Source of the DNA: an uncultured Dehalococcoidales bacterium
GTDB taxonomy: Bacteria > Chloroflexota > Dehalococcoidia > Dehalococcoidales > GCA-2688105
Direction: 5' to 3'
Assembly: GCA_964499445.1 (NCBI GenBank)
Contig: CAZCLE010000001.1
Location: 29,615 to 93,614, forward strand
Length of the DNA stretch: 64,000 nt
Shown here: one piece after another, positions 1-64,000 of the stretch
Position numbering within the stretch: the first letter of the stretch is position 1
Layout of the letters: every line of letters begins with the position of its first letter
Program-made: the position numbers and the translations under genes
The notes under the pieces: model-generated
What the model was told of the DNA's origin: nothing
Database searches by the model: none
The model's input: only the letters and a program-made list of their open reading frames with translations

Positions 1-867
1 GGCTCCAGCTACTTGCGCCATCTCCTGCCCTCTACTCTTGCCAAAGAGTTCAATCCGCTTATCTACTTCAGGCACGTATAAGTAACTCATATTTTCAATC
101 ACACCCAGGACGGGCTTATCCATCTTGTTCACCATATTTATTGCTTTTCTAACTACCATAGCGGTTAAATCCTGAGGAGTGAAAACGATGATTACCCCGG
201 ATACAGGAAGGGCTTGCAACACGGTAAGGGAAACATCGGCAGTACCCGGCGGCAAATCTACGACCAGGCAATCGAGCTTGCCCCAGACTACATCCTCCCA
301 GAACTGGGTAATAGCTCGGGACATGAGAGGACCACGCCAGATAACAGCTTCGTCCTCTTGAGGCAAAAAAAGATTCATAGACATAATCTCTATCCCCGAC
401 CTTGCTAGCACCGGCAGAATTCCGGTATCACTGCCACCAGGTCTAGCCGAGATGCCAAACATTCTGGGTATACTGGAACCGGTAATATCGGCATCCAGAA
501 TACCAACCTCATAGCCCTGACGCTTGAGAGCAACGGCAGTAAGGCTAGCCACCAGCGACTTACCCACTCCCCCCTTACCACTCATCACCGCGATGGTATG
601 TTGAACCTGATTTAGCTCGGCAGGCTTAACCTCAACAAATTCTATATCCACTTTATTTCCATCAGACAGCTTCTCTATAACTTCCGTTGCCTTTGTCCTA
701 ACCAGGTCCTGAGCACCTGGACTCAGTGCTGTCGATGCCAGCGTGATACCGATTTTTTGGTCAGAGACCCTGACCTCACGAACCATATTAAGCATCACCA
801 AGCTACGCATCACACCGGGAACCAGCACCTCTTGTAAACCCTCTCTTATTTGTTCCTCAGTTGCCAC
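1..867 (-). CDS. Mrp/NBP35 (ApbC-type) Fe-S cluster carrier ATPase with an N-terminal DUF59-like domain. The 3' end runs off the window.
   Basis: Not in the ORF track because there is no stop codon inside the window. My minus-strand translation starts at GTG 867, with GGAGGG just upstream. It reads VATEEQIREGLQEVLVPGVMRSL...IAVMSGKGGVGKSLVASLTAVALKRQGYEVGILDADITG...VVDLPPGTAD. The deviant Walker A GKGGVGKS is typical of the Mrp/MinD family. Confidence 0.85.
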   Translation of the reverse strand, partial: MATEEQIREGLQEVLVPGVMRSLVMLNMVREVRVSDQKIGITLASTALSPGAQDLVRTKATEVIEKLSDGNKVDIEFVEVKPAELNQVQHTIAVMSGKGGVGKSLVASLTAVALKRQGYEVGILDADITGSSIPRMFGISARPGGSDTGILPVLARSGIEIMSMNLFLPQEDEAVIWRGPLMSRAITQFWEDVVWGKLDCLVVDLPPGTADVSLTVLQALPVSGVIIVFTPQDLTAMVVRKAINMVNKMDKPVLGVIENMSYLYVPEVDKRIELFGKSRGQEMAQVAGA

Positions 868-1072
868 TAAATCTCCCTCCTGTTATCCTTATCGTTTGAA
901 CATAATTCCAGACTTGATGGAATCGACCTCTAACATCACCCCTCAATTATAAGCAATTAACCTCCCGTAGTTCAAGGACTAACTGCCTCTCATTTCAACA
1001 CCTCCCTGAGAAAATGTTAAAATAGCCCAAAGCTAAAGGATAAGACCTGGTAATGAGCGATAAAAAGGTGAC

Positions 1073-1744
1073 TTGGTAATGATTAGACAAAATGTTAGCC
1101 AGATATTAAGTGAACTACCAGATGGGGTTGAACTGGTGGCGGCGGCTAAAACCAGAAAACCTGAAGAGGTGCTGGAAGCCGTCGAATCGGGGGTAAGAAT
1201 TATAGGTGAAAACTATGTCCAGGAAGCCGAGAGGGTCTACGAAGTAGTCGGCAACAGAGCTAAATGGCATTTTATCGGATACCTTCAAAGAAATAAGGTG
1301 AAAAAAGCGGTAAGGATATTTGACATGATAGAAACCGTTGACTCTATTGAAATAGCCCAGGAAATTGATAAAAGATGCGCTCAAATCGGCAAAATAATGC
1401 CGGTACTAATCGAGGTAAACAGTGGTCGGGAAAAACAAAAATCAGGTGTATTACCCGAGAATGCGGAACAATTAGTCAGAGAGATTTCGGTTCTTCCCAA
1501 CGTAAGAGTAACGGGGCTTATGACCATGGGACCCCGTTTCGGAAACCCCGAAGATTCAAGACCTTATTTTGTGGAAACCAAAAAACTGTTTGACCGGATT
1601 AAAAAACTTAATTTACCTAACCTAGAGATGAGGTATCTTTCCATGGGAATGACCAATTCCTATAAAATTGCCCTGGAGGAAGGCGCCAACGTAGTGAGAA
1701 TAGGTAACAAGATATTTGGCGAGAGGGAGTATGAAAGAAGTTGA
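1073..1744 (+). CDS. yggS: YggS-family pyridoxal-phosphate homeostasis protein (alanine-racemase N-terminal fold)
   Basis: 223 aa. Contains AAKTRKPEEVLEAV...IIGENYVQEA...WHFIGYLQRNKVKK...LSMGMTNSYKIALEEGANVVRIG, the pattern typical of YggS/PROSC. Confidence 0.85.
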   Translation: MVMIRQNVSQILSELPDGVELVAAAKTRKPEEVLEAVESGVRIIGENYVQEAERVYEVVGNRAKWHFIGYLQRNKVKKAVRIFDMIETVDSIEIAQEIDKRCAQIGKIMPVLIEVNSGREKQKSGVLPENAEQLVREISVLPNVRVTGLMTMGPRFGNPEDSRPYFVETKKLFDRIKKLNLPNLEMRYLSMGMTNSYKIALEEGANVVRIGNKIFGEREYERS

Positions 1745-1779
1745 CTATCGGGGTTTTGACGCTTCAAGACTCCAGATTC

Positions 1780-2442
1780 TTATTCCAGCGGTAAGAGTTT
1801 TAAGTCCTTGACTATATCATTAAGGTCAGCAAAGGGAATACAATTAAGATTCATCTCCTTACAATAAGTAAGTAGCTCACCGGTAGCGAAAATATATTGA
1901 GCCTGCCTTGCCGGGGAAACATCAGAAATACCATTACCCACATATACTACGCGATAACCCCGGCTCAAAAACGACCTGATATACGCCTCCTTGAAACCGC
2001 TCTCCAATTGGTTGCCCTCTGGTCCTATATACCACGCCTCAACGCCGTTAGGACTGAACCGATTCTGGGCAGCGAATACCTCGATGTTCTCTACACCGAT
2101 ATCTCTTAACACTGCCTCTATATAGAAACTCAGCCCGTTACTTACAATGACAAACCGGAAGCCATTTCTATGGCAATAGGCTATCAGCTCATGAACTCCG
2201 GCTCGTATCTTCACCTTACCCTCGGCAAATTTAAGCAAGGTCTGCCTATCAGCCTTAACCATGGCAAAGGCATGGGTATTGAAATGGTTGACCGATATCT
2301 TGCCCTCCCTATACTGTGTCAACAGTTGCCGCCAGTCCCCATCGGCAAAGGCGTCCAGCAACAGGAAACTCACATCCTTTTCGGTGATGGTACCGTCGAA
2401 ATCACACTGAACCAGGGCTTTCACGGCTTCGGTTGAGTGCAT
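1780..2442 (-). CDS. HAD-superfamily subfamily IB phosphatase (MtnX/PSPase-like)
   Basis: 220 aa. HAD motif I is DFDGTIT, and VIVSNGL and GNGISD are the later motifs. Confidence 0.6.
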   Translation of the reverse strand: MHSTEAVKALVQCDFDGTITEKDVSFLLLDAFADGDWRQLLTQYREGKISVNHFNTHAFAMVKADRQTLLKFAEGKVKIRAGVHELIAYCHRNGFRFVIVSNGLSFYIEAVLRDIGVENIEVFAAQNRFSPNGVEAWYIGPEGNQLESGFKEAYIRSFLSRGYRVVYVGNGISDVSPARQAQYIFATGELLTYCKEMNLNCIPFADLNDIVKDLKLLPLE

Positions 2443-2531
2443 TATTATGCGTAACTCCTATCACAAGCTCGGATTAACTATCAGATGGGAAGGAAGGGGG
2501 TTAAGCGGGGTGGTGATTCTCAGTTTACGAC

Positions 2532-3026
2532 TCACATCGCTTCAGTCCCGGTGTCGGGTTCAATCTTGTGTAACTTGTCCTGGCTCTCTATATGGTCGAT
2601 ATATAAGATACCATTGAGATGGTCGAGTTCGTGTTCCAGAGCCTGAGCCATGAGACCGGTAGCTTTGATTCTAATCGCCTTCCCCTGCCTATCCCAGCCT
2701 TTGACGGTGACCGAGACTGACCGCTTTATCTCGCCATAATAGCCGGGGACGCTAAGGCAGCCTTCTGTCACCTCCCGCTCCCCGCTGCGCTTCACCATCT
2801 GCGGATTGACGATAGCAACAGGCTCCTCACCCGGCATCTGGAGTACCACCACCCGCAGAGATACCCCAACCTGAGGAGCTGCCAGACCCACGCCATTTGT
2901 CTGCCGCATGGTCTGAATCATATCGTCAATAAGCTGCTGAATTGAACCGTCAACGGTTGGCACCCTTTTGGCTTTTTGCCTCAGCACCGAATCACTAGAG
3001 AGGTAACGCATTGCCAGAGTTGCCAT
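2532..3026 (-). CDS. def: Peptide deformylase
   Basis: 164 aa with all three PDF motifs: [18 protein letters not shown] and HELDHLNG. Confidence 0.95.
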
Positions 3027-3208
3027 GGTGCTGATTACCCCTTTCCCGTATTAGCTACAGCGTAATCCTTTAAGCAATCCAGTCCCAAAGCACAATGTTA
3101 GCATATTTGACGAGACAAGGACAAGTTGACGGCACTAGCCGGGAATAATCTCCGTTTGCTCTGGAAAATAAACTGTGCTAATATGCTTGAGCAGGGTTAA
3201 AACTGCAT

Positions 3209-3285
3209 CGGGGTGTAGCGCAGCCAGGTAGCGCACCTGAATGGGGTTCAGGTGGTCGCCGGTTCAAATCCGGCCACCCCGACCA
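3209..3285 (+). tRNA. tRNA-Pro (anticodon GGG), CCA encoded
   Basis: Hand-folded cloverleaf. Acceptor stem is CGGGGTG/CACCCCG, D stem GCGC/GCGC, anticodon stem CCTGA/TCAGG. The anticodon loop A-T-GGG-G-T gives anticodon GGG with G37. T arm is GCCGG-TTCAAAT-CCGGC, followed by A73-CCA. Confidence 0.9.
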
Positions 3286-3350
3286 TAGATAACAATTAGA
3301 ACGGGGGGGTTGTATAGCTCCCCCTTATTAGTAATGGACATAAAATATTA

Positions 3351-3379
3351 TTGACTTTAGTATTGTTCGAGTATATATT
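3351..3379 (+). promoter_or_regulatory. Sigma-70-like promoter candidate for the Z1 gene
   Basis: TTGACT (3351-3356), a 17-nt spacer, then TATATT (3374-3379), about 60 nt upstream of ATG 3438. Confidence 0.35.
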
Positions 3380-3437
3380 TACCATAAAATATTGAGAATA
3401 ACACGAGGGTCTAGGTAAACATTAACGGGGGCAATAA

Positions 3438-5600
3438 ATGCTAGTTAAAGGGAATTTTTACGATGCTCTGGTGAAAACAAGGGGAGATTCTGAGGACCTT
3501 CAGAATAAAATGGAGGAAACCATCCAGAAGTTCTTGGAAAATGAAACAAATATGAACAAACCGGGGATGCTTCTCGGTAAGATACAAGGTGGCAAGACAA
3601 GAGCTTTCATGGGGATAATTGCTTTGGCATTCGATAATGATTATGACATGGCAATTATTCTAACGAAAGGAACGAAAGCACTGGCTCGTCAAACCTTCGC
3701 AAGACTAAAAAAGGATTTTCGCAATTTCGTTGATGACAACATGGTCAAGCTTTATGACATCATGTTGAATATTCCGGAACGTTTGCCTGGTTTCATTCTT
3801 AGACAGAAATTGATAATGATTGTGAAGAAACAAACAAACAACTTAGACAGAGTAATAAGAATGATTGTCCAAACGTATCCAGATTTAGGTAATAGGAAAA
3901 TATTGATAATTGACGATGAAGCAGATTTTGCGAGCCTTGGATTTACAAAAAAAGCAGAGGGGGACGTTGAGCTGAGAAGAATAGCTTCGCAAATTGATGA
4001 GTTGAGAAAAAAAGTAAAAAAATCTGACTTCTTAGAGGTTACTGCAACGCCTTATGCTTTATATCTCCAGCCAGAGGACACAACAGTACCAAGGGGAGAG
4101 GGACAGTTCGTTTTTGAACCTCAACGTCCAGTGTTTACCGTGCTTCTACCTATCTACGAAGGGTACGTTGGCGGAGATTTCTTTTTTGAAGAGAGTAAAG
4201 AAGAGGGCTCTATTGCGCACTGTGTCTATGAAGAAGTCCCCCTTGATGAATTAGATGCGTTAAGAAGAGAAAATAGAAAGGTGTTCAAAATTGAGGATTG
4301 CCTGACACACAGGAGGGTACAGGTTCTTAGAAGGGGAATCCTAAACTTCATAGTAGGTGCTTGCGTAAGAAGAATACAGCAAAGGAAGTTGCGGAAAAGA
4401 GAAGAGCATTACAGTTTTGTGGTTCATACTGAGCAGGGGAAAGAGGCTCATGATTGGCAAGTGGAAGTCGTTGCGAAACTGAATGAATCGCTTATATATT
4501 GCGCGAATCACAACTTGCCAAGGTTGTCAGAACTTGTACGTGAATCATATGATGACCTTTCAAAGTCTATAAGCATTATGAATACTCCACCAGAATACGA
4601 TGAAGTATTTCAGGAAGTATTGACAGCCTTGAAACTTGACTACTTCTTTATAAGAAAGGTCAATTCAGATGCAGCAGTCGAGCAATTGCTTGATGATAAT
4701 GGAGAACTGGAACTAAGCGCACCTCTTAATGTCTTCATTGGAGGGCAAATTCTGGATAGAGGAGTGACAATAAGGAATTTCATTGGGTTCTACTACGGTA
4801 GAAGACCTAGAAAGTTCCAGCAAGACACGGTATTGCAGCACTCGCGGATATTCGGAAATAGACCGAGGGAAGACCTAGCAGTAACTCGTTTTTACACTGC
4901 GTTAGAGATATATTCAGTTCTTGAAAGAATAAATGGATTTGATAACGCATTGAGGGAAGCTTTTGAAAAAGGTGCACACGCCGGAGTGGTATTTATTCGC
5001 AAAGATTCGTCTAATAGAATCCTTCCTTGCAGTCCTAACAAAATTTCTATTTCGTCAACGACCACGTTGAGACCGGGTATGAGGATGTTACCCATAGGAT
5101 TCCAAACGGATTACATAAAAAATATCAGGGGTAGAATAGAGGAGTTAGATAAAGTTATTTTTGGTCAGATGCCTGATGAGAAAGGAAAAGCTTTCCTAAT
5201 TGAATTTTCTACTGCAAACTCAATCATAGATATAATAGCCGAAACACTGGTGTTTGAACTAGATTGGGAGTGGGAGGCATTCAAATCGTGTATGGAGTTC
5301 TTATCAAAGAACACCGAAAATAAAGAAACACAAGGTAAGGTTTGGTGCTTGGTAAGGACTGGAAGGGACATTAGCATTAAGAAGAAGGACGGGAGTTTCA
5401 CTGATGATGTAGATACAGGGTCAACTGATACAAATCCAGCTAGAAAGATTGCAATTGATATTCCAGCGTTAATTCTAATCAGACAAAATGGCTCTGCGGA
5501 AAAAGGATGGAGAGGTTCGCCCTTCTGGTGGCCAGTTTTAATTGTTCCACAAAGAACAAGGACAATGGTTTTTGCAAATAAAGTAGCGGACGTTGACTGA
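3438..5600 (+). CDS. Z1-domain protein: a P-loop/DEAD-like NTPase fused to a Z1 domain, a putative restriction/defence-type enzyme
   Basis: 720 aa. Walker A is GKIQGGKTRAF, Walker B is ILIIDDEADFAS, and VTATPYAL is present. The C-terminal block GGQILDRGVTIRNFIGFYYGRRPRKFQQDTVLQHSRIFGNRP resembles the Z1 signature (RGLTLEGL...Y.R......DTL.QMGRWFGYR). AT-rich relative to neighbours. Confidence 0.7.
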   Translation: MLVKGNFYDALVKTRGDSEDLQNKMEETIQKFLENETNMNKPGMLLGKIQGGKTRAFMGIIALAFDNDYDMAIILTKGTKALARQTFARLKKDFRNFVDDNMVKLYDIMLNIPERLPGFILRQKLIMIVKKQTNNLDRVIRMIVQTYPDLGNRKILIIDDEADFASLGFTKKAEGDVELRRIASQIDELRKKVKKSDFLEVTATPYALYLQPEDTTVPRGEGQFVFEPQRPVFTVLLPIYEGYVGGDFFFEESKEEGSIAHCVYEEVPLDELDALRRENRKVFKIEDCLTHRRVQVLRRGILNFIVGACVRRIQQRKLRKREEHYSFVVHTEQGKEAHDWQVEVVAKLNESLIYCANHNLPRLSELVRESYDDLSKSISIMNTPPEYDEVFQEVLTALKLDYFFIRKVNSDAAVEQLLDDNGELELSAPLNVFIGGQILDRGVTIRNFIGFYYGRRPRKFQQDTVLQHSRIFGNRPREDLAVTRFYTALEIYSVLERINGFDNALREAFEKGAHAGVVFIRKDSSNRILPCSPNKISISSTTTLRPGMRMLPIGFQTDYIKNIRGRIEELDKVIFGQMPDEKGKAFLIEFSTANSIIDIIAETLVFELDWEWEAFKSCMEFLSKNTENKETQGKVWCLVRTGRDISIKKKDGSFTDDVDTGSTDTNPARKIAIDIPALILIRQNGSAEKGWRGSPFWWPVLIVPQRTRTMVFANKVADVD

Positions 5601-5693
5601 TGCAGTAATAGATTGGATTGATAATAGAACGATAATAAGATATGATTATTTAGTAAAAGGAGGCAAGCGGCCTCCGCCTTTTACACGGGCTAC

Positions 5694-5738
5694 ATGGGGT
5701 TCAGGTGGTCGCCGGTTCAAATCCGGCCACCCCGACCA
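5694..5738 (+). repeat. Displaced 3' half of tRNA-Pro (att-type direct repeat)
   Basis: ATGGGGTTCAGGTGGTCGCCGGTTCAAATCCGGCCACCCCGACCA is identical, 45 of 45 nt, to 3241-3285. The flanking bases differ on both sides. Confidence 0.85.
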
Positions 5739-5911
5739 GTAAACATAAGTCACGGTGGTTGTTGGCTGTCGTAGACCAAGCTTGATACTAATCCCCATAC
5801 CCGCACCGAACGGGACAGTATCCAAACGTCCTGCGGGGCAGATTGATTTTCCTTCATGGATACCACACACGTAACTCGCATTCGATTCTAAAATATGGTG
5901 TGGAGACAGAG

Positions 5912-7318
5912 ATGAAGCGTAAATATGGAAAAGTAACCCGTCAAACTGTTGAAGAATTAACGACAATTGTGGGTAAGGGTAATATTTCCACGGACAAAGG
6001 CGAAATGGAGGGGTATTCTTACGATGAAATGCCGATTACCAAACCTCATGTTCCGCAGGTCGTAGTAAAGCCCAAAGACGCCAAGACAATAGCCAAATTA
6101 CTGGCTTTTGCCAACGAGAAAAGAATTCCGGTTACCCCGAGAGGTGCCGGGACTGGGCTGAGTGGTGGCTGTATACCTATCTACGGCGGCATTGTACTCA
6201 CGCTGGAGAGAATGAACCGGATTCTGGAGATAGACGGGGACAATTTCGTGGCTATCGTGGAACCTGGCGTTATATTATCTGACCTCCGTAATCAGGTAGA
6301 GGAACAAGGGCTCTACTATCCTGTTTACCCGGGCGAAGGGACTGCCACTATTGGGGGCAATGTGGCCACAAATGCCGGAGGAATGAATGCGGTTAAATAT
6401 GGGGTAACCAGACACCATGTTCTGGGACTAGAAGCAGTACTCCCAAATGGTGATATTATAAAAACCGGCGGGGAATTTGTGAAGTGCTCCACGGGCTATG
6501 ATTTGACTCAGCTTATCGCTGGCTCAGAAGGAACATTAGCCGTGATAACCAAAGTCATACTGAAGCTTACCACCAAGCCAACAAAAAGAGAGGTGCTCTT
6601 CATTCCCTTTGTGAATCTACAGAACGCTATTGATGCGGTGCCTGAAATTCTCAGGCTCAAAATGACCCCAATAGGCATCGAATTTATGGAAAGAAGTATC
6701 ATTGAGATAGTTGAGAAACATTTAGGCAAAGAACTACCATATCACGACTACGAGGCGTTTCTCATGATAATAATGGAGGGAGAATCAGAAGACGAAATCT
6801 ACGAGTACTTTGCCAAAGTTGACGAAATCTGCAAACAGCACGGAGCCACTGAGGCCATGATACCCGGCAGCGAGCGGGCAAAGAGAAAACTTCTTGACGC
6901 CAGGGAAAAGTTCTACTCCGCCCTAAGCAGGTTTGCTCCGATGCAAATAGCCGATGTAGTTGTCCCTCGTAGTGAGATAGCCAGATTCATCAGAAGGGTA
7001 AAAGAGATATCGGGAGAATACCAGGTGCCTGTTGTGGGGTATGGACATGCCGGTGATGGTAACGTACATTTGCACCCTATTTGCGTCAATATGAGTAGGG
7101 AGGAATGGGACAGAAGGCTTCCTCACCTAATGAGTGACATATACCGGGCTGGGGTCTCCTTCGGAGGGGCAATATCAGGAGAGCACGGCATCGGTTTTGA
7201 TAAGAAGGCATATCTCCCGATACAGATGGACAACGCAAACTTAAGCATTATGAAAGCCGTAAAGCAGGCTTTTGACCCCAACAATATCCTTAATCCCGGA
7301 AAGATTTTCGATTTATAG
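5912..7318 (+). CDS. FAD-linked oxidase (GlcD / D-lactate dehydrogenase family)
   Basis: VTPRGAGTGLSGG FAD-binding motif and a C-terminal SGEHGIG...K motif. The ORF track starts at 5843. I prefer ATG 5912 (MKRKYGKV, GGAG 6 nt upstream). Confidence 0.8.
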   Translation: MKRKYGKVTRQTVEELTTIVGKGNISTDKGEMEGYSYDEMPITKPHVPQVVVKPKDAKTIAKLLAFANEKRIPVTPRGAGTGLSGGCIPIYGGIVLTLERMNRILEIDGDNFVAIVEPGVILSDLRNQVEEQGLYYPVYPGEGTATIGGNVATNAGGMNAVKYGVTRHHVLGLEAVLPNGDIIKTGGEFVKCSTGYDLTQLIAGSEGTLAVITKVILKLTTKPTKREVLFIPFVNLQNAIDAVPEILRLKMTPIGIEFMERSIIEIVEKHLGKELPYHDYEAFLMIIMEGESEDEIYEYFAKVDEICKQHGATEAMIPGSERAKRKLLDAREKFYSALSRFAPMQIADVVVPRSEIARFIRRVKEISGEYQVPVVGYGHAGDGNVHLHPICVNMSREEWDRRLPHLMSDIYRAGVSFGGAISGEHGIGFDKKAYLPIQMDNANLSIMKAVKQAFDPNNILNPGKIFDL

Positions 7319-7477
7319 ATTCAGGACACAAGAACTGACAATTTACCCCAACGCTTGGAAAGACCTTTTGGTAAGGCTCTAAGCCAATTGGGGCGACAAC
7401 GCACACTCCCCCCTTCCAATCTGTCGGGGAAGCTGAAATGACTTTATTGGGAAGCCCCCGGCAATAGAGGGAATTAG

Positions 7478-8125
7478 TTATGTAGAAACCTTTCGCAGCC
7501 CGTTATCATCCAGCATAGGTCTCACGGTTTGTATCACCTCGTCGATAACATCAGTCAGATTCAGATTCTCCAGTTTGAGTTCCGTCTTCCCCGCTTCTCC
7601 CTTAGTCAGGTCAATGACCTTGTTAATCAGGTTCAGCAGGTGCTGACCACTACCCAAGATGCCGCTGAGACACCGCCTCTGTCCGTCATTGATGTCACCG
7701 GGGACGCCATCCAGCATCAGCTTAGAAAAGCCAATAATGGCGTTAAGCGGGGTACGTAGCTCGTGAGACATACTGGCTAGAAACTCGGACTTAGCCCGGC
7801 TATCTGCTGCCAGCTCCCTGATTTTCTCCATAAGTTCTCGCTGTTGCGCCATCAGTTGTGCATTCTTTTCCTGAAGTTCCCGCTCTGCCCGCTTGCGCTC
7901 AGCCAGTTCTCGCTGAGCCTTCTGGTACTGCCTGCCGTTCTCGATTACAAGGTGCTGCCTCTCATAGCCCTTCCGTCCCAATATGAGCGGCAAGCTTCTA
8001 CCGGTGTTCTCACCATCGTTAACTATCAGGATGTTCTCTTTCCTGTTCCTCCCTTTCTCCTTTTTCATTTCCTCTCCGCCTACACCCCTTCTCTCCAACC
8101 TCAATCCCTGTGGCAGTAAAACCAA
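7478..8125 (-). pseudogene. Truncated sensor histidine kinase: receiver remnant, coiled coil and HisKA, with no HATPase domain
   Basis: 215 aa. ILIVNDGENTG...GYE looks like a receiver start. It is followed directly by a coiled coil and an H-box (SEFLASMSHELRTPLNAIIGF). The ORF stops about 90 aa later with no N/G1/F/G2 boxes, and 160 bp of non-coding DNA follow. Confidence 0.55.
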
Positions 8126-8535
8126 ACTTCATCTGTCTGGGGCTCAATGTAGCAAATGTCATTGCCGATACAAGCCAGATTTATCATGTGTGGCTTGCCT
8201 CGCTCCTCAATTATGGCGACCGACATTAGGAACCCGCTTCTGGCGGCTTGGCGCTGCAATTGAAGAGCATAATCATCACAATCGTACTTAACATCCAGCG
8301 GGCAGACGCCGTCCTCTCCCGCCACCAGGTGAATGCACTCATTAGTGTCATCCTCAGCCAGCCAGGACTTAAGTTCCTCAAGCGAGGTAAATTCGCGCGG
8401 TTCAATTGGTTTCGCAACCACAACTTCCCCGGTAGCTCCTGAATCAGCGTATACCGGTGAATGATTGTTCAGGAATAGTCCAGAAACAACCAGGACCAAG
8501 AGGGTGAAGATTATTATGAATTGCTTGTTTCTCAT
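8101..8535 (-). CDS. Small secreted protein, possibly with a transglutaminase-like Cys-His-Asp fold
   Basis: 144 aa. N-terminal signal-like segment MRNKQFIIIFTLLVLVVSGLF...VYA. The order CDDYA...ARSGF...HMINLA...IEPQTDE resembles a transglutaminase-core C/H/D arrangement. This is a weak, by-eye call. Confidence 0.35.
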   Translation of the reverse strand: MRNKQFIIIFTLLVLVVSGLFLNNHSPVYADSGATGEVVVAKPIEPREFTSLEELKSWLAEDDTNECIHLVAGEDGVCPLDVKYDCDDYALQLQRQAARSGFLMSVAIIEERGKPHMINLACIGNDICYIEPQTDEVWFYCHRD

Positions 8536-8640
8536 TGCTAGACCTCTGCTTTTCTCCTGCTTTCAGCATACAGCCAAGATGAGAAACAAAGCATAAAAAT
8601 CCGTGGGGAGTTATAAACATTCCGTAAACATTTTTGGGGC

Positions 8641-8670
8641 AATAAAAAAGGCACCCGAAAAAGAGTGCCC
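8641..8670 (-). terminator. Possible rho-independent terminator after the OmpR-type regulator
   Basis: The minus strand reads GGCAC-tctttttcgg-GTGCC followed by TTTTTTATT. The stem is short. Confidence 0.35.
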
Positions 8671-8695
8671 CACTGATGGCTTTACTTGCTATGAG

Positions 8696-9400
8696 CTATT
8701 CGCGTTTTGCCACAGCTTTAAACTGATAGCCCACGCCAGGAATAGTGATGATATACTTTGGACTTTCTGGGTCGGGTTCCAGTTCCTTCCGCAGACGACC
8801 TATGAAAACACGAAGATACTCCTTTTCCACTCCGTACTCTGGTCCCCAGAGCTTGCCTAGCAGCATGCTATGGGTAAGAACCTTATTCGCGTTAAGTACC
8901 AGTTCCTGGAGGAGATTATATTCGGTAGGTGTCAATCTGACCTCACGGCTGGCAACAGTTATCCGTCTTTGAGAAAAGTTAATCTCGATGTTATCGCAGG
9001 TAAAGGAAGGTCGAGCCGGTATAGCATGAGCCGCCTCGGTGCGGCGAAACACCGCCCTGACCCGAGCTATCAGCTCCTCCACCCCAAATGGCTTGGTGAG
9101 ATAGTCATCGGCACCGAGGTTCAGGCATTCTACCTTGTCGGCTACATCACCCCGGGCACTGAGCATGATAATCGGGATTTGCGACCACTCACGGAGTCGG
9201 CGGCAGACCTCAAAGCCGTCTATCCCGGGCATCATTATATCCAGAATCAAGAGGTCAGGCAGTTCTCTTTCAATAATCTCGAGGGCTTCAGCACCATCCA
9301 CCGCCATAAGGGTCTGGTAATCCCTGGCTTCCAGGTTAGCGCGGACGAATTTTCTTATTACCGGGTCGTCATCAACAATGAGAATACGAGGGCGGCGCAC
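8696..9400 (-). CDS. OmpR/KdpE-like response regulator (receiver + winged helix)
   Basis: 234 aa. ILIVDDD...DLLILDIMMPGIDG...K receiver. The C-terminal LTPTEYNLLQELVLNANKVLTHSMLLGKLWGPEYGVEKEYLRVFIGRLRKELE matches the trans_reg_C pattern. Confidence 0.9.
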   Translation of the reverse strand: MRRPRILIVDDDPVIRKFVRANLEARDYQTLMAVDGAEALEIIERELPDLLILDIMMPGIDGFEVCRRLREWSQIPIIMLSARGDVADKVECLNLGADDYLTKPFGVEELIARVRAVFRRTEAAHAIPARPSFTCDNIEINFSQRRITVASREVRLTPTEYNLLQELVLNANKVLTHSMLLGKLWGPEYGVEKEYLRVFIGRLRKELEPDPESPKYIITIPGVGYQFKAVAKRE

Positions 9401-9406
9401 TTTACC

Positions 9407-9784
9407 CTACTTCCCCAGGACTTGCTCAACCTGACGCAACAATTCATCAACGCCGAAAGGCTTAACCAGATAGCCAGCAGCTCTCATACTGCGAATTTTG
9501 TACTCCCCACCCTCCGGCACCACGGCAGTCATGATAATCACCGGTATTTTCCGAAACTTTGGGGTAGTCTTGAGAACCATGAGAACATCCCAGCCTGACC
9601 TACCCGGCAGCATCAGGTCAAGGAAAATTAAATCGGGGCGTTCGAGCTGTGCCAGCGCTAATCCCTTCTCACCGTCAGCGGCGACAGCCACCTGGTATCC
9701 TCTGGCGGTTAGGTTAGCCTTCACCAGCTTCTGGAGGTTCAGCTCGTCATCAATAACCAGAATCTTAGCCATCCTGCCCCTCAC
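9407..9784 (-). CDS. Single-domain CheY-like response regulator
   Basis: 125 aa. ILVIDDE...DLIFLDLMLPGRSG...YLVKPF. It overlaps the stop of the upstream kinase by 20 nt, so they form an operon. Confidence 0.85.
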   Translation of the reverse strand: MRGRMAKILVIDDELNLQKLVKANLTARGYQVAVAADGEKGLALAQLERPDLIFLDLMLPGRSGWDVLMVLKTTPKFRKIPVIIMTAVVPEGGEYKIRSMRAAGYLVKPFGVDELLRQVEQVLGK

Positions 9785-12700
9785 TTTGGCTCACCGGCAA
9801 GTTTAAGCTAAACTTTGAGCCCTCCCCCAGCTTGCTCTCCACCCAGATTCTCCCACCGTGAGCCTTCATGATGCCCTGACAGATGGATAGCCCCAAGCCA
9901 GTCCCGCTTTTCCGACCGGTAACAACACTCTCAGTCTGATAGAAGCGGTCAAACACCCTGTCCAGAAGCTCAGGAGGGATGCCCTGACCCCTGTCGGTAA
10001 CACTAATAATAATCTGGTCCCCGGCAAGCTGCGCCTCAATTGTGATTGGGCTGTCCTTGCTGGAGAACTTGGTTGCATTTTCCACCATGTTGGTTATGAC
10101 CTGCCCGATGCGCATTTCGTCAACAAATACGGCAGGTAACTCTGCCGGGACTATCACCTCTAGTTGATGGTGCTCGGTGAGGCTAGCCAGCCTATCGCTA
10201 ACTGAGTCCAGTATCTCAGAAATCCGGTAGTCACCTTTCTCTAACTTCAATGCCCCAACATCAAGGCGTGACATATCCAGCAGGTCACTGATTAAGCTGG
10301 TGAGCCGGTCAGTCTCCTGGTCAATAGACTGAAGGAAGTCCCTCTGTTCCTCCTCACTCCACTTGACATCAGGCTGAAGCAGTGTGGTAGCAAAGCCCTT
10401 GATGGAAGCCAGCGGGGTGCGCAGTTCATGAGAAATGTTAGCCACTAGCTCAGACCGCAGCCGGTCAAGCTCCTTGAAGGCTTCTGCCTCCCGTAATTTC
10501 TCCTCCACCCGCTTTAACTCCTCCTCCCCTTCAGCACTAGCCAGAGCGTAGGCGACATCAGTGGCTAGTTCCCGGAACAACTCGTGCTCTTCCTCATCCT
10601 GAGCCATCTCGGGTGAAACAGAAACGCATACTATCCCGTAGACTCTACCTTCGTACTCCAACTGATTCACAAAGCCAACCCCGCCGCCCATAAAGCAGTC
10701 AGCCAGCACACACTCTATATGTTGTCTCTTAACATCATCGCAGGCGGTAAAAGGCGGCTCTTGCGCCAGTACTTCACGGACACACGGCGGGTATTCACCT
10801 CGCTTCATCTGCTCAAGGAGAATTGGGAAACTTTTTTCAGCGCCAGAACCCGCCGCTGAGATGTAGTTTCCATCTTCATCCAGGAGCAGCATCCAGGCAA
10901 TTGAGTAGCCGCGAGCCTCAACCAGGATGTTACAGCTCTGCTGAATCAGGCGCCCTTTATCCTTCTCATGAGCAATAAGCTGATTGATACTCCTGAGCGC
11001 CCTGAGCATATTGGTAAGATGTACGATTCGCGCCTCCGCCTGCTTGCGCTCGGTGATGTCCTCCAGAATTCCATCAAAGTATAGAATCTTGCCGGCATCG
11101 TCTCTCACCACAACTTTTGTACTCAGTACCACTATTTCAGTTCCATCCTTTTTCCTGAAGCGTAGCTCCTTGGCTACCTTCCCTTTACCCGAAGCTATTT
11201 CCTCAAGAACTCGTTCTCTTTCCTCTGGATGCACATACAGGTCAGAAACATTCATCTGCAGCAACTCTTTCCGGCGGTAGCCGGTAATCTTTTCCATAGC
11301 CGGATTTACTTCCAGGAACCTGCCGACGGGTTCTGGTGTGTTTCTAAATACCCCCAATTTAACGTTGCTAACCAGGCTTCTATACTTTTCCTCGCTCCCC
11401 CGTAACGTCTCCTCCGCCCGCTTGCGTTCGGTGATGTCCATTAATGAGGTAATGCTCTTTTTTGTTCTTGGAATAACCTCTACTATCAGAAATATGTCTT
11501 TTATATTTCCTTCCTTATCAAGGAAACGAAACTCATAATGGGTAGGTACCGCTTCTCCCCCTGGTTCCCTCCTCTTGACATGATACTGTTTCATCCGTTC
11601 CAGGTCTTCTTGGTGAACAAATTCCGTCCATCTCTTTTTACCTTCGATTTCCTCTCTGGAATACCCGCTCAATAACTCGAATCGATGGTTAGCTAGAGAG
11701 ATTGTAGTGTCCTCTTCAATAATTGCCATAGCAGTCCCGGTATGTTCAAATGTGGTTCTGTATCTCTGCTCGCTCTCCCGTAGTGCCTCCTCCGCCTGCC
11801 TGCGTTCGGTGATGTCGGTAAAGAATGAAAAGAAGTATTCTAAATCTCCTTTGCTATCGAAAATCGGGGTTGTGAAAACTTCCACCGGAACCAGGGAACC
11901 GTCCTTGCGGATGTATTCTTTCTCAAAGCGCTGTGGTTGTCGGGTACGAATTATTTCCTCCGCCGCCTTGGCCACGACCTCGCGCCACTCAGGAGGCGTG
12001 AGTTCCACATCCCACTTAAGTTCATGCAGCTCCCCCCTACTGTAGCCTAGCAGTTCACAGTAAGCAGTATTGAAAGTCCTTAGCCGTCCATCAGAGTAAC
12101 CTACAGCGAACGGCTGTGAAGAACTCTCTAGCACATTGGCAAGGAACTGCGCGTGCTCCTCAGCCTGCTTGCGCTCGGTGATATCCAGCACGCTCTCCAC
12201 AATGCCTATAATATCGCCGTTTACATCTCGAACCGGATAACCTCGTACAGACCACATTCTCCCGTCGGGGGTAGTCAGTTCCCCTTGCTGGGGTTGGTCG
12301 GTTTCAATGGCCTTGGCAATGGGGCACCCTACGCAAGGCTCACTACGCTGATGCCAGACCTCATAGCAATAGCGCCCCACCAATTGTGCAGGCGGCGTGT
12401 CTACCGATTCACCCGCAGCTCTATTCGCCCATATCAGCCGATGCTCCATATCCTGAAATACCACTAGCTCGCTCATGCTATCGAGAATGGCGGTTTTTTC
12501 CTGTTCAGTCCTTCTCAGCGCCTCCTCCGCCTGCTTGCGCTCGGTAACATTCCTCAGTACCTGAATAGCGCCGATAATCGTACCGTCGCTCTCCTTTAGC
12601 GGGGCTCCAATAGCCTCCCAATAGCTTTCACCCTGAGTGCCTGCCGCGACAGGTCGATAAACAACATCCGTTTCAATTTGCCCGGTCTTCATAGCCTTTA

Positions 12701-14045
12701 TAGTAGGGCAACCTTCGCAGGGTTCATCCCTCAACGCATAGGCTTTATAGCAGGGCTGCCCTACTGCATCAGGACTGCGGGTAAGGGCAGCTTTGTTTGC
12801 CCAGACAATCTTCAAGTTTCTGTCCACCTGTCGTATCACGTCTGGCGAACTGTCAAGCAGTGTCTGCAGTTGTGCCCTACTCTTCCTTAATTCTTCCTCT
12901 ATCTGCTTGCGCTCGGTGATGTCGGTAAATGTTCCCTGATAACCTATTACGTTCCCGCTTTCATCCTTGTCTACAACCGCTGTGATAAGAATGTTGATGA
13001 TACTGCCATCTTTCTTCCGGAAATCGACAGCTAAACCTTTAGCAAAGCCTTGTTGCTCAATTGCTTGGGTAATCCTTTCCCTTTCCTCCGGTTTTTCATA
13101 TAGTTCTAGTATTCTAACCTTTCTTAATTCGTTGCTATTTTCATAGCCAAGAAGCTCCACAGTAGCATCATTGAAGTCTATCCATCTACCATCTTTGGAA
13201 GTAATGAAAACGCAATCCCTCGATGTTCTGAAGAAGGTTCGGTATTTCTCCTCACTCTCCCGCAGCGCCTCCTCCGCCTGCTTGCGCTCGGTGATTTCAG
13301 CACGCAACTGTTCGTTGATTTTTGCAAGCTGGCTAGTCCGTTCCTCAACCCGTATTTCTAATTCGTCGTGAGCCTTTTGCAGCGCCTGTTCCACCTGCCG
13401 GCGTTGCAACGCTACCGATGCCAGCTTTATAAATGTCTCTATAAGGCTTTCTTCTCCCAACTGGGTTCCCTTGCGGGTAAGGATACTGGCACTGCCAAAC
13501 AGTTCTCCTTTCCAGACAAAACCCATAGCATATATGTCGCCCAAATCGAGCAGTTTTTCAATCGCACGGCAGACGGTCCTTGGTATTCTCCTAAAGGAAA
13601 ATTCGTACAAGCCTCCGGGGACCTTCTCTAGCTTACCACTACCGAGGCCGAGCCTCGCTTCGTCGTCTATCATGAGAGACATCCCAACCGGGTGCTTTCC
13701 CAAGATCCTAACAGCACTCCCCATCTTTCCGCCTACCCCCAAGACCGCGCGTACGCAGACATTATCAGTCGCCCCCTCGAACGAATTCACCAAGATAATA
13801 GAGTTGCCAACAAGCTCCCTTAACTGTCTTCCTATGAATTCGTAGATATCCTCTTCAGGCGAAAGCTCAAGAAAACCTATTGATGTCCTGGACAAAAATG
13901 CCAGGTCACGCATATACTTCTCGTCTTCCTTCGTCCGTTTGTCTGTGGTCGCTGAGCCTTCAAATTCAACAACGCGTCGGCGGATTTCCTCCAGTTCACA
14001 TATTAGTTGTTTCTTAGTTTTGCCACTGTTTTCCATTTCCCACAT
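9765..14045 (-). CDS. Large cytoplasmic multi-PAS/GAF sensor histidine kinase
   Basis: 1426 aa. At least 7 PAS-type modules are separated by ITERKQAEE-type linkers. It also has a GAF-like segment, an H-box (ISHELRTPLASIKGF) and HATPase boxes (NMVENATKF, DRGQGI, GTGLGLS). Confidence 0.9.
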   Translation of the reverse strand: MWEMENSGKTKKQLICELEEIRRRVVEFEGSATTDKRTKEDEKYMRDLAFLSRTSIGFLELSPEEDIYEFIGRQLRELVGNSIILVNSFEGATDNVCVRAVLGVGGKMGSAVRILGKHPVGMSLMIDDEARLGLGSGKLEKVPGGLYEFSFRRIPRTVCRAIEKLLDLGDIYAMGFVWKGELFGSASILTRKGTQLGEESLIETFIKLASVALQRRQVEQALQKAHDELEIRVEERTSQLAKINEQLRAEITERKQAEEALRESEEKYRTFFRTSRDCVFITSKDGRWIDFNDATVELLGYENSNELRKVRILELYEKPEERERITQAIEQQGFAKGLAVDFRKKDGSIINILITAVVDKDESGNVIGYQGTFTDITERKQIEEELRKSRAQLQTLLDSSPDVIRQVDRNLKIVWANKAALTRSPDAVGQPCYKAYALRDEPCEGCPTIKAMKTGQIETDVVYRPVAAGTQGESYWEAIGAPLKESDGTIIGAIQVLRNVTERKQAEEALRRTEQEKTAILDSMSELVVFQDMEHRLIWANRAAGESVDTPPAQLVGRYCYEVWHQRSEPCVGCPIAKAIETDQPQQGELTTPDGRMWSVRGYPVRDVNGDIIGIVESVLDITERKQAEEHAQFLANVLESSSQPFAVGYSDGRLRTFNTAYCELLGYSRGELHELKWDVELTPPEWREVVAKAAEEIIRTRQPQRFEKEYIRKDGSLVPVEVFTTPIFDSKGDLEYFFSFFTDITERRQAEEALRESEQRYRTTFEHTGTAMAIIEEDTTISLANHRFELLSGYSREEIEGKKRWTEFVHQEDLERMKQYHVKRREPGGEAVPTHYEFRFLDKEGNIKDIFLIVEVIPRTKKSITSLMDITERKRAEETLRGSEEKYRSLVSNVKLGVFRNTPEPVGRFLEVNPAMEKITGYRRKELLQMNVSDLYVHPEERERVLEEIASGKGKVAKELRFRKKDGTEIVVLSTKVVVRDDAGKILYFDGILEDITERKQAEARIVHLTNMLRALRSINQLIAHEKDKGRLIQQSCNILVEARGYSIAWMLLLDEDGNYISAAGSGAEKSFPILLEQMKRGEYPPCVREVLAQEPPFTACDDVKRQHIECVLADCFMGGGVGFVNQLEYEGRVYGIVCVSVSPEMAQDEEEHELFRELATDVAYALASAEGEEELKRVEEKLREAEAFKELDRLRSELVANISHELRTPLASIKGFATTLLQPDVKWSEEEQRDFLQSIDQETDRLTSLISDLLDMSRLDVGALKLEKGDYRISEILDSVSDRLASLTEHHQLEVIVPAELPAVFVDEMRIGQVITNMVENATKFSSKDSPITIEAQLAGDQIIISVTDRGQGIPPELLDRVFDRFYQTESVVTGRKSGTGLGLSICQGIMKAHGGRIWVESKLGEGSKFSLNLPVSQSEGQDG

Positions 14046-14143
14046 CCTGAAATCAGATTATAATGCCACTTAGCTATCTTGTAGCCCAAAATCGCCGTTT
14101 GTCAATAACTTGCCTTATCAGCTTGAGGATAAGATAACACCGA

Positions 14144-14353
14144 TTAGTTACTTTCAATGACCCGGTTGGCCTCTATCTCAAACCTATTTACTTCATCTTG
14201 AGTGAATAGCCTCCATCCTCTCCTATCCCGGTGTCTAGCTTCTTGGAGGACGCCTTCCTTGAGCCAGCGAAAGAAAGTAGTTCTACTCACTCCGATTATC
14301 CGGTAAACATCGGCAGTTCTATAATAGGTTTGACCATTTACTCTTACCGGCAT
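14144..14353 (-). CDS. Small MerR/excisionase-family HTH protein (HTH_17-like)
   Basis: 69 aa. YYRTADVYRIIGVSRTTFFRWLKEGVL...RGWRLFTQDEV is typical of the excisionase/MerR-like HTH. Confidence 0.6.
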   Translation of the reverse strand: MPVRVNGQTYYRTADVYRIIGVSRTTFFRWLKEGVLQEARHRDRRGWRLFTQDEVNRFEIEANRVIESN

Positions 14354-15108
14354 ACCCAGAGCCCTCCAACATTATTCAGGTATACCCTAATATATTCAGT
14401 CCGCTGAGTAAATGCCCTTTTAGTACCCCCACTAGGCATGACTTTAGTCCTACCTAGTTATGGCTCTGCCTCCTTCCGCGAAAAAGTTACGTACTGTGGG
14501 AAAGGCAAAAGGCTAAGCTGAAGTCTCTTTGTGCCTTTCTAGCCGTTTAAATTTGACTATAGTAGTTATTATTATACCACTTTTGCTACTTTGTCAATAT
14601 TTTATCATTTTTTAGTATCATTTCTAATCTTGTCCTCTACTTTTCTGATAGCCAGTAGGCAATCATGTTTTTTATCTACAGACATACCGGTAACTCCAGC
14701 TGGCAACAAGTTGCACACAACACGCTTTGTTGCTACAATTACTATAGAGGGGGAGAGGTGGGGGTCAAATATTGAGATTAAAGGCTGGTTTAGAAGTTCT
14801 ACCTAATTGCAACCGCAGCTCCGGGCATTCTCAGAATTGCCACCTGCCCGGGAACAGCCTTGCCTTAACACATTATCGTCTTCGCCATTGAGGTGAAAGA
14901 CATGACTACTTCCAGTGAGAGGGACACCGGCAAGATGAAGCCAATGACCCCGGTAGTTACTGATATGGTAACTGATAAGTTGGTAACTTCATCCCGGGTA
15001 TCTGTCCGTTTAGTGGCTATTCCCTTCAATCAGGAGGAAATGGCAACAAAGGCTTACTATAAAACAATTTGCCGGTCTGGATAAAATCTTGCCCAAGGAG
15101 GTAAAAAG

Positions 15109-17346
15109 ATGAAACCGATATTGATAGTAGATGACGAAGCTGTTATGAGAGAGTCTCTCCAAGACTGGCTGACTGACGGCGGTTATCAGGTGGAGACTGC
15201 CGGGGAGGGAGAGGAAGCGTTAGAAGCTATCGCCGAGCGGGACTTTGGTGTTGTCGTCCTTGACCTGAGGTTGCCGGGAAAGGACGGGATTGAGGTATTA
15301 CGAGAGGCTAGAGCGAAAAGACCGCAGCTCAAGGGAATCATTATCACCGCTTATCCTTCAGTGCCGACAGCGGTAGAGGCAATGAAGGAGGGGGCTATCG
15401 ATTATCTACCCAAACCCTTCGACCTTGATGACCTGGAGAAATTAATCCGGGAAACTCTGGGACCGGTGCAGGTAGAGATAAGACCAAAGGCCGCCCCTGA
15501 GACAGCTATAGCCGAACCGCCTGTAGCAGAGGAGGTAACGGAGGCAGAAGAACGGACACGGGTTGAGGAAGTGATTGATGAGGCTACGGGGAAAATATGC
15601 TTGCCTCCTTGTCAGATAGCCTGTCCTATTGGAGAGGACATTCAGCGCACTAATGCTATGATTGCGCTGCTTCCTCTGGATGCCGAGGAGGCTTCCAGCC
15701 AGATAATAAAGATAGGTGATGAAATTTATGAGAAGAACCCTCTATTCACGGTATGCAGCTATATTTGCGGGCTCTGTGAGAAGGAGTGCAATTACAAAGA
15801 CGAGACCGGAGCCATAAGACGAAAGATGCTCAAACGATTCCTCACCGATTTTTACCTTCCATATCTGGAAACCAAGCCCCCATTTCCCCAACCTACCCAG
15901 GAAAAGGTGGCTGTGATTGGTGGGGGACCGGCGGGGTTGATGTGTGCTTACATGCTGAGTAAAAACGGCTATCAAGCGACTATCCTGGAAAGGAGTCCCC
16001 AGTTAGGGGGAGCTTTGAGATACATCCCTCAATATCGTCTTCCCAGAGACATTGTGGATACTACTTTAAATAGTCTGGTAAGGATTGCCCATACTGATGT
16101 TGAATTCGGAGTGAAAATGGGCAACGGTGAAAAAACGTTGGATGACCTCAAGAATGAAGGCTACCGAGCTATATTCATTGCTACCGGCACCCCTTCTCCC
16201 CGGCCGCTCACCTTTGATGGGAAACCAGTAGCCGGAGCCGATCTGGACGGGGTTGCCTTCGGGTTATATCTCCTCATTGATGTGAACCAAGGTAGGGTTT
16301 CTCATCAGCTCCTTCGCCGGCTCTTTGAGGGTAAGAGGGTAATTGTAGTGGGCGGGGGCAATGTGGCCTTTGATGTGGCCAGAACCGCCCGGCGGCTCGG
16401 TGCCGAAGTTTCCCTTGTCTGCCTGGAATGTGAAAATAAATTAGCCAAGGACGGGATTCCAGCCGATGTAGAAGAGATAGAAGGTGCTAAAGAAGAAGGC
16501 ATAAAAATAGACTATTGCCGAGGTGTAGAAGAGATAATCGGAGAGGATGGAAAATTCAACAAAATAAAATGTCCCCGATGCACATCGGTCTTTGATGAAA
16601 GCGGATTCAATCCCAGGTTTGACCGAAATGATGTCATATATCTTGAGGGTGATGTACTGCTTATCACCATAGGGCAGGGTTCGGAGCGGACATTTTTCCA
16701 GCAGGAGGGCTTGCTGGATGAGAGAGGCAGGACTGATATTGACCGGCTTACTCTTATGAGCAATCGCCAAGAAGGAGTTTTCGTTGGCGGCGATGTCAGG
16801 CGGATAGGTCTCGCCGCAAACGCAATGAGAGACGGAATGATAGCCGCCGAGTCTATAGACCGCTACCTGAGGGGTGAGGACCTGCAAGCAGGCAGAGAAA
16901 AGGAGTATGAAGATGCTGCCATTCCCAAGCTTATGGATTACAAGCCTCAGCCTGAGTCGGAATGGGTACTGCTGGAAGAGCGGTTAAACTTTGAACTGTT
17001 TGAAAAAGGTTTCACCCTGGAAGAGGCGGTGAAAGAGGCCAGAAGGTGTCTGTGCTGTGGCCCATGTAAAAGCTGTAAAGCCTGTGTCGCCCTGGAACTT
17101 CAGCCTGAGATACCACCAATTGAAGTCAACCAAGATATATGTAGTGGGTGTGGAATTTGTGTCGCGGTATGTAGCTATGATGCCGCCAAACTGGTAAAAT
17201 CTAGTAACGGGCTGGTATCAGTTATAGATGACATTAAGTGTAAGCGATGCGGTGTATGTAGTGCTGCCTGCCCTATTGATGCCATTACCATTAAGCAGTT
17301 TACCACTGAGCAGATTATGGCTGAAATCGAGGGGATGCTGGTATAA
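15109..17346 (+). CDS. Receiver domain fused to a GltD/NfnB/SudA-like NAD(P)H-FAD oxidoreductase, with a C-terminal 2x[4Fe-4S] ferredoxin
   Basis: 745 aa. REC is ILIVDDE...VVVLDLRLPGKDG...YLPKPF. An N-terminal Fe-S motif (CLPPCQIACPIGEDI) is typical of glutamate-synthase small-chain-like proteins. Dinucleotide folds are VAVIGGGPAGL and VIVVGGGNVAFD. C-terminal motifs are CLCCGPCKSCKAC, CSGCGICVAVC and CKRCGVCSAACP. Confidence 0.85.
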   Translation: MKPILIVDDEAVMRESLQDWLTDGGYQVETAGEGEEALEAIAERDFGVVVLDLRLPGKDGIEVLREARAKRPQLKGIIITAYPSVPTAVEAMKEGAIDYLPKPFDLDDLEKLIRETLGPVQVEIRPKAAPETAIAEPPVAEEVTEAEERTRVEEVIDEATGKICLPPCQIACPIGEDIQRTNAMIALLPLDAEEASSQIIKIGDEIYEKNPLFTVCSYICGLCEKECNYKDETGAIRRKMLKRFLTDFYLPYLETKPPFPQPTQEKVAVIGGGPAGLMCAYMLSKNGYQATILERSPQLGGALRYIPQYRLPRDIVDTTLNSLVRIAHTDVEFGVKMGNGEKTLDDLKNEGYRAIFIATGTPSPRPLTFDGKPVAGADLDGVAFGLYLLIDVNQGRVSHQLLRRLFEGKRVIVVGGGNVAFDVARTARRLGAEVSLVCLECENKLAKDGIPADVEEIEGAKEEGIKIDYCRGVEEIIGEDGKFNKIKCPRCTSVFDESGFNPRFDRNDVIYLEGDVLLITIGQGSERTFFQQEGLLDERGRTDIDRLTLMSNRQEGVFVGGDVRRIGLAANAMRDGMIAAESIDRYLRGEDLQAGREKEYEDAAIPKLMDYKPQPESEWVLLEERLNFELFEKGFTLEEAVKEARRCLCCGPCKSCKACVALELQPEIPPIEVNQDICSGCGICVAVCSYDAAKLVKSSNGLVSVIDDIKCKRCGVCSAACPIDAITIKQFTTEQIMAEIEGMLV

Positions 17347-17375
17347 GCTTTAAACCAAAGGAAGTCGGGTTAACC

Positions 17376-18473
17376 ATGGAACAAATCCAGTCCTTGCAGA
17401 TGCGGCAGGAGCTAACACAAATCCTCCGGATGGAACAGGCTAACCTGCTGGAGATGCCTGAGGATGAGTTTAACAGGCTAATCACCGAGATGGAGCAGGG
17501 TCCCCTTTTCCGAAGGCTATACCAGAGAGAAAAGCTAATCTGCCATCAGAGATTTCCCAGAACTGATATTTCCTCTGGTTTTTATCAACTCAAAGAAGAG
17601 ATAGCAGCCGATACAGGCTCTGTGGATGTTGAATCTCTTCTGCTGAACAAAGAGTATATCGTCCGTCAAATACAGAAACTAGGGCTGGAGAAATTCAAAC
17701 AGTATTTCCTGTTCTCCGAACCAGCGATGACCCTGGAACAAATCGCCAGAGAGTGCGACCTGGAGGTCGCCGAGGTTCAGACGATAAACAACCTTATTGA
17801 TGAATTCTCTATTATGAGTGAGTTTTATCATCCCTCTAATGTCACCTCAGGCGACATTCACTATTCCAAGGTTGCCTCGGTGGAGAAGGATGAGAAGGGT
17901 TTTATTATCGGCTATTTTTCAGCTTCTTTCGCCCGAGGTCGGTATGCGATTAATTATGAAAGATTTGAGGAGTTAAGAACGGCAGGTGCGTTCACCGAAA
18001 CTGAAATCAAGGAAGCCAGACAGTTATTCAAGAGGCTGGAACTAATCAATAGCCGTAAGGATACACTAACTCAGATACTGCAAAATATTATTGACAAGCA
18101 GGCACTCTACCTAGAGTCTGGTGATTTGAAGTCTCTTTTATCCTTCAGTCAAAAGGAGCTAGCCGAAAAAATTGGACTGGCTCCGAGCTCAGTCAGTCGT
18201 GCTATAAGAAGCAAAAGTATAGACACCCCCTGGGGTAGAGAAGTCCCTCTAAAATACTTCTTCCCCAGGCCAAAGAGGTTCAGGAAGGAACTGCTCAGGC
18301 AGCTCCTTGAAACCGATAATGGACTTTCCTCAGACGAGGCAATACGGACCAAGCTCTGGGAGAAATTTGGCGTGGCCATCTCCCGGCGCTCGGTAGCCAA
18401 CTTGAGGAAGGAACTTAAGTTTCCTGCAGCCCACGGAAAACGGCATCCTATCCAGAGGAGGCAGACAAGATGA
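17376..18473 (+). CDS. Short, divergent RNA polymerase sigma-54 (RpoN)-like factor
   Basis: 365 aa. The Gln/Leu-rich N-terminus LQMRQELTQILRMEQANLLEMPEDEFNRLITEMEQGPLF resembles region I. ELAEKIGLAPSSVSRAIRSKSIDTPWGREVPLKYFF resembles the sigma-54 HTH plus the (E)LKYFF segment. ISRRSVANLRKEL resembles the RpoN box ARRTVAKYRE. It is shorter than typical RpoN, and the middle core-binding part was not confidently recognised. Confidence 0.6.
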   Translation: MEQIQSLQMRQELTQILRMEQANLLEMPEDEFNRLITEMEQGPLFRRLYQREKLICHQRFPRTDISSGFYQLKEEIAADTGSVDVESLLLNKEYIVRQIQKLGLEKFKQYFLFSEPAMTLEQIARECDLEVAEVQTINNLIDEFSIMSEFYHPSNVTSGDIHYSKVASVEKDEKGFIIGYFSASFARGRYAINYERFEELRTAGAFTETEIKEARQLFKRLELINSRKDTLTQILQNIIDKQALYLESGDLKSLLSFSQKELAEKIGLAPSSVSRAIRSKSIDTPWGREVPLKYFFPRPKRFRKELLRQLLETDNGLSSDEAIRTKLWEKFGVAISRRSVANLRKELKFPAAHGKRHPIQRRQTR

Positions 18474-20428
18474 GTGTTGTTTACACCGAGCGAGAAAAGT
18501 GCAAAGGATGCTATACCTGCATACGTAACTGCCCAGCTAAGGCAATCAGGGTAAGAGAGGGCTTGGCTGAAGTGATAAAGGAACGCTGTATCGCCTGCGG
18601 CATCTGCGTCCAGATCTGCATGGCAAAAGCAAAGCTAGCAGAGAGCGACACAGGAATAGTTTGGCAACTACTGGGAGGGGAGGAACCGGTAATTGCTATG
18701 CTTTCATCTCCATTTCCCGCCGCCTTTCCCGAAGTTCGCCCGAGGCGGTTGGTAACCGCCCTGAAAAAACTGGGGTTTAGTGAGGTGATGGAGGATTCCT
18801 TCGGTGCCGAGCTCGTCTGCCGTGAATATGCCCGCCTTATAAAGGAAAACAGTGATAAACCTATCCTCTCATCTACCTGTCCCGCAGTAGTGTCCTACAT
18901 TGAGAAGCACTATCCCCAGCTCATCGATAATCTGGCACCCACTGCTTCCCCCATGATAGCTATGGGTAGAGTGATTAAACGGCAGTATAATCCGCAGGCT
19001 AAGGTGGTCTTCATTGGTCCTTGCGTGGCTAAGAAAGCTGAGGCTAAGGATGAGAATGTTGCCGGGGTGGTGGACGCCGTCCTGACCTTTGCTGAGATGA
19101 AGGAGATGTTCGCCGCTAAAGGTATCAATCCCGAAACTGAGGAAGAAGGTCAATTCTCGGGGCCTAAGCCCAACCTGGGTCGCCTGTTCGCCATAACCGG
19201 GGGACTGCTCAAGATAGCCGGACTTTCCGATGACATCATAGCCAATGAAATTATCAATGCCTGTGGCCGGGACTATACGCTGAATATCGTTCGGGAGTTT
19301 GCCGAAGGCAATATCACTGCCAGGTTCATCAGCCTATGTTTCTGTGAAGGCTGTATTGACGGGCCGGTCATTGATAATGACCTAAGCATTTTTAAACGAA
19401 GGGAAATAATCAGCAATTATACTCTAAGCCAGTCAGACCCGACTCAGACCGAGAGGGACATAAAGGAGTATGCTAGCATTGACCTCAACCGCAAATTTAC
19501 CCACCGAGGTGTCGGCCTGCCGACGCCCAATGAGGAAGATGTTCAACGGGTTTTAAAGAAAATTGGCAGGGTGGACCCCCACTACCGAATGAATTGTGGT
19601 GCTTGTGGCTATAGCGGTTGCCGAGAGCTGGCAGTCGCTGTCTGTCAGGGTCTAGCTGAGACTGAAATGTGCTGGCCGTACGTGCTTGAGAAGTTGAGGA
19701 CTACTCAAGAAGAGTTAATCCAAGCTGAGAAACTGACCTCTCTGGGTCAGATGGCAGCCTCTATTGCTCATGAGGTTAATAATCCTCTGGCTGGCGTCCT
19801 CGTCTATACCCAATTGTTGGCTAAAAAGATAGCTGGTGACAAATTCTCCAAAGAGGTTGCTCTTGACTACCTATCGAAAATGGAACCGGAACTCACTCGC
19901 AGCACCAGGTTAATCCGAGGCCTTCTGGATTTCGCCCGACAGTCGCCCCCAACCCTCAGGGAGGTGAACCTCAACGAGGTCATTAACCGAGCCCTTGACC
20001 TCGCGGCTCATTCAGCTAAGCTACAGCATATCCAGATAATAAAAGAGCTCAACCCCTCCTTGCCTGAGCCCATGGCTGACTTTGACCAGCTTCAACAGGT
20101 CTGTGCCAACCTTATTATGAATGCTATCCAGGCAATGTCTGAAGGCGGCATGCTAACCCTCCGCACCTCAGTCGCTAACGATAGTCAGCTCAAGATAGAG
20201 GTTCAGGATACCGGTTGTGGCATTTCTCAGGAAAATATGCGCAAGCTGTTCACCCCCTTCTTCACCACTAAGGGAAAGGGAAAGGGGGTAGGTCTGGGTC
20301 TGGCGGTGGCCTATGGAATTATCCAGCGCCATCACGGCAAGATAGAAGTGCAAAGTAAGGAGGGAGAGGGTACTACCTTCACCATCCGCCTACCCCGGCA
20401 CCACGGGAAAAGGCCAGAAGATAAATAG
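18470..20428 (+). CDS. Sensor histidine kinase with an N-terminal 2x[4Fe-4S] ferredoxin, a [FeFe]-hydrogenase large-subunit-like (H-domain-like) domain and a putative Fe-S (CxxC...C...C) domain
   Basis: 652 aa. CKGCYTCIRNCP and CIACGICVQIC form the ferredoxin part. Hydrogenase-like motifs are SSTCPAVV (vs TSCCP), GPCVAKKAE (vs MPCxxKxxE) and LCFCEGCIDGP (vs MxCxxGCxxG). MNCGACGYSGCRELAVAVCQG...C follows. The transmitter has H-box SIAHEVNNPL, NLIMNAIQA, DTGCGI and GVGLGLA. Confidence 0.8.
   Translation: MSVVYTEREKCKGCYTCIRNCPAKAIRVREGLAEVIKERCIACGICVQICMAKAKLAESDTGIVWQLLGGEEPVIAMLSSPFPAAFPEVRPRRLVTALKKLGFSEVMEDSFGAELVCREYARLIKENSDKPILSSTCPAVVSYIEKHYPQLIDNLAPTASPMIAMGRVIKRQYNPQAKVVFIGPCVAKKAEAKDENVAGVVDAVLTFAEMKEMFAAKGINPETEEEGQFSGPKPNLGRLFAITGGLLKIAGLSDDIIANEIINACGRDYTLNIVREFAEGNITARFISLCFCEGCIDGPVIDNDLSIFKRREIISNYTLSQSDPTQTERDIKEYASIDLNRKFTHRGVGLPTPNEEDVQRVLKKIGRVDPHYRMNCGACGYSGCRELAVAVCQGLAETEMCWPYVLEKLRTTQEELIQAEKLTSLGQMAASIAHEVNNPLAGVLVYTQLLAKKIAGDKFSKEVALDYLSKMEPELTRSTRLIRGLLDFARQSPPTLREVNLNEVINRALDLAAHSAKLQHIQIIKELNPSLPEPMADFDQLQQVCANLIMNAIQAMSEGGMLTLRTSVANDSQLKIEVQDTGCGISQENMRKLFTPFFTTKGKGKGVGLGLAVAYGIIQRHHGKIEVQSKEGEGTTFTIRLPRHHGKRPEDK
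19724..20332 (+). repeat. Copy 1 of a 609-bp duplicated transmitter module (DHp + CA)
   Basis: It reads base-for-base the same as 20997-21605 (offset 1273) where I compared the lines. The encoded 200+ aa are identical in the ORF track. One mismatch sits just upstream (19723 A vs 20996 G), and similarity decays after 20332/21605. Confidence 0.85.
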
Positions 20429-20444
20429 TTGAGTAAGGTTCTTA

Positions 20445-21701
20445 ATGGAAGAGACTATAACAACCAAACCTACCCTAAAAAGCACCCTGCAGCGCTGGGA
20501 AGAAAGCATAGTAACCAGAGTTGCGGAATGGTTGCCACAGAGCGACACCAGGGGTGTGCGAAGCCCTCACTTGTGGATAATCACGGCTCTAATGGCACTT
20601 GGCACGGTCATTTACTATATAGACCAGACCCCCCTGGTTAGCGTGCCACCATTTAATTACAGCTTTTTTACTAGTGTCCATGACCTGCATCGAACATTAT
20701 TTTTCATTCCTATAATCTACGCGGCGCTGGTATTCAGGGTTCGGGGAAGCCTAATCGCTTCCTTCGTTTTTCTCGGCGTGGTGTTGCCACGTGCCCTGCT
20801 ATTCTCCCCCTATCCCGACCCACTACTCAGGCCACTTCTCCTTGTCGCCTTGGCCACTTTTGTCACTCTGTTAATAGCGACACAGCTTAATCGAATTGAA
20901 AGGGAAAGAAAGGCTCGCGCTGAACTGAGCACAGCCTACCAGGAGCTTAGCGAATATGACCAGCGGCTGAGAGAAAGCCAGGAGCAACTAATCCAGGCTG
21001 AGAAACTGACCTCTCTGGGTCAGATGGCAGCCTCTATTGCTCATGAGGTTAATAATCCTCTGGCTGGCGTCCTCGTCTATACCCAATTGTTGGCTAAAAA
21101 GATAGCTGGTGACAAATTCTCCAAAGAGGTTGCTCTTGACTACCTATCGAAAATGGAACCGGAACTCACTCGCAGCACCAGGTTAATCCGAGGCCTTCTG
21201 GATTTCGCCCGACAGTCGCCCCCAACCCTCAGGGAGGTGAACCTCAACGAGGTCATTAACCGAGCCCTTGACCTCGCGGCTCATTCAGCTAAGCTACAGC
21301 ATATCCAGATAATAAAAGAGCTCAACCCCTCCTTGCCTGAGCCCATGGCTGACTTTGACCAGCTTCAACAGGTCTGTGCCAACCTTATTATGAATGCTAT
21401 CCAGGCAATGTCTGAAGGCGGCATGCTAACCCTCCGCACCTCAGTCGCTAACGATAGTCAGCTCAAGATAGAGGTTCAGGATACCGGTTGTGGCATTTCT
21501 CAGGAAAATATGCGCAAGCTGTTCACCCCCTTCTTCACCACTAAGGGAAAGGGAAAGGGGGTAGGTCTGGGTCTGGCGGTGGCCTATGGAATTATCCAGC
21601 GCCATAAAGGTAGAATAGGAGTGCAAAGTAAGGAGGGGGAGGGTACTACCTTTACCATCTATCTACCATTGCACCATGAAGAACATGAAGAAAAAGGCTA
21701 A
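20445..21701 (+). CDS. Membrane-bound sensor histidine kinase (about 4 TM segments), whose transmitter is identical to that of the preceding kinase
   Basis: 418 aa. Hydrophobic segments are HLWIITALMALGTVIYYI, LFFIPIIYAALVF, LIASFVFLGVVL and LLLVALATFVTLLIA. A coiled coil follows, then the same LIQAEKLTSLGQMAASIAHEVNNPL...GLAVAYGIIQRH block as ORF 18470-20428. Confidence 0.85.
   Translation: MEETITTKPTLKSTLQRWEESIVTRVAEWLPQSDTRGVRSPHLWIITALMALGTVIYYIDQTPLVSVPPFNYSFFTSVHDLHRTLFFIPIIYAALVFRVRGSLIASFVFLGVVLPRALLFSPYPDPLLRPLLLVALATFVTLLIATQLNRIERERKARAELSTAYQELSEYDQRLRESQEQLIQAEKLTSLGQMAASIAHEVNNPLAGVLVYTQLLAKKIAGDKFSKEVALDYLSKMEPELTRSTRLIRGLLDFARQSPPTLREVNLNEVINRALDLAAHSAKLQHIQIIKELNPSLPEPMADFDQLQQVCANLIMNAIQAMSEGGMLTLRTSVANDSQLKIEVQDTGCGISQENMRKLFTPFFTTKGKGKGVGLGLAVAYGIIQRHKGRIGVQSKEGEGTTFTIYLPLHHEEHEEKG
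20997..21605 (+). repeat. Copy 2 of the 609-bp duplicated transmitter module
   Basis: See 19724-20332. Confidence 0.85.
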
Positions 21702-23046
21702 AATCCTAGTGGTTGATGATGAAGTCATTATCCGCGAGTCGCTCCGTGACTGGCTCAGCGATGTCGGGCACCTAGTGCTTACCGCAGAGAACGGTCCCCA
21801 GGCTCTGGAGATTATCCAAAAGGAGAAACCAGCCGTCGCTATTGTTGATTTGGTAATGCCCGGGATGGACGGGATTGAACTACTAAAGAGAGCCAGGGAA
21901 ATATCGCCCAGCATTGAGGTGGTCATCATCACTGCCTATGGCAGTATCCCCACGGCTATTACTGCCATGAGGGAAGGCGCCTATGACTACATCGAGAAGC
22001 CCTTCTGCCCGGAAAAGGTAGAGCTGTTGATTGAGAAACTGGTGGAACATCAACGGCTAATCGAGGAGAACATTTCCCTGCACCAGAAATTAGAGGAGCG
22101 CTACCAATTCCAGAATATCATTGCCAAGAGCCCCAAGATGCAGCAGGTAATCGAGGTAATTAAGGTCGTCGCCAAGAGTAATGCTACGGTGTTGATTGTT
22201 GGTGAGAGTGGTACCGGTAAGGAACTTGTCGCCCGAGCCATCCACTCCCAGAGCTACCGTAAGGATAAGCCGTTTATCGCCGTCAGTTGCGCTGCTTTGC
22301 CGGAGACTCTCCTTGAGAGTGAGCTATTCGGACATGAGAAGGGCTCCTTTACCGGGGCTCATGCTCAACGGAGGGGGAAATTTGAAATCGCTAACAAAGG
22401 CTCCCTCTTCCTGGATGAGATTGGTGAGATGAGTGCCAATATCCAGGTTCACCTGCTCCGAGTCTTGGAGGAGAAGGAATTCACCAGAGTTGGCGGCAAT
22501 GAGCTAGTTAAGGTCGATGTAAGGGTCATCTCAGCGACCAATAAGGACATAAAAAGAGCCATAGCCAATGAGCAGTTTCGGGAGGACCTTTACTACCGAC
22601 TCAACGTGGTTACTATTGAATTGCCACCGTTGAGAGAGAGGAAGGAGGATATTCTCCTCTTAGCCCAGCACTTCCTAAAAAAGTTTGCTGTGGAAAATCA
22701 AAAGGAGATTACCAGCTTCTCTGCCGAGGCTACTGATTTTCTTTTGAAATATGAGTGGCCGGGTAATGTCCGAGAACTGGAAAATGCTGTTGAAAGGGCG
22801 GTCATCTTAGCCAAAAATTCTTATATTGAGATTACTGACCTGCCCCAGGAAAGCTTAACATTGGCTCACTCATCTCCATCAGGGAAAAGCCTGGAAGAAA
22901 TCGAGAAAAACCATATCCTGAATATACTCAACGAAACCGGTGGAAACTATAGTAAAGCGGCTAGAATCATGGGGATTTCCAGAATGACGCTTTACAACAA
23001 GGTTAGGGCATATGGATTAGATGTAAATAAAATAGACAGTAACTGA
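21676..23046 (+). CDS. NtrC-family sigma-54-dependent response regulator (REC + AAA+ + Fis-type HTH)
   Basis: 456 aa. ILVVDDE...VAIVDLVMPGMDG is the receiver. Walker A is GESGTGKE, and ESELFGHEKGSFTGA is the GAFTGA-type sigma-54 contact loop. LFLDEIGEM and the C-terminal GNYSKAARIMGISRMTLYNK HTH are also present. It overlaps the upstream kinase by 26 nt. Confidence 0.9.
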   Translation: MKNMKKKAKILVVDDEVIIRESLRDWLSDVGHLVLTAENGPQALEIIQKEKPAVAIVDLVMPGMDGIELLKRAREISPSIEVVIITAYGSIPTAITAMREGAYDYIEKPFCPEKVELLIEKLVEHQRLIEENISLHQKLEERYQFQNIIAKSPKMQQVIEVIKVVAKSNATVLIVGESGTGKELVARAIHSQSYRKDKPFIAVSCAALPETLLESELFGHEKGSFTGAHAQRRGKFEIANKGSLFLDEIGEMSANIQVHLLRVLEEKEFTRVGGNELVKVDVRVISATNKDIKRAIANEQFREDLYYRLNVVTIELPPLRERKEDILLLAQHFLKKFAVENQKEITSFSAEATDFLLKYEWPGNVRELENAVERAVILAKNSYIEITDLPQESLTLAHSSPSGKSLEEIEKNHILNILNETGGNYSKAARIMGISRMTLYNKVRAYGLDVNKIDSN

Positions 23047-23089
23047 CTAACTCTTTTACAATTAAAACTTCCGCTTAAAGCAAACATTT

Positions 23090-23125
23090 AGGCTATCCTG
23101 ACCATTCAAGATAGCCTTTTCTTTT
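23090..23125 (+). terminator. Hairpin plus T-run after the NtrC-type gene (alternatively a palindromic protein-binding site)
   Basis: AGGCTATC (23090-23097), a 12-nt loop, GATAGCCT (23110-23117), then TTTTCTTTT. Confidence 0.4.
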
Positions 23126-23140
23126 GGCAAGAAAATTGCA
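23125..23140 (+). promoter_or_regulatory. Sigma-54 (-24/-12) promoter candidate
   Basis: TGGCAAGAAAATTGCA, with GG at 23126-23127 and GC at 23138-23139. This is the canonical 12-nt register of TGGCAC-N5-TTGCA. The predicted TSS near 23150 leaves a leader of about 65 nt with AGGAGGAGG before ATG 23217. Confidence 0.5.
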
Positions 23141-23216
23141 TCTAAATAGGGTGGAGGTGATAGAAATGGAAAAGCAGGCAGTCCTAAAGGAAGAGAAAAT
23201 AGGAGGAGGTGGAAAG

Positions 23217-24245
23217 ATGAAACCGATATTGATAGTAGAGGATGAAGTCATTATGAGAGAGTCTCTCCGAGATTGGCTGACTGACAGCGGTTATCACGTG
23301 GAGACTGCTGAGGAAGGAGAGGAAGCGTTAAAAACTATTGCCGAGCGGGACTTTGGTGTTGTCATCCTTGACCTGAGGTTGCCGGGAAAGGACGGGATTG
23401 AGGTACTAAGAGAGGCCAAGGAGAAAAGACCGCAGCTTAAGGGAATCATTATCACCGCTTATCCTTCGGTGCCGACAGCGGTAGAGGCGATGAAGGAGGG
23501 GGCTATTGATTATCTACCCAAACCCTTCGACCTTGATGACCTGGAAAAATTAATCCAGGGCACTCTGGGACCGGTTCAGGTAGAGATAAGACCAAAGGCT
23601 GTTACTGAAGAAGCTGTGGCTGAACCACCTGTAGTAGAGGAGGCTAAGGTTGAGGAGGTCATAGCCGTAGCTCCGGAGGAAATCCCGGTTCACCTCAAGC
23701 AAGGCAAGGCTCACTTTGAGGCTTGTAACTACCGGGAGGCTCTTAAGGAGTTTGAGGCTGTCATCGCCGTGGCTCCGGGCAGCATTGAGACCCGTGTCTG
23801 GATACGAAAGACCCATGAAGCACTAACCAAGCCCAAGGTTGAGGGGGTAGTTGAAGGGGAAGCGGCTCCTGTCGCTGAGGAAGCCAAGCCAAAGGAGTGC
23901 CTGTGGATGAAGCTGGGGATGGTTTCTTACCGCATCTGCACCAATGACTACAACTGTCTCACCTGCGAGTTTGACCAGACGATGCAGGAGAAGATGGCTA
24001 GTGGTGAAGCTCCAGAGCTTGATGCCGCACTGGAAAGATTTAAGGCACTACCTGGAAATCAGAGGCTCTGCCGCTATGCCCTTAAGGGCGATGTCTCATA
24101 CCGGATTTGCACCCGCCTCTTCCAGTGTGACACCTGCGAGTTTGGTCAAATGATGGAGGATGCCCTCCAGCAGAAACTGGCTAAGCTGGCGACACGACGG
24201 GAGGCCCTGCTCAAAAAGGAGCAAAAAGCTGAAGCCAAAGCGTAA
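23217..24245 (+). CDS. Response regulator: a receiver, a helical (TPR-like) linker, and two copies of a C-X12-C-X5-C-X2-C motif
   Basis: The ORF track starts at 23124. I prefer ATG 23217 (MKPILIVEDE, AGGAGGAGG upstream), which parallels ORF 15109. The receiver is about 90% identical to that of ORF 15109. C-terminal motifs are CLWMKLGMVSYRICTNDYNCLTCEF and CRYALKGDVSYRICTRLFQCDTCEF. Confidence 0.8.
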   Translation: MKPILIVEDEVIMRESLRDWLTDSGYHVETAEEGEEALKTIAERDFGVVILDLRLPGKDGIEVLREAKEKRPQLKGIIITAYPSVPTAVEAMKEGAIDYLPKPFDLDDLEKLIQGTLGPVQVEIRPKAVTEEAVAEPPVVEEAKVEEVIAVAPEEIPVHLKQGKAHFEACNYREALKEFEAVIAVAPGSIETRVWIRKTHEALTKPKVEGVVEGEAAPVAEEAKPKECLWMKLGMVSYRICTNDYNCLTCEFDQTMQEKMASGEAPELDAALERFKALPGNQRLCRYALKGDVSYRICTRLFQCDTCEFGQMMEDALQQKLAKLATRREALLKKEQKAEAKA

Positions 24246-24281
24246 ATAAAGCACCTTTGGACTGCGAAGATATAGCTAAGA

Positions 24282-24318
24282 AGATATACGCTCCAACAAG
24301 CGTATATCTTTTATTTCA
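24282..24318 (+). terminator. Rho-independent terminator closing the regulatory cluster
   Basis: AGATATACGC (24282-24291), an 8-nt loop, GCGTATATCT (24300-24309), then TTTTATTT. Confidence 0.55.
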
Positions 24319-24481
24319 TCCTGCCAGAAGGCTATCGGACGGAACCAAAGGGAATCACGTCCATTAGCATATCTGGGTGTTGAATCGATACCCGATAGGT
24401 GGAAAAACAAGCTTGAGAACAGACGGTATATAGAGGAGCTAGCCAAGAAGTTATGGATGGGATTCGTCAATAAGGGCTAGT

Positions 24482-24683
24482 ATATTCGGCAAAGAAAGCA
24501 CATTTTCTCTCTCGCTCTCCCCCCAGCAGTTTATCGAGCTACTCACCAGCCGTGGTGTGGAGGTGGTGGCGGACGTGAGGAGATTCCCTTACAGCATCTG
24601 AGTTCCAGATGAGGGTGAAGGAGCTGGAGAAAGTAGCTCAGGAGAGGAAGGTAGCCATCAATTGCGCTGAGCAATTCCTGTGA
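24482..24683 (+). pseudogene. DUF488-family gene remnant, broken by stop/frameshift
   Basis: My translation gives ...SPQQFIELLTSRGVEVVADVRRFPYSI* (stop 24599-24601). A second piece reads MRVKELEKVAQERKVAINCAEQFL* (24609-24683). These resemble the DUF488 patterns FIELL..GI..LVDVR..P.S and VA.MCAE. Neither piece is full length. Confidence 0.45.
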
Positions 24684-25089
24684 CCATACACTTCAAGGCC
24701 AAGAGAATAAGGAGCACGGTGCGCTGTACCTCTAAGGGCTCCCGTGATAATACCTCAGCTACATACGGGTCCAGTCTCCCAATGGGTGTCTTACCCTCAA
24801 CCAGGGGGGAAGGTTGTGGGGGTAAGTAGCCAGCATAGGTAAATAGTTCACCCTCATCGAAGCCCAAGGGATTAGCAATCTTGCGCAGAGTATAAGCCGA
24901 TGGAAAGCGCTTTCCTCTTTCTATGCGACCGAGATGTGATGAGGATACACCCGACATAGCACTAAGCTCCGTTAGTGTCAGTGGTATTATGACCCTTCGT
25001 TGTTTGAGCATTTTGCCTAGGTCATTCCTGTTATCTGCAGTCACTCTGGCTTCCCCTTGGAGCAACATAAAAAAGGTCACCAAGCTCAT
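24658..25089 (-). CDS. XRE-family HTH transcriptional regulator
   Basis: 143 aa. LTLTELSAMSGVSSSHLGRIERGKRFPSAYTLRKIANPLG is a classic HTH_3 pattern. The true start may be internal (MLKQRR). Confidence 0.6.
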   Translation of the reverse strand: MSLVTFFMLLQGEARVTADNRNDLGKMLKQRRVIIPLTLTELSAMSGVSSSHLGRIERGKRFPSAYTLRKIANPLGFDEGELFTYAGYLPPQPSPLVEGKTPIGRLDPYVAEVLSREPLEVQRTVLLILLALKCMVTGIAQRN

Positions 25090-25264
25090 ATTCGGGAAAG
25101 GCTCTTATTGCCCCGACGATGAACTTTTGGTTTATGGAGCGCTTACCTTCTCTCACCCGGCAGACCTGGCTTACCGATATTCCCATAGCTCGAGCTAACT
25201 CAGATAAGCTCCCATACTTCCCATTGCAGAACTCAAAGACCTTTGTTTCTAGCTTCATAACCAC
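25031..25264 (-). CDS. Small XRE/Cro-like HTH protein
   Basis: 77 aa. SLSELARAMGISVSQVCRVREGKRSINQKFI. It overlaps the start of the downstream HTH ORF in another frame. Confidence 0.5.
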   Translation of the reverse strand: MVMKLETKVFEFCNGKYGSLSELARAMGISVSQVCRVREGKRSINQKFIVGAIRAFPEYELGDLFYVAPRGSQSDCR

Positions 25265-25381
25265 CTCCTGAGCTATACCTTTAACCTTCTGCCATAAACA
25301 TAACCTCCCCTCCGTAGCCCCTTCCTCACTGAGCCCAGAGCCAGGACTGAAACAGACGGTAAATCTAACCCCCGACAGGGG

Positions 25382-25525
25382 CTACCACTTACCAATCCTG
25401 AATACCTTGCCTCCACAGACTGGGCAGACCCCTTTCAATCCTAACCTACCGTTCTTTAAGGGGACCCGCTCAGCATTTTTGATTTCCCTCCTGACCTTAC
25501 ACCTTAAACAATATGCTTGTGCCAT
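25382..25525 (-). CDS. 47-aa zinc-ribbon protein (DUF5679-like)
   Basis: Below the ORF-track size cut-off. My translation is MAQAYCLRCKVRREIKNAERVPLKNGRLGLKGVCPVCGGKVFRIGKW*. It has CxxC...CxxC and AGGGGAG upstream of the ATG. Confidence 0.55.
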   Translation of the reverse strand: MAQAYCLRCKVRREIKNAERVPLKNGRLGLKGVCPVCGGKVFRIGKW

Positions 25526-25763
25526 TTGACTCCCCTTTGCCCCTTAGAAGCTTTTGCCAAACTCTTATTGCCAACTGATAGCAGGTCCTCTACTATGTAA
25601 TACCAGACAAAAACTCACTTTGCCACTTGTCCACCACTAGCTCTCGCTTTAAAAAATCCTAAATGAAAATATACTATAGGCCAACGGAAATATCAACTAA
25701 TAGTTGAGATGTTGCTCACCATATCTACTTCCTGCTCTACTATAATATAGAAAGGTAAAGTAA

Positions 25764-26078
25764 ATGAACCTAGGACAAAGAATTAGAGAAAGAAGGCAAA
25801 TCTTGAAAATTACCCAGCAAGAGCTGGCGGAAGCTCTTGGGGTGACGCCACAACACATTTCAGCTATGGAGCAAGGTAAACGAGCTCCCTCTTTGCCTTC
25901 TCTTGTCAAATTGGCTGAAGAACTGGGAGCAACTGTGGACTACCTTGTGACAGGTAAAGAAGGGGTTATCACAGATACAATACCGGCAATTAAGGCTGAT
26001 AAAAGCCTGAACCTTGATGTAAAGAGAGCGCTGATAGCCCTGGTAAAGGCGCTCTGTAAAGCTACCGTAAATGACTGA
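25764..26078 (+). CDS. XRE-family HTH transcriptional regulator
   Basis: 104 aa. LGQRIRERRQILKITQQELAEALGVTPQHISAMEQGKRAPSLPSLVKLAEELG. Confidence 0.7.
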   Translation: MNLGQRIRERRQILKITQQELAEALGVTPQHISAMEQGKRAPSLPSLVKLAEELGATVDYLVTGKEGVITDTIPAIKADKSLNLDVKRALIALVKALCKATVND

Positions 26079-26100
26079 ATCTGTCCCATCCCCATTTCGT

Positions 26101-26262
26101 TTAGTAATCATCGCCGAGCAGGTGAATATTGCCCAGCCTTACATTTTTTAGTCCGTGTGCCCTCGCCTCAGCCAGACACTCCCGGGCATGCCGCTCGGAG
26201 GTAAGCGGTAAATCGTTCATCATAAACTGGGGGGAGAAGGCAAGGAGGGCATAAGGAATGTC
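26101..26262 (-). pseudogene. C-terminal remnant of a radical-SAM activase-type gene (PflA / AmmeMemoRadiSam-like)
   Basis: IPYALLAFSPQFMMNDLPLTSERHARECLAEARAHGLKNVRLGNIHLL resembles the C-terminal pattern h.F.P.ykm.d.p.T....a..iA...GL.yVY.GN. There is no radical-SAM core upstream, because the hydrolase gene occupies that space. Confidence 0.4.
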
Positions 26263-26266
26263 AGGG

Positions 26267-27136
26267 CTAAGAGAGAAAATCAAGAGCAATCCGGTTAAAC
26301 CTTTCTGGTTCTTCGTCATGCGGCTCATGTGCCGATTTCTCGAAGACCTCTGTTCTCGAGCCCTTTAAGATGTGGTGTATTTCTTGTCCAAGTCTGACTG
26401 GAATACCTTTGTCATGATATCCCCAGACAATCAAGGTGGGAACTCCCATTTCTCCCAGATGGTGAATTTCATCGCGCAGTGTATGAAAGAACTTCAAGCG
26501 TATGATTCTGAGAAATGCCTCATTACTTCCTTTGATTTTTTGTGACCAGGTAAGACCGTCAAAATACTCTTGCGTGATCTCTTTTCGGTAAAGATAAACC
26601 TTCTTAACGATTAACTTGCGAATCAGATTGGTTGGAAGACTGAGCACCAATTCACCCAACCCGGGTAAAGCCACTATCTGCTGGGTTGGCACCGGTCTAT
26701 GAGGCATTCCAGCAGCACAGACCAGAATAATCGATTTTACTCTATCTCTATACTCTGCGGTGAATTTGATAATGGTACCACCACCCATTGACTGCCCGAT
26801 AAGGGAAGCCCTTTCTATATTCAAAGCATTCATAAAGGAGAGCAATTGTTGGGCGTAGAGCGGATAACCATAATTCAATAGCTCACGAGTGCTATAACCA
26901 CAACCCCATAAGTCAAGAGCATAGATTTTGAACTTGGCAGCTAAGGTATCTATGTTGTTATGCCATGAGTAGCTATCGGAACCAAAGCCGTGCAACAGGA
27001 TCACTGGCTCACCTTCTCCCTTTTCTATATAGTGGGTTTGATGTCCAGTAAGGTTGATGAACTTACCTGGAGCATATTTCTTCGCCCACTCATCCAAAGA
27101 TTGACTATTCCACGGTATAAATTCGCCCATTCTCAA
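26267..27136 (-). CDS. Alpha/beta-fold hydrolase
   Basis: 289 aa. HG oxyanion motif ILLHGFG, nucleophile elbow GQSMGG, and a C-terminal His region (AHEPH). Confidence 0.8.
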   Translation of the reverse strand: MRMGEFIPWNSQSLDEWAKKYAPGKFINLTGHQTHYIEKGEGEPVILLHGFGSDSYSWHNNIDTLAAKFKIYALDLWGCGYSTRELLNYGYPLYAQQLLSFMNALNIERASLIGQSMGGGTIIKFTAEYRDRVKSIILVCAAGMPHRPVPTQQIVALPGLGELVLSLPTNLIRKLIVKKVYLYRKEITQEYFDGLTWSQKIKGSNEAFLRIIRLKFFHTLRDEIHHLGEMGVPTLIVWGYHDKGIPVRLGQEIHHILKGSRTEVFEKSAHEPHDEEPERFNRIALDFLS

Positions 27137-27185
27137 CCCCCTTTCCTAATATTACTGTCAACAACTCTAATATAACCCAAGCTAA

Positions 27186-27215
27186 TTGCAAATTAATAGC
27201 CCTATTAGGTATACT
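27186..27215 (+). promoter_or_regulatory. Sigma-70-like promoter candidate for the AcnX-UxaA-LarA operon
   Basis: TTGCAA (27186-27191), an 18-nt spacer, then TATACT (27210-27215). Confidence 0.4.
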
Positions 27216-27316
27216 GACCATCAAAGTAACACCGGGTATAATGCACCCGAAACACTTTTCTCTGATACTGCTAGCGGGAAAGACAACCAAAGTGAAACTC
27301 TGAGGAGGTAAGTAAT

Positions 27317-28594
27317 ATGCATCTTGATGATGAGGAAAAAAGGATGCTCGCCGGTGAAGAGGGAAAAGGGACACAGAGGGCGATGGAGATTCTCAAGGCC
27401 AAGGGAGAGGCTGAAGATGCCAAGAGAATGGTCAAAATTGTTTATGCTCACCTTATGCCTCCCGACACCATGTTCTTCCCCTACGGCCGACAGGGCAAGT
27501 GGGCTCGCGACCTCACCGGGGAGCTTACCGAGGGCATCACCCGCCTTAAGGTACCAGCCACCATGGAGCCCAAGTTTGTTGACCTGGCTATAGCCAAAGA
27601 CATCGAATTCACCGATGAACTCATCGAGGAAATGCGCGGTATCATGCTCCCCGCCGCCGAGTTTTTTGAAAACCTCGGGGTCGTCCCCAGCTATACGGCA
27701 CTGCCCTTCTTAATTTACCCCACCAAGATGGGGGAGCATGTCAGCATCGCTGAATCTATAGCTATCCTGTGGTACAACACCATGTTCGGTTCCAGATGCG
27801 AGCGCGATGACGGTGTTACTTCCCTGGCAGCAGCCATCACCGGCGTTTACCCCGAGATTGGTGCTCACCTCACCGAAAACAGGTTCGCCGAGGTAATTAT
27901 TAGACCCGGTAAAGATATTGACCCGGCCAAGTTCTCTTACACCGACTGGGATGCCTACAGTCTAGCCGCGGCTCGTAAAGGCAAGGAGAAGACGCCTGTC
28001 TTCGTGGGGCTACCGCCTAACCTGACCTTTACCCAGCTAAAACACCTGCTGGCAGTCATCGCCGTGGAATCAGGTCTGGCGATAATGCACATTGTCGGCA
28101 TAACCCCGGAAGCACCTACCCTAGAGGCTGCCCTGAATGGCAGGAAGCCACTGGCCGAATTTGAAATCGGCAAGCGTGAACTTGATGAAGCCTACGCCAT
28201 CGCCACCACCGCCACTGACCCGAATGTTGACTACGTGTTCCTGGGATGCCCCCATGTTACCCTGCCCGAGTTAAAAGAAGTTGCCCAAGCCCTGGATGGC
28301 AAAAAGGTCAACCCCAATGTTAAGCTGGTGGTATCCACCACCTGGCAATACCTTCAGACCGCCGAAGAAATGGGCTACGCCGATGTTATCAGGAAGGCAG
28401 GGGCTGCCTTAACCAAGGATATGTGCATCGCCTTTTCCGGTACCCAGGTTAGCGGCACTATTGCTACTGACTCCATTAAAGCCGCCTTCTTCTACACCGG
28501 CTTTTCCTCCAAAACCACCAGGCGAGTCTGGTTCGGCACTATCCAGGATTGCATCCAGGCAGCCATTACCGGCAAATGGCAAGGAAGGAGATAG
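27317..28594 (+). CDS. Aconitase X catalytic (large) subunit, DUF521 family
   Basis: 425 aa. The N-terminal L.DEEKRMLAGEEG.G.Q.AMEIL signature is typical of AcnX/DUF521. Confidence 0.8.
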   Translation: MHLDDEEKRMLAGEEGKGTQRAMEILKAKGEAEDAKRMVKIVYAHLMPPDTMFFPYGRQGKWARDLTGELTEGITRLKVPATMEPKFVDLAIAKDIEFTDELIEEMRGIMLPAAEFFENLGVVPSYTALPFLIYPTKMGEHVSIAESIAILWYNTMFGSRCERDDGVTSLAAAITGVYPEIGAHLTENRFAEVIIRPGKDIDPAKFSYTDWDAYSLAAARKGKEKTPVFVGLPPNLTFTQLKHLLAVIAVESGLAIMHIVGITPEAPTLEAALNGRKPLAEFEIGKRELDEAYAIATTATDPNVDYVFLGCPHVTLPELKEVAQALDGKKVNPNVKLVVSTTWQYLQTAEEMGYADVIRKAGAALTKDMCIAFSGTQVSGTIATDSIKAAFFYTGFSSKTTRRVWFGTIQDCIQAAITGKWQGRR

Positions 28595-28598
28595 GTAA

Positions 28599-29021
28599 AT
28601 GAGTGTTAATAAAATTAAAGGACGCAGTATAAAAAAACTGCCCACCGTAGAAGGCGAAGCACTGGTAACCACCGACCTGGTGGCTTTCTGGGGCGGTACC
28701 GATTGGGAAACCGGGGAGATAGTTGAGATAGGTCATCAAGCCAGGGGTAAAAATATGGCAGGGAAGATTCTGGTCTGTCCTGCCGGCAAAGGCGGCGCCG
28801 GGGATACCTTCGGTTACTATTATCTCTACAAGAGTGGCAAGGCGCCCAAGGCTATTGTCTGCAATAGAGGTCAGGGGACTACTCTAGCCGGGGCACTGCT
28901 TACCGATACCCCTATGATTTACGGGTTTAATGAGAATGTGGTAGAGCTGGTGAATAACGGGGATATGTTGAAGGTAGATTCGGAAAAGGGAGAGGTTACC
29001 ATAACCAAAAAGGGTGCCTAG
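28599..29021 (+). CDS. Aconitase X swivel (small) subunit, DUF126 family
   Basis: 140 aa. GEALVTTDLVAFWGGTDWETGEI...GKILVCPAGKGGAGDT matches the DUF126 pattern. Confidence 0.75.
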   Translation: MSVNKIKGRSIKKLPTVEGEALVTTDLVAFWGGTDWETGEIVEIGHQARGKNMAGKILVCPAGKGGAGDTFGYYYLYKSGKAPKAIVCNRGQGTTLAGALLTDTPMIYGFNENVVELVNNGDMLKVDSEKGEVTITKKGA

Positions 29022-29059
29022 TCCTCGCCCAGCAGTCGGATTTACTGGAGGTAATTATA

Positions 29060-29362
29060 TTGAAACAGAAAGCAGTCATTCTTAATTCCAAAGATAATGT
29101 GGCTACCGCCCTCGCCGACCTGAAGGCTGGGGATACTTTAGAACTGAATACTGGAGAGAAAACCATAGCCATAAAGCTGACCGCCCCGGTGCCATTCGGC
29201 CACAAGTTCAGTCTGGCTAACATAGAGGCTGGCTCTGCGGTAATTAAATACGGTGAGGCTATCGGTATAGCCACCGCCACCATCCAGCCCGGAGATTATG
29301 TCCATGTCCACAATGTAGCTAGCGCCCGGGGAAGAGGCGATTTAGCCGGAGGTGTCAAATGA
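29060..29362 (+). CDS. UxaA-family dehydratase/lyase small subunit (SAF domain; SuyA/GarD-N-like)
   Basis: 100 aa with a TTG start. DNVATALADLKAGD...PFGHKFSLANIEAGSAVIKYGEAIG...I.PGDYVHVHN. Confidence 0.75.
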   Translation: MKQKAVILNSKDNVATALADLKAGDTLELNTGEKTIAIKLTAPVPFGHKFSLANIEAGSAVIKYGEAIGIATATIQPGDYVHVHNVASARGRGDLAGGVK

Positions 29363-30519
29363 GCTTTCTAGGATACCCTCGTCGGGACGGTTCGGTAGGC
29401 ACGCGAAATTACATCGGCATCATATCTACGGTGAGCTGTGCTAACGATGTCGCCTGGTGGCTCTCACAAAAGGTTAAAGGCTGCGCCCCCTTTCTCCATG
29501 GTCAGGGCTGTTGCCAGACCAAGCCCGACCTTGACATTACCACCCGAACCCTCATCTCCCTGGGCTGGAACCCCAATCTGGCCGGGGTGTTGGTGGTGAG
29601 TCTGGGCTGTGAAGCGGTATCGGCGGATGCCATAGCCGAGGGTATCGCTGAGTCGGGCAAGCCCGTGGAAAAAATAGCGATTCTAAAAATGGGAGGCGCT
29701 ACCGCCGCCTTGACTCAGGGCTCCCGTCTTGCCCGGGCTATGGTGGCTGAGGCATCAAAAATAAAGAGACAGGAATTCCCCGACTCGGAATTGATGCTGG
29801 GGGTGAAGTGCGGTGCCTCCGATACTACCTCGGGGCTGGCGGCAAACCCAGCCGCCGGGTCTGCCTGCGATTTACTAATTGATAATGGTGGCACCTGTGT
29901 CTTTGGCGAGACCACGGAATTTATCGGGGCTGAGCATATTCTTACCCGTCGCGCCGCCACCCCCCAAGTAGCCGACAAAATTATGGACATTGTGGCGCGC
30001 ATGGAAAAGCGGGTTATAGCTATGGGTTTTGATATGAGAGGCGGACAGCCCACGGCCGGCAATATTGCCGGAGGACTGACCACCATCGAGGAGAAATCCC
30101 TAGGGGCGATAGTCAAGGGAGGCACCAAACCCATCCAGGAGGTCTATGAGTATGGAGAACGCCCTCAAGGCAAAGGGCTGTTCATAATTGATACCCCGGG
30201 ACGGGAGCCCGAATTCCTCACCGGTCTGGCCGCCGCCGGGGCTCAGGTCATTGTTTTCACCACCGGGCTGGGTGCCCCGCAGGGCTTTCCCCTTATCCCG
30301 GTCATTAAGATTACCGGCAATCCGGCTACCTATAAGCAACTCCCCGACCACATGGATATATTTGTTGAGCTAGCCGATAAAGTCGGCTCGGGCATTGCCC
30401 AAGCCGGAGAGAGCCTGTACAAGGAGATTCTAGCCGTAGCTTCGGGGAAACAGACCAAGGCGGAAAAGATAAACTACGGCAACTTCCCCAATATCTTTAC
30501 CATTGGTCCGGTAATGTAG
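29359..30519 (+). CDS. UxaA-family dehydratase/lyase large subunit (altronate dehydratase / SuyB-like)
   Basis: 386 aa with an ATGA overlap with the small subunit. FLGYPRRDGSVGTRNYIGI...HGQGCCQ...GVKCGASDTTSG...TTEFIGAEH. Confidence 0.8.
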   Translation: MSFLGYPRRDGSVGTRNYIGIISTVSCANDVAWWLSQKVKGCAPFLHGQGCCQTKPDLDITTRTLISLGWNPNLAGVLVVSLGCEAVSADAIAEGIAESGKPVEKIAILKMGGATAALTQGSRLARAMVAEASKIKRQEFPDSELMLGVKCGASDTTSGLAANPAAGSACDLLIDNGGTCVFGETTEFIGAEHILTRRAATPQVADKIMDIVARMEKRVIAMGFDMRGGQPTAGNIAGGLTTIEEKSLGAIVKGGTKPIQEVYEYGERPQGKGLFIIDTPGREPEFLTGLAAAGAQVIVFTTGLGAPQGFPLIPVIKITGNPATYKQLPDHMDIFVELADKVGSGIAQAGESLYKEILAVASGKQTKAEKINYGNFPNIFTIGPVM

Positions 30520-30551
30520 TCCTGCCCGATTAAAACTGAGGAGATAAGATT

Positions 30552-31796
30552 ATGAATGTGCTTAAGCTACCGCAACTGGCCTGGCACGGGACTAAAGCCC
30601 TGGAGCTACCCCTCCCTGATAGCTGGCAGGTTGAGATGTGTCACATGGCTGGTTATGACCGCCCCGCCCTGACCCCCGACCAGATTAAAGCCGCCGTAAC
30701 CCAAAATCTCATTGGCTCACCACCCATCCGGGAACTGGCTAAAGGTAAAAAAGAGGTTGTCATCATCTTTGACGACATGACCCGGGTGACCAGGGTGGCT
30801 GACATAGTCCCCTTCGTGATAGACGAATTGGCAGAAGCCGGCATCGCCGATGATAGAATCCGCTTCATTGCCGCCCTCGGCTGTCACGGGGCAATGAACC
30901 GATTTGATTTTGTTAAAAAACTGGGCGAGGCAACTCTAGCCAGGTTCCCCGTCTATAATCACAATCCTTTTGATAACTGCGACTATGTGGGCACCACCAG
31001 CCATGGCACCAAGGTCTACTTAAACGCTGAGGTAATGAAGTGCGACTTCAAGATTGCCATTGGTTCCATCACGCCGCACATTATGAGCGGGTTTGGTGGG
31101 GGGTGGAAAATCATCCTGCCCGGTATAGCCTCCTATGAATCTATCAACGCTCTCCACATGCTCTATAAGTTGCTACCCAGGGAGCGCCAGCAGCAGATGA
31201 CCACCGAAGCCGGGGTCATCGAGGACAACCCGATATACCAGGATATTGAGGAAGGGGCATCCCTTTCCGGTCTGGACATCAAGATTGAAACCCTGTTTAA
31301 CCATTGGGGTGAGACGGTGGCAGTCTATGCCGGCACGCCTAAACAAGCCTATGCTGCCAGCGTGGAGGACGCCAAAACCCACTTCCTCACCCCCCGAGCC
31401 AGGGATAAGGACATTGTTATCGCCAATACCTTTGCCAAGGCGAACGAGGCTACCCTGGGCATACTTACCGCCTGCCCCTCGGTGAAGAGCACCGGGGGAG
31501 ACATCGTCCTTATTGCCAATGCCCCCGAGGGGCAGGTAACCCATTACCTGATGGGTCCGTTTGGCAAAATGATTGAGTCAAAGCAACCACTGCAGGTGCG
31601 CACTCCCCCATCCGTCAAGCACCTGATTGTTTTCACCGAGTACCCTGACCTGGCGGGGAGGGGCTATTTTGAACAATCGGACAAGGTAATGTTTATGCAT
31701 AGATGGGATGATGTCCGACATGCCCTTCAGGAATTTCACGGTGATAATGCCGAGGTGGCGGTATATCCCCACGCCGAGGTTCAGTACTGCAGGTAA
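30552..31796 (+). CDS. LarA-family (nickel-pincer-dependent) 2-hydroxyacid racemase/epimerase homologue, DUF2088
   Basis: 414 aa. ALGCHGAMN, ITPHIMSGFGGGWKIILPG and INALH align by eye with the LarA His/His/Lys/His region. Confidence 0.7.
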   Translation: MNVLKLPQLAWHGTKALELPLPDSWQVEMCHMAGYDRPALTPDQIKAAVTQNLIGSPPIRELAKGKKEVVIIFDDMTRVTRVADIVPFVIDELAEAGIADDRIRFIAALGCHGAMNRFDFVKKLGEATLARFPVYNHNPFDNCDYVGTTSHGTKVYLNAEVMKCDFKIAIGSITPHIMSGFGGGWKIILPGIASYESINALHMLYKLLPRERQQQMTTEAGVIEDNPIYQDIEEGASLSGLDIKIETLFNHWGETVAVYAGTPKQAYAASVEDAKTHFLTPRARDKDIVIANTFAKANEATLGILTACPSVKSTGGDIVLIANAPEGQVTHYLMGPFGKMIESKQPLQVRTPPSVKHLIVFTEYPDLAGRGYFEQSDKVMFMHRWDDVRHALQEFHGDNAEVAVYPHAEVQYCR

Positions 31797-31799
31797 TAA

Positions 31800-32600
31800 T
31801 TAATGCTCGACCTGTTTAACCTGATAGCGCAACTTGCCCGCCGGGGCTATTACCTCGACTACTTTTCCCTGACCTTGACCAATAAGGGCTCTACCTATAG
31901 GTGAAGCACTGGAAATCTTGCCCTGGGTCGGGTCTACCTCCCTGGGACTGACTATGGTATAGTGCAGTTCCTCCCCTGAAGCCAGGTCAAGCAAGGTAAC
32001 GCTATTACCAATGCCTACCTTAAGGGTAGCCTTTTGTTCCCTATCAATAATAGTCGCTGACTTTAGAGTCCCCTCCAGTTTTTCAATCCGACCTTCTATG
32101 TGTCCACGCTGCTCCCTCGCTGCCTCCAGAGGCGCATTCTCCCGAAAGTCCTTATCTGCCGCCGCCCTGCGCATTTCATCAATAGCCTCAAGACGCTTGT
32201 TCTTAAGGGTATCAAGCTCAGTCTTCAATTCAGCATAGCCCTGTTGAGTTAAAGAGACCGTCTGGGGCAAACCCCGCCGGGACGAATGCCGGCATAAGGT
32301 CTTTCCCTTCTTAGCCTTAAGCTGGGCGGCCAGATTAGCCTTACTCCACCCCTCCTTTTTAGCGTAAATCAAAAAAGCTCGAATTAACTCGAGCTTTTTC
32401 ATATAATTGGTATCCGATAATGATAACCGCTCCGCATAATTAGCGACCTCAGGGGCAGTAAGTCCCCCCAGAGGTCGCTCCCACCCATACCAGCGAACAA
32501 ATCTATATACCTCCTGCTGGCTGGCGCCTCTTTCTTCAGATGATAAGCTGGCGAGAAAACGAGTAGCGGCTTCACCCAGACCCAGGCTATCACTATTCAC
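31800..32600 (-). CDS. greA: GreA-type transcript cleavage factor with an N-terminal extension of about 105 aa (integrase SAM-like / core-binding-like)
   Basis: 266 aa. The C-terminal 155 aa (LTQQGYAELKTELDTLKN...DFRENAPLEAARE...VSPREVDP..GKISSASPIGRALIG) is classic GreA. The N-terminal part FLASL...S..T...YRFVRWYG...LT...V.NY...L resembles Phage_int_SAM. Confidence 0.8.
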   Translation of the reverse strand: MNSDSLGLGEAATRFLASLSSEERGASQQEVYRFVRWYGWERPLGGLTAPEVANYAERLSLSDTNYMKKLELIRAFLIYAKKEGWSKANLAAQLKAKKGKTLCRHSSRRGLPQTVSLTQQGYAELKTELDTLKNKRLEAIDEMRRAAADKDFRENAPLEAAREQRGHIEGRIEKLEGTLKSATIIDREQKATLKVGIGNSVTLLDLASGEELHYTIVSPREVDPTQGKISSASPIGRALIGQGQGKVVEVIAPAGKLRYQVKQVEH

Positions 32601-32735
32601 TCTCAGAATACCCCCATATAAATATGACTAGGTCTAATCTTACTATTCTAGACGTACATTGGTCAAATAACATTAGAGATTGCTTAGTAACCTATCCCCC
32701 TGACCCCCTTCCCTCAATAAAAGATTGTTTAACAA

Positions 32736-33014
32736 CCCCTCACCCTTTATCCCTCTCCCCTTATGAAGGGGAGAGGGAAGAGAAATTCTTAAAGGGGCTT
32801 TTTACCCCACAAAAATAAATTTTTGCGGGGACCCCGTATTCGCCCCTTTTAATCCCTTTGCTAAAAACTCTCAATAAGGGGGAGTGTAGGTAAGAGAGGG
32901 GCGAAGCCCCTCTCTAAAATCTCTTCCCAAATAGAGGTTTAAGGGGCGGAGCCCCTTCTATAAAAACTTCCCCTTCCCCTTGATAAGGGGAAGGGGATAA
33001 AGGGGATAGGGTTA
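32736..33014. repeat. Composite G-rich hairpin repeat element (MITE/REP-like) with inverted A-module ends and internal B hairpins
   Basis: Left end is CCCCTCACCCTTTATCCC + hairpin CCCTCTCCCCTT/AAGGGGAGAGGG. B hairpins are AGAGAGGGGC-GAA-GCCCCTCTCT (32893-32915) and AAGGGGC-GGA-GCCCCTT (32941-32957). Right end is hairpin CCCCTTCCCCTT/AAGGGGAAGGGG + ATAAAGGGGATAGGGTTA. An extra tail-only copy lies at 32689-32714. Confidence 0.7.
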
Positions 33015-33040
33015 CCTAATAAAAATCTAAGAGGGTGAGG

Positions 33041-34234
33041 TCAATAAACAATCTTATTAGCCCGGAAAGGAATCTTCATCGCCCCAATAGCCTTAGATAT
33101 TGCCTGATGTGCCAACAATTTCAATATCACCTCAGCATGCCAGTCAAAAGACAAATCTTCCTCTTTAAGCAAGGCCTCATCAATGCCGCTGGATTTTATT
33201 ATGTCAAATATCCGGTCAATCTGCCGGTCACTCAGACGCTCATAAAATTTCCGAGCCCGGTAGCCTCTCTTCAACTCACGCCCCAGCCTCACCTTCCACT
33301 CCCGCTCATAGTTAGCCAGACTCCTAGCCGTCAGGGCATCACTTGCCAGAGCCCGGTGCAAATTATTAGCCGCGATGTCAGCACCCAGTAGCCCGTAGTA
33401 GATACCGCCACCGGTGGTTGGCTTCACCTGCCCCGCCGCACTCCCCACCACTATCACTCTCTGCCCGTAGGTTCTAGCCAACGGCTTTAGTGGAATCCCG
33501 CCATAGCTCACCTCAGCCTCAGCCGAAACTATTTTCCCCTGAGCCAACAGGGACGACATTAACTTCCTCAGATAGTGCCCGGGATTAAGGCGCGATAACA
33601 ATCCCACCCGGGCTCTCGGCGATGAGGTCGGCACCAGCCAGGCAAAAAAGCCAGGAGCTATATCCTGACCAAAATAAACCTCAACCTCGTCCACCCCGGT
33701 GGTTTCCACCTCAGCCTGAGCTCCCATAACCAAATCGCCAACCTTGCCCAAACCCAACCCCTCAGCCAGTCTGGAGCCAAAGCCAGTGGCAATAACTACC
33801 GCTCTGGCGTCAAGGTTTAACTTCTCTCCCTGACGAGTTGCCTCAATCCTAACCCTATCCTCCCCAACCGCCACATTCCTGACCTGGCTACTTAAAACAT
33901 ATTCCACTCCCTTATCCTGAGCCCAATTGGCAATAGCCATATCAAAAGCAGCTCGGTCTACAACGCACGCCTGTGGTTCCTGCCTCCACACCCTGAGTAA
34001 CCGTCCTGAAGGTGAAAATAACCTGGCGCTATTTGCCCACTTCAAAATAACCCTGTCGTCAATACCAAAAGTGCTGACACACTCCCGACCAATAAGACCG
34101 GTACAGCAGACTTTCCCTCCCGGCCTTGTCTTCGCTTCCAGCACCACCACCCCGTATCCCATCCCCGCCAGCTTATAAGCGGTATAACTCCCGGCTGGTC
34201 CACCACCTATTACTGCCACATCATACAATTTCAC
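33041..34234 (-). CDS. Geranylgeranyl-reductase-family FAD-dependent oxidoreductase
   Basis: 397 aa. YDVAVIGGGPAGSYTAYKLA...VVVLE is the dinucleotide fold. VGSAAGQVKPTTGGGIYYG is typical of the GGR family. Confidence 0.8.
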   Translation of the reverse strand: MKLYDVAVIGGGPAGSYTAYKLAGMGYGVVVLEAKTRPGGKVCCTGLIGRECVSTFGIDDRVILKWANSARLFSPSGRLLRVWRQEPQACVVDRAAFDMAIANWAQDKGVEYVLSSQVRNVAVGEDRVRIEATRQGEKLNLDARAVVIATGFGSRLAEGLGLGKVGDLVMGAQAEVETTGVDEVEVYFGQDIAPGFFAWLVPTSSPRARVGLLSRLNPGHYLRKLMSSLLAQGKIVSAEAEVSYGGIPLKPLARTYGQRVIVVGSAAGQVKPTTGGGIYYGLLGADIAANNLHRALASDALTARSLANYEREWKVRLGRELKRGYRARKFYERLSDRQIDRIFDIIKSSGIDEALLKEEDLSFDWHAEVILKLLAHQAISKAIGAMKIPFRANKIVY

Positions 34235-34423
34235 TTCTCCACCTACCGGAACATTTTACTCCACCTTCATTCCCGACCCCAACTAACCCGTGAAAAAACA
34301 GTGAGAGGAAATTACTAAGACAGTGAGGAGAACAAATACCACGAACCAACGATAATAGAGCTTAAGCTGTATCCCAAAACCCTGCCCGAATTAAAGGCGC
34401 CACCCATACTTACTAGGATACTT

Positions 34424-35221
34424 TTAGCCGCGCAAAATCTCCAGGGCAACCTCAGCCGCTCGCTTCCCGGAAAGAAGCATGCCCCCGAAGATAGGTCCCA
34501 TCCTGGGGGCTCCAAAAACAGCATTAGCTGCCATGCCGGCAACAATCAGACCAGGATAGACCTCCTGGGTATTCTCTATTATTTGCTTTTCTCCCATCTC
34601 AGCCCACATCGGCTTCTCCCCCATTATTCTACCTGCCTTCGTCCTTAATTTGGCACCGAGCTTATTCACTACTATTTGGCAGATTTCGCAGGCATGCCCG
34701 GTAGCATCTATCACCATCTTCGCCCGCATGACCAAGGGGTCTACATGCAATCCAGCCAGCGGAACAGCACTCCAGTTCAACACCAAGCCGGTTACCCTAT
34801 CTTCCTCCCTGACCATCACATCCTCAATGCAAATCAAGTTGAATATCCTGGCTCCGGCCTTTATTGTCCGGGAACAGATAGTCGAGACGGCCTCCAGGGA
34901 ATCAGCAATATAGTAGTCGTTTTCATACTCTTTGGTGGCTACGTCAAACTCATCCAATAGCTTCTTTCCCTCTTCCTGCACCACGATACGATTGAACATC
35001 ATCCCTCCCCCGGGCATGCCGCCGCCAACACGGAGCTGCTTTTCAAATACCACCGTTTTCGCCCCCGCCTTTGCCAGATAATAAGCCGCCGTCATGCCGG
35101 CTGGCCCAGCCCCACCTATAGCCACGTCAACCTCCATAGCCTCGGTGAAGTCCTTCACAAAGCTTTCGACTATTGCCTTGGATATGGTTACCTCGTCGAG
35201 CATATTCCCTCCTGTTGCCAC
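34424..35221 (-). CDS. thi4: Thi4-family thiazole (ADP-thiazole) synthase
   Basis: 265 aa. [21 protein letters not shown]...VVFEK...GGG..GGGMMF is typical of archaeal/eukaryotic-type Thi4. It lies 24 nt downstream of thiC. Confidence 0.85.
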
Positions 35222-35245
35222 GTTACCCTTTTATGGTATCACCAG

Positions 35246-36541
35246 CTAGCACCTGGATGCTTTGACGCCCAAATACTTTTCCACCAACGCCATAGCACAG
35301 AACTCCCCACACATACTGCAGGCCTCTCCAGCCGAAGCATGCCTGCTGTGAACCTGGCGAGACCGCTCAGGGTTTAAGGACAGTTTAGCTTGCTCCGCCC
35401 AGTCAAGTTTCTTTCGCGCCACCGACATCTTCCTATCCCACTCCTCGGTACCCTTCACCCCTTTGACTATATCACCAGCATGGGCAGCAATGCGCGAGGC
35501 GATTACCCCCAGCTTTACATCCTCAGGGTCAGGCAGAGACAGGTGCTCGGCTGGGGTTACATAGCATAGAAAATCAGTACCGGCAGCGGCAGCGACAGCT
35601 CCACCGATAGCCCCGGTGATATGGTCATAGCCGGCAGCTACATCGGTCACCAGCGGACCCAGAACATAGAACGGAGCCCCCTTGCAGATAGACTTCTCTA
35701 AACGAACATTAGCCTCAATTTGATTCAAGGGCAGATGCCCCGGACCCTCAACCATTACCTGAACTCCAGCCTGTTGTGCCCGCGGCACCAGCTCCCCGAT
35801 AACAAGTAACTCCTCTACCTGAGCCCGGTCAGTAGCATCAGCCAGGCAACCAGGACGCATCCCGTCCCCAAGGCTCAGCGTCACGTCAAACTCCCGGGCT
35901 AACTCCAGCAAGCGGTCATAATATTCATAGAGCGGGTTTTCGCGCTCATTGTAGAGCATCCAGCCTATCAGAAAAGCACCCCCCCGAGATACCACATCAG
36001 CTACTCTTCCCTGCTGCTTAAGGCAGGCAATGGCTGACCGGGTTACGCCACAATGCACCGTTATGAAATCAACACCATCACGAATATGTTCTTCAATGGC
36101 GGCAAATAGGTCATCAACCGTCATCTTGACTATGGCGCCGTGTCTACTTATCGCCTCAATTCCGGCTTGATAAATAGGCACTGTCCCTATCGGTAAGGAG
36201 CTTGAGCCAATAATAGCCCGCCGGATAGCCGATATATCGCCGCCGGTGCTCAAATCCATAACCGTGTCTGCCCCGGAATCAATGGCAACCTTTAGCTTTT
36301 CCATCTCAGTATCAATATTGCCGAAATCAGAAGATGTCCCAATATTGGCATTGACTTTGGTAGACAGCCCCTGACCTATGCCACAAGGAATAAGCTTGGT
36401 GTGCTTAGTATTAGCTGGAATTACTATCGTCCCGCTAACCACACCCTGCCGGATAAACTCAGCTTCCACCCCCTCTTGCTTGGCTACCAAGCTCATCTGT
36501 ATTGAAACAATGCCTTTTCTGGCTAATTCTAATTGAGTCAT
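35246..36541 (-). CDS. thiC: Phosphomethylpyrimidine synthase ThiC
   Basis: Short-form ThiC with a C-terminal CSMCGEFCA cluster motif. I prefer start ATG 36541 ([17 protein letters not shown] upstream) over the track start at 36568. Confidence 0.9.
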
Positions 36542-36552
36542 ATCTGCCCCCT

Positions 36553-36697
36553 TAAAAACAAAAACCAAGGGCTACGGCTCTCATTACCAGACCCTTGGTC
36601 TAGGTTACCGCCGCTTCCCTACGCTCGCATTACCGAGATCAGGTTCACAGGGTTGGCATCAAAACACCTCTCAGCCTTTGAGCACCCCTAGCGGTTA
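36553..36697 (-). promoter_or_regulatory. TPP (THI-box) riboswitch with a terminator-type expression platform upstream of thiC-thi4
   Basis: The minus strand reads CTAGGGGTGCTCAAAGGCTGAGAGGTG...ACCCTGTGAACCTGATCTCGGTAATGCGAGCGTAGGGAAGCGG. This contains the conserved GGGGUGC, CUGAGA, ACCCU.UGAACCUGAUC, GGUAAUGC and GCGUAGGGA elements. The ACCAAGGG/CCCTTGGT hairpin (36564-36599) and TTTTTGTTTTT follow. Confidence 0.85.
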
Positions 36698-36767
36698 GCT
36701 ATAAAATTCTATTTTAAACATAGCACAAACTCTCCTGATATGCAAATGTGCCTTATTAATCTAGCTA

Positions 36768-36839
36768 CCTCACCCCCTTTATCCCCCTCTCCTTCAAAGG
36801 AGAGGGGGAAGGAGTAGGAAAGAGGGGCTTCGCCTCTCT
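36768..36839 (-). repeat. G-rich hairpin repeat, A module (inverted orientation) plus a degenerate B hairpin
   Basis: CCTCACCCCCTTTATCCCC + hairpin CCCCCTCTCCTT/AAGGAGAGGGGG, then AGAGGGGCTTCGCCTCTCT. Confidence 0.7.
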
Positions 36840-36923
36840 TTGACTCTTCAATAGAATTCCCTTTTTCCATATACCTAAATTAGTTCTAGAATACTTGACA
36901 AATAAGACAAATGGAGGTTTAAG

Positions 36924-37388
36924 TTGAAAAGAGGATTTATGGATTTCGCAGTAAATAGTATTATTCCAGCTTCTCCAGGGCAAACTGCACAGTGGATTGC
37001 AGAAGAAGCTCTGGCTCACATCAGCGACCTAAGCGATGCCCAAGACCCGGTAGCTTCTCTCGCAAATACATTAAGTAAGCAGGTTCAGACAGGGAAGGAA
37101 AGGCGTATTAGCAGAGAGCGAATTGGTGGTGTATACTGTTATTTCCCTGTATCTGGGCCATCTGTCTCAGACTCTAGTGAAGATATTGTTGCCCAGATTT
37201 CTCTATCTACGCAAGAATTGGAAGATATAGATAACCTTGTAGCTGTTGTAGGTAAGTTTGACAATAGAAGCAGCGCCATAAAATGGTTGGTTACGGAAGG
37301 TATTAAAGCTAACCGTGCTTACCTAGATAAGGTGGCGGATACACAAAACCAAATTGAGCGCCTAAAAAGAGAGGTAGCAACAGCTTAA
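36924..37388 (+). CDS. Hypothetical small protein, possibly DNA-binding (HARE-HTH-like N-terminus, ribbon-helix-helix-like C-terminus)
   Basis: 154 aa. It is bracketed by oppositely oriented repeat modules. ISLSTQELEDIDNLV...NRSSAIKWLVTEGI resembles a CopG/RHH pattern. This is a by-eye call only. Confidence 0.35.
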   Translation: MKRGFMDFAVNSIIPASPGQTAQWIAEEALAHISDLSDAQDPVASLANTLSKQVQTGKERRISRERIGGVYCYFPVSGPSVSDSSEDIVAQISLSTQELEDIDNLVAVVGKFDNRSSAIKWLVTEGIKANRAYLDKVADTQNQIERLKREVATA

Positions 37389-37408
37389 GGAGCAGCAATA
37401 AAGGGTTT

Positions 37409-37525
37409 AAGGGGCGAAGCCCCTGATATTCTTATATGGGGAGCCTAAGAGGGGGCGGAGCCCCCTCTTTAAAAATCCTCTCCCCTTCCCCTTACCAAGG
37501 GGAAGGGGATAAAGGGGATAGGGTT
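37409..37525 (+). repeat. G-rich hairpin repeat: two B hairpins plus an A module
   Basis: AAGGGGC-GAA-GCCCCT (37409-37424), AAGAGGGGGC-GGA-GCCCCCTCTT (37447-37469), then CCCCTTCCCCTT-acc-AAGGGGAAGGGG-ATAAAGGGGATAGGGTT (37482-37525). Confidence 0.75.
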
Positions 37526-37552
37526 GATAAACAATCTAAACAGTAGTAGAAT
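37524..37552 (+). promoter_or_regulatory. Sigma-70-like promoter candidate for pdxST, with its -35 overlapping the repeat terminus
   Basis: TTGATA (37524-37529), a 17-nt spacer, then TAGAAT (37547-37552). Confidence 0.45.
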
Positions 37553-37579
37553 ATTATAAACAAGGCTAAAGAGGAAAAT

Positions 37580-38461
37580 ATGGAAAGCGGGACATGGAAG
37601 GTTAAAACCGGGCTGGCTCAGATGCTAAAAGGCGGCGTAATTATGGATGTAATCAACGTCGAGCAGGCCAAGATTGCCCAGGAGTCCGGCGCCTGCGCAG
37701 TAATGGCACTGGAGAGGGTCCCGGCAGATATCAGAGCTACCGGGGGTGTAGCCCGCATGGCTGACCCAACGATTATTGAAGCTATTATGAAAGCAGTTTC
37801 TATACCGGTAATGGCTAAGTGCCGCATCGGTCACTTCGTGGAGGCTCAAGTACTGCAAGCCCTGGGCGTAGACTTCATAGATGAATCAGAAGTACTCACC
37901 CCGGCTGATGAAGCCCACCACGTCTGGAAGCACGAGTTTAAGGTTCCATTCGTCTGCGGCTGCCGCGACCTTGGAGAAGCCCTGCGCCGCATTGGCGAGG
38001 GAGCGGCTATGATTAGAACCAAAGGTGAAGCTGGCACCGGCAACATTGTGGAAGCGGTCAGGCATATGCGGGCAGTAACGGATGGCATCCGCAAACTGGT
38101 AAACAGCCCCCAGGATGAGCTAATGGCACTGGCTAAGGAAATGGGAGCCCCCTTTGAACTGGTAGAGGAGATACATAAAACCGGGAAACTGCCGGTAGTT
38201 AATTTTGCTGCTGGCGGAGTGGCTACCCCAGCCGATGCCGCCCTGATGATGCAGTTGGGTGCCGACGGTGTCTTCGTTGGCTCGGGTATCTTTAAGTCCA
38301 GCAACCCTGAGGTTAGAGCCAGAGCCATTGTCAAGGCAACTACTCACTTCCAGGACCCGGAAATCATTGCCGAGGTCTCCAAGAACCTGGGAGAAGCCAT
38401 GCCCGGACTGGATATAAAGCAAATCCCTACCGAGGAGCTACTGGCACCTAGAGGATGGTAA
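37580..38461 (+). CDS. pdxS: Pyridoxal 5'-phosphate synthase lyase subunit PdxS
   Basis: 293 aa. [14 protein letters not shown]...[26 protein letters not shown]...[10 protein letters not shown] are highly conserved PdxS blocks. Confidence 0.95.
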
Positions 38462-38462
38462 T

Positions 38463-39047
38463 ATGAGAATCGGTGTCCTTGCTTCGCAGGGAGCCTTTGC
38501 CGAGCATATAGCTATATTGCACCGCCTAGAAGTTGATACCATGCCCGTCCGTCTGCCTCACCAACTTACCCCATTGGACGGGCTAATCATTCCTGGCGGA
38601 GAAAGTACCTCTATCAGCCGGTTGATACTAGATTACAACCTGACAAATGAAATAAGAAATCTAGCTAAAAATGGTCTGCCGATACTGGGAACCTGTGCCG
38701 GTATGATACTGCTAGCCAAAGAAATTTCAGATTCGGACATAGAGCCTATAGGCGTAATGGACATAACCATCAGGCGTAACGCCTTTGGCCGACAAACGGA
38801 TAGCTTTGAGACTGACCTCTCCATACCCGTGCTGGGAGAAAAGCCCTTTCCCGGCGTATTCATCCGAGCACCCATAGTTGAGCAGACAGACAACGAAGTG
38901 GAAATACTGGCCAGGTTAGCTGATGGCACCAGCGTGGCTGCCCGACAAGGGAAACTACTAGCCTCCGCCTTTCACCCTGAGCTAACCAACGACCTGAGAT
39001 TTCACCGTTATTTTTTGGATATCGTAGCCGGAGACCGGCAAGTATAA
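38463..39047 (+). CDS. pdxT: Pyridoxal 5'-phosphate synthase glutaminase subunit PdxT
   Basis: 194 aa. IGVLASQGAF.EH...LIIPGGESTS...GTCAGMILLA...FHPE. Confidence 0.9.
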   Translation: MRIGVLASQGAFAEHIAILHRLEVDTMPVRLPHQLTPLDGLIIPGGESTSISRLILDYNLTNEIRNLAKNGLPILGTCAGMILLAKEISDSDIEPIGVMDITIRRNAFGRQTDSFETDLSIPVLGEKPFPGVFIRAPIVEQTDNEVEILARLADGTSVAARQGKLLASAFHPELTNDLRFHRYFLDIVAGDRQV

Positions 39048-39067
39048 CGCATACCCTGGGGGCACCT

Positions 39068-40582
39068 GTGCAAAAAGTAATCACCGATGACCTGGACGCT
39101 CTGCTCGACATTTTACCACCGCATATTCACCAGCCACTACGCCGACAAAAGGACATCAGCGAACTACTAGAGGTAGTCCTCGACCTGGGTCGCCCTCCTG
39201 AAGCTCGCTTTCCCCAGCGAGAAATGATTCTCGACCCCAAGGAAGTTGACGAGCCGGACATTGATTATGTCGCCTCTCGTATCAGCAGCTTCGGGGATGA
39301 CAACCGGGCGGGAATCGAGCGGACACTGCACCGCATCTCAGCCATTCGTAATCGCAAGGGGTGCATTGTTGGGCTTACCTGCCGTGTGGGCAGGGCTGTC
39401 TTCGGCACCATAAAAATTATTGAAGACCTTGTCCAATCAGGCAAAGGCATCCTGTTGCTGGGCCGTCCCGGGGTAGGCAAAACAACCATGCTCCGTGAGG
39501 TAGCCCGGGTGCTCGCCGACGACCTCAATAAACGGGTTATCATTGTTGACACCTCAAATGAAATTGCCGGTGACGGTGATATTCCCCACCCGGCTATTGG
39601 GCACGCCCGGCGAATGCAGGTAACCACCCCTACTATGCAGCACGCAGTAATGATTGAAGCCGTAGAAAACCACATGCCGGAGGTAATCGTTATCGATGAA
39701 ATCGGCACCGAGCTTGAAGCTCAAGCCGCCCGAACTATCGCTGAGCGTGGGGTGCAACTGGTCGGCACCGCCCACGGCAACACACTGGAAAACCTGATGA
39801 TGAACCCTACCCTGGCTGACCTTATTGGCGGTATCCAGACGGTAACCCTGGGCGATGAAGAGGCCAGGCGGAGGGGCACCCAGAAGTCCATACTGGAGCG
39901 CATGTCAATGCCTACCTTTAATATTGTCGTTGAAATTCAGGACTGGGACAGGGTAGCCATTCACCCTGATGTCAGCGAAGCCGTTGACGCCATCCTGCGG
40001 GGACAACCCATAGCTACTGAGATTCGCTGGCTGGATGATACCGGAGAGGTCAGAATAGAAAAGGAAATGCTAGCTACTTCTAATAAGCCTTCTAAGGACA
40101 AGCCACCGGTCAGGGAAGACAAGCACTATAAGCTTTACCTATTTGGCATAAACCGGGGGCGGGTGGAGCAGGTAGCCAGAGAGAGGCAGCTAACTCTGGA
40201 TACAGTTAACCACCTGAATGAGGCTAACCTGTTTGTAACCTCTAAGAGCTACTACCGGCGGAAGCCACAAAAGGTCAAAGATGCCGAAGCGGCTAACCTG
40301 CCCATCTACGTCCTCAAAAGTAACACCCCGCATCAAATCAGGCAGCTATTAAACACCATCCATCCCTCACCTAAAACCGACCGGTCAGACTCCTTCAAGC
40401 TTGCCCTTAATGAGGCGGAAGAAGCCGTGGAGCGGGTAAAAGGAGGGGAGGAGACAATAGAACTCAGCCCCCAGAGCGCCTATATCCGACGCCTCCAGCA
40501 CCTGATAGCGGAAAGAAATGCCCTAAGTTCCCAAAGCACGGGCAAAGACCCCAATAGACGGGTGAGGATTTATAAAGAGTAG
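39068..40582 (+). CDS. SpoIIIAA/Ycf45-like AAA ATPase with a C-terminal R3H nucleic-acid-binding domain
   Basis: 504 aa. GRPGVGKTTMLRE is Walker A and VIVIDEIGT is Walker B. The C-terminal LSPQSAYIRRLQHLIAE...STGKDPNRRVRIY matches the R3H pattern. Confidence 0.75.
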   Translation: MQKVITDDLDALLDILPPHIHQPLRRQKDISELLEVVLDLGRPPEARFPQREMILDPKEVDEPDIDYVASRISSFGDDNRAGIERTLHRISAIRNRKGCIVGLTCRVGRAVFGTIKIIEDLVQSGKGILLLGRPGVGKTTMLREVARVLADDLNKRVIIVDTSNEIAGDGDIPHPAIGHARRMQVTTPTMQHAVMIEAVENHMPEVIVIDEIGTELEAQAARTIAERGVQLVGTAHGNTLENLMMNPTLADLIGGIQTVTLGDEEARRRGTQKSILERMSMPTFNIVVEIQDWDRVAIHPDVSEAVDAILRGQPIATEIRWLDDTGEVRIEKEMLATSNKPSKDKPPVREDKHYKLYLFGINRGRVEQVARERQLTLDTVNHLNEANLFVTSKSYYRRKPQKVKDAEAANLPIYVLKSNTPHQIRQLLNTIHPSPKTDRSDSFKLALNEAEEAVERVKGGEETIELSPQSAYIRRLQHLIAERNALSSQSTGKDPNRRVRIYKE

Positions 40583-40609
40583 TGCATAGCTCAAGGAGGC
40601 TAACTGACT

Positions 40610-40900
40610 ATGCAGAAGGAAGATTGGCCTGAGTACTGGGGGCGTATAATTGGTGCGACCGTTTCCCTTGGTGCTCTATCAGCATTAGCGGGTCTTGTGT
40701 GGGGCTTGGCCGTTGGTTTCGATAAAGTCGCAGGTGCAATGTGGGGTGGCATCATTGGCGCTGGTATCGTATTTATCCTATCACTAGGAATTGGCAAGAA
40801 GGCAACTACCGGTATGATGATGATGTTTGGCGGTGTTGGGGCAATTGTGGTAGTGATAGGGCTAGTAGTATGGCTTATCCGTACATTAAAGGGGGGATAG
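40610..40900 (+). CDS. Small Gly-rich membrane protein (3 predicted TM segments)
   Basis: 96 aa. Hydrophobic stretches are IIGATVSLGALSALAGLVWGLAVGF, MWGGIIGAGIVFILSLGIG and MMMFGGVGAIVVVIGLVVWLI. No recognisable family. Confidence 0.4.
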   Translation: MQKEDWPEYWGRIIGATVSLGALSALAGLVWGLAVGFDKVAGAMWGGIIGAGIVFILSLGIGKKATTGMMMMFGGVGAIVVVIGLVVWLIRTLKGG

Positions 40901-40904
40901 TGTT

Positions 40905-41111
40905 ATGGCTAAGGAATTGAGTGAGCAGGATAAAGCTAGGTTGGTAGGGTGGTTGACTGTTTTAGAAGTTGCTTTGACTGGATTTGGTCACGAGCAGATA
41001 TATTTAGGACTAGCCACCCCTACAGTCACAAAACAAATGGATAGTATTCATAATACGCTAATGTGGATGCTGTCTGAGTTCGGGTTGGAAGGAGTAGCAA
41101 AGGGTTTGTAA
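40905..41111 (+). CDS. Hypothetical 68-aa protein
   Basis: The ORF sits 4 nt after the previous stop. No recognisable motif. Confidence 0.3.
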   Translation: MAKELSEQDKARLVGWLTVLEVALTGFGHEQIYLGLATPTVTKQMDSIHNTLMWMLSEFGLEGVAKGL

Positions 41112-41215
41112 CCGTAGGATAGTCAATTTAGAATGTTGAGAAATATAAATTAAGACCGCCGAGAATTACAATGTCATTTATGGCTTTACTCAGCACCTTT
41201 GAGGATTAACCAACT

Positions 41216-42973
41216 ATGAATAGATACAGTATTCGCTATCATTCACGAACCCGAGCAGCTTTAGCAAGGAGAGCCGAACAACAAATACCCCCTCTACCCG
41301 CATGGATTTTTAATTATCCTAACATTCCGAAATATGAACTAACTATGGCACTGAACGACTACGTTAAGAGAATTGACAACATCAACTTGCATACCGGTCT
41401 AAATATCATCGCTGATATAAGAGCAGATTCAGAAGAAGAGGCTTTAGAGATTTCAAAAAATCACGCGGAGGCACTTCTAAATATCATCAGTTTTTCCTCC
41501 CTAACTTATTGCGACCCAGCAACATTGGTTAGCATAATCAATATTGTGGATGATAAGGAAGGCTTCCCTCTGAGCTATTATGTATACCCATTGAAGGAAC
41601 AGGAAATCATCAGCTCCATAAACAAAATAGACGAATCCACATTCCGTACAATATTCGAGGCTTACGATAGAAGCTCTTATCAACCAAGAACCCTAAGAGC
41701 ATTAACATGGTTAAGAAAAGGAATTGGCGAAGATAACTTCGTGGACCAATTCACCTCCTACTGGATTGGATTGGAAGTTATCAAGCACATTCTGTCACCC
41801 GAAAAGACGAATACAGAAGCAGAATGGCAAAAAGTGGGAGAAATCTTCACAGATACATTACACTTTAAAGATTTTAAGAAAATTAGGCATGGCGGAAGGG
41901 TAGGATTATTACACGGCTCCCATGAGCTAAGCAACGAATTTGTAAGAGAAATAGGGAGCTATTTAGAACCAATAAGAAAAACATTAATCTTTTGCATAGG
42001 AAGTGTTTTAGGGTTGGAAGATAATATCACGACAACTATTATGAGCAGAACTCCTCGAAGAATTGAACAATCCCCTTGGTCGATCATGAAAGGCAATCTC
42101 AAAAATTTACCCAGAGATTTTGGAGAACTAATTAAGAACTACCCAAAGATTGATGCCGAGATAATAAACAAGCAATTCTCGATAAATGAAGATGGAAGCT
42201 TATCAATAAGATTTAAGGTAACCCATCACTTTCGTGGGTCAAGTGCCATCAAGTGGGAATTAAGGGAAATAGAACAATGGGGTAAAAAAGATGCCGGTAT
42301 CCAAGGATTTACGTTAGATGAAGCAAATATAAACAAAGGAAATAAGTTGCCCCTATTTATCACCTTTGAGGGTGGGGAGGGGTGCGGCAAGAGCGTCCAG
42401 GCCAAGGCACTATACCGGAGGCTGTCAAAATTAGCTATTCCGGCACTCCTGACCCATGAACCCGGGGGAACATCTCTGGGTAAGAGACTCGCTCGCTGCC
42501 TGAAGTGGGCGCAAAATACAGATATGTCACCGCTGACCGAGCTACTGCTGTTTAATGCTTCCCGCACCCAGCTAATAGACGAGGTCATCCATCCTAATCT
42601 AGCCGAGGGGAAAATCGTTATCTGCGACCGCTATGCCGACTCCACCACTGCCTACCAGGGCTACGGGCGAGGACTGGACTCAGAAATGGTCGCCGCTATC
42701 AATAACGCAGCCACTCGGGGACTAAAGCCCAATCTGACCGTGCTACTGGATATACCAGCCGAGGCTGGACTGGCCCGTAAAAGCACCAAAAAGCAAGACC
42801 GCTTTGAGCAGGAGGAGGTAGCCTTCCACCAGAGGGTGCGACAGGGCTACCTCAAGCTGGCAGCCAGTGACCCGGAGCGCTGGCTGGTAATTGATGCCAG
42901 CAAAAATAAAGAGGAAATAGCCCAGATTATCTGGCAAAGAGTAAGACAACTGCTGCCAAGTCGAGGAGGCTGA
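41216..42973 (+). CDS. Continuous 585-codon ORF: an unknown AT-rich 377-codon N-terminal part reads in frame into thymidylate kinase
   Basis: There is no stop between 41216 and 42973. Residues 1-377 have no family I can name (a possible Rx4H, RVGLLH). From LPLFITFEGGEGCGKS onward it is canonical Tmk. A sharp change from AT-rich to GC-normal composition occurs at about 42340. Confidence 0.5.
   Translation: MNRYSIRYHSRTRAALARRAEQQIPPLPAWIFNYPNIPKYELTMALNDYVKRIDNINLHTGLNIIADIRADSEEEALEISKNHAEALLNIISFSSLTYCDPATLVSIINIVDDKEGFPLSYYVYPLKEQEIISSINKIDESTFRTIFEAYDRSSYQPRTLRALTWLRKGIGEDNFVDQFTSYWIGLEVIKHILSPEKTNTEAEWQKVGEIFTDTLHFKDFKKIRHGGRVGLLHGSHELSNEFVREIGSYLEPIRKTLIFCIGSVLGLEDNITTTIMSRTPRRIEQSPWSIMKGNLKNLPRDFGELIKNYPKIDAEIINKQFSINEDGSLSIRFKVTHHFRGSSAIKWELREIEQWGKKDAGIQGFTLDEANINKGNKLPLFITFEGGEGCGKSVQAKALYRRLSKLAIPALLTHEPGGTSLGKRLARCLKWAQNTDMSPLTELLLFNASRTQLIDEVIHPNLAEGKIVICDRYADSTTAYQGYGRGLDSEMVAAINNAATRGLKPNLTVLLDIPAEAGLARKSTKKQDRFEQEEVAFHQRVRQGYLKLAASDPERWLVIDASKNKEEIAQIIWQRVRQLLPSRGG
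42347..42973 (+). CDS. tmk: Thymidylate (dTMP) kinase core, with a possible independent TTG start
   Basis: The in-frame TTG at 42347 is preceded by AAAGGA. The 208-aa product (M)PLFITFEGGEGCGKS...THEPGGT...ICDRYADST is normal Tmk length, with a P-loop and DRY motif. Confidence 0.65.
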   Translation: MPLFITFEGGEGCGKSVQAKALYRRLSKLAIPALLTHEPGGTSLGKRLARCLKWAQNTDMSPLTELLLFNASRTQLIDEVIHPNLAEGKIVICDRYADSTTAYQGYGRGLDSEMVAAINNAATRGLKPNLTVLLDIPAEAGLARKSTKKQDRFEQEEVAFHQRVRQGYLKLAASDPERWLVIDASKNKEEIAQIIWQRVRQLLPSRGG

Positions 42974-42978
42974 GTTAT

Positions 42979-44022
42979 ATGCCTCAAAAACGGGTTGCCG
43001 TAGCTATGAGTGGGGGAGTGGACTCATCACTGGCCGCCGCCCTGCTGAAAAAAGCTGGCTATGAGGTCAGTGGCGTTCACCTGAAGCTATACTCTGGTGG
43101 CAACTCAGCTCAGGTCGCCCCAGACTTAGAGCGCACTTGCCAAATCCTAAATATCCCCCTTGAGCAGCTTAACCTTGAGACGGAATTTAAGCGCCTGGTT
43201 ATCGACTACTTCTGCCGAGAATACAACCTGGGGCGCACGCCAAACCCGTGCACTATTTGCAACCAGCATATCAAATTTGGACTTCTCCTCAACAGGGTGC
43301 GGGAAATGGGGGCAGACTATTTAGCCACCGGTCATTATGCCCGAATTGAATGCCTGCCGGATGGCTATCGCCTGCTGAAAGCCATCGACCTGACTAAAGA
43401 CCAGTCCTATTTCCTCTATACTCTGGGGCAAAGGCAGCTTCAATACCTACTGCTGCCTCTAGGTAACCTCCACAAAGCGGAGGTAAGGAGGCTAGCCACC
43501 GAACTGGGCTTACCCACCGGCAGCCGACGTGATAGCCAGGATGTTTGCTTCATCCCTGATAACGACTATCGGTCATTTATCGCTCAGCATATTCCTCTCC
43601 AACCGGGGGGCATCGTTGATACCGAGGGCAAGGTTCTAGGCAGACACGATGGTCTAGCCCAATATACGGTGGGGCAAAGGCAAGGCTTGGGGCTTACCTC
43701 GAATAAACGTCTATATGTGCTCAAGCTGGATACCACTGGCAATAGATTAGTAGTCGGCACTGAAGACCAGCTTCTAAGTAATGTCCTCTCCGCCAATAAG
43801 CTAAGCTGGGTATCAGGAGAAGCCCCCCCAGAGCCGACTAACGTAACCGCTAAAGTCCGATACAAGTCGCCTGAGGCGGTGGCTAAACTCAACCTTAATG
43901 ATGAGATGGCAAGGGTTCAGTTTCACCAGCCTCAGCGGGCGATTGCCCCCGGACAAGCCGTAGTATTCTATCAGGGTGACGCAGTTCTCGGCGGGGGAAT
44001 AATAGAAGACAGGGTAGATTGA
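42979..44022 (+). CDS. mnmA: tRNA 2-thiouridine(34) synthase MnmA
   Basis: 347 aa. VAVAMSGGVDSS is the PP-loop. NPC..CN and KDQSYFL motifs are present. Confidence 0.9.
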   Translation: MPQKRVAVAMSGGVDSSLAAALLKKAGYEVSGVHLKLYSGGNSAQVAPDLERTCQILNIPLEQLNLETEFKRLVIDYFCREYNLGRTPNPCTICNQHIKFGLLLNRVREMGADYLATGHYARIECLPDGYRLLKAIDLTKDQSYFLYTLGQRQLQYLLLPLGNLHKAEVRRLATELGLPTGSRRDSQDVCFIPDNDYRSFIAQHIPLQPGGIVDTEGKVLGRHDGLAQYTVGQRQGLGLTSNKRLYVLKLDTTGNRLVVGTEDQLLSNVLSANKLSWVSGEAPPEPTNVTAKVRYKSPEAVAKLNLNDEMARVQFHQPQRAIAPGQAVVFYQGDAVLGGGIIEDRVD

Positions 44023-44049
44023 AGGAGAAGAAGGCTAAAGGAGAATTAA

Positions 44050-44127
44050 AGAGAGACAAAGCCTCTCTTATATAACCAAGGGCAAATTCCCCTTCGTAAG
44101 GGAAAGGGGATAAAGGGGATAGGGTTA
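44050..44127 (+). repeat. G-rich hairpin repeat (degenerate B + A module)
   Basis: AGAGAG-acaaagc-CTCTCT, then TTCCCCTT-cgt-AAGGGAAAGGGGATAAAGGGGATAGGGTTA. Confidence 0.65.
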
Positions 44128-44141
44128 CTTGACAAAACTCA

Positions 44142-44783
44142 ATGGGGGTAGGGCTAATAAATAGTCTTCAGAAACCAACCTTTACTGAAGAAAAACTGCT
44201 TGAGGCGCAGGGCTACCGGCTCATCGCTGGCATTGACGAGGCTGGGCGTGGTGCCCTGGCTGGTCCGGTGGCAGCCGCCGCCGTTATCCTACCCCACCCC
44301 CTAAAGGCTCCCTGGCTCAACCAGGTAAAAGACAGCAAGCAGTTGACCCCGACCCGACGCGAACTTTTGTTTCATAATATCCACGAAGTAGCTATCTCAA
44401 TAGGTATCGGCGTAGCTCACCACGACGTAATAGATGCTCAGGGTATAATCAGGGCGACACGGCTGGCGATGAAACTAGCCATAGACCGGCTGTCGCCACC
44501 GCCGGAATCTCTCCTCATAGACTATATGCTCCTCCCTGATGTTAACCTGCCTCAAAAAGGCATAACTAACGGTGATAGGCTATGCTTCTCAATTGCCTGT
44601 GCCTCCATCATAGCTAAAGTGGCTCGAGACCGCCTGATGGTAGAGCTTGACCAGATTTATCCCGGCTATGGATTGGCTCAACACAAGGGCTATGGCACCG
44701 AGGGGCATATGGCCTGTTTGCACCGACTGGGACCATCCTTCATCCACCGCCATTCATTCAAGCCAGTTAAGGACATGATTTAA
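44142..44783 (+). CDS. rnhB: Ribonuclease HII
   Basis: 213 aa. IAGIDEAGRGALAGPV, DSKQLT and ASIIAKV.RD motifs are present. The start is uncertain because the ATG lies right at the repeat edge. Confidence 0.85.
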   Translation: MGVGLINSLQKPTFTEEKLLEAQGYRLIAGIDEAGRGALAGPVAAAAVILPHPLKAPWLNQVKDSKQLTPTRRELLFHNIHEVAISIGIGVAHHDVIDAQGIIRATRLAMKLAIDRLSPPPESLLIDYMLLPDVNLPQKGITNGDRLCFSIACASIIAKVARDRLMVELDQIYPGYGLAQHKGYGTEGHMACLHRLGPSFIHRHSFKPVKDMI

Positions 44784-44810
44784 AGTCGTTTATGAAAGAG
44801 ATTTTTTATT

Positions 44811-44940
44811 AACCTCACCCCCTTAATCCCCCTCTCCTTCTCAAGGAGAGGGGGAAGAGACTTTAGAGAGGGGCGGAGCCCCTCTCTTACCTACACTCCC
44901 CCCTTCCCTTATTAAGGGAAGGGGGTCAGGGGGATAGGTT
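44811..44940. repeat. Complete 130-bp G-rich hairpin element (A-inverted, B, A)
   Basis: AACCTCACCCCCTTAATCCCC + CCCCCTCTCCTT/AAGGAGAGGGGG, then AGAGAGGGGC-GGA-GCCCCTCTCT (44865-44887), then CCCCCTTCCCTT-att-AAGGGAAGGGGG + TCAGGGGGATAGGTT. The termini are inverted repeats of each other. Confidence 0.75.
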
Positions 44941-44960
44941 GCTAAATGACCTCTTTGTGA

Positions 44961-45344
44961 TTGGAAGTTAATAGAGAAATGAAACGCAGAGATACCGGCA
45001 TCCTGGGTGAAAAACTAGCCAGGGATTTCATTAAAAAGCGGGGCTATCATATCCTGGAGACCAACTACCGCTGCCCTGAAGGTGAGATTGATATTGTCGC
45101 CAAGCATAAGGATTGCCTTGTCTTTGTTGAGGTAAGAACTAAAACAAGCCTGGAGTTTGGTAGTCCTGAAGAGTCAATCACCCCAACCAAGCAAGCCAGG
45201 ATGAGGGCTACCGCCGCCCATTACCGGCAAACCCATAATGACCTGCCTCCACAGTGGCGAATTGATGTCGTGGCCATAGAGCTGGACCAAAAGAGCAAGC
45301 TATCACGGATTGAACTCATTGAAAATGCCGTCGGCGACATATAA
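44961..45344 (+). CDS. yraN: YraN-family (UPF0102) endonuclease-like protein
   Basis: G..GE..A..F....GY.ILE.N.R...GEIDIVA......VFVEVR pattern. The likely true start is ATG 44979 (MKRRDTG). Confidence 0.8.
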   Translation: MEVNREMKRRDTGILGEKLARDFIKKRGYHILETNYRCPEGEIDIVAKHKDCLVFVEVRTKTSLEFGSPEESITPTKQARMRATAAHYRQTHNDLPPQWRIDVVAIELDQKSKLSRIELIENAVGDI

Positions 45345-45407
45345 AGATTCCCCAAGCTTTACTCCCTAACCTGGCTGTGCTAAAATTAGCCCTCGGGAAA
45401 TATAAGT

Positions 45408-46472
45408 ATGGCTTCATCAGAAGCAACATCAAAACAGACGCTGCGTATTATTGATGCCAATCTGAACCGCATTGGTGAAGGGCTTCGCCTTCTGGAAGAC
45501 CTGGCTCGCTTGCTACTTAATGATACCGCTCTAACTCAACAGCTAAAGACCATGCGCCATGAGCTGGTAACCAGCGACTGGCCATCCTACCAGCAGCTTC
45601 TTCAGGCCCGAAACTCAGCGGGTGATGTCGGCATCAATATTAAAGCCCCGGGGCAGGAAAAGCCGAGGGATTTACCTGTAATGGTAGCAGCTAACGCCAG
45701 GAGGGTTCAGGAGTCGCTGAGAACCATAGAAGAACTGGCCAAGCTTCCCGACACTAAACTAGACTCAGAAAAGTTCAAGCAAGCCCGGTTTAATCTCTAC
45801 ACCATAGAGCAAAGGTTGCTGTCCAAGCTAATGCGCCAGGACAAGTTAAAGCACCTACCCGGGCTTTATGTTATTATAGATACCCAAGCTCTAAAGGGTC
45901 GTAGTCATATTGAAGTAGCCAAGCAGGTAATCCAGGGCGGAGCTAAGACAATCCAATTGCGCGATAAACTCCATAACAAAAAGGAACTGCTACCCATAGC
46001 CCAGCAGCTTAGGAATCTATGCGCTGATAAGGGTGTGCTTTTTATAATAAATGACTACCTGGATTTAGCCCTGGCCACTGACGCTGACGGACTGCACCTG
46101 GGACAGAACGACCTGCCGATTAAAGCGGCTCGCCAGTTGCTGCCAATAGGTAAAATCCTGGGCGCCTCAACCACCAGTGCAGACCAGGCTACTACTGCTG
46201 AATCAGAAGGGGCTGACTATATTGCCGTGGGCTCAATATACCCCACTCCGTCTAAAGAAACGGCCAAGGTTATTGGCTTAGATGGGCTGTGCCAAATCAG
46301 GCAGGCGGTAACCCTACCCCTGGTGGCTATTGGCGGCATCACCCAGGATAATGCTGCTGAGGTTATGTCCGCCGGTGCTGACGCAGTAGCCGTAATCAGT
46401 GCTATCTTACAAGCCGAGTCTCCGGAAGAAGCCGCTCGACAAATAGTAGCCAGACTTGAACCTCAAAAATGA
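45408..46472 (+). CDS. thiE: Thiamine-phosphate synthase ThiE with an N-terminal extension of about 140 aa
   Basis: 354 aa. The C-terminal half LYVIID......IQLRDK...DGLHLGQ.D...G.S...........GADYIAVG.I..T.SK is canonical ThiE. The N-terminal RIIDANLNRIGEGLR block is of unknown role. Confidence 0.85.
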   Translation: MASSEATSKQTLRIIDANLNRIGEGLRLLEDLARLLLNDTALTQQLKTMRHELVTSDWPSYQQLLQARNSAGDVGINIKAPGQEKPRDLPVMVAANARRVQESLRTIEELAKLPDTKLDSEKFKQARFNLYTIEQRLLSKLMRQDKLKHLPGLYVIIDTQALKGRSHIEVAKQVIQGGAKTIQLRDKLHNKKELLPIAQQLRNLCADKGVLFIINDYLDLALATDADGLHLGQNDLPIKAARQLLPIGKILGASTTSADQATTAESEGADYIAVGSIYPTPSKETAKVIGLDGLCQIRQAVTLPLVAIGGITQDNAAEVMSAGADAVAVISAILQAESPEEAARQIVARLEPQK

Positions 46473-47122
46473 GTAGATTAACCGATAATTTAGATTCAAT
46501 TGCTGACCAGCTCCGACTGAACTTGTCAGCTCTAGACGCCGCTAGAGAAAAGACACTGCCCCTATGCCGCGAAGTAATTCGCCACTGTAGCCAGGCTATT
46601 CGGGCGGTGCACCGCCAGGAATTTGACCAGGCTAAAGAACTACTGGAGTCAGCCCACAACCTTCTTAATGAGGCAAAACAAGCCGTGACTGCCTATACCG
46701 AGCTTAGCCACGCTGGCTTTATCCGAGATGCTCAAAAGGAGTTTGCTGAAGGCAGTATCACCCTCGCCCTGGTAACCGGAAAACGACTCCCTTCCCCTGA
46801 TGAACTGGGCATTGATTCCGCAGCTTACTTGAACGGGTTGGGTGAAGCGGTAGGTGAGCTAAGGCGTTACCTTCTGGATAACATGAGAAAGGGAGACCTG
46901 TCCCGAGGTGAAGAACTACTAAGCGCTATGGATGACATTTATACTATTTTAGTTACTATGGACTTCCCTGACACCATAACCGGTGGTCTACGACGCACTA
47001 CCGATATGGTTCGTGGGGTACTAGAAAGGACTCGCAGTGACCTGACATTAGTTCTAAGGCAAAAGGATTTAGAGAATAGGTTAGAGAAATTTGGTGGGAA
47101 TCTTCAACAGAAAGGAGACTAA
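46469..47122 (+). CDS. Translin-family protein
   Basis: 217 aa, helical. AREKTL...R..I..C..AIRAVHR.EF..A..LL and YLNGLGEAVGELRRY resemble the bacterial/archaeal translin family. By-eye call. Confidence 0.6.
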   Translation: MSRLTDNLDSIADQLRLNLSALDAAREKTLPLCREVIRHCSQAIRAVHRQEFDQAKELLESAHNLLNEAKQAVTAYTELSHAGFIRDAQKEFAEGSITLALVTGKRLPSPDELGIDSAAYLNGLGEAVGELRRYLLDNMRKGDLSRGEELLSAMDDIYTILVTMDFPDTITGGLRRTTDMVRGVLERTRSDLTLVLRQKDLENRLEKFGGNLQQKGD

Positions 47123-47125
47123 ATA

Positions 47126-49180
47126 GTGATTCCAATAATAGTCGCGGTAATATGCGGGGCGCTGGGGTTGGTTCTGGCTGGCTTTATGGCTCGCTATGTA
47201 CTGAAGCAAGACCAAGGCTCAGAGAGAATAAGGGAGATATCAGCAGCTATCAAGGAGGGGGCTTTAGCCTTTCTGGGTCGAGAGTACAAGATACTGGGTA
47301 TCTTTGTGGTGGTGGTTGGTATTATCCTCGGCGTAATACCTATGCTTGGCTGGTGGGTAACAGTAGCCTTTGTTTTTGGTGCTGTCTGCTCAGGACTAGC
47401 CGGCTTTATCGGCATGAATATGGCTATCAGGTCTAATAGCCGAACCGCTGCAGCCGCCCAAAAGAGCCTGAATGATGGCTTGAAGGTCTCCTTCCGTGGC
47501 GGAACGGTAATGGGAATGTGCGTGGTTGGCATTGGTATCCTTGGACTGAGTATCATGTATTTTGCCTTCCACACCAGTCCTGACTTTTTGAAGATTATTC
47601 CCGGCTTTGGCTTCGGTGCCTCCTCGGTAGCCATATTCGCTAGAGTCGGAGGGGGTATCTTTACCAAGGCAGCCGACACCGGGGCCGATATAGTAGGTAA
47701 GGTTGAGAAGGGAATCCCCGAAGACGACCCCAGGAATGCTGCGGTTATCGCTGATTTCGTTGGCGACAATGTTGGTGATGTGGCTGGTATGGGTGCCGAC
47801 CTGTTTGAATCCTATGTTGACTCAATTATTGCTACTATGACATTAGGCATGATAGCCGCCTTCTCCATTACCATAGGTAAACCCCTGGTTCCCGATATGG
47901 CTACAGCCTGGTTTTTACCTATGATAGTAGCTGCTGGCGGTATCATCGCCTCTATTATCGGAGTCTTCCTGGTGAGGGTCGGTGAAAAGGCAGAGATGGG
48001 AGCTTTGCTCAATGCCCTGCGCCGGGGCACATTCTCAGCATCAATCCTCACAGCTATTTTTTCTTTCCTGGCAGTGTATTTTCTGTGCGGGATTCAAGGC
48101 TACGGCATTAATATATTTTGGGCAATCCTGGCTGGTCTGATTGCAGGCGTCCTGATTGGAGAAAGCACCAATTACTTCACCTCCTATGTCTACAGGCCAA
48201 CACTCAACATCTCGGAAGCATCTCAAACCGGAGCCGGGACACTTATAACCAGAGGGTTTGCCAATGGTCTGATGAGCACCATACCCCCTATCATTCTGGT
48301 GGTAATCGCCATTTTGGTGGCTCATCACTTCGCTGATATCTACGGTATTGCCATTGCCGGGGTTGGGATGTTGTCAACCCTAGGCATACAAGACGCTACC
48401 GATGCTTACGGGCCTGTAGCTGATAATGCCGGTGGCATTGTCGAGATGTCGGGGCTGCCACCGGAGATTAGGGAACGAACCGATGCCCTGGACTCGCTGG
48501 GCAACACCACTGCCGCTACCGGCAAGGGTTTTGCCATCGGTGCCGCTGCTCTTACCGCCCTCGCTTTACTACTATCCTACACCCAGGCAGTAGGCATTGA
48601 CATCACTAAACTTAACCTGATTAGTCCCCAGGTCATTTCCGGTATCTTTCTAGGGGCTATGCTACCCGCCGTCTTCTGTGCCATGACCATGAATGCAGTA
48701 GGCAAGACCAGCTTCACCATAATCAACGAGGTTCGCAGGCAGTTTCGCGAGATAAAGGGGCTGATGGAGGGTACCGCCCGGCCTGAATATGGGAAATGCG
48801 TGGATATCTGCACCACAGCCGCCATAAAGCAAATGATAGCCCCAGGCATAATCACGATACTTTCACCAGTTATTGTAGGTCTGGTACTGGGTCCACTAGC
48901 CCTTGCCGGGTTCTTAGTCGGGGCTATTGCCTGTGGTTTCATCCTAGCTATAACCTTTGCCAATGCCGGCGGCTCCTGGGATAACGCCAAGAAATGGATA
49001 GAAACCGGTGCCTTTGGTGGTAAAGGCTCAGATGCTCACAAAGCTGCCGTGGTGGGCGATACAGTGGGTGACCCGATGAAGGATACCTCAGGACCGTCGC
49101 TGAATATCATGATAAAGCTAATGTCCATAGTGGCTTTGGTTCTGGCACCAGTCCTGGTGAGCTTCCCCGGGCTGCTCTAG
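47126..49180 (+). CDS. hppA: Membrane-integral H+/Na+-translocating pyrophosphatase
   Basis: 684 aa, polytopic. [29 protein letters not shown] (here [20 protein letters not shown]) and [19 protein letters not shown] signatures are present. Confidence 0.95.
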
Positions 49181-49809
49181 AGGCTGGGCTTATCGCCTAG
49201 GAAGGGATTGCCCTGGCGCTCGGCACCGATGGTGCTATCCGGACCGTGACCGGGGTAAACAATTGTGTCATCAGGCAGTACCATAAGCCGGCTGTGGATG
49301 CTATCCATTAGCTGGCTGTAGCTGCCGCCAGGCAAATCAGTTCTACCTATGCCATAATTGAATAGGGTATCCCCGGAGAAGACCACGCCATGCCCCAGCA
49401 GGCAAACACCTCCCCGGGAATGTCCCGGCGTATGCAGAACCGAAAAATGCAGGTCGCCAACGTCTAAGCTATCCCCGTCCTTAAGCAACCGGTCGGGAAG
49501 AGGTGGAGTGGGATAGGACAGACCAAATAATGCGCCCAACGAGTGGTCTTGGAGAAAATTGGCGTCATCACTATGAATCGCCACCTCGGCGTCGGTTGCC
49601 TCCTTAACCTCTTTTAGAGCGCCAATGTGGTCTAGGTGACCGTGGGTGAGGACGATAGACTTTATGTCAAGTCCCAAATCCTTAACACTGCTTAAAATCA
49701 CCTGAGCTTCATCAGCCGGGTCAATAATCATCCCTTCCTTTTTAGACTCAGAGCCCACAACATAGCAGTTAGTGGCAAATGGCCCTATTACCAGTTTCCT
49801 CACAATCAC
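49177..49809 (-). CDS. MBL-fold metallo-hydrolase (glyoxalase II-like)
   Basis: 210 aa. LTHGHLDHIG, HTPGHS and the later D/H ligands are present. Confidence 0.85.
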   Translation of the reverse strand: MIVRKLVIGPFATNCYVVGSESKKEGMIIDPADEAQVILSSVKDLGLDIKSIVLTHGHLDHIGALKEVKEATDAEVAIHSDDANFLQDHSLGALFGLSYPTPPLPDRLLKDGDSLDVGDLHFSVLHTPGHSRGGVCLLGHGVVFSGDTLFNYGIGRTDLPGGSYSQLMDSIHSRLMVLPDDTIVYPGHGPDSTIGAERQGNPFLGDKPSL

Positions 49810-49969
49810 TATACACTCCTTCTATTTGACACGAAGCTATATTCTATCATTTAGCCAGGCTAACCACAAGAATTAAGGGCGGTTATGAAGAGTAGTTTGA
49901 AGGAGGGTGAGGATTTAACCCTTTGACATCTACAGTCAAAGCTGGTAGCTTTTATATGTTAATAAATAG

Positions 49970-50590
49970 ATGACGATAATCATTATCATTTTAATTGTAC
50001 TCTTCTTACTTGGTTTAGGCGGTGGAGCCGTCGCCTGGTTTATTTTTAGACACCGGCAAGCGGTTAAAAGTAAAGAGCCGACAAAAGAAACCGCCAAGGG
50101 GGGCGCCCTACCCTTCCACTGGAACTACATCATAGCGCCGCTCGCCATTCTTATCCTGTCTATAATTCTGACTGCCTACTTCTACCACCTGCTTCCCCAG
50201 GAGGTAGCCTATCACTTCCAACCCGATGGCTCACCTGATAGGTGGCTCAGCCGTGGCGCCGCTATCGTCTGGGCGGTAGCACCACAACTGTTCCTCACCC
50301 TGCTGGCCGGCGCCATTACCTGGGGAATAACCCGACTGAGTAGGCTGTCCGGGCAGACCGAGGGTACCTGGATAAAACCGGAAAGAGTATTATCACTCAT
50401 GGGCAATATTATTGCCCTGCCCCAAATCGTTCTCTGCTTTGCAATGCTCGACATTTTCAGCTACAATTCCTATCAAATGAACCTTATGTCCGTCTGGGTA
50501 TTCGCCCTTATTATTATGGTATTGGGGGGTATTATTCTGGGCATATTCTTCATCCAAGCCATCCGGCGGGCTTGGGCAACCACTCGATAG
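49970..50590 (+). CDS. Integral membrane protein (about 5 TM segments), family unknown (DUF1648-like?)
   Basis: 206 aa with several long hydrophobic segments. No catalytic motif seen. Confidence 0.4.
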   Translation: MTIIIIILIVLFLLGLGGGAVAWFIFRHRQAVKSKEPTKETAKGGALPFHWNYIIAPLAILILSIILTAYFYHLLPQEVAYHFQPDGSPDRWLSRGAAIVWAVAPQLFLTLLAGAITWGITRLSRLSGQTEGTWIKPERVLSLMGNIIALPQIVLCFAMLDIFSYNSYQMNLMSVWVFALIIMVLGGIILGIFFIQAIRRAWATTR

Positions 50591-50615
50591 CACCGCCGAA
50601 TAACAGCGTTAAGGA

Positions 50616-52007
50616 GTGATAGTAGTGACCGAACCGACACCAACCAAGGTTAGTATGGAAAAGATTGTCTCCCTCTGCCAGCGGCGGGGTTTCATCTTTC
50701 CCAGCAGCGAAATCTACGGCGGTCTGTCCAGTTGCTGGGACTATGGGCCTCTAGGGGTGGAACTGAAGCAGAATATTAAGCAAGCCTGGTGGCAAACGGA
50801 GGTTCAACAGCGCGATGACATGGTGGGTGTGGACACCAGTATCCTGATGCACCCTCAGACCTGGGCCGCCAGCGGTCACCTTGAGGGGTTTTCCGACCCC
50901 CTGGTTGAGTGTAAGGGCTGCCACTTGAGATGGCGCGCCGATGAACTAAAGGGCGATAGTTGCCCTTCCTGCGGCGGTGAACTAACCGACCCCCGCCTGT
51001 TTAATTTAATGTTCAAAACCTTTATGGGACCTGTCGAAGAAGAAGCCAGTGTAGTTTACCTGCGTCCCGAGACAGCCCAGGGTATGTTCGTTAACTTCCA
51101 AAATGTGGTTAATACCACCAGAAAGAGGTTGCCCTTCGGCATCGCCCAGATAGGTAAGTCCTTCCGCAACGAGATTACCACCGGTAACTTTATCTTCCGC
51201 AGTCGGGAATTTGAGCAGATGGAAATCGAATACTTTGTCAAGCCCGGAACCGACAAGGAATGGTTTGACTACTGGCTGGAGGAACGTTTCAACTGGTATG
51301 TGAAGTTAGGCATCAATAAAGAAAACTTGAAGCTACGCCAGCACATGAAACACGAACTGGCTCACTACGCCCTAGCCTGCTATGACATTGATTACCTGTT
51401 CCCTATGGGCTGGTCTGAGCTGGAAGGGATTGCCAACCGCGGTGACTTCGACCTTACTCAACATGCCAAATATAGCGGCAAGAGCCTGGACTACTTTGAT
51501 GAAGAGACCAAAGAGCACATTATGCCTTATATCATCGAGCCATCAGCCGGGGTAGACCGCTCTGCCCTGGCTTTCCTCTGCGATGCCTACGATGAAGAAC
51601 CAGACAAAGAAGAGATAAGGGTGCTCCTCCACCTCCACCCCAGTATAGCTCCAATTAAGGTAGCCGTATTGCCCTTAAGCCGACGGGAGAATCTGGTTAA
51701 GGTAGCCAAACAGATATATGCCGACCTGCGCCAGTGCTGGATGACAAGCTATGACGACGCCCAGAGCATTGGTCGCCGCTACCGACGCCAGGATGAGATT
51801 GGCACTCCATTCTGTATCACCGTTGACTTCCAATCGCTTGAAGATGAGCAGGTCACCATCCGCGAACGCGACTCTATGAACCAGATACGAGTCCCGATTA
51901 ACGAGCTGAAGACAACGCTAACCGCCAAGCTCAGCGGTGAACCGCTATTCGTCCTGCCACCGGGCGGGCAGATATGGAAAGTTGAAAGAGAGGGGGATAA
52001 GCTATGA
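50616..52007 (+). CDS. glyQS: Glycine--tRNA ligase (dimeric class II, GlyQS type)
   Basis: 463 aa. [40 protein letters not shown] and [14 protein letters not shown] are present. The real start is perhaps Met14 (50655). Confidence 0.95.
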
Positions 52008-52144
52008 AGTTAGAAAGAGTTATTTACTGCGGGGATAACCTCTACTGGATGACCCGGCTTCCTGATGAGTTTGTTGACCTGTGTTATATTAGGAAGCCTC
52101 AAATATTTTATAAAAAAGTCTCAAAATCGAGTAAAAAGACTTGA
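52004..52144 (+). pseudogene. N-terminal stump of an N4/N6 DNA methyltransferase gene, start-stop coupled (ATGA) to glyQS
   Basis: My translation is [29 protein letters not shown], then unrelated AT-rich sequence and a stop. The pattern GDNL..M..LPD..VDL.YIDPP(F/Y) is the usual N-terminus of beta-class amino-MTases. The DPPF/Y motif itself is missing. Confidence 0.5.
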
Positions 52145-52169
52145 CAAAATACACGGAAGCGTGTATCAT
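52141..52169 (+). promoter_or_regulatory. Sigma-70-like promoter candidate for the methyltransferase, with a palindrome in the spacer
   Basis: TTGACA (52141-52146), a 17-nt spacer containing ACACG-gaag-CGTGT, then TATCAT (52164-52169). Confidence 0.4.
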
Positions 52170-52242
52170 TATCTAAATGTCCATATAATTTTAAGAAGAC
52201 AAGGCTATCAGCCATTCATACAAATATTGTATAATAAGAAAT

Positions 52243-53580
52243 ATGATAACAAAAGAAGCTAAACAAAAAGCCGAATCTCAAATATTAAATTACAGCGGTA
52301 GATATTCGAAAAGAATAGAGTTTAATAAAGACTACGAAAAACTAGTCACTTTCGCACCAACTAAAAAAATGGGCATATATAACTGGTTTTCGTATAAGGA
52401 AGCATTTTCTAACATACTGGTTTACAAGCTAATAGAGTTATTTGAACTGAATAGTGGCGATTATTTGCTAGACCCATTCTGTGGGATAGGTACTACTCTA
52501 CTAGCAGCTAAGGAAAAAGGCATAAATGCTTACGGTATAGATATACTACCTTTATGCACATTTGTTACACAGGTCAAGATGAATGTGTGCAACTATGATA
52601 CAGGAAAGATGAGAGAGTATCTTGATCAGATCTTAGATAGCGACTTAGTGATAGATAGGAGCTTAGTTTTACCTGATATTAAGATAATCACAAAGGCATT
52701 TGATTCAAGTGATGGATTCCTTGAAATCTTGTCTTTCAAACGACTGATAGAGAACGTAGTGGAAGACCAACTGTATCGGAATTTGTTTACGCTTGGATTG
52801 CTATCAATAGTCGGAGAGTTGAGCAATACTAAGAAAGATGGTGCATTTTTAAGACTGGTTCAACACAAGCAACATAAGGACACAAAATCTCTTTTCAGAG
52901 CACAGATTGCAAAATACATTCTGGATGTTGATAACCTTAGTTCTGGCTTATTTGAGAATGACTTGCTTAGGAGTAACGTAGACAATAAAGTCTTTTGCAT
53001 GGATTCAAGAGGAATAGAGTTAGATCGATGTTTTCACGCTGTAATCACATCTCCACCGTATTTGAATCGCTATGACTATACCCGTACCTATGCTTTGGAA
53101 CTAGCTACAGAGTTCGTAACTAGCTTTCAAGAGTTGAAGACGATTAGATATAATACAATACGGTCTCATGTGGAAGCAAAGTTCGGAAAGAGTCAATTCG
53201 TTAAGTCAGTTATTCTAAGAGAGTGTTTGGCGACTCTATCAAATAGACAACTCAATAATCCCCAAATCCCAGAGATGATTTCTGGTTACTTCGAAGATAT
53301 GTACTTAGTACTTAGAACAATAAAACAATACCTATATGTAAATGGTAAAGTAGCTTTTGTTGTCGGAACAGTAAGATATAGTGGAGTGAATATTCCTGTG
53401 GACATCATACTAGCTGATATTGGATCTCAATTAGGATTCAAACTAGAAAAAATTATCATAACAAGAGTAAAAGGGAATAGTCAACAACAACGAAGGCAGT
53501 ATGATGATGACCCAAGCAGAGAAAGCATAGTTATACTGTCTATGCCACAGGATTCCTTAAACACCTCAACTTCTCGATAA
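52243..53580 (+). CDS. DNA amino-methyltransferase (N4-C or N6-A), with motif I before motif IV
   Basis: 445 aa. Motif I is LLDPFCGIGTTLLAA (aa about 75). Motif IV is VITSPPYLNRYDY (aa about 270). Confidence 0.8.
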   Translation: MITKEAKQKAESQILNYSGRYSKRIEFNKDYEKLVTFAPTKKMGIYNWFSYKEAFSNILVYKLIELFELNSGDYLLDPFCGIGTTLLAAKEKGINAYGIDILPLCTFVTQVKMNVCNYDTGKMREYLDQILDSDLVIDRSLVLPDIKIITKAFDSSDGFLEILSFKRLIENVVEDQLYRNLFTLGLLSIVGELSNTKKDGAFLRLVQHKQHKDTKSLFRAQIAKYILDVDNLSSGLFENDLLRSNVDNKVFCMDSRGIELDRCFHAVITSPPYLNRYDYTRTYALELATEFVTSFQELKTIRYNTIRSHVEAKFGKSQFVKSVILRECLATLSNRQLNNPQIPEMISGYFEDMYLVLRTIKQYLYVNGKVAFVVGTVRYSGVNIPVDIILADIGSQLGFKLEKIIITRVKGNSQQQRRQYDDDPSRESIVILSMPQDSLNTSTSR

Positions 53581-54802
53581 TCTCAGTCAAAGCATTATTG
53601 TCAATGACTTCGAAATTTTTATTCACCAATTCATGCCCATTAAGTATATAATCAGCACCTGCTATTTGTAGAATGTGTACGTATTTAAGGGGATATTTCT
53701 TTGGAAAATTCCAGTAACCATCAAGTATATAGATGCTTATATAATCTTTGCGATTAGAAATAAGCCCATTGGTGTCATCAATTGTTGATCTGTACAGAAT
53801 TGACCTACCTATCTGTTCTCTAGCCCTACTAGGCAGTGCTTTTGACGTATTAGTTGGCCCTCCGGCAGAGGACTTACACTGGATATAGACCCTTTTCTTA
53901 TGATTATCAGAATATAACAAGAAGTCTTCAGTAAAGCGAGTTGTCGTAAAGCCCAAATCATGTAAGACGCTATGGTGCACGGCAACACTTCTACCAAGTC
54001 CACCCTTATACCATATATTATTACTTTCTAGTATCATCTCTGTGATAGCTTCTAATACATTAAAATAATTTCTCTCTTGCCAGACTTTTTCATATTGACC
54101 ACTCTTGATGTAATCCCAGAAAATACTATCGATACCAACCTCCCCCATTTTTCTCAGAATACTACTTTGTATCTGATTAGGATATTGAGGAGCCGTCTTT
54201 TCAGCAAGTCTCAGAATAACTTGTGAATAGAACTCTTGCCTCAAATTTCTGCTACATACCCTAGAATCTTGACCAAGCAATTTCACCTCTGTTAATAACT
54301 TTTGCTCGTTTATCCAGAAATGCTTATTATTCAATTGTGATTTAAGGGCCATTGACATCTCTTGTGAGAAGCTCTTCCTTTCCACGTAGACAACCTTATC
54401 GAAGAATAGCTCAAAAACCTTGAGTACGTAAGGCGCCCATTTACTAATGTCACCACCTACAACTAGCACTATCCTCCTTTCTGGTTTTCTCAGTTTAAAT
54501 AAGTATAGTTCCGCTAGTTTCTGGTGCAGCTTATTTTCATTACTATGTCCAGGAATACGAGGATTTGAATGCGTAACTGAGATAAAGGTTTCGTAACCAT
54601 TTATTTCATCTATCTTAAAATCTACCTCTATATCTGCTCTACTGATATCTAGATATCTTTCTTTAATACGATGATAATAGTGTATACCTTCATTATTTAA
54701 AAAGTTACTGACAGCTATTTCTGCCTTCTTACCCCTCACTTGAGTATCTACAAGGGCACGTCTGGCAGCCAAGTATTGATTGTTGAAAACGTTATTCATC
54801 AT
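53540..54802 (-). CDS. Putative cognate restriction endonuclease (context-based)
   Basis: 420 aa, AT-rich. It is convergent with the MTase gene and overlaps its 3' end by 41 nt. A possible PD-(D/E)xK-like stretch is DISRADIEVDFK. No family recognised. Confidence 0.45.
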   Translation of the reverse strand: MMNNVFNNQYLAARRALVDTQVRGKKAEIAVSNFLNNEGIHYYHRIKERYLDISRADIEVDFKIDEINGYETFISVTHSNPRIPGHSNENKLHQKLAELYLFKLRKPERRIVLVVGGDISKWAPYVLKVFELFFDKVVYVERKSFSQEMSMALKSQLNNKHFWINEQKLLTEVKLLGQDSRVCSRNLRQEFYSQVILRLAEKTAPQYPNQIQSSILRKMGEVGIDSIFWDYIKSGQYEKVWQERNYFNVLEAITEMILESNNIWYKGGLGRSVAVHHSVLHDLGFTTTRFTEDFLLYSDNHKKRVYIQCKSSAGGPTNTSKALPSRAREQIGRSILYRSTIDDTNGLISNRKDYISIYILDGYWNFPKKYPLKYVHILQIAGADYILNGHELVNKNFEVIDNNALTEIIEKLRCLRNPVA

Positions 54803-54930
54803 ATCGATCCCAATGAAACTCTAGTCTTTAAGCATGCTTCTGTCAAGACCACAGTAAATCACTCCTGCCCCGGTTGGATGTCTAACTCAGTCAGGAATGG
54901 TATAATATGGGTCGGATTATCTATTCCGCA

Positions 54931-54954
54931 GGGGGATAAAGGGGGATAGGGCTA
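54931..54954 (+). repeat. Tail-only copy of the A repeat module, abutting the sbcD start codon
   Basis: GGGGGATAAAGGGGGATAGGGCTA is followed by CCTAATGAAAATC. Compare GGGGATAAAGGGGATAGGGTTACCTAATAAAAATC at 32994-33028. Confidence 0.65.
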
Positions 54955-54958
54955 CCTA

Positions 54959-56197
54959 ATGAAAATCCTCCACTTTGCCGACCTTCATCTCGGTGTGGAA
55001 AACTACGGGCGCATTGACCCGGCTACTGGGTTATCCACACGCCTCCTTGACTTCCTGTCTGCCCTAGACCAGGTAGTAGACTACGCCCTGGAAAACAGGG
55101 TAGACCTTATCCTCTTCTGCGGCGATGCCTATAAGAGCCGTGAGCCCAGCCAGACTCACCAGCGGGAGTTTGCCAAACGCATAAATCGTCTGTCCACCGC
55201 CGGCATCCCCGTCTTTCTCCTCATTGGCAACCACGACCTACCTAACGCTATAGGTCGGGCGACTACCACCGAAATCTTTGATACCCTGGCGGTGAAAAAT
55301 GTCTATGTCTCCAACCGCCCCGATGTTTACCGCATCCCAACCCCAAGCGGTACTATTCAAATAGTCTCCCTGCCCTGGCTAAGACGCAGTGCCCTATTAA
55401 GCAAAGAAGAAACTAAAAATCTTAACTTTGACCAGATTAACCAGAAGTTGCAGCAGGTGCTAACCAATATTATTGCTGCCAATATCCCCAAACTCGACCC
55501 CGGGCTGCCATCAATACTGGCGGCTCATGTCTGGGTCTCAGGGGCAAAAGTAGGCTCAGAGAAGTCAATGACCATCGGGCAAGAGCATGCCCTACTGCTA
55601 AGCAATGTTGCCCACCCTGCCTTTGACTATATCGCCCTGGGCCATATTCATAAGCACCAGGTTTTGAGCACTAACCCGCCGGTAGTCTATGCCGGCAGCC
55701 TGGAGCGGATAGATTTCGGCGAGGAAGAGGACGACAAGGGGTTCTATCTGGTAGAAATTGAGCCAGACAAGGAAACCGGCCAAAGGCAGGTCTCCTTTGA
55801 CTTCCACCAGATAACCGGGCGCCGTTTTCTCACCATTAACATCGGTATTGAGCCCCAGGACACCGACCCCACCTCAACTGTGCTCGGAACTATTGCCGAA
55901 CCAGAAGAAGGGATTAAGGATGCCATAGTCCGACTCCAAATCAGCCTGCCCGCAGAGATTAAAGGTCAGCTTAGGGATAATGACATCAGGAACGCCCTAA
56001 AAGAAGCTCACTACTTTACCATCGCCAAGGATATACAGCGAGAGACCCGCCTCAGACTGGGCAAGTGGACCGCTGAAGAGATAGCCCCCCTCGACGCCCT
56101 GAAAGCCTACCTGGAGTCAAAGAAGATACCCCCGGAACGAGCCAAGCTTCTGCTTGACTACGGCGAGAGGCTTATCCAAGAGCAGAGGACCAAATAG
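54959..56197 (+). CDS. sbcD: SbcD/Mre11-family nuclease
   Basis: 412 aa. MKILHFADLHLG, LFCGDAY, LIGNHD and the GHIH phosphoesterase motifs are present. Confidence 0.85.
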   Translation: MKILHFADLHLGVENYGRIDPATGLSTRLLDFLSALDQVVDYALENRVDLILFCGDAYKSREPSQTHQREFAKRINRLSTAGIPVFLLIGNHDLPNAIGRATTTEIFDTLAVKNVYVSNRPDVYRIPTPSGTIQIVSLPWLRRSALLSKEETKNLNFDQINQKLQQVLTNIIAANIPKLDPGLPSILAAHVWVSGAKVGSEKSMTIGQEHALLLSNVAHPAFDYIALGHIHKHQVLSTNPPVVYAGSLERIDFGEEEDDKGFYLVEIEPDKETGQRQVSFDFHQITGRRFLTINIGIEPQDTDPTSTVLGTIAEPEEGIKDAIVRLQISLPAEIKGQLRDNDIRNALKEAHYFTIAKDIQRETRLRLGKWTAEEIAPLDALKAYLESKKIPPERAKLLLDYGERLIQEQRTK

Positions 56198-56225
56198 GGA
56201 TAAAAGGTCTCTTGAAGGGGTGTCT

Positions 56226-56301
56226 AAGAGGGGCGAAGCCCCTCTTTTTAATATTCCTCCCCCTCTCCTTCAAAGGAGAGGGGGACACAGGGGGTGAGGT
56301 A
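56226..56301 (+). repeat. G-rich hairpin repeat (B + A module variant)
   Basis: AAGAGGGGC-GAA-GCCCCTCTT, then CCCCCTCTCCTT/AAGGAGAGGGGG + ACACAGGGGGTGAGGTA. Confidence 0.7.
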
Positions 56302-56364
56302 GATAAAAATCCCCCTTATTTTTTTTGACAGGACTTGCCCTACCTTATTTCTCCCCCTTTACTT

Positions 56365-56393
56365 TTGCATACGCCCCAAATATATGCTAGAAT
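56365..56393 (+). promoter_or_regulatory. Sigma-70-like promoter candidate for the cold-shock gene
   Basis: TTGCAT (56365-56370), a 17-nt spacer, then TAGAAT (56388-56393). This leaves a 5' UTR of about 115 nt. Confidence 0.45.
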
Positions 56394-56517
56394 ATAACCA
56401 ATAACAGGAATATAGACGCATTCCGGCTAAAACAAGGTCACTTACTTAGAGCTTTGCAATCTTGCAAGCTTTTGTAGGGCTTCGCAGGATTTTTATTATA
56501 CAAAGGAGGTGAAAGGC

Positions 56518-56724
56518 TTGAAAGGACAGATAAAGAGACTCATCCGGGACCGAGGTTTCGGTTTCATCACTGCTGAAGACGGCTCCGAGGTCTTCTTCCA
56601 CCGCTCCGCTTTAGCTGAAGAGGACTTTGATGCTCTGGAAGAGGGCACCAGTGTAGAATACAACCTGGAAACAGGTCCTAAAGGACCTCGGGCGACCAAT
56701 GTAAGTACAGAAAAGACCGAGTGA
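56518..56724 (+). CDS. Cold-shock domain protein (CspA family)
   Basis: GQIKRLIRDRGFGFITAEDGSEVFFHRSAL contains the RNP1-like GFGFI and RNP2-like VFFH motifs. I prefer TTG 56518 (GGAGG 9 nt upstream) to the track's GTG 56509, which overlaps the SD. Confidence 0.85.
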   Translation: MKGQIKRLIRDRGFGFITAEDGSEVFFHRSALAEEDFDALEEGTSVEYNLETGPKGPRATNVSTEKTE

Positions 56725-56966
56725 AATAAGGCGACAGATTCTGAAGTAGGCATTAGGCTTTCTTCCTTCCCCTTCGAAGCCAAACCAGTTAGAGATGACA
56801 TTAGGCAAAGAAAAGTAAGGAGACCAAGTAGTGGCAAGCGAAGGGGTAAAGATTTTACTTTTGTCACTTAACACTGAAGCAATCCACTTTCTGGCTTAAA
56901 TTAATCCTGAGACGCTGTTTGGAGGAGAGCAGCTACGGGATAGCTGTGTCCACGAAGAAGAATGCC

Positions 56967-57368
56967 TCACCCGCCGATTATAGTAAGCCAGAGCCAGGCA
57001 ACCAGAATACCTAATGCCGCCCCGACAATGACCTGAAATGGGGTATGCCCGATGAACTCCCGCAGGTCACGCTCTACCTCAGCTATGGGACGCTTAAACC
57101 TGAGCTCCTGTACAATACGGTTTAGAACAACTGATTGTTGGCTCACTGATTGCCGCACACCAGCGGAATCATAGGTAACAATCAAAGCTAAAACAACCGC
57201 AATGCCAAAGGTCACTGACCCTATACCATGGGTCATGGCCACCGCTGTAGCCAGCGCACAGACTATTGCTGAATGCGCACTGGGCATACCACCACTGGTA
57301 ACAAAATAACGCAAGTCCAGTCGTTTATCTCGCACCAGTATGACGAATACCTTCATCAACTGTGCCAC
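56967..57368 (-). CDS. Divergent PAP2-family membrane protein (DUF212/YuiD-like)
   Basis: SGGMPSAHSA signature. The reading frame stays open 69 nt further upstream (…LHKIITTNVLVISICAWAV) without an ATG/GTG/TTG, so the N-terminus is uncertain. Confidence 0.7.
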   Translation of the reverse strand: MAQLMKVFVILVRDKRLDLRYFVTSGGMPSAHSAIVCALATAVAMTHGIGSVTFGIAVVLALIVTYDSAGVRQSVSQQSVVLNRIVQELRFKRPIAEVERDLREFIGHTPFQVIVGAALGILVAWLWLTIIGG

Positions 57369-57561
57369 CGCCCAGGCACAAATAGATATTACCAGTACAT
57401 TAGTCGTAATGATTTTGTGTAACCCCCTATTCCACGCTTACTTTCTGAGCCTCAACTCTCAGCTACGTACCTTCAATACAATAATTAATAAGCGCCCCGC
57501 ACTTTATCACATATACTCATTATAACATTAGCCCCGCTACCCATCCCGCGGTAGCTCAGTT

Positions 57562-58224
57562 TTAGAGAACACGTCGCACCCGCCATTGGTTAAGGTATCG
57601 GACTACTTCGTCATTACTAACGTCATACCACTGGCGATAGAAGTCGGATACGTAGAATGTGGGCATAAACCCGGTAGCGCAGGTTACTACTTTGTCCGCC
57701 ACTCTCTCCAGCTGCTTTAAGGCTATCGCCGAGGCACAGGGCACCGCCACCACTATTTCCCTCGGTCGGCGATGACGCACCGATTCCACTGCTGCCATCA
57801 TGGTAACACCTGAAGCCAGTCCATCATCTATGACTATTGCCGTCTTACCATTGACACTAACCAGTGGTCGGTCCCCTTTGTAGAGCAGGCTCCGTTGTCT
57901 AATCTCAGCTCTTACTTTGCCCGCCTCATACTCTACCTGCTGCCGGTTCAAGCCGATTCTCTTAGCGGCTTCATCATTAAGAATAATGGTACCATCATCG
58001 GCAATGGCACCAAAGCCCGCTTCGGGGTTGAGTGGCGACGGAATTTTACGAGAGATAACCAGGCCAAAGCCAGCATTAAGGGCGCCAGCTACCTCCAGCG
58101 CCACTGGCACACCACCGTTGGGAATAGCCATAACAACAACTGAATGGTTGCTATATTCATTTAGCTTCTCAGCTAACTGCCGGCCGGCATCATGTCGGTT
58201 GTCAAAGATAATTTGTGACGACAA
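57562..58224 (-). CDS. Phosphoribosyltransferase-family protein
   Basis: 220 aa with the PRPP-binding loop AIVIDDGLASGVTM. Confidence 0.8.
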   Translation of the reverse strand: MSSQIIFDNRHDAGRQLAEKLNEYSNHSVVVMAIPNGGVPVALEVAGALNAGFGLVISRKIPSPLNPEAGFGAIADDGTIILNDEAAKRIGLNRQQVEYEAGKVRAEIRQRSLLYKGDRPLVSVNGKTAIVIDDGLASGVTMMAAVESVRHRRPREIVVAVPCASAIALKQLERVADKVVTCATGFMPTFYVSDFYRQWYDVSNDEVVRYLNQWRVRRVL

Positions 58225-58286
58225 AATAGGTAATCGTTCTCCTGGTTTACTATTCTAGCCCAATTCAGCTACGAACACAAAACGTC

Positions 58287-59993
58287 TTATTTAATCAGCC
58301 TAAACTCATTCACATCCACCAGACCAAGGTCGGTGAGGCGGAGTTCGGGGATTACCGGGAGAGCCAGGAAGGAAAGGGTGGCGAAGGGCGATTTTAGCCC
58401 GGTGCCTAAATCCCTGGCTAGCTGCTCCAGCTCCTTTAATTTACCTACCACTACCTCCAACGGTTCGTCTGACAGCAGTCCGGCAATGGGTAAGGCTAAG
58501 CTGGCCTGAACTTTGCCATCAACAGCTACTACCAGACCGCCGTGCAATCTCTCAATCTCTTTAACCGCAGTAAATATGTCTTCATCATTAGTGCCGACAG
58601 CCACAATATTATGAGAATCATGAGCAATAGATGAAGCCAGAGCCCCTCGCTTCAAGCCAAACCCCATAACCAGCCCCAAGCCGATATTGCCCGTAGCCCG
58701 GTGCCTCTCCACTACCACCAGCTTCAGAATATCCCGGCCAGTATCAGGCACAACCACCCCATCGGCAACCTTAACCTTCTCCATCCTTTTTCGGGTAATT
58801 ATCTGACCGGGGATAATCTCAATAACCGGCTCAGTTTCTCCGCAAGCCTTCAGCTTCAATGCCTCCACATTAAAGGGCTTGATATTTACCGTATTGGTCA
58901 GTCCTCCACCACTGGCTTGATATACCGGGAATAACGGTTCCCCGTCTCTGGCTACCAGGCGACCCCGGTGAAAGACCATATCTATCTTGAGGCCAGGTAA
59001 TTCGCCAATCACCATTAAATTAGCCAGGTAGCCGGGGGCTACCGCCCCCAGCCCGTCCAGCCTGAAATACTCGGCGGTATTAACCGTCGCCAGTTGAATA
59101 GCCCGCACCGGGTCAAGACCCTTTCTTATCGCCTTGCGCACCACGGCATCAATATCACCGTCCCCAAGCAGGTCAACACAGCTACGGTCATCAACCACCA
59201 GCATACATCTTTTATAGGTCTTATCGGTAACCAGGGGTAGCAAGGCATCCAGATTTTTCTCCGACGAACCCTCCCTAATCATGACATACATACCCTGACT
59301 TAATTTCTCTCTAGCCTCCTCCAGAGAAACCGACTCGTGGTCAGAATAGATACCAGCGGCAATATAGGCAGTGAGGTTTTTCCCGGTAACACCGGGGGCA
59401 TGCCCATCAACAATCTTACCCCGGGCAAAATTGATTTTACTCAGCACGCTGGCATCACCACCAAGCACCCCGGGGAAATTCATTACCTCCCCCAGCCCGA
59501 TGCAACCCCTCCACCGGAGAACCCGGCGAATGTCCTCAGGCCCAAGGCTGGCTCCTGAGGTCTCCAGATGGGTGGCCGGCACACAGGAAGGAGCCATCAG
59601 AAAAAGCTCAAGGGGTAAACGGCGGGCACAGTTCAGCACATACCTCATACCCTCCAGCCCGCAGACATTAGCTATTTCGTGGAGGTCGGTAACTACCACC
59701 GAAGTGCCACGGGGCACCACCGCCCGGGCATACTGACCAATATCAAGCATGGAGCTTTCTACATGAATATGCCCATTAATAAGACCGGGAGCCAGATACC
59801 TGCCCCCTAAATCCAGCACCTGCCCGGCCTGGTTATACTTGCCTACCCCGGCAATCCTATCCTGGTAAATAGCTACATTACCCGGTTCAACCTCGCCGGT
59901 AAAGACATTCACCACCCGGGCATTGGCCAGAATCAGGTCGGCGGGAAGCTCCCCCTTAGCTACTGAAATTAAGTGAGCCAGTTTGGATAACAC
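58287..59993 (-). CDS. ade: Adenine deaminase (amidohydrolase superfamily)
   Basis: 568 aa. APGLINGHIHVESSM metal motif and family-typical length. The GTG start overlaps the upstream stop by 1 nt. Confidence 0.85.
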   Translation of the reverse strand: MLSKLAHLISVAKGELPADLILANARVVNVFTGEVEPGNVAIYQDRIAGVGKYNQAGQVLDLGGRYLAPGLINGHIHVESSMLDIGQYARAVVPRGTSVVVTDLHEIANVCGLEGMRYVLNCARRLPLELFLMAPSCVPATHLETSGASLGPEDIRRVLRWRGCIGLGEVMNFPGVLGGDASVLSKINFARGKIVDGHAPGVTGKNLTAYIAAGIYSDHESVSLEEAREKLSQGMYVMIREGSSEKNLDALLPLVTDKTYKRCMLVVDDRSCVDLLGDGDIDAVVRKAIRKGLDPVRAIQLATVNTAEYFRLDGLGAVAPGYLANLMVIGELPGLKIDMVFHRGRLVARDGEPLFPVYQASGGGLTNTVNIKPFNVEALKLKACGETEPVIEIIPGQIITRKRMEKVKVADGVVVPDTGRDILKLVVVERHRATGNIGLGLVMGFGLKRGALASSIAHDSHNIVAVGTNDEDIFTAVKEIERLHGGLVVAVDGKVQASLALPIAGLLSDEPLEVVVGKLKELEQLARDLGTGLKSPFATLSFLALPVIPELRLTDLGLVDVNEFRLIK

Positions 59994-60667
59994 TAATCCT
60001 CCTTAATAATCGGTTTTGACCCTCTGCCATCCTTAAAATACAAAGCGCCCACCGGACAGACAGTAACACACTCGGCACACTCCGGGCATCTCGCCTTAGC
60101 CATAGGCTCATCGGCAAAAGTGGCAACTACCCGCTGAAAGCCGCGGTGAGCAAAGCCAATATCGCCTATACCCAGACGCTCCCTGCATACCCACACGCAC
60201 CGGCCACAGAGCACACACTTATTGGGGTCATATATAAATAGCGGGCTGCTGGAATCTATGGGTAATTCCCGGGTAAGCTTCCTTAACCGCTTCGTTTTCA
60301 GCTTGACTTTCAGGTGGGCAGCAATCTTCTGAAGCTCACAGGAGCCACTACTGAGACAGTGGGCACAGTCTACCGGGTGGCTGGCTATAAGTAGCTCGGC
60401 AGCAGTGCGCGCCAGCCTCAAGGCTTTGGGGCCGGTGGTATTTACCACCATGCCCCCTGTTACTGGCTCGGTGCAAGCGGTAACCGGGCTATCCTTCCCC
60501 TCCACCTCAACAAAGCAGAGGCGGCAGGAGGCAGAAGGTGGCCAAGCCTCCCGAAGGGCACACAGGTTAGGTATATAAATACCATTGTCCAGTGCCGCCC
60601 ACAAGAGATTCTCCCCCTCTTTGGCTTTTATTTTCTTGCCATCAATAGTTAACGAGACCATCTTCAC
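59993..60667 (-). CDS. NuoG/HydA N-terminal-like Fe-S protein ([2Fe-2S] + His-ligated [4Fe-4S] + [4Fe-4S]) with no catalytic domain
   Basis: 224 aa. C..SCRLC...C is the plant-type 2Fe-2S motif. HPVDCAHCLSSGSCELQ and CVLCGRCVWVC ... CPECAECVTVCPVGA are also present. Confidence 0.8.
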   Translation of the reverse strand: MKMVSLTIDGKKIKAKEGENLLWAALDNGIYIPNLCALREAWPPSASCRLCFVEVEGKDSPVTACTEPVTGGMVVNTTGPKALRLARTAAELLIASHPVDCAHCLSSGSCELQKIAAHLKVKLKTKRLRKLTRELPIDSSSPLFIYDPNKCVLCGRCVWVCRERLGIGDIGFAHRGFQRVVATFADEPMAKARCPECAECVTVCPVGALYFKDGRGSKPIIKED

Positions 60668-60671
60668 TTGT

Positions 60672-62585
60672 CTACTCCGAGGCTGGCACCTGGTCAGGGG
60701 GTGAAAACCTCACTACTGCGTCATACTGAGGTGGACAGGCTTTGAGACAGGTGCCACACTTGACGCACTTTTCCTGGTCAATGACCTTTATTCTTTTCTT
60801 ATTGGTGGTTATTGCCTCCACGGTGCAAGTGCCGACACAGGCATCGCAAGAACGCTCGCACCTCTCGGGGATAATGTAGTAAGTGATGAGCTCTCGGCAC
60901 ATCAGCGCCGGGCAGCGCCCTTCCTTGATATGCGCTTCATATTCGTCCCTAAAATAGCGCAGGGTGCTCAACACCGGGTTGGGTGCCGTCTTCCCCAGAC
61001 CACAGAGAGAGCCGGCCTTAATGTCTTCTGCCAACTCGGTAAGCATATCAATATCTTCCGTTTTCCCTTTGCCTTGAGTAATTTCATCCAGGGCTTCCAG
61101 CATTTGTTTCGTCCCCAGGCGGCAGAAGGTGCACAAGCCACAGGACTCCCGCTGAGTGAACTCCAGGAAGTAGCGAGCTATCTCCACCATGCAATCGTCC
61201 TCATCAAGCACTATTATGCCCCCTGAGCCCATCATGGCTCCAGCATCTCTGAGGGAGTCAAAGTCGATGGGCAGGTCTAGAGCCGATTCCGGTAGGCAGC
61301 CACCAGAGGGACCACCGATTTGCACTGCCTTGAAACGCTTGCCGTCGGGGATACCACTACCGACATCAAAGATAAGCTGACGCAGGGTGGTGCCCATAGG
61401 TACCTCGGCCAGCCCGGTATTAACTATTTTACCCGCCAGAGCAAAAACGGCAGTCCCTGGGCGTCCCTCAGTGCCAATGCTGGCAAACCACTCCGCCCCG
61501 TTCTCAATTATGTGGTGTACGCAGGCCAGGGTCTTCACGTTATTGATAAGGGTAGGCTTTCCATGCAGACCGCTGACTGCCGGGTAAGGTGGGCGGTGAT
61601 AGGGTATGCCCGGCTTACCTTCCAGGGAGGCGATGAGCGCCGTTTCCTCACCGCAGACGAAGGCTCCCGAACCCTGAAACAGCTCAATATCAAAACTGAA
61701 ATCGCTTCCCAGGATATTCTTGCCCAGAAGCCCCAGCTCCCGAGCCTGGCGAAGGGCAACCTTAACCCGATGCACGGCTAGCGGATATTCGGCACGAACG
61801 TAGATATAGCCATAACGGGCGCCAACGGCATAGGCGGCAATAATCATTCCCTCCACTACCGAGTGGGGGTCACTCTCAAGGATAGTGCGGTCCATAAAGG
61901 CGCCCGGGTCACCCTCATCGCCGTTGCACACCATATATTTTGGTCTCCCCTGAGCATGGCGACAGATTTCCCACTTCTGCCCGGTAGGAAAGCCGGCACC
62001 ACCCATACCCCGCAATCCGGATTCCTTGACCTCATCTATAATCTCTTCCGGTGGCGTCTTAAGCACCTTTACCAGAACCTGATAGCCACCGTTGGCAATG
62101 TAATGGTCTATCTGCTCCGGGTCAATATAACCGCAGTTTTTAAGCGTAACCTTTTTCTCATATTCAGCCCGGGGAAATTCGGCAAAGCTGGGAACGAGCT
62201 CATTTTTCTCCAGAGCCCCGAGGATGAATTCAAAACAAGGATTATCGCCAAGGATAAAATCCTTGATTAGTCTCTCGGCTATCACCGGATTGACATGCCC
62301 GTAGGCGATAGGAGGATACCCCTGCCTAGCTATAATAAGTATTGGTTCAGCATAACAGTGCCCCATGCAGCCGACCTCGACCAGATGGCAGTCCAGGTTC
62401 TGCCGACCAATTTCATCTCGTATTGCCTGGAGCACGTCCAGAGCCCCGGCCGCCCGACCACAGGTGGCAGTACCTATCAGAATAACTGGCTTGCCGCTAT
62501 GCCATAGCTCCTGCCAGCCGGATTCAGCCCGGTTCTTTATCTCCTGAAAGGTTGAAGCTACGGTTGAGAGCTCGACTGCTTTCAC
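60672..62585 (-). CDS. NuoF/HndC/HydB-like NAD(P)H-binding flavoprotein, with an N-terminal thioredoxin-like [2Fe-2S] and a C-terminal 2x[4Fe-4S]
   Basis: 637 aa. GLRGMGGAGFPTG.KW, NGDEGDPGAF and ESCGLCTFCR are present. The C-terminal motifs are CDACVGTC and CVKCGTCLKACP. Confidence 0.9.
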   Translation of the reverse strand: MKAVELSTVASTFQEIKNRAESGWQELWHSGKPVILIGTATCGRAAGALDVLQAIRDEIGRQNLDCHLVEVGCMGHCYAEPILIIARQGYPPIAYGHVNPVIAERLIKDFILGDNPCFEFILGALEKNELVPSFAEFPRAEYEKKVTLKNCGYIDPEQIDHYIANGGYQVLVKVLKTPPEEIIDEVKESGLRGMGGAGFPTGQKWEICRHAQGRPKYMVCNGDEGDPGAFMDRTILESDPHSVVEGMIIAAYAVGARYGYIYVRAEYPLAVHRVKVALRQARELGLLGKNILGSDFSFDIELFQGSGAFVCGEETALIASLEGKPGIPYHRPPYPAVSGLHGKPTLINNVKTLACVHHIIENGAEWFASIGTEGRPGTAVFALAGKIVNTGLAEVPMGTTLRQLIFDVGSGIPDGKRFKAVQIGGPSGGCLPESALDLPIDFDSLRDAGAMMGSGGIIVLDEDDCMVEIARYFLEFTQRESCGLCTFCRLGTKQMLEALDEITQGKGKTEDIDMLTELAEDIKAGSLCGLGKTAPNPVLSTLRYFRDEYEAHIKEGRCPALMCRELITYYIIPERCERSCDACVGTCTVEAITTNKKRIKVIDQEKCVKCGTCLKACPPQYDAVVRFSPPDQVPASE

Positions 62586-63118
62586 TGGTTTTGCTTACCT
62601 TCTTTCTCTTTTTCTAGCTCAAACGAGAGCAGGATTCCATCTACCTTGGTAGGTTCAACCTGACCCTGTGGCTTATTATCGACAACAGTCACTGGTGCCA
62701 TAGTGCAGCAACCGACACAGGCGACGGTATCCAGGTCAAACTCACGGTCAGGAGTAGTTTCACCTGAGTCAATATCTAACCTTCTCCTCCAGGCATCCAG
62801 AGTAATATAACCGCCCTTCATATGACAGGCGGTGCCTAAACACACCCTTATTGAGTGCTTCCCGGGAGGATTGAGCCGGAATTGATTGTAAAAGGTAACC
62901 ACGCTGTAAACATCTATCCCCGTTATACCGAGAAATTCGGCTATCTCCAGCATAACTTCCCGGGGAAGATAGCCAAGCCTGCCCTGAACCTCCTGCAGAA
63001 TAGGGATAAGATTTCCCCTTTTCCTGCCGAACTTTTTTAGAATTCGCCTGGTTTCCCGTATGTTGTTAGCCGGCTCCTCAGCCATAGTGATTTCTTTCTC
63101 AGGAGCAACCTTCGCCAT
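62582..63118 (-). CDS. NuoE/HndA/HydC-like [2Fe-2S] subunit
   Basis: 178 aa. VCLGTACHMKG...CVGCCTMAP. Confidence 0.9.
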   Translation of the reverse strand: MAKVAPEKEITMAEEPANNIRETRRILKKFGRKRGNLIPILQEVQGRLGYLPREVMLEIAEFLGITGIDVYSVVTFYNQFRLNPPGKHSIRVCLGTACHMKGGYITLDAWRRRLDIDSGETTPDREFDLDTVACVGCCTMAPVTVVDNKPQGQVEPTKVDGILLSFELEKEKEGKQNQ

Positions 63119-63152
63119 ACTATTATCGCCTCCGTAAATCGGGTAACTGCCC

Positions 63153-63857
63153 TTAAGTAGCGCCTTTCCCGGCCATGATTACGGTGAATCCAGCATCAGG
63201 AGAAAAACCCTCCCGTGGCAATTCCATATACCCTACCTCACTCGGCTTCTGAAAGAGCGTGGCCATGACCTTTTCCACGGTGAAGCCTGCCTGTCCCAGC
63301 AGTCCCACTGCCTCATCATACCGGTAAAAGGTAGCCCGTTGGTAGAAAGAATGTCCCTGTTTCTTTTTGCTTTCATAAAACCTACCCCAGGGGCTTTCTG
63401 CTAAGACCAGACCCAGCACTACCTTTCCCCCCGGCTGCAAAATGCGGTAAGCCTCCCGTAAAACCGCCAAAGGCGAACTGACAAAGCAGAGGGTCACTAT
63501 AAAGAATACAGTACCGAAAGACTCCGCCACCAAAGGTTCTTGCTCCCCTCTACCCAGAAACACTGCTATCCCCCGTCCCCTCGCCATATTCAACAGTTTG
63601 ATGGAGGGGTCAACTCCGGTCTCTATCCCCAGTGTCTGGGCAAAACGACCACTACCCACCCCTACCTCAAGCCAGGGTTTAGATAAAAAAGGCAACACCT
63701 CCTGAAAAGCCTGCACCTCAATAGCGAAGATAAGCTTCCCTTCACCATCGAACCAGGCATCGTAGTCCGAAGCCAAGTGCTCGAAGGGAGACGCTTCTAG
63801 ATTAACGGGTGGTGCTTCTGCCCTCGATTTTGGAGCGGAGTATTCCTGGCTAAGCAT
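63153..63857 (-). CDS. Class I SAM-dependent methyltransferase
   Basis: 234 aa with motif I LEVGVGSGRF. Confidence 0.75.
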   Translation of the reverse strand: MLSQEYSAPKSRAEAPPVNLEASPFEHLASDYDAWFDGEGKLIFAIEVQAFQEVLPFLSKPWLEVGVGSGRFAQTLGIETGVDPSIKLLNMARGRGIAVFLGRGEQEPLVAESFGTVFFIVTLCFVSSPLAVLREAYRILQPGGKVVLGLVLAESPWGRFYESKKKQGHSFYQRATFYRYDEAVGLLGQAGFTVEKVMATLFQKPSEVGYMELPREGFSPDAGFTVIMAGKGAT

Positions 63858-63909
63858 ATAAATACCCCCTACTATTTCTCAGAGTAATGTCTGCCACTAG
63901 ACCTCTCCT

Positions 63910-64000
63910 CTATACCCTCCATATCTGAATTGCATTAAGGGGGCAGGCTCGAGCGCAATCACCACAACCCTGACAAACAGACGGGTCAGTCATAGGTCTC
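63910..64000 (-). CDS. C-terminal end of a 4Fe-4S ferredoxin-domain protein. The 5' part lies outside the window.
   Basis: My translation of the minus strand from the window edge is ...RPMTDPSVCQGCGDCARACPLNAIQIWRV*. CxxCxxCxxxCP is a ferredoxin motif. An internal ATG alternative would give only about 27 aa. Confidence 0.4.
   Translation of the reverse strand, partial: RPMTDPSVCQGCGDCARACPLNAIQIWRV

Follow-up and report, generated by a model that had tools for sequence, protein, structure and literature searches.

A five-gene cluster of an uncultured Dehalococcoidales bacterium that may serve stereo-convergent breakdown of hydroxy acids

What kind of pathway would bring together an aconitase-X (AcnX), a split dehydratase and a LarA-type racemase in a single compact gene cluster? 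We analyzed this question for a cluster located near the middle of a 64 kb stretch of Dehalococcoidales DNA, hereafter the window.

Organization of the gene cluster

The cluster comprises five genes on the + strand, identified from their open reading frames and Pfam domains. The large subunit of AcnX (AcnX-L, 425 aa, 27317-28594) is followed by the small, or swivel, subunit (AcnX-S, 140 aa, 28599-29021), the SAF-domain small subunit of a split UxaA/GarD-type dehydratase (SAF, 100 aa, TTG start, 29060-29362), the large subunit of the same dehydratase (UxaA-L, 386 aa, 29359-30519) and a homologue of the LarA nickel-pincer-nucleotide 2-hydroxyacid racemases/epimerases (414 aa, 30552-31796). Gaps of 4, 38 and 32 nt separate the genes, with a single ATGA overlap at 29359-29362, where the SAF stop codon overlaps the ATG of UxaA-L. 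The tight packing described in the first-pass annotation agrees with the ORFs and with the JGI calls on identical contigs, which include the same five genes and the 100-aa SAF gene. A scan for + strand terminator-like sites found none inside the cluster, which, together with gaps of at most 38 nt, supports a single transcription unit.

The start proposed earlier, at 27186, is non-coding and corresponds to the first hexamer (TTGCAA) of a promoter-like match. The first ATG of the operon is at 27317, preceded by a GAGGAGG ribosome-binding site (27302-27308). The promoter-like region found by a consensus scan (27186..27242, + strand) contains TTGCAA-18-TATACT at 27186-27215 and CTGACC-17-TATAAT at 27214-27242. 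The operon is separated by 180 intergenic nt from a divergently oriented alpha/beta hydrolase gene, and both matches fall within this gap. The region holds no more such matches than its shuffles do, so as a promoter they are only suggestive.

About 50 ORFs were scanned in the window. Neither larB, larC nor larE was found among them, as previously noted, and no transporter adjoins the operon. The accompanying statement that the window harbors no regulator did not hold: it encodes two-component systems, sigma-54 components and XRE-type HTH proteins, none of which is tied to the operon by conservation. The cluster has no aldolase, kinase or decarboxylase as downstream enzyme.

Families and catalytic residues of the three enzymes

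The three enzyme families named at first pass are recovered by Pfam, with AcnX (7e-95) for AcnX-L, AcnX_swivel_put (5.6e-21) for AcnX-S, SAF (1.4e-8) for the SAF subunit, GD_AH_second (2e-35) and GD_AH_C (1e-86) for UxaA-L, and Lar_N (4e-53) for the LarA homologue. All three enzymes score under every curated equivalog cut-off and thus belong to uncharacterized subfamilies.

AcnX-L reaches 178.6 bits with the hydroxyproline dehydratase model (cut-off 700), and AcnX-S 95.6 bits with the NCBIfam DUF126 model (cut-off 163). The closest PDB structure for AcnX-L is 7CNR, the large subunit of a split AcnX (E 1.6e-36). The fold family is shared with the characterized AcnX enzymes, and the large plus swivel subunit architecture is that of type II. 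Of the three cluster cysteines in the archaeal type IIb enzyme (7CNR), two have aligned counterparts here, C311 and C370. The third position, which holds the first cluster cysteine in characterized AcnX, is occupied by an invariant alanine (Ala128), whereas C161 and C412 are new conserved cysteines specific to this subfamily. The AcnX-S gene comes after the AcnX-L gene in related loci and, unlike that of the characterized enzymes, the gene context is devoid of hydroxyproline or mevalonate genes. This AcnX is probably a member of one of the uncharacterized bacterial subclasses IIc-IIf (PMC8184944).

Against the galactarate dehydratase model, the SAF subunit covers the N-terminal 78 residues, and UxaA-L matches the E. 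coli GarD structure (6U7L, E 7e-53). Four UxaA-L cysteines (C27, C51, C84 and C151) are invariant in 28 sequences; they are reported to be kept in UxaA/GarD dehydratases and not in sulfolactate sulfo-lyase (PMC6336799).

The best NCBIfam models for the LarA homologue are malate racemase LarAH6 (193.6 bits), LarAH10 (183 bits) and LarA (172 bits), all far below the cut-offs of 460-540. Among characterized proteins, malate racemases come closest to it (Mar2, E 2.9e-38), and one group 22 protein gives no meaningful alignment with it (E 0.19). The catalytic residues, whose conservation the first-pass annotation had left to be checked, are intact: D75, R78, H112, H176, K186 and H202 do not vary among 34 homologues and align with D72, R75, H108, H174, K184 and H200 of LarA. 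The AlphaFold model (pLDDT 81) gives TM-scores of 0.72-0.81 to LarA holoenzyme structures over its full length; the C-terminal 90 residues have no sequence alignment to any solved LarA. With the malate racemases Mar1 and Mar2, LarAH62 and group 22 the protein has in common the complete LarA fold and every residue for catalysis and NPN binding. The residues after the second catalytic histidine, in contrast, are Ile-Met instead of Phe-Phe. Since catalytic and cofactor-binding residues are all invariant, the protein looks catalytically active, as judged from its sequence and predicted structure.

Conservation of the gene set across genomes

The conserved unit consists of four genes, AcnX-L, AcnX-S, SAF and UxaA-L, and not of five. 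This order is kept in 15 of the 20 evaluable loci, and loci with the module span five phyla of anaerobes (Chloroflexota, Atribacterota, Bacillota, Ca. Moduliflexota and Desulfobacterota). The five-gene unit first proposed therefore holds for these four genes, while the window-type LarA joins them only in close relatives. It is attached to the module only where LarA identity is at least 82% (L005, L113 and L027), and lies beside the module or its AcnX genes in the window, L005 and L113. Other LarA types recur at this place. Members of the NCBIfam "NPN isomerase group 22" are encoded directly downstream of the module or its AcnX genes in four loci (L007, L011, L013 and L017), three of which scored 504-527 bits (cut-off 400) while L011 was assigned by sequence clustering, and a third LarA type lies upstream of AcnX-L in L024. 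In seven loci (L002, L062, L064, L092, L101, L102 and, about 1.6 kb apart, L036), the window-type LarA also accompanies a SAF/UxaA-L pair from a different clade. An association of LarA with UxaA is already tabulated for LarAH group 5 (Mar1), which is 100% linked to COG2721 and also to Tct transporters (Desguin et al. 2020, Table S1); our analysis adds group 22 to such pairings.

Close UxaA-L homologues (77-82% identity) often stand without AcnX or LarA, so the two dehydratases are not obligate partners. In Sporomusa termitida, pSPTER carries the same group 22 isomerase with a SAF/UxaA-L pair (55% identity), next to TctCBA and a GntR regulator. The position where AcnX would be is occupied there by an enolase-type gene resembling galactonate dehydratase. 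L030 likewise has an enolase-type dehydratase immediately beside its UxaA-L, which is 82% identical. These two loci, together with the published contexts of LarAH groups 5 and 22, are evidence that the partner role is interchangeable. The published context of LarAH group 22 includes an IlvD/Edd dehydratase, a TRAP transporter, an FGGY kinase, an SDR and a uronate isomerase.

The module has further neighbors in other genomes. They include transporters (TRAP DctPQM, SSF, CUT2 ABC and MFS) and GntR/FCD regulators, and among the enzymes an FGGY kinase resembling xylulokinase, an aldehyde dehydrogenase and an enzyme similar to tartronate-semialdehyde reductase. The lack of a transporter or GntR regulator thus applies to the present operon and not to the module at large. 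A literature search found no described pathway or paper covering this gene set, in agreement with the earlier reading.

Proposed pathway and its alternatives

On balance, we consider it probable that the five genes form one transcription unit for the stereo-convergent anaerobic breakdown of a polyhydroxy-carboxylic acid, most likely a sugar acid or aldarate, or an acid resembling tartrate or glycerate. The split SAF and UxaA-like enzyme would carry out the iron-dependent dehydration of a 2,3-dihydroxy acid to a 2-keto-3-deoxy acid, which would be oxaloacetate from tartrate or pyruvate from glycerate. The two-subunit AcnX, as an Fe-S hydro-lyase, may perform a second beta-elimination; its substrate would be another stereoisomer, or else the same carbon skeleton, attacked at its other end or as the next intermediate. 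Finally, LarA with its nickel-pincer cofactor would invert C2 of a 2-hydroxy acid and feed in stereoisomers that neither dehydratase accepts. The stereo-convergent catabolism suggested at first pass fits the comparative evidence. Module neighbors elsewhere and split UxaA homologues in sugar-acid loci support a sugar-acid or carboxylate substrate, while the dehydratase cysteine signature and the intact LarA residues and fold support catalytic competence. Against it stand the known AcnX activities, which are not on sugar acids, the missing aldolase, kinase or decarboxylase, and larB, larC and larE, which were not found in the 64 kb window. The narrow lineage in which the window-type LarA is linked to AcnX and the frequent stand-alone UxaA-L homologues also count against it.

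In the D-glucarate/galactarate pathway of E. coli, the enolase-type GudD and the UxaA/GarD-type GarD converge on 5-dehydro-4-deoxy-D-glucarate. Both systems encode two unrelated dehydratases, one of them from the UxaA/GarD superfamily, and conversion of stereoisomeric sugar acids to a common keto-deoxy product is proposed here as well. In the present cluster, however, AcnX takes the place of the enolase-superfamily dehydratase, the UxaA-type enzyme consists of two separate subunits, a LarA epimerase is added, aldolase, reductase and kinase genes are absent, and the host belongs to a strictly anaerobic lineage.

It is possible, if rather doubtful, that LarA is a bystander, a general 2-hydroxyacid racemase that works independently and came to lie beside the module in one Dehalococcoidales lineage. 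AcnX is present in none of the 80 other metagenome loci of the window LarA subfamily, and the next-closest module from Dehalococcoidales, in L006, is without LarA. Contexts of this subfamily vary (TM1506 with an ECF component, GlcD/CCG dehydrogenases, acyl-CoA dehydrogenases, ribosomal proteins), and relatives at 59-68% identity lie near GlcD-like dehydrogenases, acyl-CoA dehydrogenases, CoA transferases and ribosomal genes; with the narrow lineage of the link, the adjacency could thus be recent and incidental. However, LarA lies on the same strand 32 nt from the upstream gene with no + strand terminator-like site, distinct LarA clades have repeatedly come to lie next to this module or to its AcnX genes, and the window type accompanies other-clade SAF/UxaA-L in seven loci. 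Far less credible is sulfonate catabolism, in which the split enzyme would be a SuyAB-type sulfolactate sulfo-lyase and LarA would racemize sulfolactate. The first-pass annotation had taken the 100 + 386 aa split as the SuyAB pattern, and SuyAB, the sole characterized heteromeric member of the superfamily (PMC6336799), does share a small SAF-type subunit and a large subunit of ~390 aa. Some homologues are auto-annotated "sulfolactate sulfo-lyase subunit beta", and pyruvate as product would account for the missing downstream genes. Yet UxaA-L shares just 36% identity with a SuyB orthologue of Paracoccus versutus (from a suyR-suyA-suyB-exporter locus), which lacks three of the four invariant dehydratase cysteines, and other split UxaA enzymes are found in plain sugar-acid loci, so the split does not point to SuyAB. 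Moreover, the operon has neither an exporter gene nor a suyR-type arrangement, and a sulfite/sulfate exporter adjoins the module in no examined locus.

Two sequential dehydrations, in a Weimberg- or aldarate-like route, appear quite unlikely. The UxaA-like enzyme would yield a 2-keto-3-deoxy acid that AcnX converts to a dioxo acid or semialdehyde, to be oxidized by an aldehyde dehydrogenase whose gene lies elsewhere. Strict linkage of the four genes suggests that the steps are consecutive, and an aldehyde dehydrogenase gene lies directly upstream of the module in L013, with methylmalonate-semialdehyde dehydrogenase as best model and matches to 2,5-dioxovalerate / alpha-ketoglutarate-semialdehyde dehydrogenase models. 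This gene is seen in one locus only, however, in the two AcnX reactions known so far the hydroxyl that leaves is beta to a carboxylate and not to a keto group (PMC8184944), and the enolase-type aldonate dehydratases found at the AcnX place (pSPTER and L030) favor parallel first-step dehydratases. A fermentation of C4-dicarboxylates is unlikely too, if less so; here the UxaA-like enzyme would convert tartrate to oxaloacetate, AcnX would be a malate or tartrate hydro-lyase (fumarase-like or for another stereoisomer) and LarA a malate racemase or tartrate epimerase. Malate racemases are the nearest characterized relatives of LarA and its top NCBIfam model, and they epimerize tartrate promiscuously (PMC11770544). 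The linkage of LarAH group 5 to COG2721 and Tct transporters, the TRAP DctP-type and Tct transporters and GntR/FCD regulators that accompany the module, and, in L014, a nearby gene for an oxaloacetate decarboxylase beta subunit point the same way. SAF/UxaA-L genes that stand alone but for a transporter and a regulator, as in L120, suggest a central metabolite as product. On the other hand, LarA is far under the malate racemase cut-offs, the positions after its second catalytic histidine are Ile-Met, its C-terminal specificity region gave no alignment, and the FGGY kinase, the sugar-type CUT2 ABC transporter and the group 22 contexts favor acids derived from neutral sugars. The C4-dicarboxylate route is also a specific sub-case of the stereo-convergent breakdown proposed above.

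The operon and its flanks

The operon comprises five genes on the forward strand. The genes for the large and small subunits of an AcnX, AcnX-L (27317-28594; Pfam AcnX) and AcnX-S (28599-29021; Pfam AcnX swivel domain), are followed by those for the small and large subunits of a split UxaA/GarD-type enzyme, SAF (29060-29362; 100 aa; Pfam SAF) and UxaA-L (29359-30519; 386 aa; Pfam GD_AH_second and GD_AH_C), and by the gene for a LarA homologue of 414 aa (30552-31796; Pfam Lar_N). The intergenic gaps are 4, 38 and 32 nt, with one ATGA overlap; the ORFs and their Pfam domains bear out the tight five-gene packing described in the first-pass annotation, and the gene calls of public contigs identical to the window match the five ORFs. 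The operon had been drawn to start at 27186. That position is a promoter-like hexamer with no start codon, and the first gene begins at the ATG at 27317, preceded by a GAGGAGG site. Promoter and terminator scans lend weak support only, because their match counts are not above those of shuffles. An Rfam scan of 26000-33000 revealed no relevant riboswitch or leader RNA upstream of the operon.

The flanks hold unrelated genes, including thiamine and pyridoxal biosynthesis genes as well as sigma-54 and two-component genes. A divergent α/β hydrolase gene (26267-27136) was considered as a member of the system and rejected, as it has no homologue in L005-L026, homologous loci from other genomes. On the opposite side, a convergent gene on the reverse strand (31800-32600) encodes a 266-aa GreA homologue, and its stop lies 3 nt beyond the LarA stop. 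Its GreA domains span residues 114-265, the N-terminal ~110 residues have no Pfam match, and this long form is also syntenic in L005 and L113. Scanning ~50 ORFs of the 64 kb window, we detected neither the cofactor-synthesis genes larB, larC and larE nor a transporter adjoining the operon, in agreement with the earlier reading.

A row of regulatory genes is located at 15109-24245 on the forward strand. It encodes a 745-aa fusion of a response-regulator receiver with a pyridine-nucleotide-disulphide oxidoreductase that carries Fe-S domains, a short 365-aa protein consisting of a sigma-54 DNA-binding domain only, and a 652-aa histidine kinase joined to a [FeFe]-hydrogenase large-subunit-like domain. 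A sigma-54 activator, a further kinase and a further receiver protein complete it. This row is possibly a redox- or H2-sensing signalling system. Two low-GC patches look like acquired restriction or defence islands: 52001-54802 (GC 0.36 at 52-54 kb), where one protein has a DNA methylase domain and a 420-aa ORF lacks any Pfam match, and 3438-5600 (GC 0.42 at 4-6 kb), with a Z1-domain protein.

Assignment of the three enzymes

All three operon enzymes score under every curated NCBIfam equivalog cut-off. AcnX-L matches PF04412 at 318.5 bits (cut-off 31.5) and AcnX-S matches PF01989 at 74.6 bits (cut-off 27), and the pair has the type II architecture of the AcnX subfamily, with a catalytic domain and a separate swivel subunit. 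Against the NF051439 equivalog (cut-off 700) they reach 178.6 and 48.1 bits, respectively. The solved structure nearest to AcnX-L is 7CNR, a split AcnX, of which the large subunit is matched (E 1.6e-36). The large subunit of the archaeal TkAcnX holds its Fe-S ligands at Cys110, Cys283 and Cys342 (PMC8184944). AcnX-L C311 and C370 align with the last two, the Cys110 position is occupied by Ala128, which is invariant across the subfamily, and the three-cysteine set of type IIb mevalonate-5-phosphate dehydratase is incomplete. Two further cysteines, C161 and C412, are conserved in its own subfamily only. Watanabe et al. described bacterial AcnX subclasses IIc-IIf without any landmark residues of either known activity (PMC8184944), and AcnX-L behaves like a member of one of these. 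A role as a hydroxyproline or mevalonate enzyme was rejected on model scores and gene context.

The split UxaA-type enzyme had been likened to sulfolactate sulfo-lyase SuyAB on account of its 100 + 386 aa pattern. Its architecture, a 100-aa SAF subunit and a 386-aa large subunit with overlapping stop and start, is indeed that of SuyAB and not the fused single chain of galactarate dehydratase GarD, whose equivalog TIGR03248 it matches at 229 bits versus a cut-off of 730.85. SAF, GD_AH_second and GD_AH_C domains and four cysteines place the enzyme in the UxaA/GarD superfamily; C27, C51, C84 and C151 of UxaA-L occur without exception in all 28 sequences compared, its own and those of 27 relatives, and three of them align exactly with GarD cysteines while one lies two columns off. 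These four cysteines are kept in UxaA/GarD dehydratases and not in sulfolactate sulfo-lyase (PMC6336799). A SuyB orthologue is encoded on pTAV3 of Paracoccus versutus in the order GntR, small subunit, large subunit and sulfate-exporter-family gene. In our alignment three of the four cysteines are replaced in it by Ile, Arg/Leu and Pro, and it is only 36% identical to UxaA-L. The window enzyme has neither the SuyB-type loss of the dehydratase cysteines nor a linked exporter, and no sulfite or sulfate exporter stands beside the module of AcnX-L, AcnX-S, SAF and UxaA-L in any locus examined.

Split, cysteine-retaining UxaA homologues of 45-55% identity sit in sugar-acid loci. One adjoins a 2-keto-3-deoxygluconate permease, and a haloarchaeal one occurs with mandelate-racemase-family and fumarylacetoacetate hydrolase-family genes. 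Another lies in a locus with an amidohydrolase, two SDRs, a fumarylacetoacetate hydrolase-family protein and a mutarotase, which we take to resemble the non-phosphorylative fucose route. Because the cysteines are kept, the SuyB orthologue differs and homologues occur in sugar-acid loci, the split enzyme is best read as a dehydratase, and the SuyAB reading was rejected because of the cysteine pattern and the comparison of loci. Automated annotation of split UxaA proteins in subsurface metagenomes as "sulfolactate sulfo-lyase" is unreliable and misleading, with consequences for sulfur-cycle inferences; the present finding corrects such labels.

Membership of the LarA superfamily was judged on the residues for catalysis (two His), NPN tethering (Lys) and nickel binding (His) and on Asp and Arg in the DxTR motif, all of which the window LarA possesses. 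Its D75, R78, H112, H176, K186 and H202 show no variation across 34 homologues and align with D72, R75, H108, H174, K184 and H200 of Lactiplantibacillus LarA (alignment to 5HUQ/6C1W), so that the earlier assignment holds at the catalytic His and Lys residues. The AlphaFold model (pLDDT 81) has the full two-domain LarA fold and is matched over its full length by the LarA holoenzyme structures 5HUQ, 8EZF and 6C1W (Foldseek TM-score 0.72-0.81, E ~1e-22 to 1e-25). The equivalog cut-offs of the characterised subgroups (lactate, malate, LarAH10, hexonate, group 22) all lie beyond its scores: 193.6 bits for the malate racemase LarAH6 model (cut-off 500), 183 for LarAH10 (540), 172 for lactate racemase LarA (460) and 166.5 for a fourth subgroup (462), with no match to the NCBIfam model for group 22 of the nickel pincer cofactor-dependent isomerases. 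The equivalents of F175/F176 are I177/M178, directly after the second catalytic histidine, and the C-terminal specificity region, including the W358/T359 equivalents, has no sequence alignment to solved LarAs.

Conservation of the module and its association with LarA

An AcnX-L profile scan with one genome per species yielded 22 loci, whose arrangement was judged by tblastn; ORFs in the fetched loci were called by a simple script of our own, and small or overlapping genes may be wrong. AcnX-L, AcnX-S, SAF and UxaA-L are contiguous and in the same order in 15 loci. The remainder comprise one locus with the genes in another order, one in which a distant SAF/UxaA pair lies 3.3 kb away, three with AcnX genes without partners and two on contigs too short for judgement. 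Since 15 loci keep the contiguous order, the four-gene module is the conserved unit. Its carriers belong to Dehalococcoidales, Atribacterota, Clostridia, Ca. Vecturithrix and several Desulfobacterota. In two loci the match to a module gene is broken up, into three separate stretches for AcnX-L of Ca. Oleincola secundus (L026:3813-5078) and into two for UxaA-L of a Syntrophaceae MAG (L011:2015-3040); these are either pseudogenes or assembly frameshifts.

The five-gene set proposed by the first-pass annotation recurs as far as the four-gene module is concerned, but a LarA of the window type follows it only in close relatives (L005, L113, L027). AcnX is absent from 80/80 metagenome loci with a LarA 59-68% identical to the window LarA, and neighbour clustering of these loci gives many unrelated contexts and no single function. 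Elsewhere, other LarA-family genes accompany the module. A different one lies directly 3' of UxaA-L in L007, L011, L013 and L017; three of these copies score 504-527 bits for NF052515 (group 22; cut-off 400), and sequence clustering places the L011 copy in group 22. A third LarA type lies immediately upstream of AcnX-L in L024. A second SAF/UxaA-L clade (44% identity) is paired with window-type LarA in L002, L062, L064, L092, L101 and L102. The LarA linkage is thus patchier than that of the four genes, yet recurrent. Three LarA clades adjoin one AcnX-based module, and LarA-UxaA pairs occur in further combinations; both observations suggest that LarA chemistry and the module dehydratases are functionally linked.

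The commonest neighbour of the window-type LarA clade is a TM1506/DUF1893 protein (about 20 loci, for example L058:1685-2101 and L114:9273-10283), often encoded directly after LarA. An ECF-transporter S component is encoded between the two in L114, and in L003 a TM1506/ECF pair precedes LarA by ~1.4 kb. This neighbour might be related to nickel or cofactor supply.

Genomic context and candidate pathway

Outside the window, module neighbours include transport systems of the TRAP DctPQM and SSF symporter types together with a ribose-type ABC and an MFS transporter. Regulators of the GntR/FCD type also occur, as do several enzymes: an FGGY kinase resembling xylulokinase, an aldehyde dehydrogenase and a dehydrogenase similar to tartronate-semialdehyde reductase. 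On pSPTER of Sporomusa termitida, the order is an enolase-type galactonate-dehydratase-like gene, TctCBA, a group 22 isomerase, SAF, UxaA-L (55% identity) and GntR, so that an enolase-superfamily acid-sugar dehydratase stands in AcnX's place; in L030 such a dehydratase abuts a UxaA-L of 82% identity. Table S1 of Desguin et al. 2020 lists IlvD/Edd dehydratase, TRAP transporter, FGGY kinase, SDR and uronate isomerase in the context of group 22, and 100% COG2721 "altronate dehydratase" with Tct transporters for group 5 (Mar1); AcnX COGs are nowhere listed in it. What recurs is a UxaA-type dehydratase together with a second, interchangeable one, a C2 epimerase of the nickel-pincer type and a transporter for carboxylates. 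In E. coli, enolase-type and UxaA/GarD-type dehydratases acting on glucarate and galactarate converge on one keto-deoxy product, and the recurring combination of UxaA with a second dehydratase resembles this logic. Since cis-3-hydroxy-L-proline dehydratases are known both in AcnX (NF051439) and in the enolase superfamily (NF043002), the two folds can replace each other.

The three operon enzymes are catalytically competent-looking, and a general scheme of sugar-acid-like hydroxy-carboxylate catabolism by two dehydratases and a LarA epimerase is moderately probable. The UxaA-like enzyme would abstract the alpha proton and eliminate the beta-hydroxyl of a 2,3-dihydroxy acid. AcnX would carry out a second, Fe-S-assisted beta-elimination on another stereoisomer or at another position of the same skeleton. 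LarA would invert C2 via transient hydride transfer to the nickel-pincer cofactor and thus make epimers that are not themselves substrates available to the pathway. Close homologues of UxaA-L are often solitary, or accompanied by just a TRAP system and a GntR regulator, and the product may therefore be a central metabolite. Conversions of tartrate to oxaloacetate and of glycerate to pyruvate therefore stay live candidates beside longer sugar acids. A tartrate/malate pathway, as one specific version of the scheme, is unlikely taken singly, and a sequential double dehydration along a Weimberg-like route is less likely still. Sulfonate cleavage of the SuyAB type is contradicted by the locus and alignment of the SuyB orthologue and is very improbable. 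That LarA is a bystander of the module concerns the fifth gene only and seems somewhat unlikely.

A literature search for AcnX with UxaA-family enzymes or LarA, also under DUF521/DUF126, found no pathway assignment and, in the library searched, no AcnX-UxaA or AcnX-LarA paper, as the first reading, which could not match the set to a described pathway, had anticipated. By itself, the pairing of LarA with UxaA can already be seen in a supplementary table of Desguin et al. 2020. The five genes form a genuine but uncharacterised catabolic operon whose enzymes come from known superfamilies; the finding overturns no concept and is of interest to AcnX and LarA enzymologists. Only two activities are known for AcnX and none is assigned to its bacterial subclasses IIc-IIf; a conserved genomic partner and plausible substrate class make one of IIc-IIf directly testable. 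The native substrates of LarA-family enzymes are a recognised gap in the field, and the cluster supplies physiological context for uncharacterised members, NCBIfam group 22 included. We tentatively propose a joint reading, in which this AcnX subclass would be a sugar-acid or hydroxy-dicarboxylate dehydratase, paired with a split cysteine-retaining UxaA/GarD dehydratase, with several nickel-pincer epimerase clades repeatedly recruited. If true, aconitase X would have a third function, strict anaerobes (Dehalococcoidales, Atribacterota, Desulfobacterota, Clostridia) would share a conserved two-dehydratase pathway, and the recruited epimerases would widen the range of usable stereoisomers. Abundant sediment anaerobes, most of them uncultured, carry the module, so its pathway may contribute to oxidised-sugar or organic-acid turnover in anoxic sediments.

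A mycofactocin-like cluster is conserved in L001-L003, L017, L062, L064, L092, L101 and L105. It adjoins window-type LarA in Chloroflexota-type contigs, and in L017, from a Desulfobacterales MAG, it immediately precedes the AcnX-UxaA-group 22 module. Its mycofactocin-like part consists of an MftA peptide match, two radical-SAM/SPASM proteins and a GT2 glycosyltransferase; further genes encode ETF alpha/beta, FixC/FixX, a 650-aa OYE-type flavoprotein and often a zinc alcohol dehydrogenase. The cluster may be linked to the module pathway. Finally, L065, L067, L076, L085 and L097 carry two LarA paralogues in tandem, which share ~50% and 62% identity with the window LarA. An OYE-type flavoprotein and an aldehyde:ferredoxin oxidoreductase are encoded nearby, and the group looks like a separate 2-hydroxyacid system.

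Follow-up and report, generated by a model that had tools for sequence, protein, structure and literature searches.

A family of intergenic repeats with a probable intrastrand-triplex-forming core in uncultured Dehalococcoidia and their phages

Results and discussion

Repeat units in the 64-kb window

The window, which is the whole analyzed stretch of 64,000 nucleotides, is a metagenome contig of an uncultured Dehalococcoidia bacterium. It contains eight full repeat units and several remnants, all of them intergenic and all located within 32.7–56.3 kb. Each unit consists of hairpin B (AGAGGGGC-GAA-GCCCCTCT, with the consensus GGnGTyw on its 5' side), a spacer of ~10 nt that is poor in G, hairpin A, which is a perfect stem of 12–13 bp with a pyrimidine and a purine arm, and a G-rich tail with T-W-R-ATAAACAATCT after it. 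A covariance model, trained on 112 copies and then run over the window, matched the eight full units with E-values of 1e-16 to 1e-28 (32722-32818(-), 32934-33025(+), 36754-36847(-), 37441-37537(+), 44042-44138(+), 44799-44893(-), 44859-44952(+), and 56219-56313(+)). Full units and remnants are as follows, with model scores in bits.

32689..32716, - strand: truncated A module of subfamily 3, read from the sequence (weak model match at 32677-32707(-)), in which the loop, the tail and a part of the purine arm are all that is left (reverse complement AGGGAAGGGGGTCAGGGGGATAGGTT)
32722..32818, - strand: full unit (66.4 bits, E 7e-19; hairpin I3); A(-) at 32726-32778, stem TCCCTCTCCCCTT/AAGGGGAGAGGGA, tail GGGTGAGGGGTT
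32829..32921, - strand: mosaic remnant (27.9 bits; hairpin I23); B hairpin at 32893-32915 (AGAGAGGGGC-GAA-GCCCCTCTCT), flanked by what is left of a subfamily-3 arm (AAGGGGGAGTGTAGGTAAG) and by a shortened spacer of subfamily 1
32934..33054, + strand: full unit with a second tail (81.3 bits; hairpin I5); B' 32939-32957, A(+) 32969-33013 (subfamily 2), second tail and terminus GAGGGTGAGGT-CAATAAACAATCT at 33031-33054, overlapping the stop of the opposite-strand gene
36754..36847, - strand: full unit preceding the TPP riboswitch of thiC (89 bits); A(-) 36768-36809 (subfamily 1), B 36821-36839, followed by the decayed pyrimidine arm of a lost right-hand A (~36858-36876)
37400..37537, + strand: extra B' and full unit (91.8 bits; hairpins I6 and I20); extra B' hairpin 37410-37424, B 37447-37469, A(+) 37481-37525 (subfamily 2), terminus TTGATAAACAATCT ending at 37537
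44042..44167, + strand: degenerate unit (58.6 bits); weak B 44050-44069, A 44081-44126 with a decayed pyrimidine arm, second tail and terminus GGGGGTAGGGCTAATAAATAGTCT (44144-44167), which contain the called ATG and first codons of rnhB
44799..44952, both orientations: complete composite element (92.6 and 79.8 bits); from left to right a terminus, A(-) of subfamily 1 (44811-44855), a shared B (44865-44887), A(+) of subfamily 3 (44899-44940) and the terminus TTGCTAAATGACCT
54931..54954, + strand: tail-only remnant GGGGGATAAAGGGGGATAGGGCTA, separated by 4 nt from the start codon of the gene downstream
56219..56313, + strand: full unit and best model match (96.1 bits, E 3e-28; hairpin I9); B 56227-56245, then TTTTTAAT, A(+) 56258-56299 (subfamily 1), terminus TAGATAAAAATC

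A second tail like that at 33031-33054 recurs in many loci. A mechanical hairpin search of the window recovered seven perfect 13-bp A-type hairpins (I3–I9). The tail GGGGATAAAGGGGATAGGGTT occurred exactly three times (0 expected), the B hairpin at ≤3 mismatches was found at four sites (0.09 expected), and the combined pattern gave seven matches (0 expected). Seven of the 12 intergenic gaps of at least 80 nt between 32 and 57 kb were occupied, compared with none of the 12 such gaps in the 0–32 kb half; thus, the latter is not free of copies for shortage of room. The covariance model gave no above-noise match at 1–32 kb or beyond 56.4 kb of the window. An initial annotation had described intergenic sites composed of two modules, with none at 0–32 kb, and was correct on all these points; it spoke of eight sites and listed only seven, each of which contains the described features. 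Its four A-stem versions were also quoted correctly and are internally complementary.

Watson-Crick covariation of both stems

Both stems, A and B, carry genuine compensatory changes, as had been proposed. In the alignment of 112 copies, 95.5% of the cells were paired and 13 of the 19 pairs showed double changes (188 double-change cells), a covariation that none of 500 shuffles matched. Perfect 12-bp complementarity was present in 126 of 141 copies, which had been collected with a search pattern that fixed just CCTT of the 5' arm. The view that structure rather than sequence is conserved goes too far: the stem versions represent a few discrete subfamilies, each with a tail of its own and each strongly conserved in numerous species. 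On the G-rich strand, GNA loops of hairpin B outnumbered TNC loops by 45 to 12, which indicates strand specificity.

The tail as a candidate third strand

The G-rich tail is present as initially described, but it is more than an appendix of the stem: it mirrors the purine arm of A and co-varies with it, with G opposite G and A opposite A or T. This correspondence is the code for an antiparallel purine-motif DNA triplex with a second loop of 3 nt. When the reversed purine arm was compared with the tail for 16 distinct arms, the purine-motif code fitted 175 of 199 positions, whereas tails shuffled among the arms (20000 shuffles) fitted 155 positions on average and never more than 171. The fit was 65–68% if the register between arm and tail was shifted by one, and 50% for a direct, non-mirror alignment. 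In a scan that ascertained copies without using the tail, the third strand was compatible at 12/12 to 14/14 positions for at least 10 variants of the arm, always with a second loop of 3 nt. The shared ancestry of the subfamilies keeps the count of independent covariation events modest, at about 7–10.

Class II intrastrand triplex motifs (ITxF) have been defined by 6–15 triads with at most one mismatch, the code G*G-C, A*A-T and T*A-T, and loops of 1–6 nt (PMC4666352). The class II order of pyrimidine arm, purine arm and reverse-Hoogsteen strand (5' to 3') was found in all eight units of the window and in ~150 copies from other loci; the stems comprise 12–14 triads (11/12 to 14/14 in the commonest types), loop 1 has 1–4 nt and loop 2 has 3 nt. 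With an arm-mirroring tail that follows the third-strand code, module A is a class II purine-motif intrastrand triplex motif of the BoxC/PIT/TMECO kind. It is probable that the repeats are BoxC/PIT-type small non-coding DNA elements, whose core is an intrastrand triplex former. The element type had initially been regarded as one that could not be named; the published E. coli elements (PMC4666352) and the E. coli copy discussed below offer a fitting name.

We infer that such triplexes form in cells when the G-rich strand is unpaired, for instance during transcription (as the non-template strand), at the replication fork, or in an intermediate of recombination or transposition. The pyrimidine and purine arms would then zip into a hairpin of 12–14 bp and, after the 3-nt loop, the tail would return along the purine arm, antiparallel to it and within the major groove, so that triads of the types G*G-C, A*A-T and T*A-T form. 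Module B would add a GNA-loop mini-hairpin on the same strand. In vitro triplex folding has been demonstrated for the 9-triad motif of E. coli only, and the authors reported no triplex of TMECO in double-stranded DNA and no in vivo footprint (PMC4666352).

The four G-runs of purine arm and tail could also be read as a switch between a hairpin and a G-quadruplex. In subfamily 2 (GGGG-AA-GGGG-ATAAA-GGGG-ATA-GGG), 39 of 40 copies indeed contain a canonical quadruplex motif (four G-runs of ≥3, loops of 1–7), but this motif is present in just 56 of 156 modules and in four of the eight window units, and not one of the 66 copies of the commonest subfamily fits it. A quadruplex would, moreover, have to compete with a perfect 12–13 bp hairpin and would not need the mirrored A/T positions. 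This reading is largely refuted by the counts and is extremely improbable.

Gene context and copies in phages

Besides the host loci, units also occur in one group of tailed phages, one to five of them in varying intergenic positions. Single units favor the coding strand, both at host loci (35 vs 18, p = 0.03) and in phages (31 vs 5), and units predominantly point toward a gene start (87 vs 43). The composites, which are symmetric, show no orientation bias (19 vs 19). Divergent gene arrangements are enriched (40, background 90) and convergent ones depleted (12, background 54).

The bias of single units and their aim at gene starts would be expected if the element acted at the RNA level, with the two hairpins of a transcribed unit serving as terminator, barrier to 3'-exonucleases or processing site, and the tail as ribosome-binding site of the next gene. 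The T-rich stretch after B (e.g., 56246-56255), one B' flagged as terminator-like, and the sequence GGTGAGG located 5 nt upstream of an ATG in several phage contigs point in the same direction. However, the enrichment in divergent and depletion in convergent arrangements are the opposite of what is expected of terminators, the composites are symmetric, and a role in RNA does not explain why the tail mirrors the arm and co-varies with it, as purine-motif triplexes are reportedly absent in RNA (PMC4666352). The related PIT elements of E. coli have neither promoter nor terminator activity (PMC4666352). In an Rfam search, the repeats reached no family's gathering score and gave only sub-threshold matches to generic hairpins; the matches at gathering score were the TPP riboswitch and a tRNA only. 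An RNA-level function is therefore unlikely. The effects of the DNA element on genes look incidental; they include a -35 box, tails that resemble Shine-Dalgarno sequences, and newly created start or stop codons.

Composites and turnover at orthologous sites

Among neighboring units, 49 pairs had their tails outward, compared with one close pair with tails inward, in agreement with the initial description of A modules as terminal inverted repeats of complete copies. Two B-A half-elements joined in this way would constitute a REPIN/BIME-like composite of ~150 bp with conserved termini (..TAAACAATCT), and single units and tail-only pieces would be its decay products. The folding tools used (ViennaRNA) handle Watson-Crick pairs only and not triplexes; with them, the composite at 44799..44952 had a DNA fold of -46.7 kcal/mol (z -8). 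An alternative to the triplex in composites is Watson-Crick pairing of one tail with the other, and thus the tail may serve partly as a terminal inverted repeat.

Between relatives, orthologous intergenic sites differ by gains and losses of copies, by inversions and by erosion. The site of the 44799..44952 composite, at the rnhB/UPF0102 junction, is empty in the related loci L124, L127 and L128, whose flanking genes share an ATGA overlap; L126 carries an element in the opposite orientation, and the closest relative, L123, a remnant. The degenerate unit at 44042..44167 has orthologous copies in L123, L124 and L126, whereas only the tail is left in L125; the site orthologous to the tail-only remnant at 54931..54954 holds a full B-A unit in L036. 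Upstream of thiC, the A module matches its L080 ortholog at 100% over 42 nt next to a diverged spacer; in L080 the B loop is flipped and the right-hand A intact, whereas the window copy has lost its right half. At the pdxS-upstream site, L049 has a different subfamily. The family would behave as non-autonomous, recombination-prone DNA that also entered phage genomes.

Conserved inverted termini, the tails-outward layout, presence or absence and opposite orientation at orthologous sites, and the copies in phages are also features of an ordinary MITE, i.e., an element derived from an insertion sequence by deletion and mobilized in trans by a DDE transposase acting on its terminal inverted repeats (AGATTGTTTA....TAAACAATCT). 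The composites do end in inverted tails and AGATTGTTTA / TAAACAATCT, and in this respect the likeness to MITEs noted initially stands; an identity as MITE is not established. A target duplication was seen at one site only, where ATA flanks the L126 element on both sides relative to the empty sites, and this 3-bp case is doubtful, with uncertain boundaries; the window copy has extra remnant sequence there, which obscures a reading. No transposase beside or between units, and no parent insertion sequence with matching ends, was found in ~0.9 Mb of flanking sequence. Open reading frames enclosed between units encode housekeeping proteins or an HNH protein, and the protein clusters that recur correspond to structural genes of phages. 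Furthermore, old orthologous A modules are perfectly conserved next to diverged spacers, which is unusual for dead MITEs. We regard the MITE reading as quite improbable.

The same strong conservation of core modules at orthologous sites, and mosaic clusters such as 32689-33054, could also be explained if a nucleoid protein, gyrase or a regulator bound the hairpins and G-rich boxes, as in the BIMEs of E. coli. Copies lie near promoters; the -35 box of pdxS overlaps the terminus and is kept in L049. Downstream of termini in general, -10 boxes are not enriched (8/94, background 6.5%), no candidate protein was identified, and a dimeric protein would be expected to select inverted rather than mirror symmetry. 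A mosaic of protein sites is thus very unlikely to account for the family.

Comparison with known systems

Like REP, BIME and REPIN sequences, the repeats are high-copy, GC-rich extragenic palindromes in mosaic clusters, with inverted doublets that can fold into a long hairpin, singlets as decay products, and compensatory stem variants between classes. Unlike REPs, most copies lack the conserved GTAG or CGTC tag at the palindrome's foot (GTAG is rare, CGTC occurs in ~8 of 112 copies, ~7%), no RAYT gene (IS200/IS605-like Y1 transposase) was found among the open reading frames near units in the 8-kb loci, and the third-strand tail has no REP counterpart. Hairpin B, with its core GGGGC-GAA-GCCCC and the dominance of GNA loops on the G-rich strand, resembles the d(GCGAAGC)-type DNA mini-hairpins reportedly described by Hirao and co-workers; these are said to have a stem of 2 bp, in contrast to 9–10 bp in B. 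As in H-DNA, purine arm and tail form a homopurine-rich mirror repeat with the same triad code. Here, however, the adjacent inverted repeat provides a Watson-Crick partner on the same strand, and therefore a single strand could fold alone, without a supercoiled duplex.

The closest counterpart is BoxC/PIT (potential intrastrand triplex)/TMECO of E. coli (Hoyne et al. 2000; Holder et al. 2015, PMC4666352), in which a Y arm, an R arm and a reverse-Hoogsteen strand with an N3 second loop form a stable triplex in vitro, and which is always intergenic, more frequent upstream than downstream of ORFs, and found in inverted pairs of two types (PMC4666352). The Dehalococcoidia repeats share the class II layout, in which one loop separates the pyrimidine from the purine arm and a loop of 3 nt separates the latter from the G-rich reverse-Hoogsteen strand; they also share the core words CCCTCTCC / GGAGAGGG / GGGTGAGG, the strictly intergenic position with a preference for regions upstream of ORFs, partial deletions, and tails-outward pairs that join two different types. 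The unit at 32722..32818(-) is the window copy nearest to BoxC: an E. coli copy, itself a tails-outward pair, contains the blocks CCCCTCACCC and CCCTCTCCCC (10 nt each) identical to window 32728-32762. A blastn search with the composite found nothing in E. coli. Owing to loop lengths, the published TMECO pattern (CCCTCNCCC N3-6 GGGNGAGGG N3 GGGNGAGGG) had no strict match in the window and one in the loci; with relaxed loops it had 14, among them window 32738-32778(-) in the same unit. The likeness might reflect common descent or, equally, convergence imposed by the triad code. The repeats differ from BoxC in their stems of 12–14 rather than 9 triads, in having several co-varying subfamilies instead of one near-invariant consensus, in the added B mini-hairpin with its own covariation and the conserved termini ..TAAACAATCT, and in their hosts. 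They probably represent a new and abundant family, in uncultured Dehalococcoidia and their phages, of a kind that is known but poorly understood.

Repeat units in the window

Read one by one, the intergenic sites listed in the initial annotation each contained the modules described for them. A mechanical inverted-repeat search of the window returned seven perfect hairpins of 13 bp (I3-I9), in which the 5' arm is pyrimidine and the 3' arm purine. The 21-nt tail occurred exactly three times (none expected) and the B hairpin at four sites (0.09 expected), and a degenerate pattern of arm plus tail had seven matches in the window vs. none in 100 shuffles. When the window was searched with a covariance model built from 112 copies and with filters off, eight full units were found (E-values 1e-16 to 1e-28), and no match above 9 bits occurred elsewhere in the window.

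Full repeat units detected in the window by the covariance model
32722-32818, minus strand, full unit
32934-33025, plus strand, full unit
36754-36847, minus strand, full unit
37441-37537, plus strand, full unit
44042-44138, plus strand, full unit
44799-44893, minus strand, full unit
44859-44952, plus strand, full unit
56219-56313, plus strand, full unit

The reported lack of copies in the first half of the window is real. None of the 12 intergenic gaps of at least 80 nt at 1-32 kb was occupied vs. 7 of 12 at 32-57 kb, and since such gaps are equally many in both stretches, space is no reason for the absence. Two of the empty gaps exceed 1 kb (14046-15108 and 25090-26266). In an Rfam check with gathering scores and permissive E-values, the repeats gave only generic sub-threshold hairpin matches (miRNA-like, and GA-cis at 20-21 bits vs. 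34.7).

The 5' part of a unit consists of GGnGTyw and a B hairpin of 9-10 bp, typically AAGAGGGGC-GAA-GCCCCTCTT, which is separated from hairpin A by a G-poor spacer of 9-12 nt (4% G). The pyrimidine arm, a loop of 2-3 nt, the purine arm, a 3-nt loop and the G-rich tail follow in this order, and the unit ends with the terminus T-W-R-ATAAACAATCT(C)-3'. Neighbouring units formed 49 tails-outward pairs vs. one close tails-inward pair, which agrees with the initial description of the A modules as terminal inverted repeats; 23 of the 49 pairs have one B in common. This arrangement indicates that the complete element is a composite A(-)-B-A(+) of about 150 bp, as at 44799-44952, whose two A modules mostly belong to different subfamilies, i.e., different versions of the A stem. 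Erosion or rearrangement of such composites best accounts for single units, for tail-only pieces (54931-54954) and for the mosaic at 32689-33054.

Covariation of the stems and the tail

The scan of the genome collection fixed only CCTT of the 5' arm, and among the matches listed 126 of 141 copies had perfect complementarity across 12 bp; five main versions occurred. In the 112-copy alignment, 95.5% of the cells were paired and 13 of 19 pairs showed double changes (188 cells), whereas none of 500 shuffles scored as high and slid controls were paired at 55-77%. All nine pairs of the B stem vary on both sides. The compensatory variation noticed at the outset is thus confirmed in a much larger set of copies. 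That structure rather than sequence is conserved holds only in part: the covariation is real, but the versions of the A stem are discrete subfamilies, each of them conserved in many species.

The tails also differ by stem version, with one tail type per version. When the reversed purine arm is aligned to the tail, G stands opposite G, and A stands opposite A or T.

Reversed purine arms aligned to the tails, with the number of compatible positions
Purine arm reversed GGGGGAGAGGAA, tail GGGGGTGAGGTA, 12/12
Purine arm reversed GGGGGAGAGGGAA, tail GGGGGTGAGGGTT, 13/13
Purine arm reversed GGGGAAGGGGAA, tail GGGGATGGGGTT, 12/12
Purine arm reversed GGGAGAGGGGAA, tail GGGTGAGGGGTT, 12/12 (window copy at 32726)

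Across 16 distinct arms this mirror rule was obeyed at 175 of 199 positions; tails shuffled among the arms reached a mean of 155 and never exceeded 171 in 20000 trials. Compatibility was 65-68% with the register moved by one and 50% with arm and tail aligned in the same direction. A second scan ascertained perfect pyrimidine-to-purine hairpins and ignored the tail. It yielded at least 10 arm variants with third strands compatible at 12/12 to 14/14 positions, among them the rare arm AGAGGGAGAGGAA with the tail AGAGGGTGAGGTT, and showed a second loop of 3 nt with the closing T-A pair taken into account. All three strands, the two arms as well as the tail, change jointly across at least 10 arm variants.

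Mirror copies would be the product of no templated mutational process. As read from the sequences, the obvious structural meaning of the mirror would be an antiparallel purine-motif triple helix with G·G-C, A·A-T and T·A-T triplets. An extended hairpin, in which the tail would pair with the spacer that precedes the pyrimidine arm, was rejected, as the duplex energy was -6.64 vs. -6.88 for shuffled spacers. A canonical G-quadruplex was rejected as well: only 56 of 156 modules have its motif, and the 66 copies of the commonest subfamily all lack it. The two tails of a composite can also base-pair together to close a multi-branched fold, in which case the tail may double as a terminal inverted repeat; however, such pairing leaves unexplained why each tail mirrors its own arm.

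Occurrence in other genomes and in phages

Relatives of the RNase HII encoded in the window share 76-90% identity with it and are Dehalococcoidia where the sources name them. When 185,579 species-representative genomes were scanned for the pattern, at least 118 stretches matched. Among the matches listed, the great majority were from Dehalococcoidia or Dehalococcoidales MAGs, and some stood under other phyla by record title (delta proteobacterium, Ignavibacteria, Nomurabacteria, WOR-1, Leptospirales, cyanobacteria). Several of the latter copies have no B and seem to represent a wider class of this motif. Loci L017, L031, L076 and L081 are matches in the MAG titled 'uncultured delta proteobacterium MFD04408.bin.1.96', and L015/L027, L060/L072, L061 and L083/L084 likewise lie in MAGs titled as other phyla; these matches are in part canonical B-A units and in part hairpin plus tail only. 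In the literature on Dehalococcoid*, we found no report of REP, MITE, hairpin or intergenic repeats.

Four loci from near-identical strains (L001-L004) held no informative polymorphism at the elements. Bases 1-76 of L002, an ENA contig, are Illumina/Nextera adapter (..CAAGCAGAAGACGGCATACGAGAT..GTCTCGTGGGCTCGGAGATGTGTATAAGAGACAG), an assembly artefact; L002 begins at window position 37553, ~15 nt beyond the unit at 37441-37537.

The pattern was also present in 20 IMG/VR phage contigs (L129-L148), most of which represent one group of tailed phages with portal, major head and other structural genes in common, and L122, from a genome-collection contig, is a prophage-like stretch. Each of these phages has between one and five canonical B-A units, at varying intergenic positions of the structural module. 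Co-directional with the genes were 31 units; the five others are partners within composites. The tail sequence GGTGAGG precedes an ATG by 5 nt in several cases. The copies in this phage group could act as a host-linkage marker.

Turnover at orthologous sites

Six relatives of the rnhB region (L123-L128) were fetched and their junctions compared. Between rnhB and the UPF0102 gene, L124, L127 and L128 have empty sites where the genes overlap by ATGA, while in the window a 154-bp composite sits between the genes, and to the right of this composite the last codons of the ancestral rnhB (ATAGAGAAATGA) can still be made out. L126 carries a composite at the same point in opposite orientation, with ATA on both flanks. 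The closest relative, L123 (90% identity), has a short remnant only (GTCATTTAAAATCT), and a similar remnant is also present left of the window composite. The unit at the mnmA-rnhB junction is old: L123, L124 and L126 have it, L125 retains only its tail and terminus, and the window copy is degenerate. Its copy in L123 has a compensated pair change (CTCCTTCCCCTT/AAGGGGAAGGAG).

At window positions 44142-44170, a 'second tail' of the repeat and its terminus make up the called start codon of rnhB and its first nine codons (ATGGGGGTAGGGCTAATAAATAGTCTT); in L126, the rnhB start ATG, which the window lacks, lies further downstream. In L124 (1950-2020), the called mnmA and rnhB both extend into the unit and leave a 19-nt 'gap'.

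At the site upstream of thiC, the window and L080, a locus whose ThiC is 83% identical, have the same 42-nt A module, and the spacer has diverged. The B hairpin (window 36821-36839, L080 ~7009-7029) has kept its stem with an inverted loop (TTC vs. GAA), a change that inversion or conversion of a palindrome would be expected to produce. L080 has the full composite; in the window the right purine arm and tail are missing and the right pyrimidine arm has decayed. A TPP riboswitch (Rfam RF00059, 72 bits) lies upstream of thiC at window 36599-36699 on the minus strand. The B-A unit precedes it on this strand by ~55 nt, and L080 has conserved copies of the two. The site upstream of pdxS is occupied by subfamily 2 in the window and by subfamily 1 in L049.

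Upstream of the gene at 54959, the tail alone is left in the window and adjoins a low-GC insertion with a DNA methyltransferase (52008-54802; GC 0.41 vs. ~0.50 elsewhere).

Open reading frames of the low-GC stretch
52005-52145, 46-codon ORF resembling a DNA methyltransferase N-terminus (judged by eye)
52243-53580, N6_N4 methyltransferase gene
53540-54802, minus strand, 420-aa ORF, no family

Since L036 has a full unit and no insertion at the orthologous site, the island appears to have inserted within or next to an element.

This behaviour at orthologous sites is that of a mobile or recombination-prone repeat. Among the ORFs enclosed by unit pairs and the recurrent protein clusters there was no transposase; they comprised HisRS-like, HNH, GreA, methyltransferase and phage structural proteins. 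The repeats occupy much of the intergenic space of these uncultured Dehalococcoidia and contribute start and stop codons, sequences resembling ribosome-binding sites and a -35 box. Gene ends can be miscalled because of them, as in L124, and they would be a plausible cause of assembly breaks.

Orientation and possible function

In tandem regions of the host loci, 47 units were co-directional and 31 anti-directional, i.e., there was no strong bias overall. Divergent regions held 40 units and convergent regions 12 (background gaps: 230 tandem, 90 divergent, 54 convergent). This excess in divergent and deficiency in convergent regions speaks against a terminator role, and a terminator scan flagged only one B' hairpin. 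A replication-strand rule, as in IS200/REP, was likewise rejected: single units per locus were split 26 opposite-strand vs. 20 same-strand, which indicates that orientation is independent of the replication fork.

The terminus supplies a -35-like hexamer. Of the sigma-70-like sites in the region, the best (TTGATA-17 nt-TAGAAT, window 37524-37552, plus strand) lies upstream of pdxS; its -35 hexamer is at the junction of repeat tail and terminus, and its sequence is conserved in L049. For pdxS, an outward promoter is predicted on this basis. A general role as outward promoter was rejected, with -10 boxes at the right spacing in 8 of 94 cases vs. a background of 6.5%.

Composites showed no preference relative to the genes (19 vs. 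19), and single units in host loci were on the coding strand in 35 vs. 18 cases (p = 0.03). On the best reading, the repeats would be elements acting as DNA, with a G-rich strand that folds once it is unpaired. One such unpaired state would be that of the non-template strand in transcription, as the coding-strand bias hints.

Comparison with the E. coli BoxC/PIT/TMECO repeats

Intrastrand-triplex repeats (BoxC/PIT/TMECO) have been known since the 1990s. We know of no function found for them, nor of any proof of a role of the triplex in vivo.

Four classes of intrastrand triplex have been defined, of which class II consists of a pyrimidine arm, a purine arm and a reverse-Hoogsteen strand (Holder et al. 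2015, PMC4666352). The E. coli motif, CCCTCNCCC N3-6 GGGNGAGGG N3 GGGNGAGGG, forms a stable triplex as a single strand by CD and NMR, but none was seen in duplex DNA or by in vivo footprinting (PMC4666352). It is always intergenic, has no strand bias, lies upstream of ORFs more often than downstream, at times occurs in inverted pairs, always of type A plus type B, and has been linked to local deletions and rearrangements (PMC4666352). Earlier E. coli work found no promoter or terminator activity and polymerase blockage in vitro only, and purine-motif triplexes are stated not to form in RNA (PMC4666352).

A 37-mer written from the published pattern matched 5409 of 5426 complete E. coli genomes, at a median of 16 places per genome. 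One copy in strain ATCC 8739 reads GCCCCTCACCC-TAA-CCCTCTCCCC-aaa-GGGGCGAGGGG, a spacer, and CTCCCTCTCCC-tgt-GGGAGAGGG-ttg-GGGTGAGGGC. It has the same tails-outward pair as the Dehalococcoidia composites, and its blocks CCCCTCACCC and CCCTCTCCCC are identical to window 32728-32762. The strict TMECO pattern had no match in the window because the stems there are extended and the loops are counted differently; with relaxed loops it matched the copy at 32738-32778 and 13 copies in the other loci. A blastn search of the composite against E. coli genomes gave no match. The two families may be related by descent or may have converged under the triad code.

The element type, which the initial annotation could not name, is thus nameable, and the overall interpretation given there is partly right: the window repeats are a new and rich family of the known BoxC/PIT/TMECO intrastrand-triplex kind. 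Their turnover matches the instability reported for BoxC. In addition to the BoxC plan, the family has several co-varying subfamilies, a B mini-hairpin and conserved termini.

Of most interest is the covariation of all three strands. It is possible, albeit doubtful, that the Dehalococcoidia family provides the first comparative (evolutionary) evidence of an intrastrand DNA triplex under selection in cells. If so, the repeats would be structured elements that act at the DNA level and whose function depends on the G-rich strand in single-stranded form, and triplex-selected elements would be common to hosts and their phages. The covariation could make it testable whether the triplex is selected and matters in vivo. 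E. coli BoxC is unable to show such covariation because that repeat is nearly invariant and self-mirror-symmetric; in the asymmetric arms of the natural Dehalococcoidia subfamilies, a mirror relation of the tail can be distinguished from a direct one and three-strand covariation can be counted.

Follow-up and report, generated by a model that had tools for sequence, protein, structure and literature searches.

At this locus a single reading frame spans 585 codons, passing with no intervening stop from an AT-rich part of 377 codons into a full-length thymidylate kinase (Tmk), and the question is whether it encodes a new kind of two-domain enzyme, marks foreign DNA that landed at the 5′ end of tmk, or came about in another way. 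The frame lies in a 64,000-nt stretch of DNA from an uncultured Dehalococcoidales bacterium, referred to as the window below. Its continuity into Tmk, already pointed out in the initial annotation, was confirmed by translation, with no stop before the kinase domain. The other five frames contain 15–38 stops in the same 1131 nt and the upstream part has dN/dS values of 0.19–0.30 against its homologues, so the long frame did not arise by chance; with a dN/dS of 0.17 for tmk (relative to locus L132), purifying selection is visible on both parts. The coordinates of all features are given in Table 1.

The interval upstream of tmk was compared with the same locus in related genomes. The R3H-ATPase gene on its left shares 72–95% identity across 80 Dehalococcoidales species genomes, and in relatives that are 92–93% identical the homology is lost at 40583 and regained at 42353 (homology to L015 likewise ends at 40583). 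The GC content falls along the window from ~0.53 to 0.36–0.40 over roughly 40900–42340 and rises to 0.55 inside tmk, which by gene corresponds to 0.54 for the R3H-ATPase gene, 0.38 for the upstream part of the ORF and 0.55 for tmk. The insertion delimited in the initial annotation (40583–42973) agrees with this homology break, and its description as an AT-rich interval between housekeeping genes is borne out, by GC content and relatives alike, as strain-variable accessory DNA. The interval is present in some related genomes and absent or replaced in others: among the species genomes with both flanks on one contig, none carries the largest gene of the interval (hereafter the HEPN gene, for reasons given below), most have tmk 10–60 nt after the R3H-ATPase gene, and approximately 20 hold different co-oriented cargo. 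The order R3H-ATPase, HEPN gene, tmk recurs in at least 20 related Dehalococcoidales contigs (slot loci with the HEPN gene: L002–L008, L014 and 17 metagenome loci). Assemblies break at the slot in L015, L132 and at least 10 species-representative contigs. The comparison documents, inside a Dehalococcoidales housekeeping run, a small cargo hotspot that is free of recombinases and at which assemblies tend to break.

Besides the HEPN gene, the interval holds the Gly-rich membrane ORF and the 68-aa ORF listed in the initial annotation, both of which exist. The membrane protein has 35 homologous clusters (50–91% identity), its gene has a strong Shine-Dalgarno (SD) sequence (–11.2 kcal/mol), and an 87% identical homologue occupies the same slot in L133 without the HEPN gene. 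For the 68-aa ORF, one homologue was found outside the host organism (82% identity), and no family match was obtained in Pfam, PADLOC, NCBIfam or PHROGs. Promoter and terminator predictions in the interval did not exceed the shuffled background, and the Rfam scan of the interval returned no known RNA family.

Table 1. Features of the R3H-ATPase/tmk interval and its flanks (positions in the window)
Feature	Position	Strand	Remarks
R3H-domain AAA ATPase gene, conserved left flank	39068..40582	+	Pfam PTPase/R3H/Spore_III_AA
AT-rich strain-variable cargo in the R3H-ATPase/tmk hotspot	40584..42352	+	homology gap in 92–93% identical relatives
Gene of a 96-aa Gly-rich small membrane protein with three segments, separate cargo module	40610..40900	+	
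68-aa ORF, near-orphan, coding status uncertain	40905..41111	+	good SD, –11.3 kcal/mol
Fused 585-codon frame	41216..42973	+	identical in L001; P0231 in the protein collection
ApeA-like HEPN gene, codons 1–379 of the fused ORF, native stop missing	41216..42352	+	
Predicted HEPN four-helix core, aa 156–264	41681..42007	+	models and A4 profile matches to ApeA
Rx4H motif R228 V G L L H233, putative RNase catalytic residues	41897..41914	+	
SD-like AAAGGA (42335–42340), 6-nt spacer, in-frame TTG (42347–42349)	42335..42349	+	candidate internal start, 208-aa Tmk
Deletion scar	42352..42353	+	last codon of the upstream gene, CCC (Pro), abuts tmk codon 3 (CTA)
tmk (dTMP kinase), codon 3 to stop, catalytic domain intact	42353..42973	+	PF02223, TIGR00041

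No usable match to the 377-aa part came from Pfam, PADLOC, NCBIfam or PHROGs, and a SPOUT_MTase match (E = 0.0075) was judged to be due to chance. Its homologues form 83 clusters, 82 of them stand-alone proteins of 253–451 aa without a Tmk domain, within a wider family of ~440 cluster representatives that are nearly all stand-alone and ~370 aa long. The AF2 model (pLDDT 84) predicts a beta-rich N-terminal part (1–121), a compact bundle and a beta-sheet C-terminal part (288–373). In the bundle, the predicted order of helix 1 (RALTWLRKG), helix 2 (YWIGLE, with E187), an insert, helix 3 and helix 4 would fit the HEPN definition of PMC3710099.

A profile of the close family (alignment A2) searched against PDB sequences retrieved only ApeA, at E = 1.4, and significance was reached only with the profile of distant members (A4), whose sole significant matches were again ApeA proteins (E = 3.3e-6 to 1.6e-3; Ec4ApeA 3.3e-6, Ec3ApeA 1.6e-4, Ec2ApeA 5e-4). 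In four of the A4–ApeA alignments the match covers two colinear segments, with the catalytic RNxxxH among the aligned positions, and A2 and A4 are clearly homologous to each other (hhalign E = 1.5e-67). The weak matches are all of HEPN type (HepT-like, Cthe_2314, HEPN_Apea, RiboL-PSP, MAE_28990, CARF_HEPN, Csx1/Csm6, RTasHEPN), and every HEPN match in Pfam and PADLOC lies below the curated cutoff. The possible HEPN-like Rx4H (RVGLLH) of the initial annotation corresponds to R228 and H233, which are invariant in 83/83 sequences of A2, conserved at 90% or more in 61 distant members, and aligned with R502-N-L-I-V-H507 of Ec2ApeA, where R502 is the catalytic residue that has been mutated (bioRxiv 10.64898/2026.01.26.701840). 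Two 640-aa outliers lack the motif. After R228 the consensus reads RNGLLHG, the window protein RVGLLHG (V, not a polar residue) and P0002 RAGLLHG. On these profile alignments, the ~370-aa family is distantly related to the HEPN domain of ApeA, an abortive-infection nuclease that cleaves tRNA in the anticodon loop and responds to a small ligand.

How this gene came to be joined to tmk is recorded at the junction (...NKGNKLPLFITFEGG). In the slot relatives the HEPN gene ends with its own stop, the tmk ATG follows after 2–108 nt (718 nt in a single case), none is fused, and the SD sequence of tmk often lies within the last codons of the HEPN gene; full-length stand-alone members end in ...KKLS* or ...KKLP* at the junction point. 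Alignments A3 and A5, together with the junction table, show that at this point the window is shorter by a net 33 nt than the closest homologue, L130: missing are the stop, a 24-nt spacer with the native SD, and the ATG and codon 2 of tmk. Homology to L132 restarts at 42353. The loss of these tmk elements is also seen against L132 and 16 further loci. Since the relatives have a conserved slot in which the same gene stands with its own stop and spacer, a fresh foreign insertion placed precisely at the 5′ end of tmk, the first of two origins considered in the initial annotation, is rejected; the exact in-frame join came later, through the net 33-nt deletion that also took the start codon and ribosome-binding site (RBS) of tmk.

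That the missing stop is an artefact of assembly or sequencing, for instance a collapsed low-coverage AT-rich junction between two genes that are separate in reality, is hardly credible, even though MAG contigs often break at the slot (L015, L132 and the species-representative contigs mentioned above) and the records bearing the junction may come from the same reads. A clean in-frame loss of 33 nt with perfect flanks is untypical of assembler errors, and the window sequence has no ambiguity at this point. L001 (JGI 3300013086) is 100% identical to window positions 41055–43033, junction included, and an identical junction is found in a 15.8-kb and a 105-kb contig that differ in gene calls and sources (two contigs have the 585-aa gene call and two the 542-aa call, and these may share source reads).

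The second origin considered in the initial annotation, a genuine bifunctional fusion, found no comparative support, as 0/82 other homologous clusters and 0/17 slot loci are fused to Tmk; the fusion is confined to the lineage of the window (1/83 clusters at 90% identity). Among the best 150 of the 440 cluster representatives, Tmk-sized extra length is absent except in two unrelated 640-aa proteins. The C-terminal extensions of P0117 and P0127 were considered as recurrent fusions and rejected, as they contain no Pfam domain and the R and H are lost. From these comparisons, the fusion is most likely real but an isolated accident rather than a novel type of enzyme.

The fusion might nonetheless be adaptive, with the Tmk domain serving the HEPN protein (as a nucleotide sensor, or by tying toxin dosage to dTTP synthesis) or with the cell "addicted" to a defence gene through which the essential tmk is now translated. 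Neither half is damaged, purifying selection acts on both, and several contigs record the junction. Having lost its own start and SD, tmk now depends for its expression on the sequence of the upstream gene, and because ApeA is activated by 5′-phosphorylated deoxydinucleotides, a dNMP-binding domain would be thematically close. We nevertheless regard this as very unlikely, given that the fusion occurs in only one lineage although the comparison took in 83 clusters, 440 cluster representatives and no fewer than 20 slot loci, that one small deletion explains the join, and that the measured purifying selection is mostly older than the fusion. Five lineages have an in-frame stop followed by 3 nt and ATG, one substitution short of a fusion, yet 0/5 are fused. 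It is similarly very improbable that the fused product is functional as such, with RNase activation tuned by the deoxynucleotide state through a dTMP-binding kinase joined to the HEPN domain, or with translation of tmk via a toxin gene making the defence gene unloseable; if true, this would be a natural case of addiction by gene fusion or a nucleotide-sensing HEPN architecture.

The kinase itself appears complete. Pfam Thymidylate_kin (PF02223) matches aa 384–570 (E = 5e-52, profile positions 1–183 of 185), the score for the dTMP kinase equivalog TIGR00041 is 176 bits (cutoff 83), the translation shows both the P-loop FITFEGGEGCGKS and the DRY motif, and no second tmk is present within the 64-kb window. 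The TTG at 42347 with its AAAGGA, proposed in the initial annotation as an internal start, is a plausible candidate: it is the sole in-frame start codon near the Tmk N-terminus, and its predicted anti-SD duplex (–5.8 kcal/mol) falls in the range of native tmk starts (–3.9 to –7.8 kcal/mol). The signal is weak evidence, since 14% of internal codons score equally well. Both AAAGGA and TTG derive from the N-K-G-N-K-L codons of the upstream gene. The idea that this TTG is the old tmk ATG after mutation was rejected in favour of a Leu codon of the upstream gene, because in L130, too, AAG-TTG precedes the last codon and the stop, and homology with L132 does not pick up again before 42353.

As to what the HEPN gene does, its neighbourhoods differ between close and distant members. 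The former lie in housekeeping operons, the R3H/tmk slot and an aroE/aroC operon (L012/13 and L113), and their identity tracks that of the flanks, suggesting that they are largely co-inherited. Distant members adjoin MmeI/Eco57I-type restriction-modification (RM) enzymes, OLD ATPase-TOPRIM, PIN, toxin–antitoxin pairs and Schlafen AlbA_2. The GC3 of the HEPN gene is 0.25–0.43 versus 0.45–0.79 for its hosts, though the gene is co-inherited with its flanks, a puzzle that may interest researchers of amelioration or of defence-gene turnover.

Location in housekeeping operons and co-inheritance are atypical for mobile defence genes and leave room for a housekeeping role, in which the ~370-aa protein would be a lineage-specific RNA-processing or RNA-binding factor acting with its operon neighbours, its HEPN core being used as in Las1 or MtlR-type HEPN proteins that have no part in defence. 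The tight co-orientation at translational-coupling distances in both operons would fit such a role, as would the nucleic-acid-binding R3H domain next door and the fact that no antitoxin or partner gene was found. Against it, the gene is missing from all species-representative genomes in which the slot is assembled, is AT-rich with the GC3 contrast given above, evolves faster than its flanks, is found in four or more contexts that are unrelated to one another (among them RM/OLD/PIN/Schlafen islands and an integrase region), and has an Abi protein as its nearest characterised relative. We therefore consider a housekeeping role unlikely; by analogy with ApeA, the HEPN gene is probably an accessory, antiviral defence-like RNase gene.

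Taken together, we think it probable that a cargo slot, an ApeA-like HEPN gene and a 33-nt deletion joining it in frame to tmk produced a tolerated accident and not a designed two-domain enzyme. Accessory cargo occupies a recombination-prone slot within a co-directional housekeeping run of a Dehalococcoidales genome. Its largest gene encodes a compact ~370-aa protein whose predicted central four-helix domain is distantly homologous to HEPN_ApeA, possibly a self-inhibited, metal-independent RNase that, if it works as ApeA does, would be activated by phage infection, cut tRNA or other RNA via R228/H233 and stop the infected cell. The deletion, shown by the comparison with relatives, removed the stop, the RBS spacer and tmk codons 1–2. 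Initiation at ATG 41216 may yield a 585-aa HEPN-Tmk protein with the C-terminal tail of the HEPN part, predicted at low confidence, serving as linker, some initiation at the fortuitous TTG behind AAAGGA may yield a 208-aa Tmk, and the essential kinase would be supplied by either product or both. A tempting false lead is thereby removed, the 585-aa "unknown domain + Tmk" being a likely product of a lineage-specific deletion and not an enzyme class, and the fused allele offers a natural experiment in which an essential gene without its own start and RBS depends for its translation on a probable toxin gene.

Comparison with known systems places the two halves differently. The C-terminal 206 residues of the window protein equal a full-length, conserved bacterial Tmk (TIGR00041) with P-loop and DRY motif; unlike canonical genes, the window tmk has no start codon, second codon or RBS of its own and is read from an upstream accessory gene. 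For the HEPN half, MauJ (PF17419) is the commonest Pfam match of distant members (15/61, best E = 1.9e-7) and covers helix 1 to helix 3 (consensus aa 159–251 on profile positions 1–84), whereas the window protein and its close relatives fall below the cutoff. With the minimal HEPN toxins HepT/DUF86 and PaREP1, the latter (PDB 2q00) listed as HEPN-T in PMC3710099, the family would share a four-helix bundle, predicted here, in which Rx4H lies where helix 3 meets the loop. Among natural compact bundles, Foldseek ranks PDB 2q00 first (TM 0.40–0.46, not statistically significant), and positions 73–105 of the HepT-like profile, the motif region, align with the family consensus, also without statistical significance. 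In contrast to HepT, the family has no MNT antitoxin partner and carries extra N- and C-terminal domains.

The relation to ApeA (Ec1–Ec4ApeA; PDB 9hxm/9hxj/9hxb; bioRxiv 10.64898/2026.01.26.701840) is closer and still distant. The window protein does not have the three-domain, ~600-aa ApeA architecture (helical N-terminal domain, Mid, split HEPN), which assembles into doughnut oligomers; family members measure ~370 aa as opposed to about 590–620 aa, beta-rich N- and C-terminal parts are predicted for them where the N-terminal and Mid domains of ApeA are helical, and close members sit inside housekeeping operons. The PADLOC ApeA model matched neither the window protein nor any of 61 distant members, and Pfam HEPN_Apea matched 3/61 distant members (best E = 0.0071) and 0 close members. 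Nevertheless, ApeA proteins are the only significant relatives of the family among solved structures, and both have in common the helix-1/helix-2 signature R..A..w.RkGl....d.F.aYW..LE., the catalytic RNxxxHxG, a single-gene organization without antitoxin and, for distant family members, a position beside RM enzymes, which ApeA also adjoins (PMC3710099). A previously unannotated family of ~440 representatives is thereby assigned, by profile comparison, to an ApeA-like branch of HEPN RNases, with R228 and H233 as its candidate catalytic residues.

The locus is best explained by a putative ApeA-like HEPN accessory gene that sits in a cargo hotspot and was later joined to tmk when 33 nt were deleted. 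The open reading frame that the initial annotation had followed from an AT-rich upstream part into tmk is real and ends in a complete thymidylate kinase (Tmk; Pfam PF02223, E = 5e−52, profile positions 1–183 of 185 covered; TIGR00041, 176 bits vs. an NCBIfam cutoff of 83); its residues 1–377 had no match in the Pfam, PADLOC, NCBIfam, and PHROG models. The AT-rich interval was likewise borne out, with GC content falling from ~0.53 to 0.36–0.40 across roughly 40900–42340 and rising again within tmk (by gene, 0.38 in the upstream part vs. 0.54–0.55 in its neighbours), and the 96-aa membrane ORF and the 68-aa ORF are present as described. The long frame of the upstream part is truly coding, because the five alternative frames each contain 15–38 stops and dN/dS against homologues is 0.19–0.29.

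A search with residues 1–377 retrieved 83 homologous clusters, 82 of which are proteins of 253–451 aa (mostly 360–400) without known domain, and Tmk is carried only by the remaining one, this organism's own. Homologues end in '...KKLS*' or '...KKLP*' in the alignment, where the window has '...NKLP' and then runs on as 'LFITFEGGEGCGKS'. Divergent Dehalococcoidales contigs (44–69% identity) share the order pdxS-pdxT-R3H-ATPase-[gene]-tmk-(mnmA)-rnhB-UPF0102-thiD/E, and the upstream gene has its own stop there. A metagenome scan added 35 loci, ~17 of them in the slot between the R3H-ATPase gene and tmk, every one with a stop (2–108 nt before the tmk ATG, 718 nt in one) and none fused to tmk; a profile search of the full library gave 440 cluster representatives, almost all ~360–400 aa long. 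These comparisons point to a stand-alone gene family that normally adjoins tmk. With Tmk in a single cluster and no fused slot locus, the genuine bifunctional enzyme considered initially is not upheld; a functional toxin–kinase coupling in the fusion protein is, in our view, very improbable. The other initial proposal, foreign DNA landing precisely at tmk, fails as well, since relatives hold the gene in the same slot with its own stop.

The junction was compared with that of the closest homologue, L130 (protein identity 77%). The L130 sequence reads ...AAG TTG TCT TAG, a 24-nt spacer containing AAGAAGG, and ATG ACG CTA TTT..., vs. ...AAG TTG CCC CTA TTT... in the window, and therefore a net 33 nt is missing, comprising the stop, the spacer with the native tmk Shine-Dalgarno (SD) sequence, and tmk codons 1–2. 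Locus L132 (92% identical downstream) has a normal tmk start (GAGG...ATG GCT CTA TTT) and can be aligned to the window from 42353 onward only. By both comparisons, then, the TTG at 42347 belongs to the upstream gene, being its penultimate codon (Leu), and AAAGGA derives from Lys-Gly codons of that gene. Five lineages (L014, L099, L102, L106, L110) have an in-frame 'AAAGGA/AAGGGA TAG nnn ATG' junction to tmk, with the tmk SD inside the last Lys-Gly codons of the upstream gene; all are a single substitution short of fusion and none is fused. A secondary event in one lineage, by 33-nt deletion, is the best account of the fusion.

Tmk would still be provided by the fusion protein and/or by the fortuitous TTG at 42347. 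Both this codon and, six bases before it, AAAGGA are present. The proposed role of the TTG as internal start holds up: around the Tmk N-terminus no other start codon is in frame, and its anti-SD pairing (−5.8 kcal/mol) falls between the extremes (−3.9 and −7.8) for the native tmk starts of eight relatives, although 14% of internal codon positions pair equally well. The protein predicted from this start (MPLFITF...) equals the native one (MSLFITF...) in length. The C-terminal ~20 residues of the upstream protein, variable in length across the family and modelled by AlphaFold2 at a pLDDT of 43–59, could serve as a linker. Tmk enzymes with N-terminal tags are commonly active, and toleration of the fusion by the cell is therefore plausible. 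Purifying selection acts on the Tmk part (dN/dS 0.17 vs. L132), and no second tmk was found within the window.

The slot was surveyed in 80 species-representative Dehalococcoidales loci collected via the R3H-ATPase protein. It is empty in most species, tmk starting 10–60 nt past the ATPase gene, and ~20 loci hold 0.3–1.9 kb of other, invariably co-oriented cargo: AT-rich small membrane proteins, a 394-aa AT-rich unknown protein (L018, without Pfam match), TPR proteins, SDR, and a GIY-YIG protein. The ApeA-like gene was found in none of the 80, at least ten of whose contigs end < 1 kb past the ATPase gene (L015, L023, L026–L029, L036, L067, L070, L085, L088); the L132 contig starts 47 nt upstream of tmk. 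Assembly breaks tend to fall at this slot, and species-representative genomes therefore probably under-report its content. In relatives at 92–93% identity homology is lost at 40583 and regained at 42353, which delimits the variable segment to 40584–42352. In Dehalococcoidales (L015–L094, L133, and the window), the R3H-ATPase|tmk junction constitutes a hotspot for cargo, without recombinase. The 96-aa membrane protein belongs to a real family (35 clusters), present in the same slot of L133 without the HEPN gene; the 68-aa ORF, with one homologue only among 5.8 billion clusters, is non-coding unless it is a gene of very recent origin.

A dispersed ~90-nt REP/MITE-like element with two GC-rich hairpins, AAGAGGGGCGAAGCCCCTCTT and CCCCCTCTCCTT..AAGGAGAGGGGG, was also observed. 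Rfam gave no gathering-score matches in the window beyond a TPP riboswitch and a tRNA.

Coordinates of features in the window and in related loci (L numbers)
Feature	Location	Strand	Remarks
Fused ORF	window 41216-42973	+	585 codons
Thymidylate kinase	last ~206 residues of ORF 41216-42973	+	complete; PF02223, TIGR00041
68-aa ORF, near-orphan	window 40905-41111		strong SD; start 4 nt past membrane-protein gene stop
394-aa AT-rich protein, different cargo in another species	L018 7521-8705		same slot; slot GC 0.36 vs. 0.55 upstream
~90-nt two-hairpin element	window 32920-33060, 36760-36850, 44795-44890, 56210-56310		intergenic
~90-nt two-hairpin element, relatives	L015 7513-7645; L103 1830-1937		slot edge (L015); spacer before tmk (L103)
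TPP riboswitch	window 36599-36699	-	Rfam, 72 bits
tRNA	window 3209-3282	+	Rfam
Family member between aroE and aroC	L012 6001-7134; L013 3902-5035; L113 4001-5119		
AT-rich gene examples	window 41216-42346; L002 8001-9182; L005 8001-9116; L117 1986-3167		

As context for a putative defence role, distant family members adjoin an MmeI/Eco57I-type RM enzyme (L009/10, L128), Schlafen AlbA_2 proteins (L121, L128), OLD ATPase-TOPRIM, PIN proteins, and toxin–antitoxin pairs, and the one in L011 lies in an integrase/excisionase region. Closer members are co-oriented and wedged with tiny gaps within housekeeping operons, the first site being the R3H|tmk slot and the second recurrent one aroE|aroC (gaps of 25–30 nt in L012/L013; L113 neighbours confirmed by Pfam). 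The ApeA-like gene is AT-rich in every host (GC 0.29–0.44; GC3 0.25–0.43, flanks 0.45–0.79) and evolves faster than its flanks, yet is largely co-inherited with them (r = 0.62–0.76). Several genome pairs show a lower dS for this gene than for the neighbouring tmk (e.g., L007–L014, 0.54 vs. 1.74); low dS and AT bias may reflect either A/T constraint on synonymous sites or recent exchange of the gene.

The AlphaFold2 model built from the family alignment is confident (pLDDT 84, pTM 0.82) and predicts a beta/alpha N-terminal part, a helical bundle (140–276) containing all invariant residues (W165, R167, F179, W183, E187, W204, R228, H233), and a C-terminal beta sheet. The HEPN definition includes a four-helix bundle, R followed by a polar residue, an acidic position in helix 2, and helix 2–3 inserts (PMC3710099), and the model agrees with this element order, with E187 in helix 2, R228 in helix 3 (220–232), and H233 at the loop start; the motif consensus across the family is RNGLLHG. 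In keeping with this order, a CxxC..CxxC zinc-ribbon or ~70-aa insert was seen exactly between helices 2 and 3 in two homologues (P0081, P0083) and most of the 61 distant members in profile A4. P0117 and P0127 (640 aa) no longer have the R/H pair (KEQLFNG instead) and extend at the C-terminus into sequence that no Pfam model matches.

Profile A4 shares homology with the close family (hhalign, E = 1.5e−67), and its significant matches in the PDB sequence set were Ec4ApeA (3.3e−6), Ec3ApeA (1.6e−4), and Ec2ApeA (5e−4), with none outside ApeA proteins. They cover, in colinear order, one segment with the helix-1/2 signature and another with 'lRNgllHG' opposite 'RTRNLIVHTG', in which Ec2ApeA R502 is the catalytic residue mutated in a cryo-EM study (bioRxiv 10.64898/2026.01.26.701840); the initial HEPN-like guess thus proved sound. 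Weak sub-threshold matches were MauJ (15 of 61 distant members, best 1.9e−7) and, consistently HEPN-type, HepT-like, Cthe_2314, HEPN_Apea, RiboL-PSP, MAE_28990, CARF_HEPN, Csx1/Csm6, and RTasHEPN. Above all because of the profile matches of A4 to ApeA and to the close family, an ApeA-like HEPN accessory gene is the best account of the upstream gene. The protein falls below the ApeA model thresholds and differs from ApeA in domain architecture, and was therefore filed outside the curated ApeA family, as one predicted to work like ApeA, a one-protein abortive-infection system that cleaves the tRNA anticodon loop and is activated by 5'-phosphorylated deoxydinucleotides.
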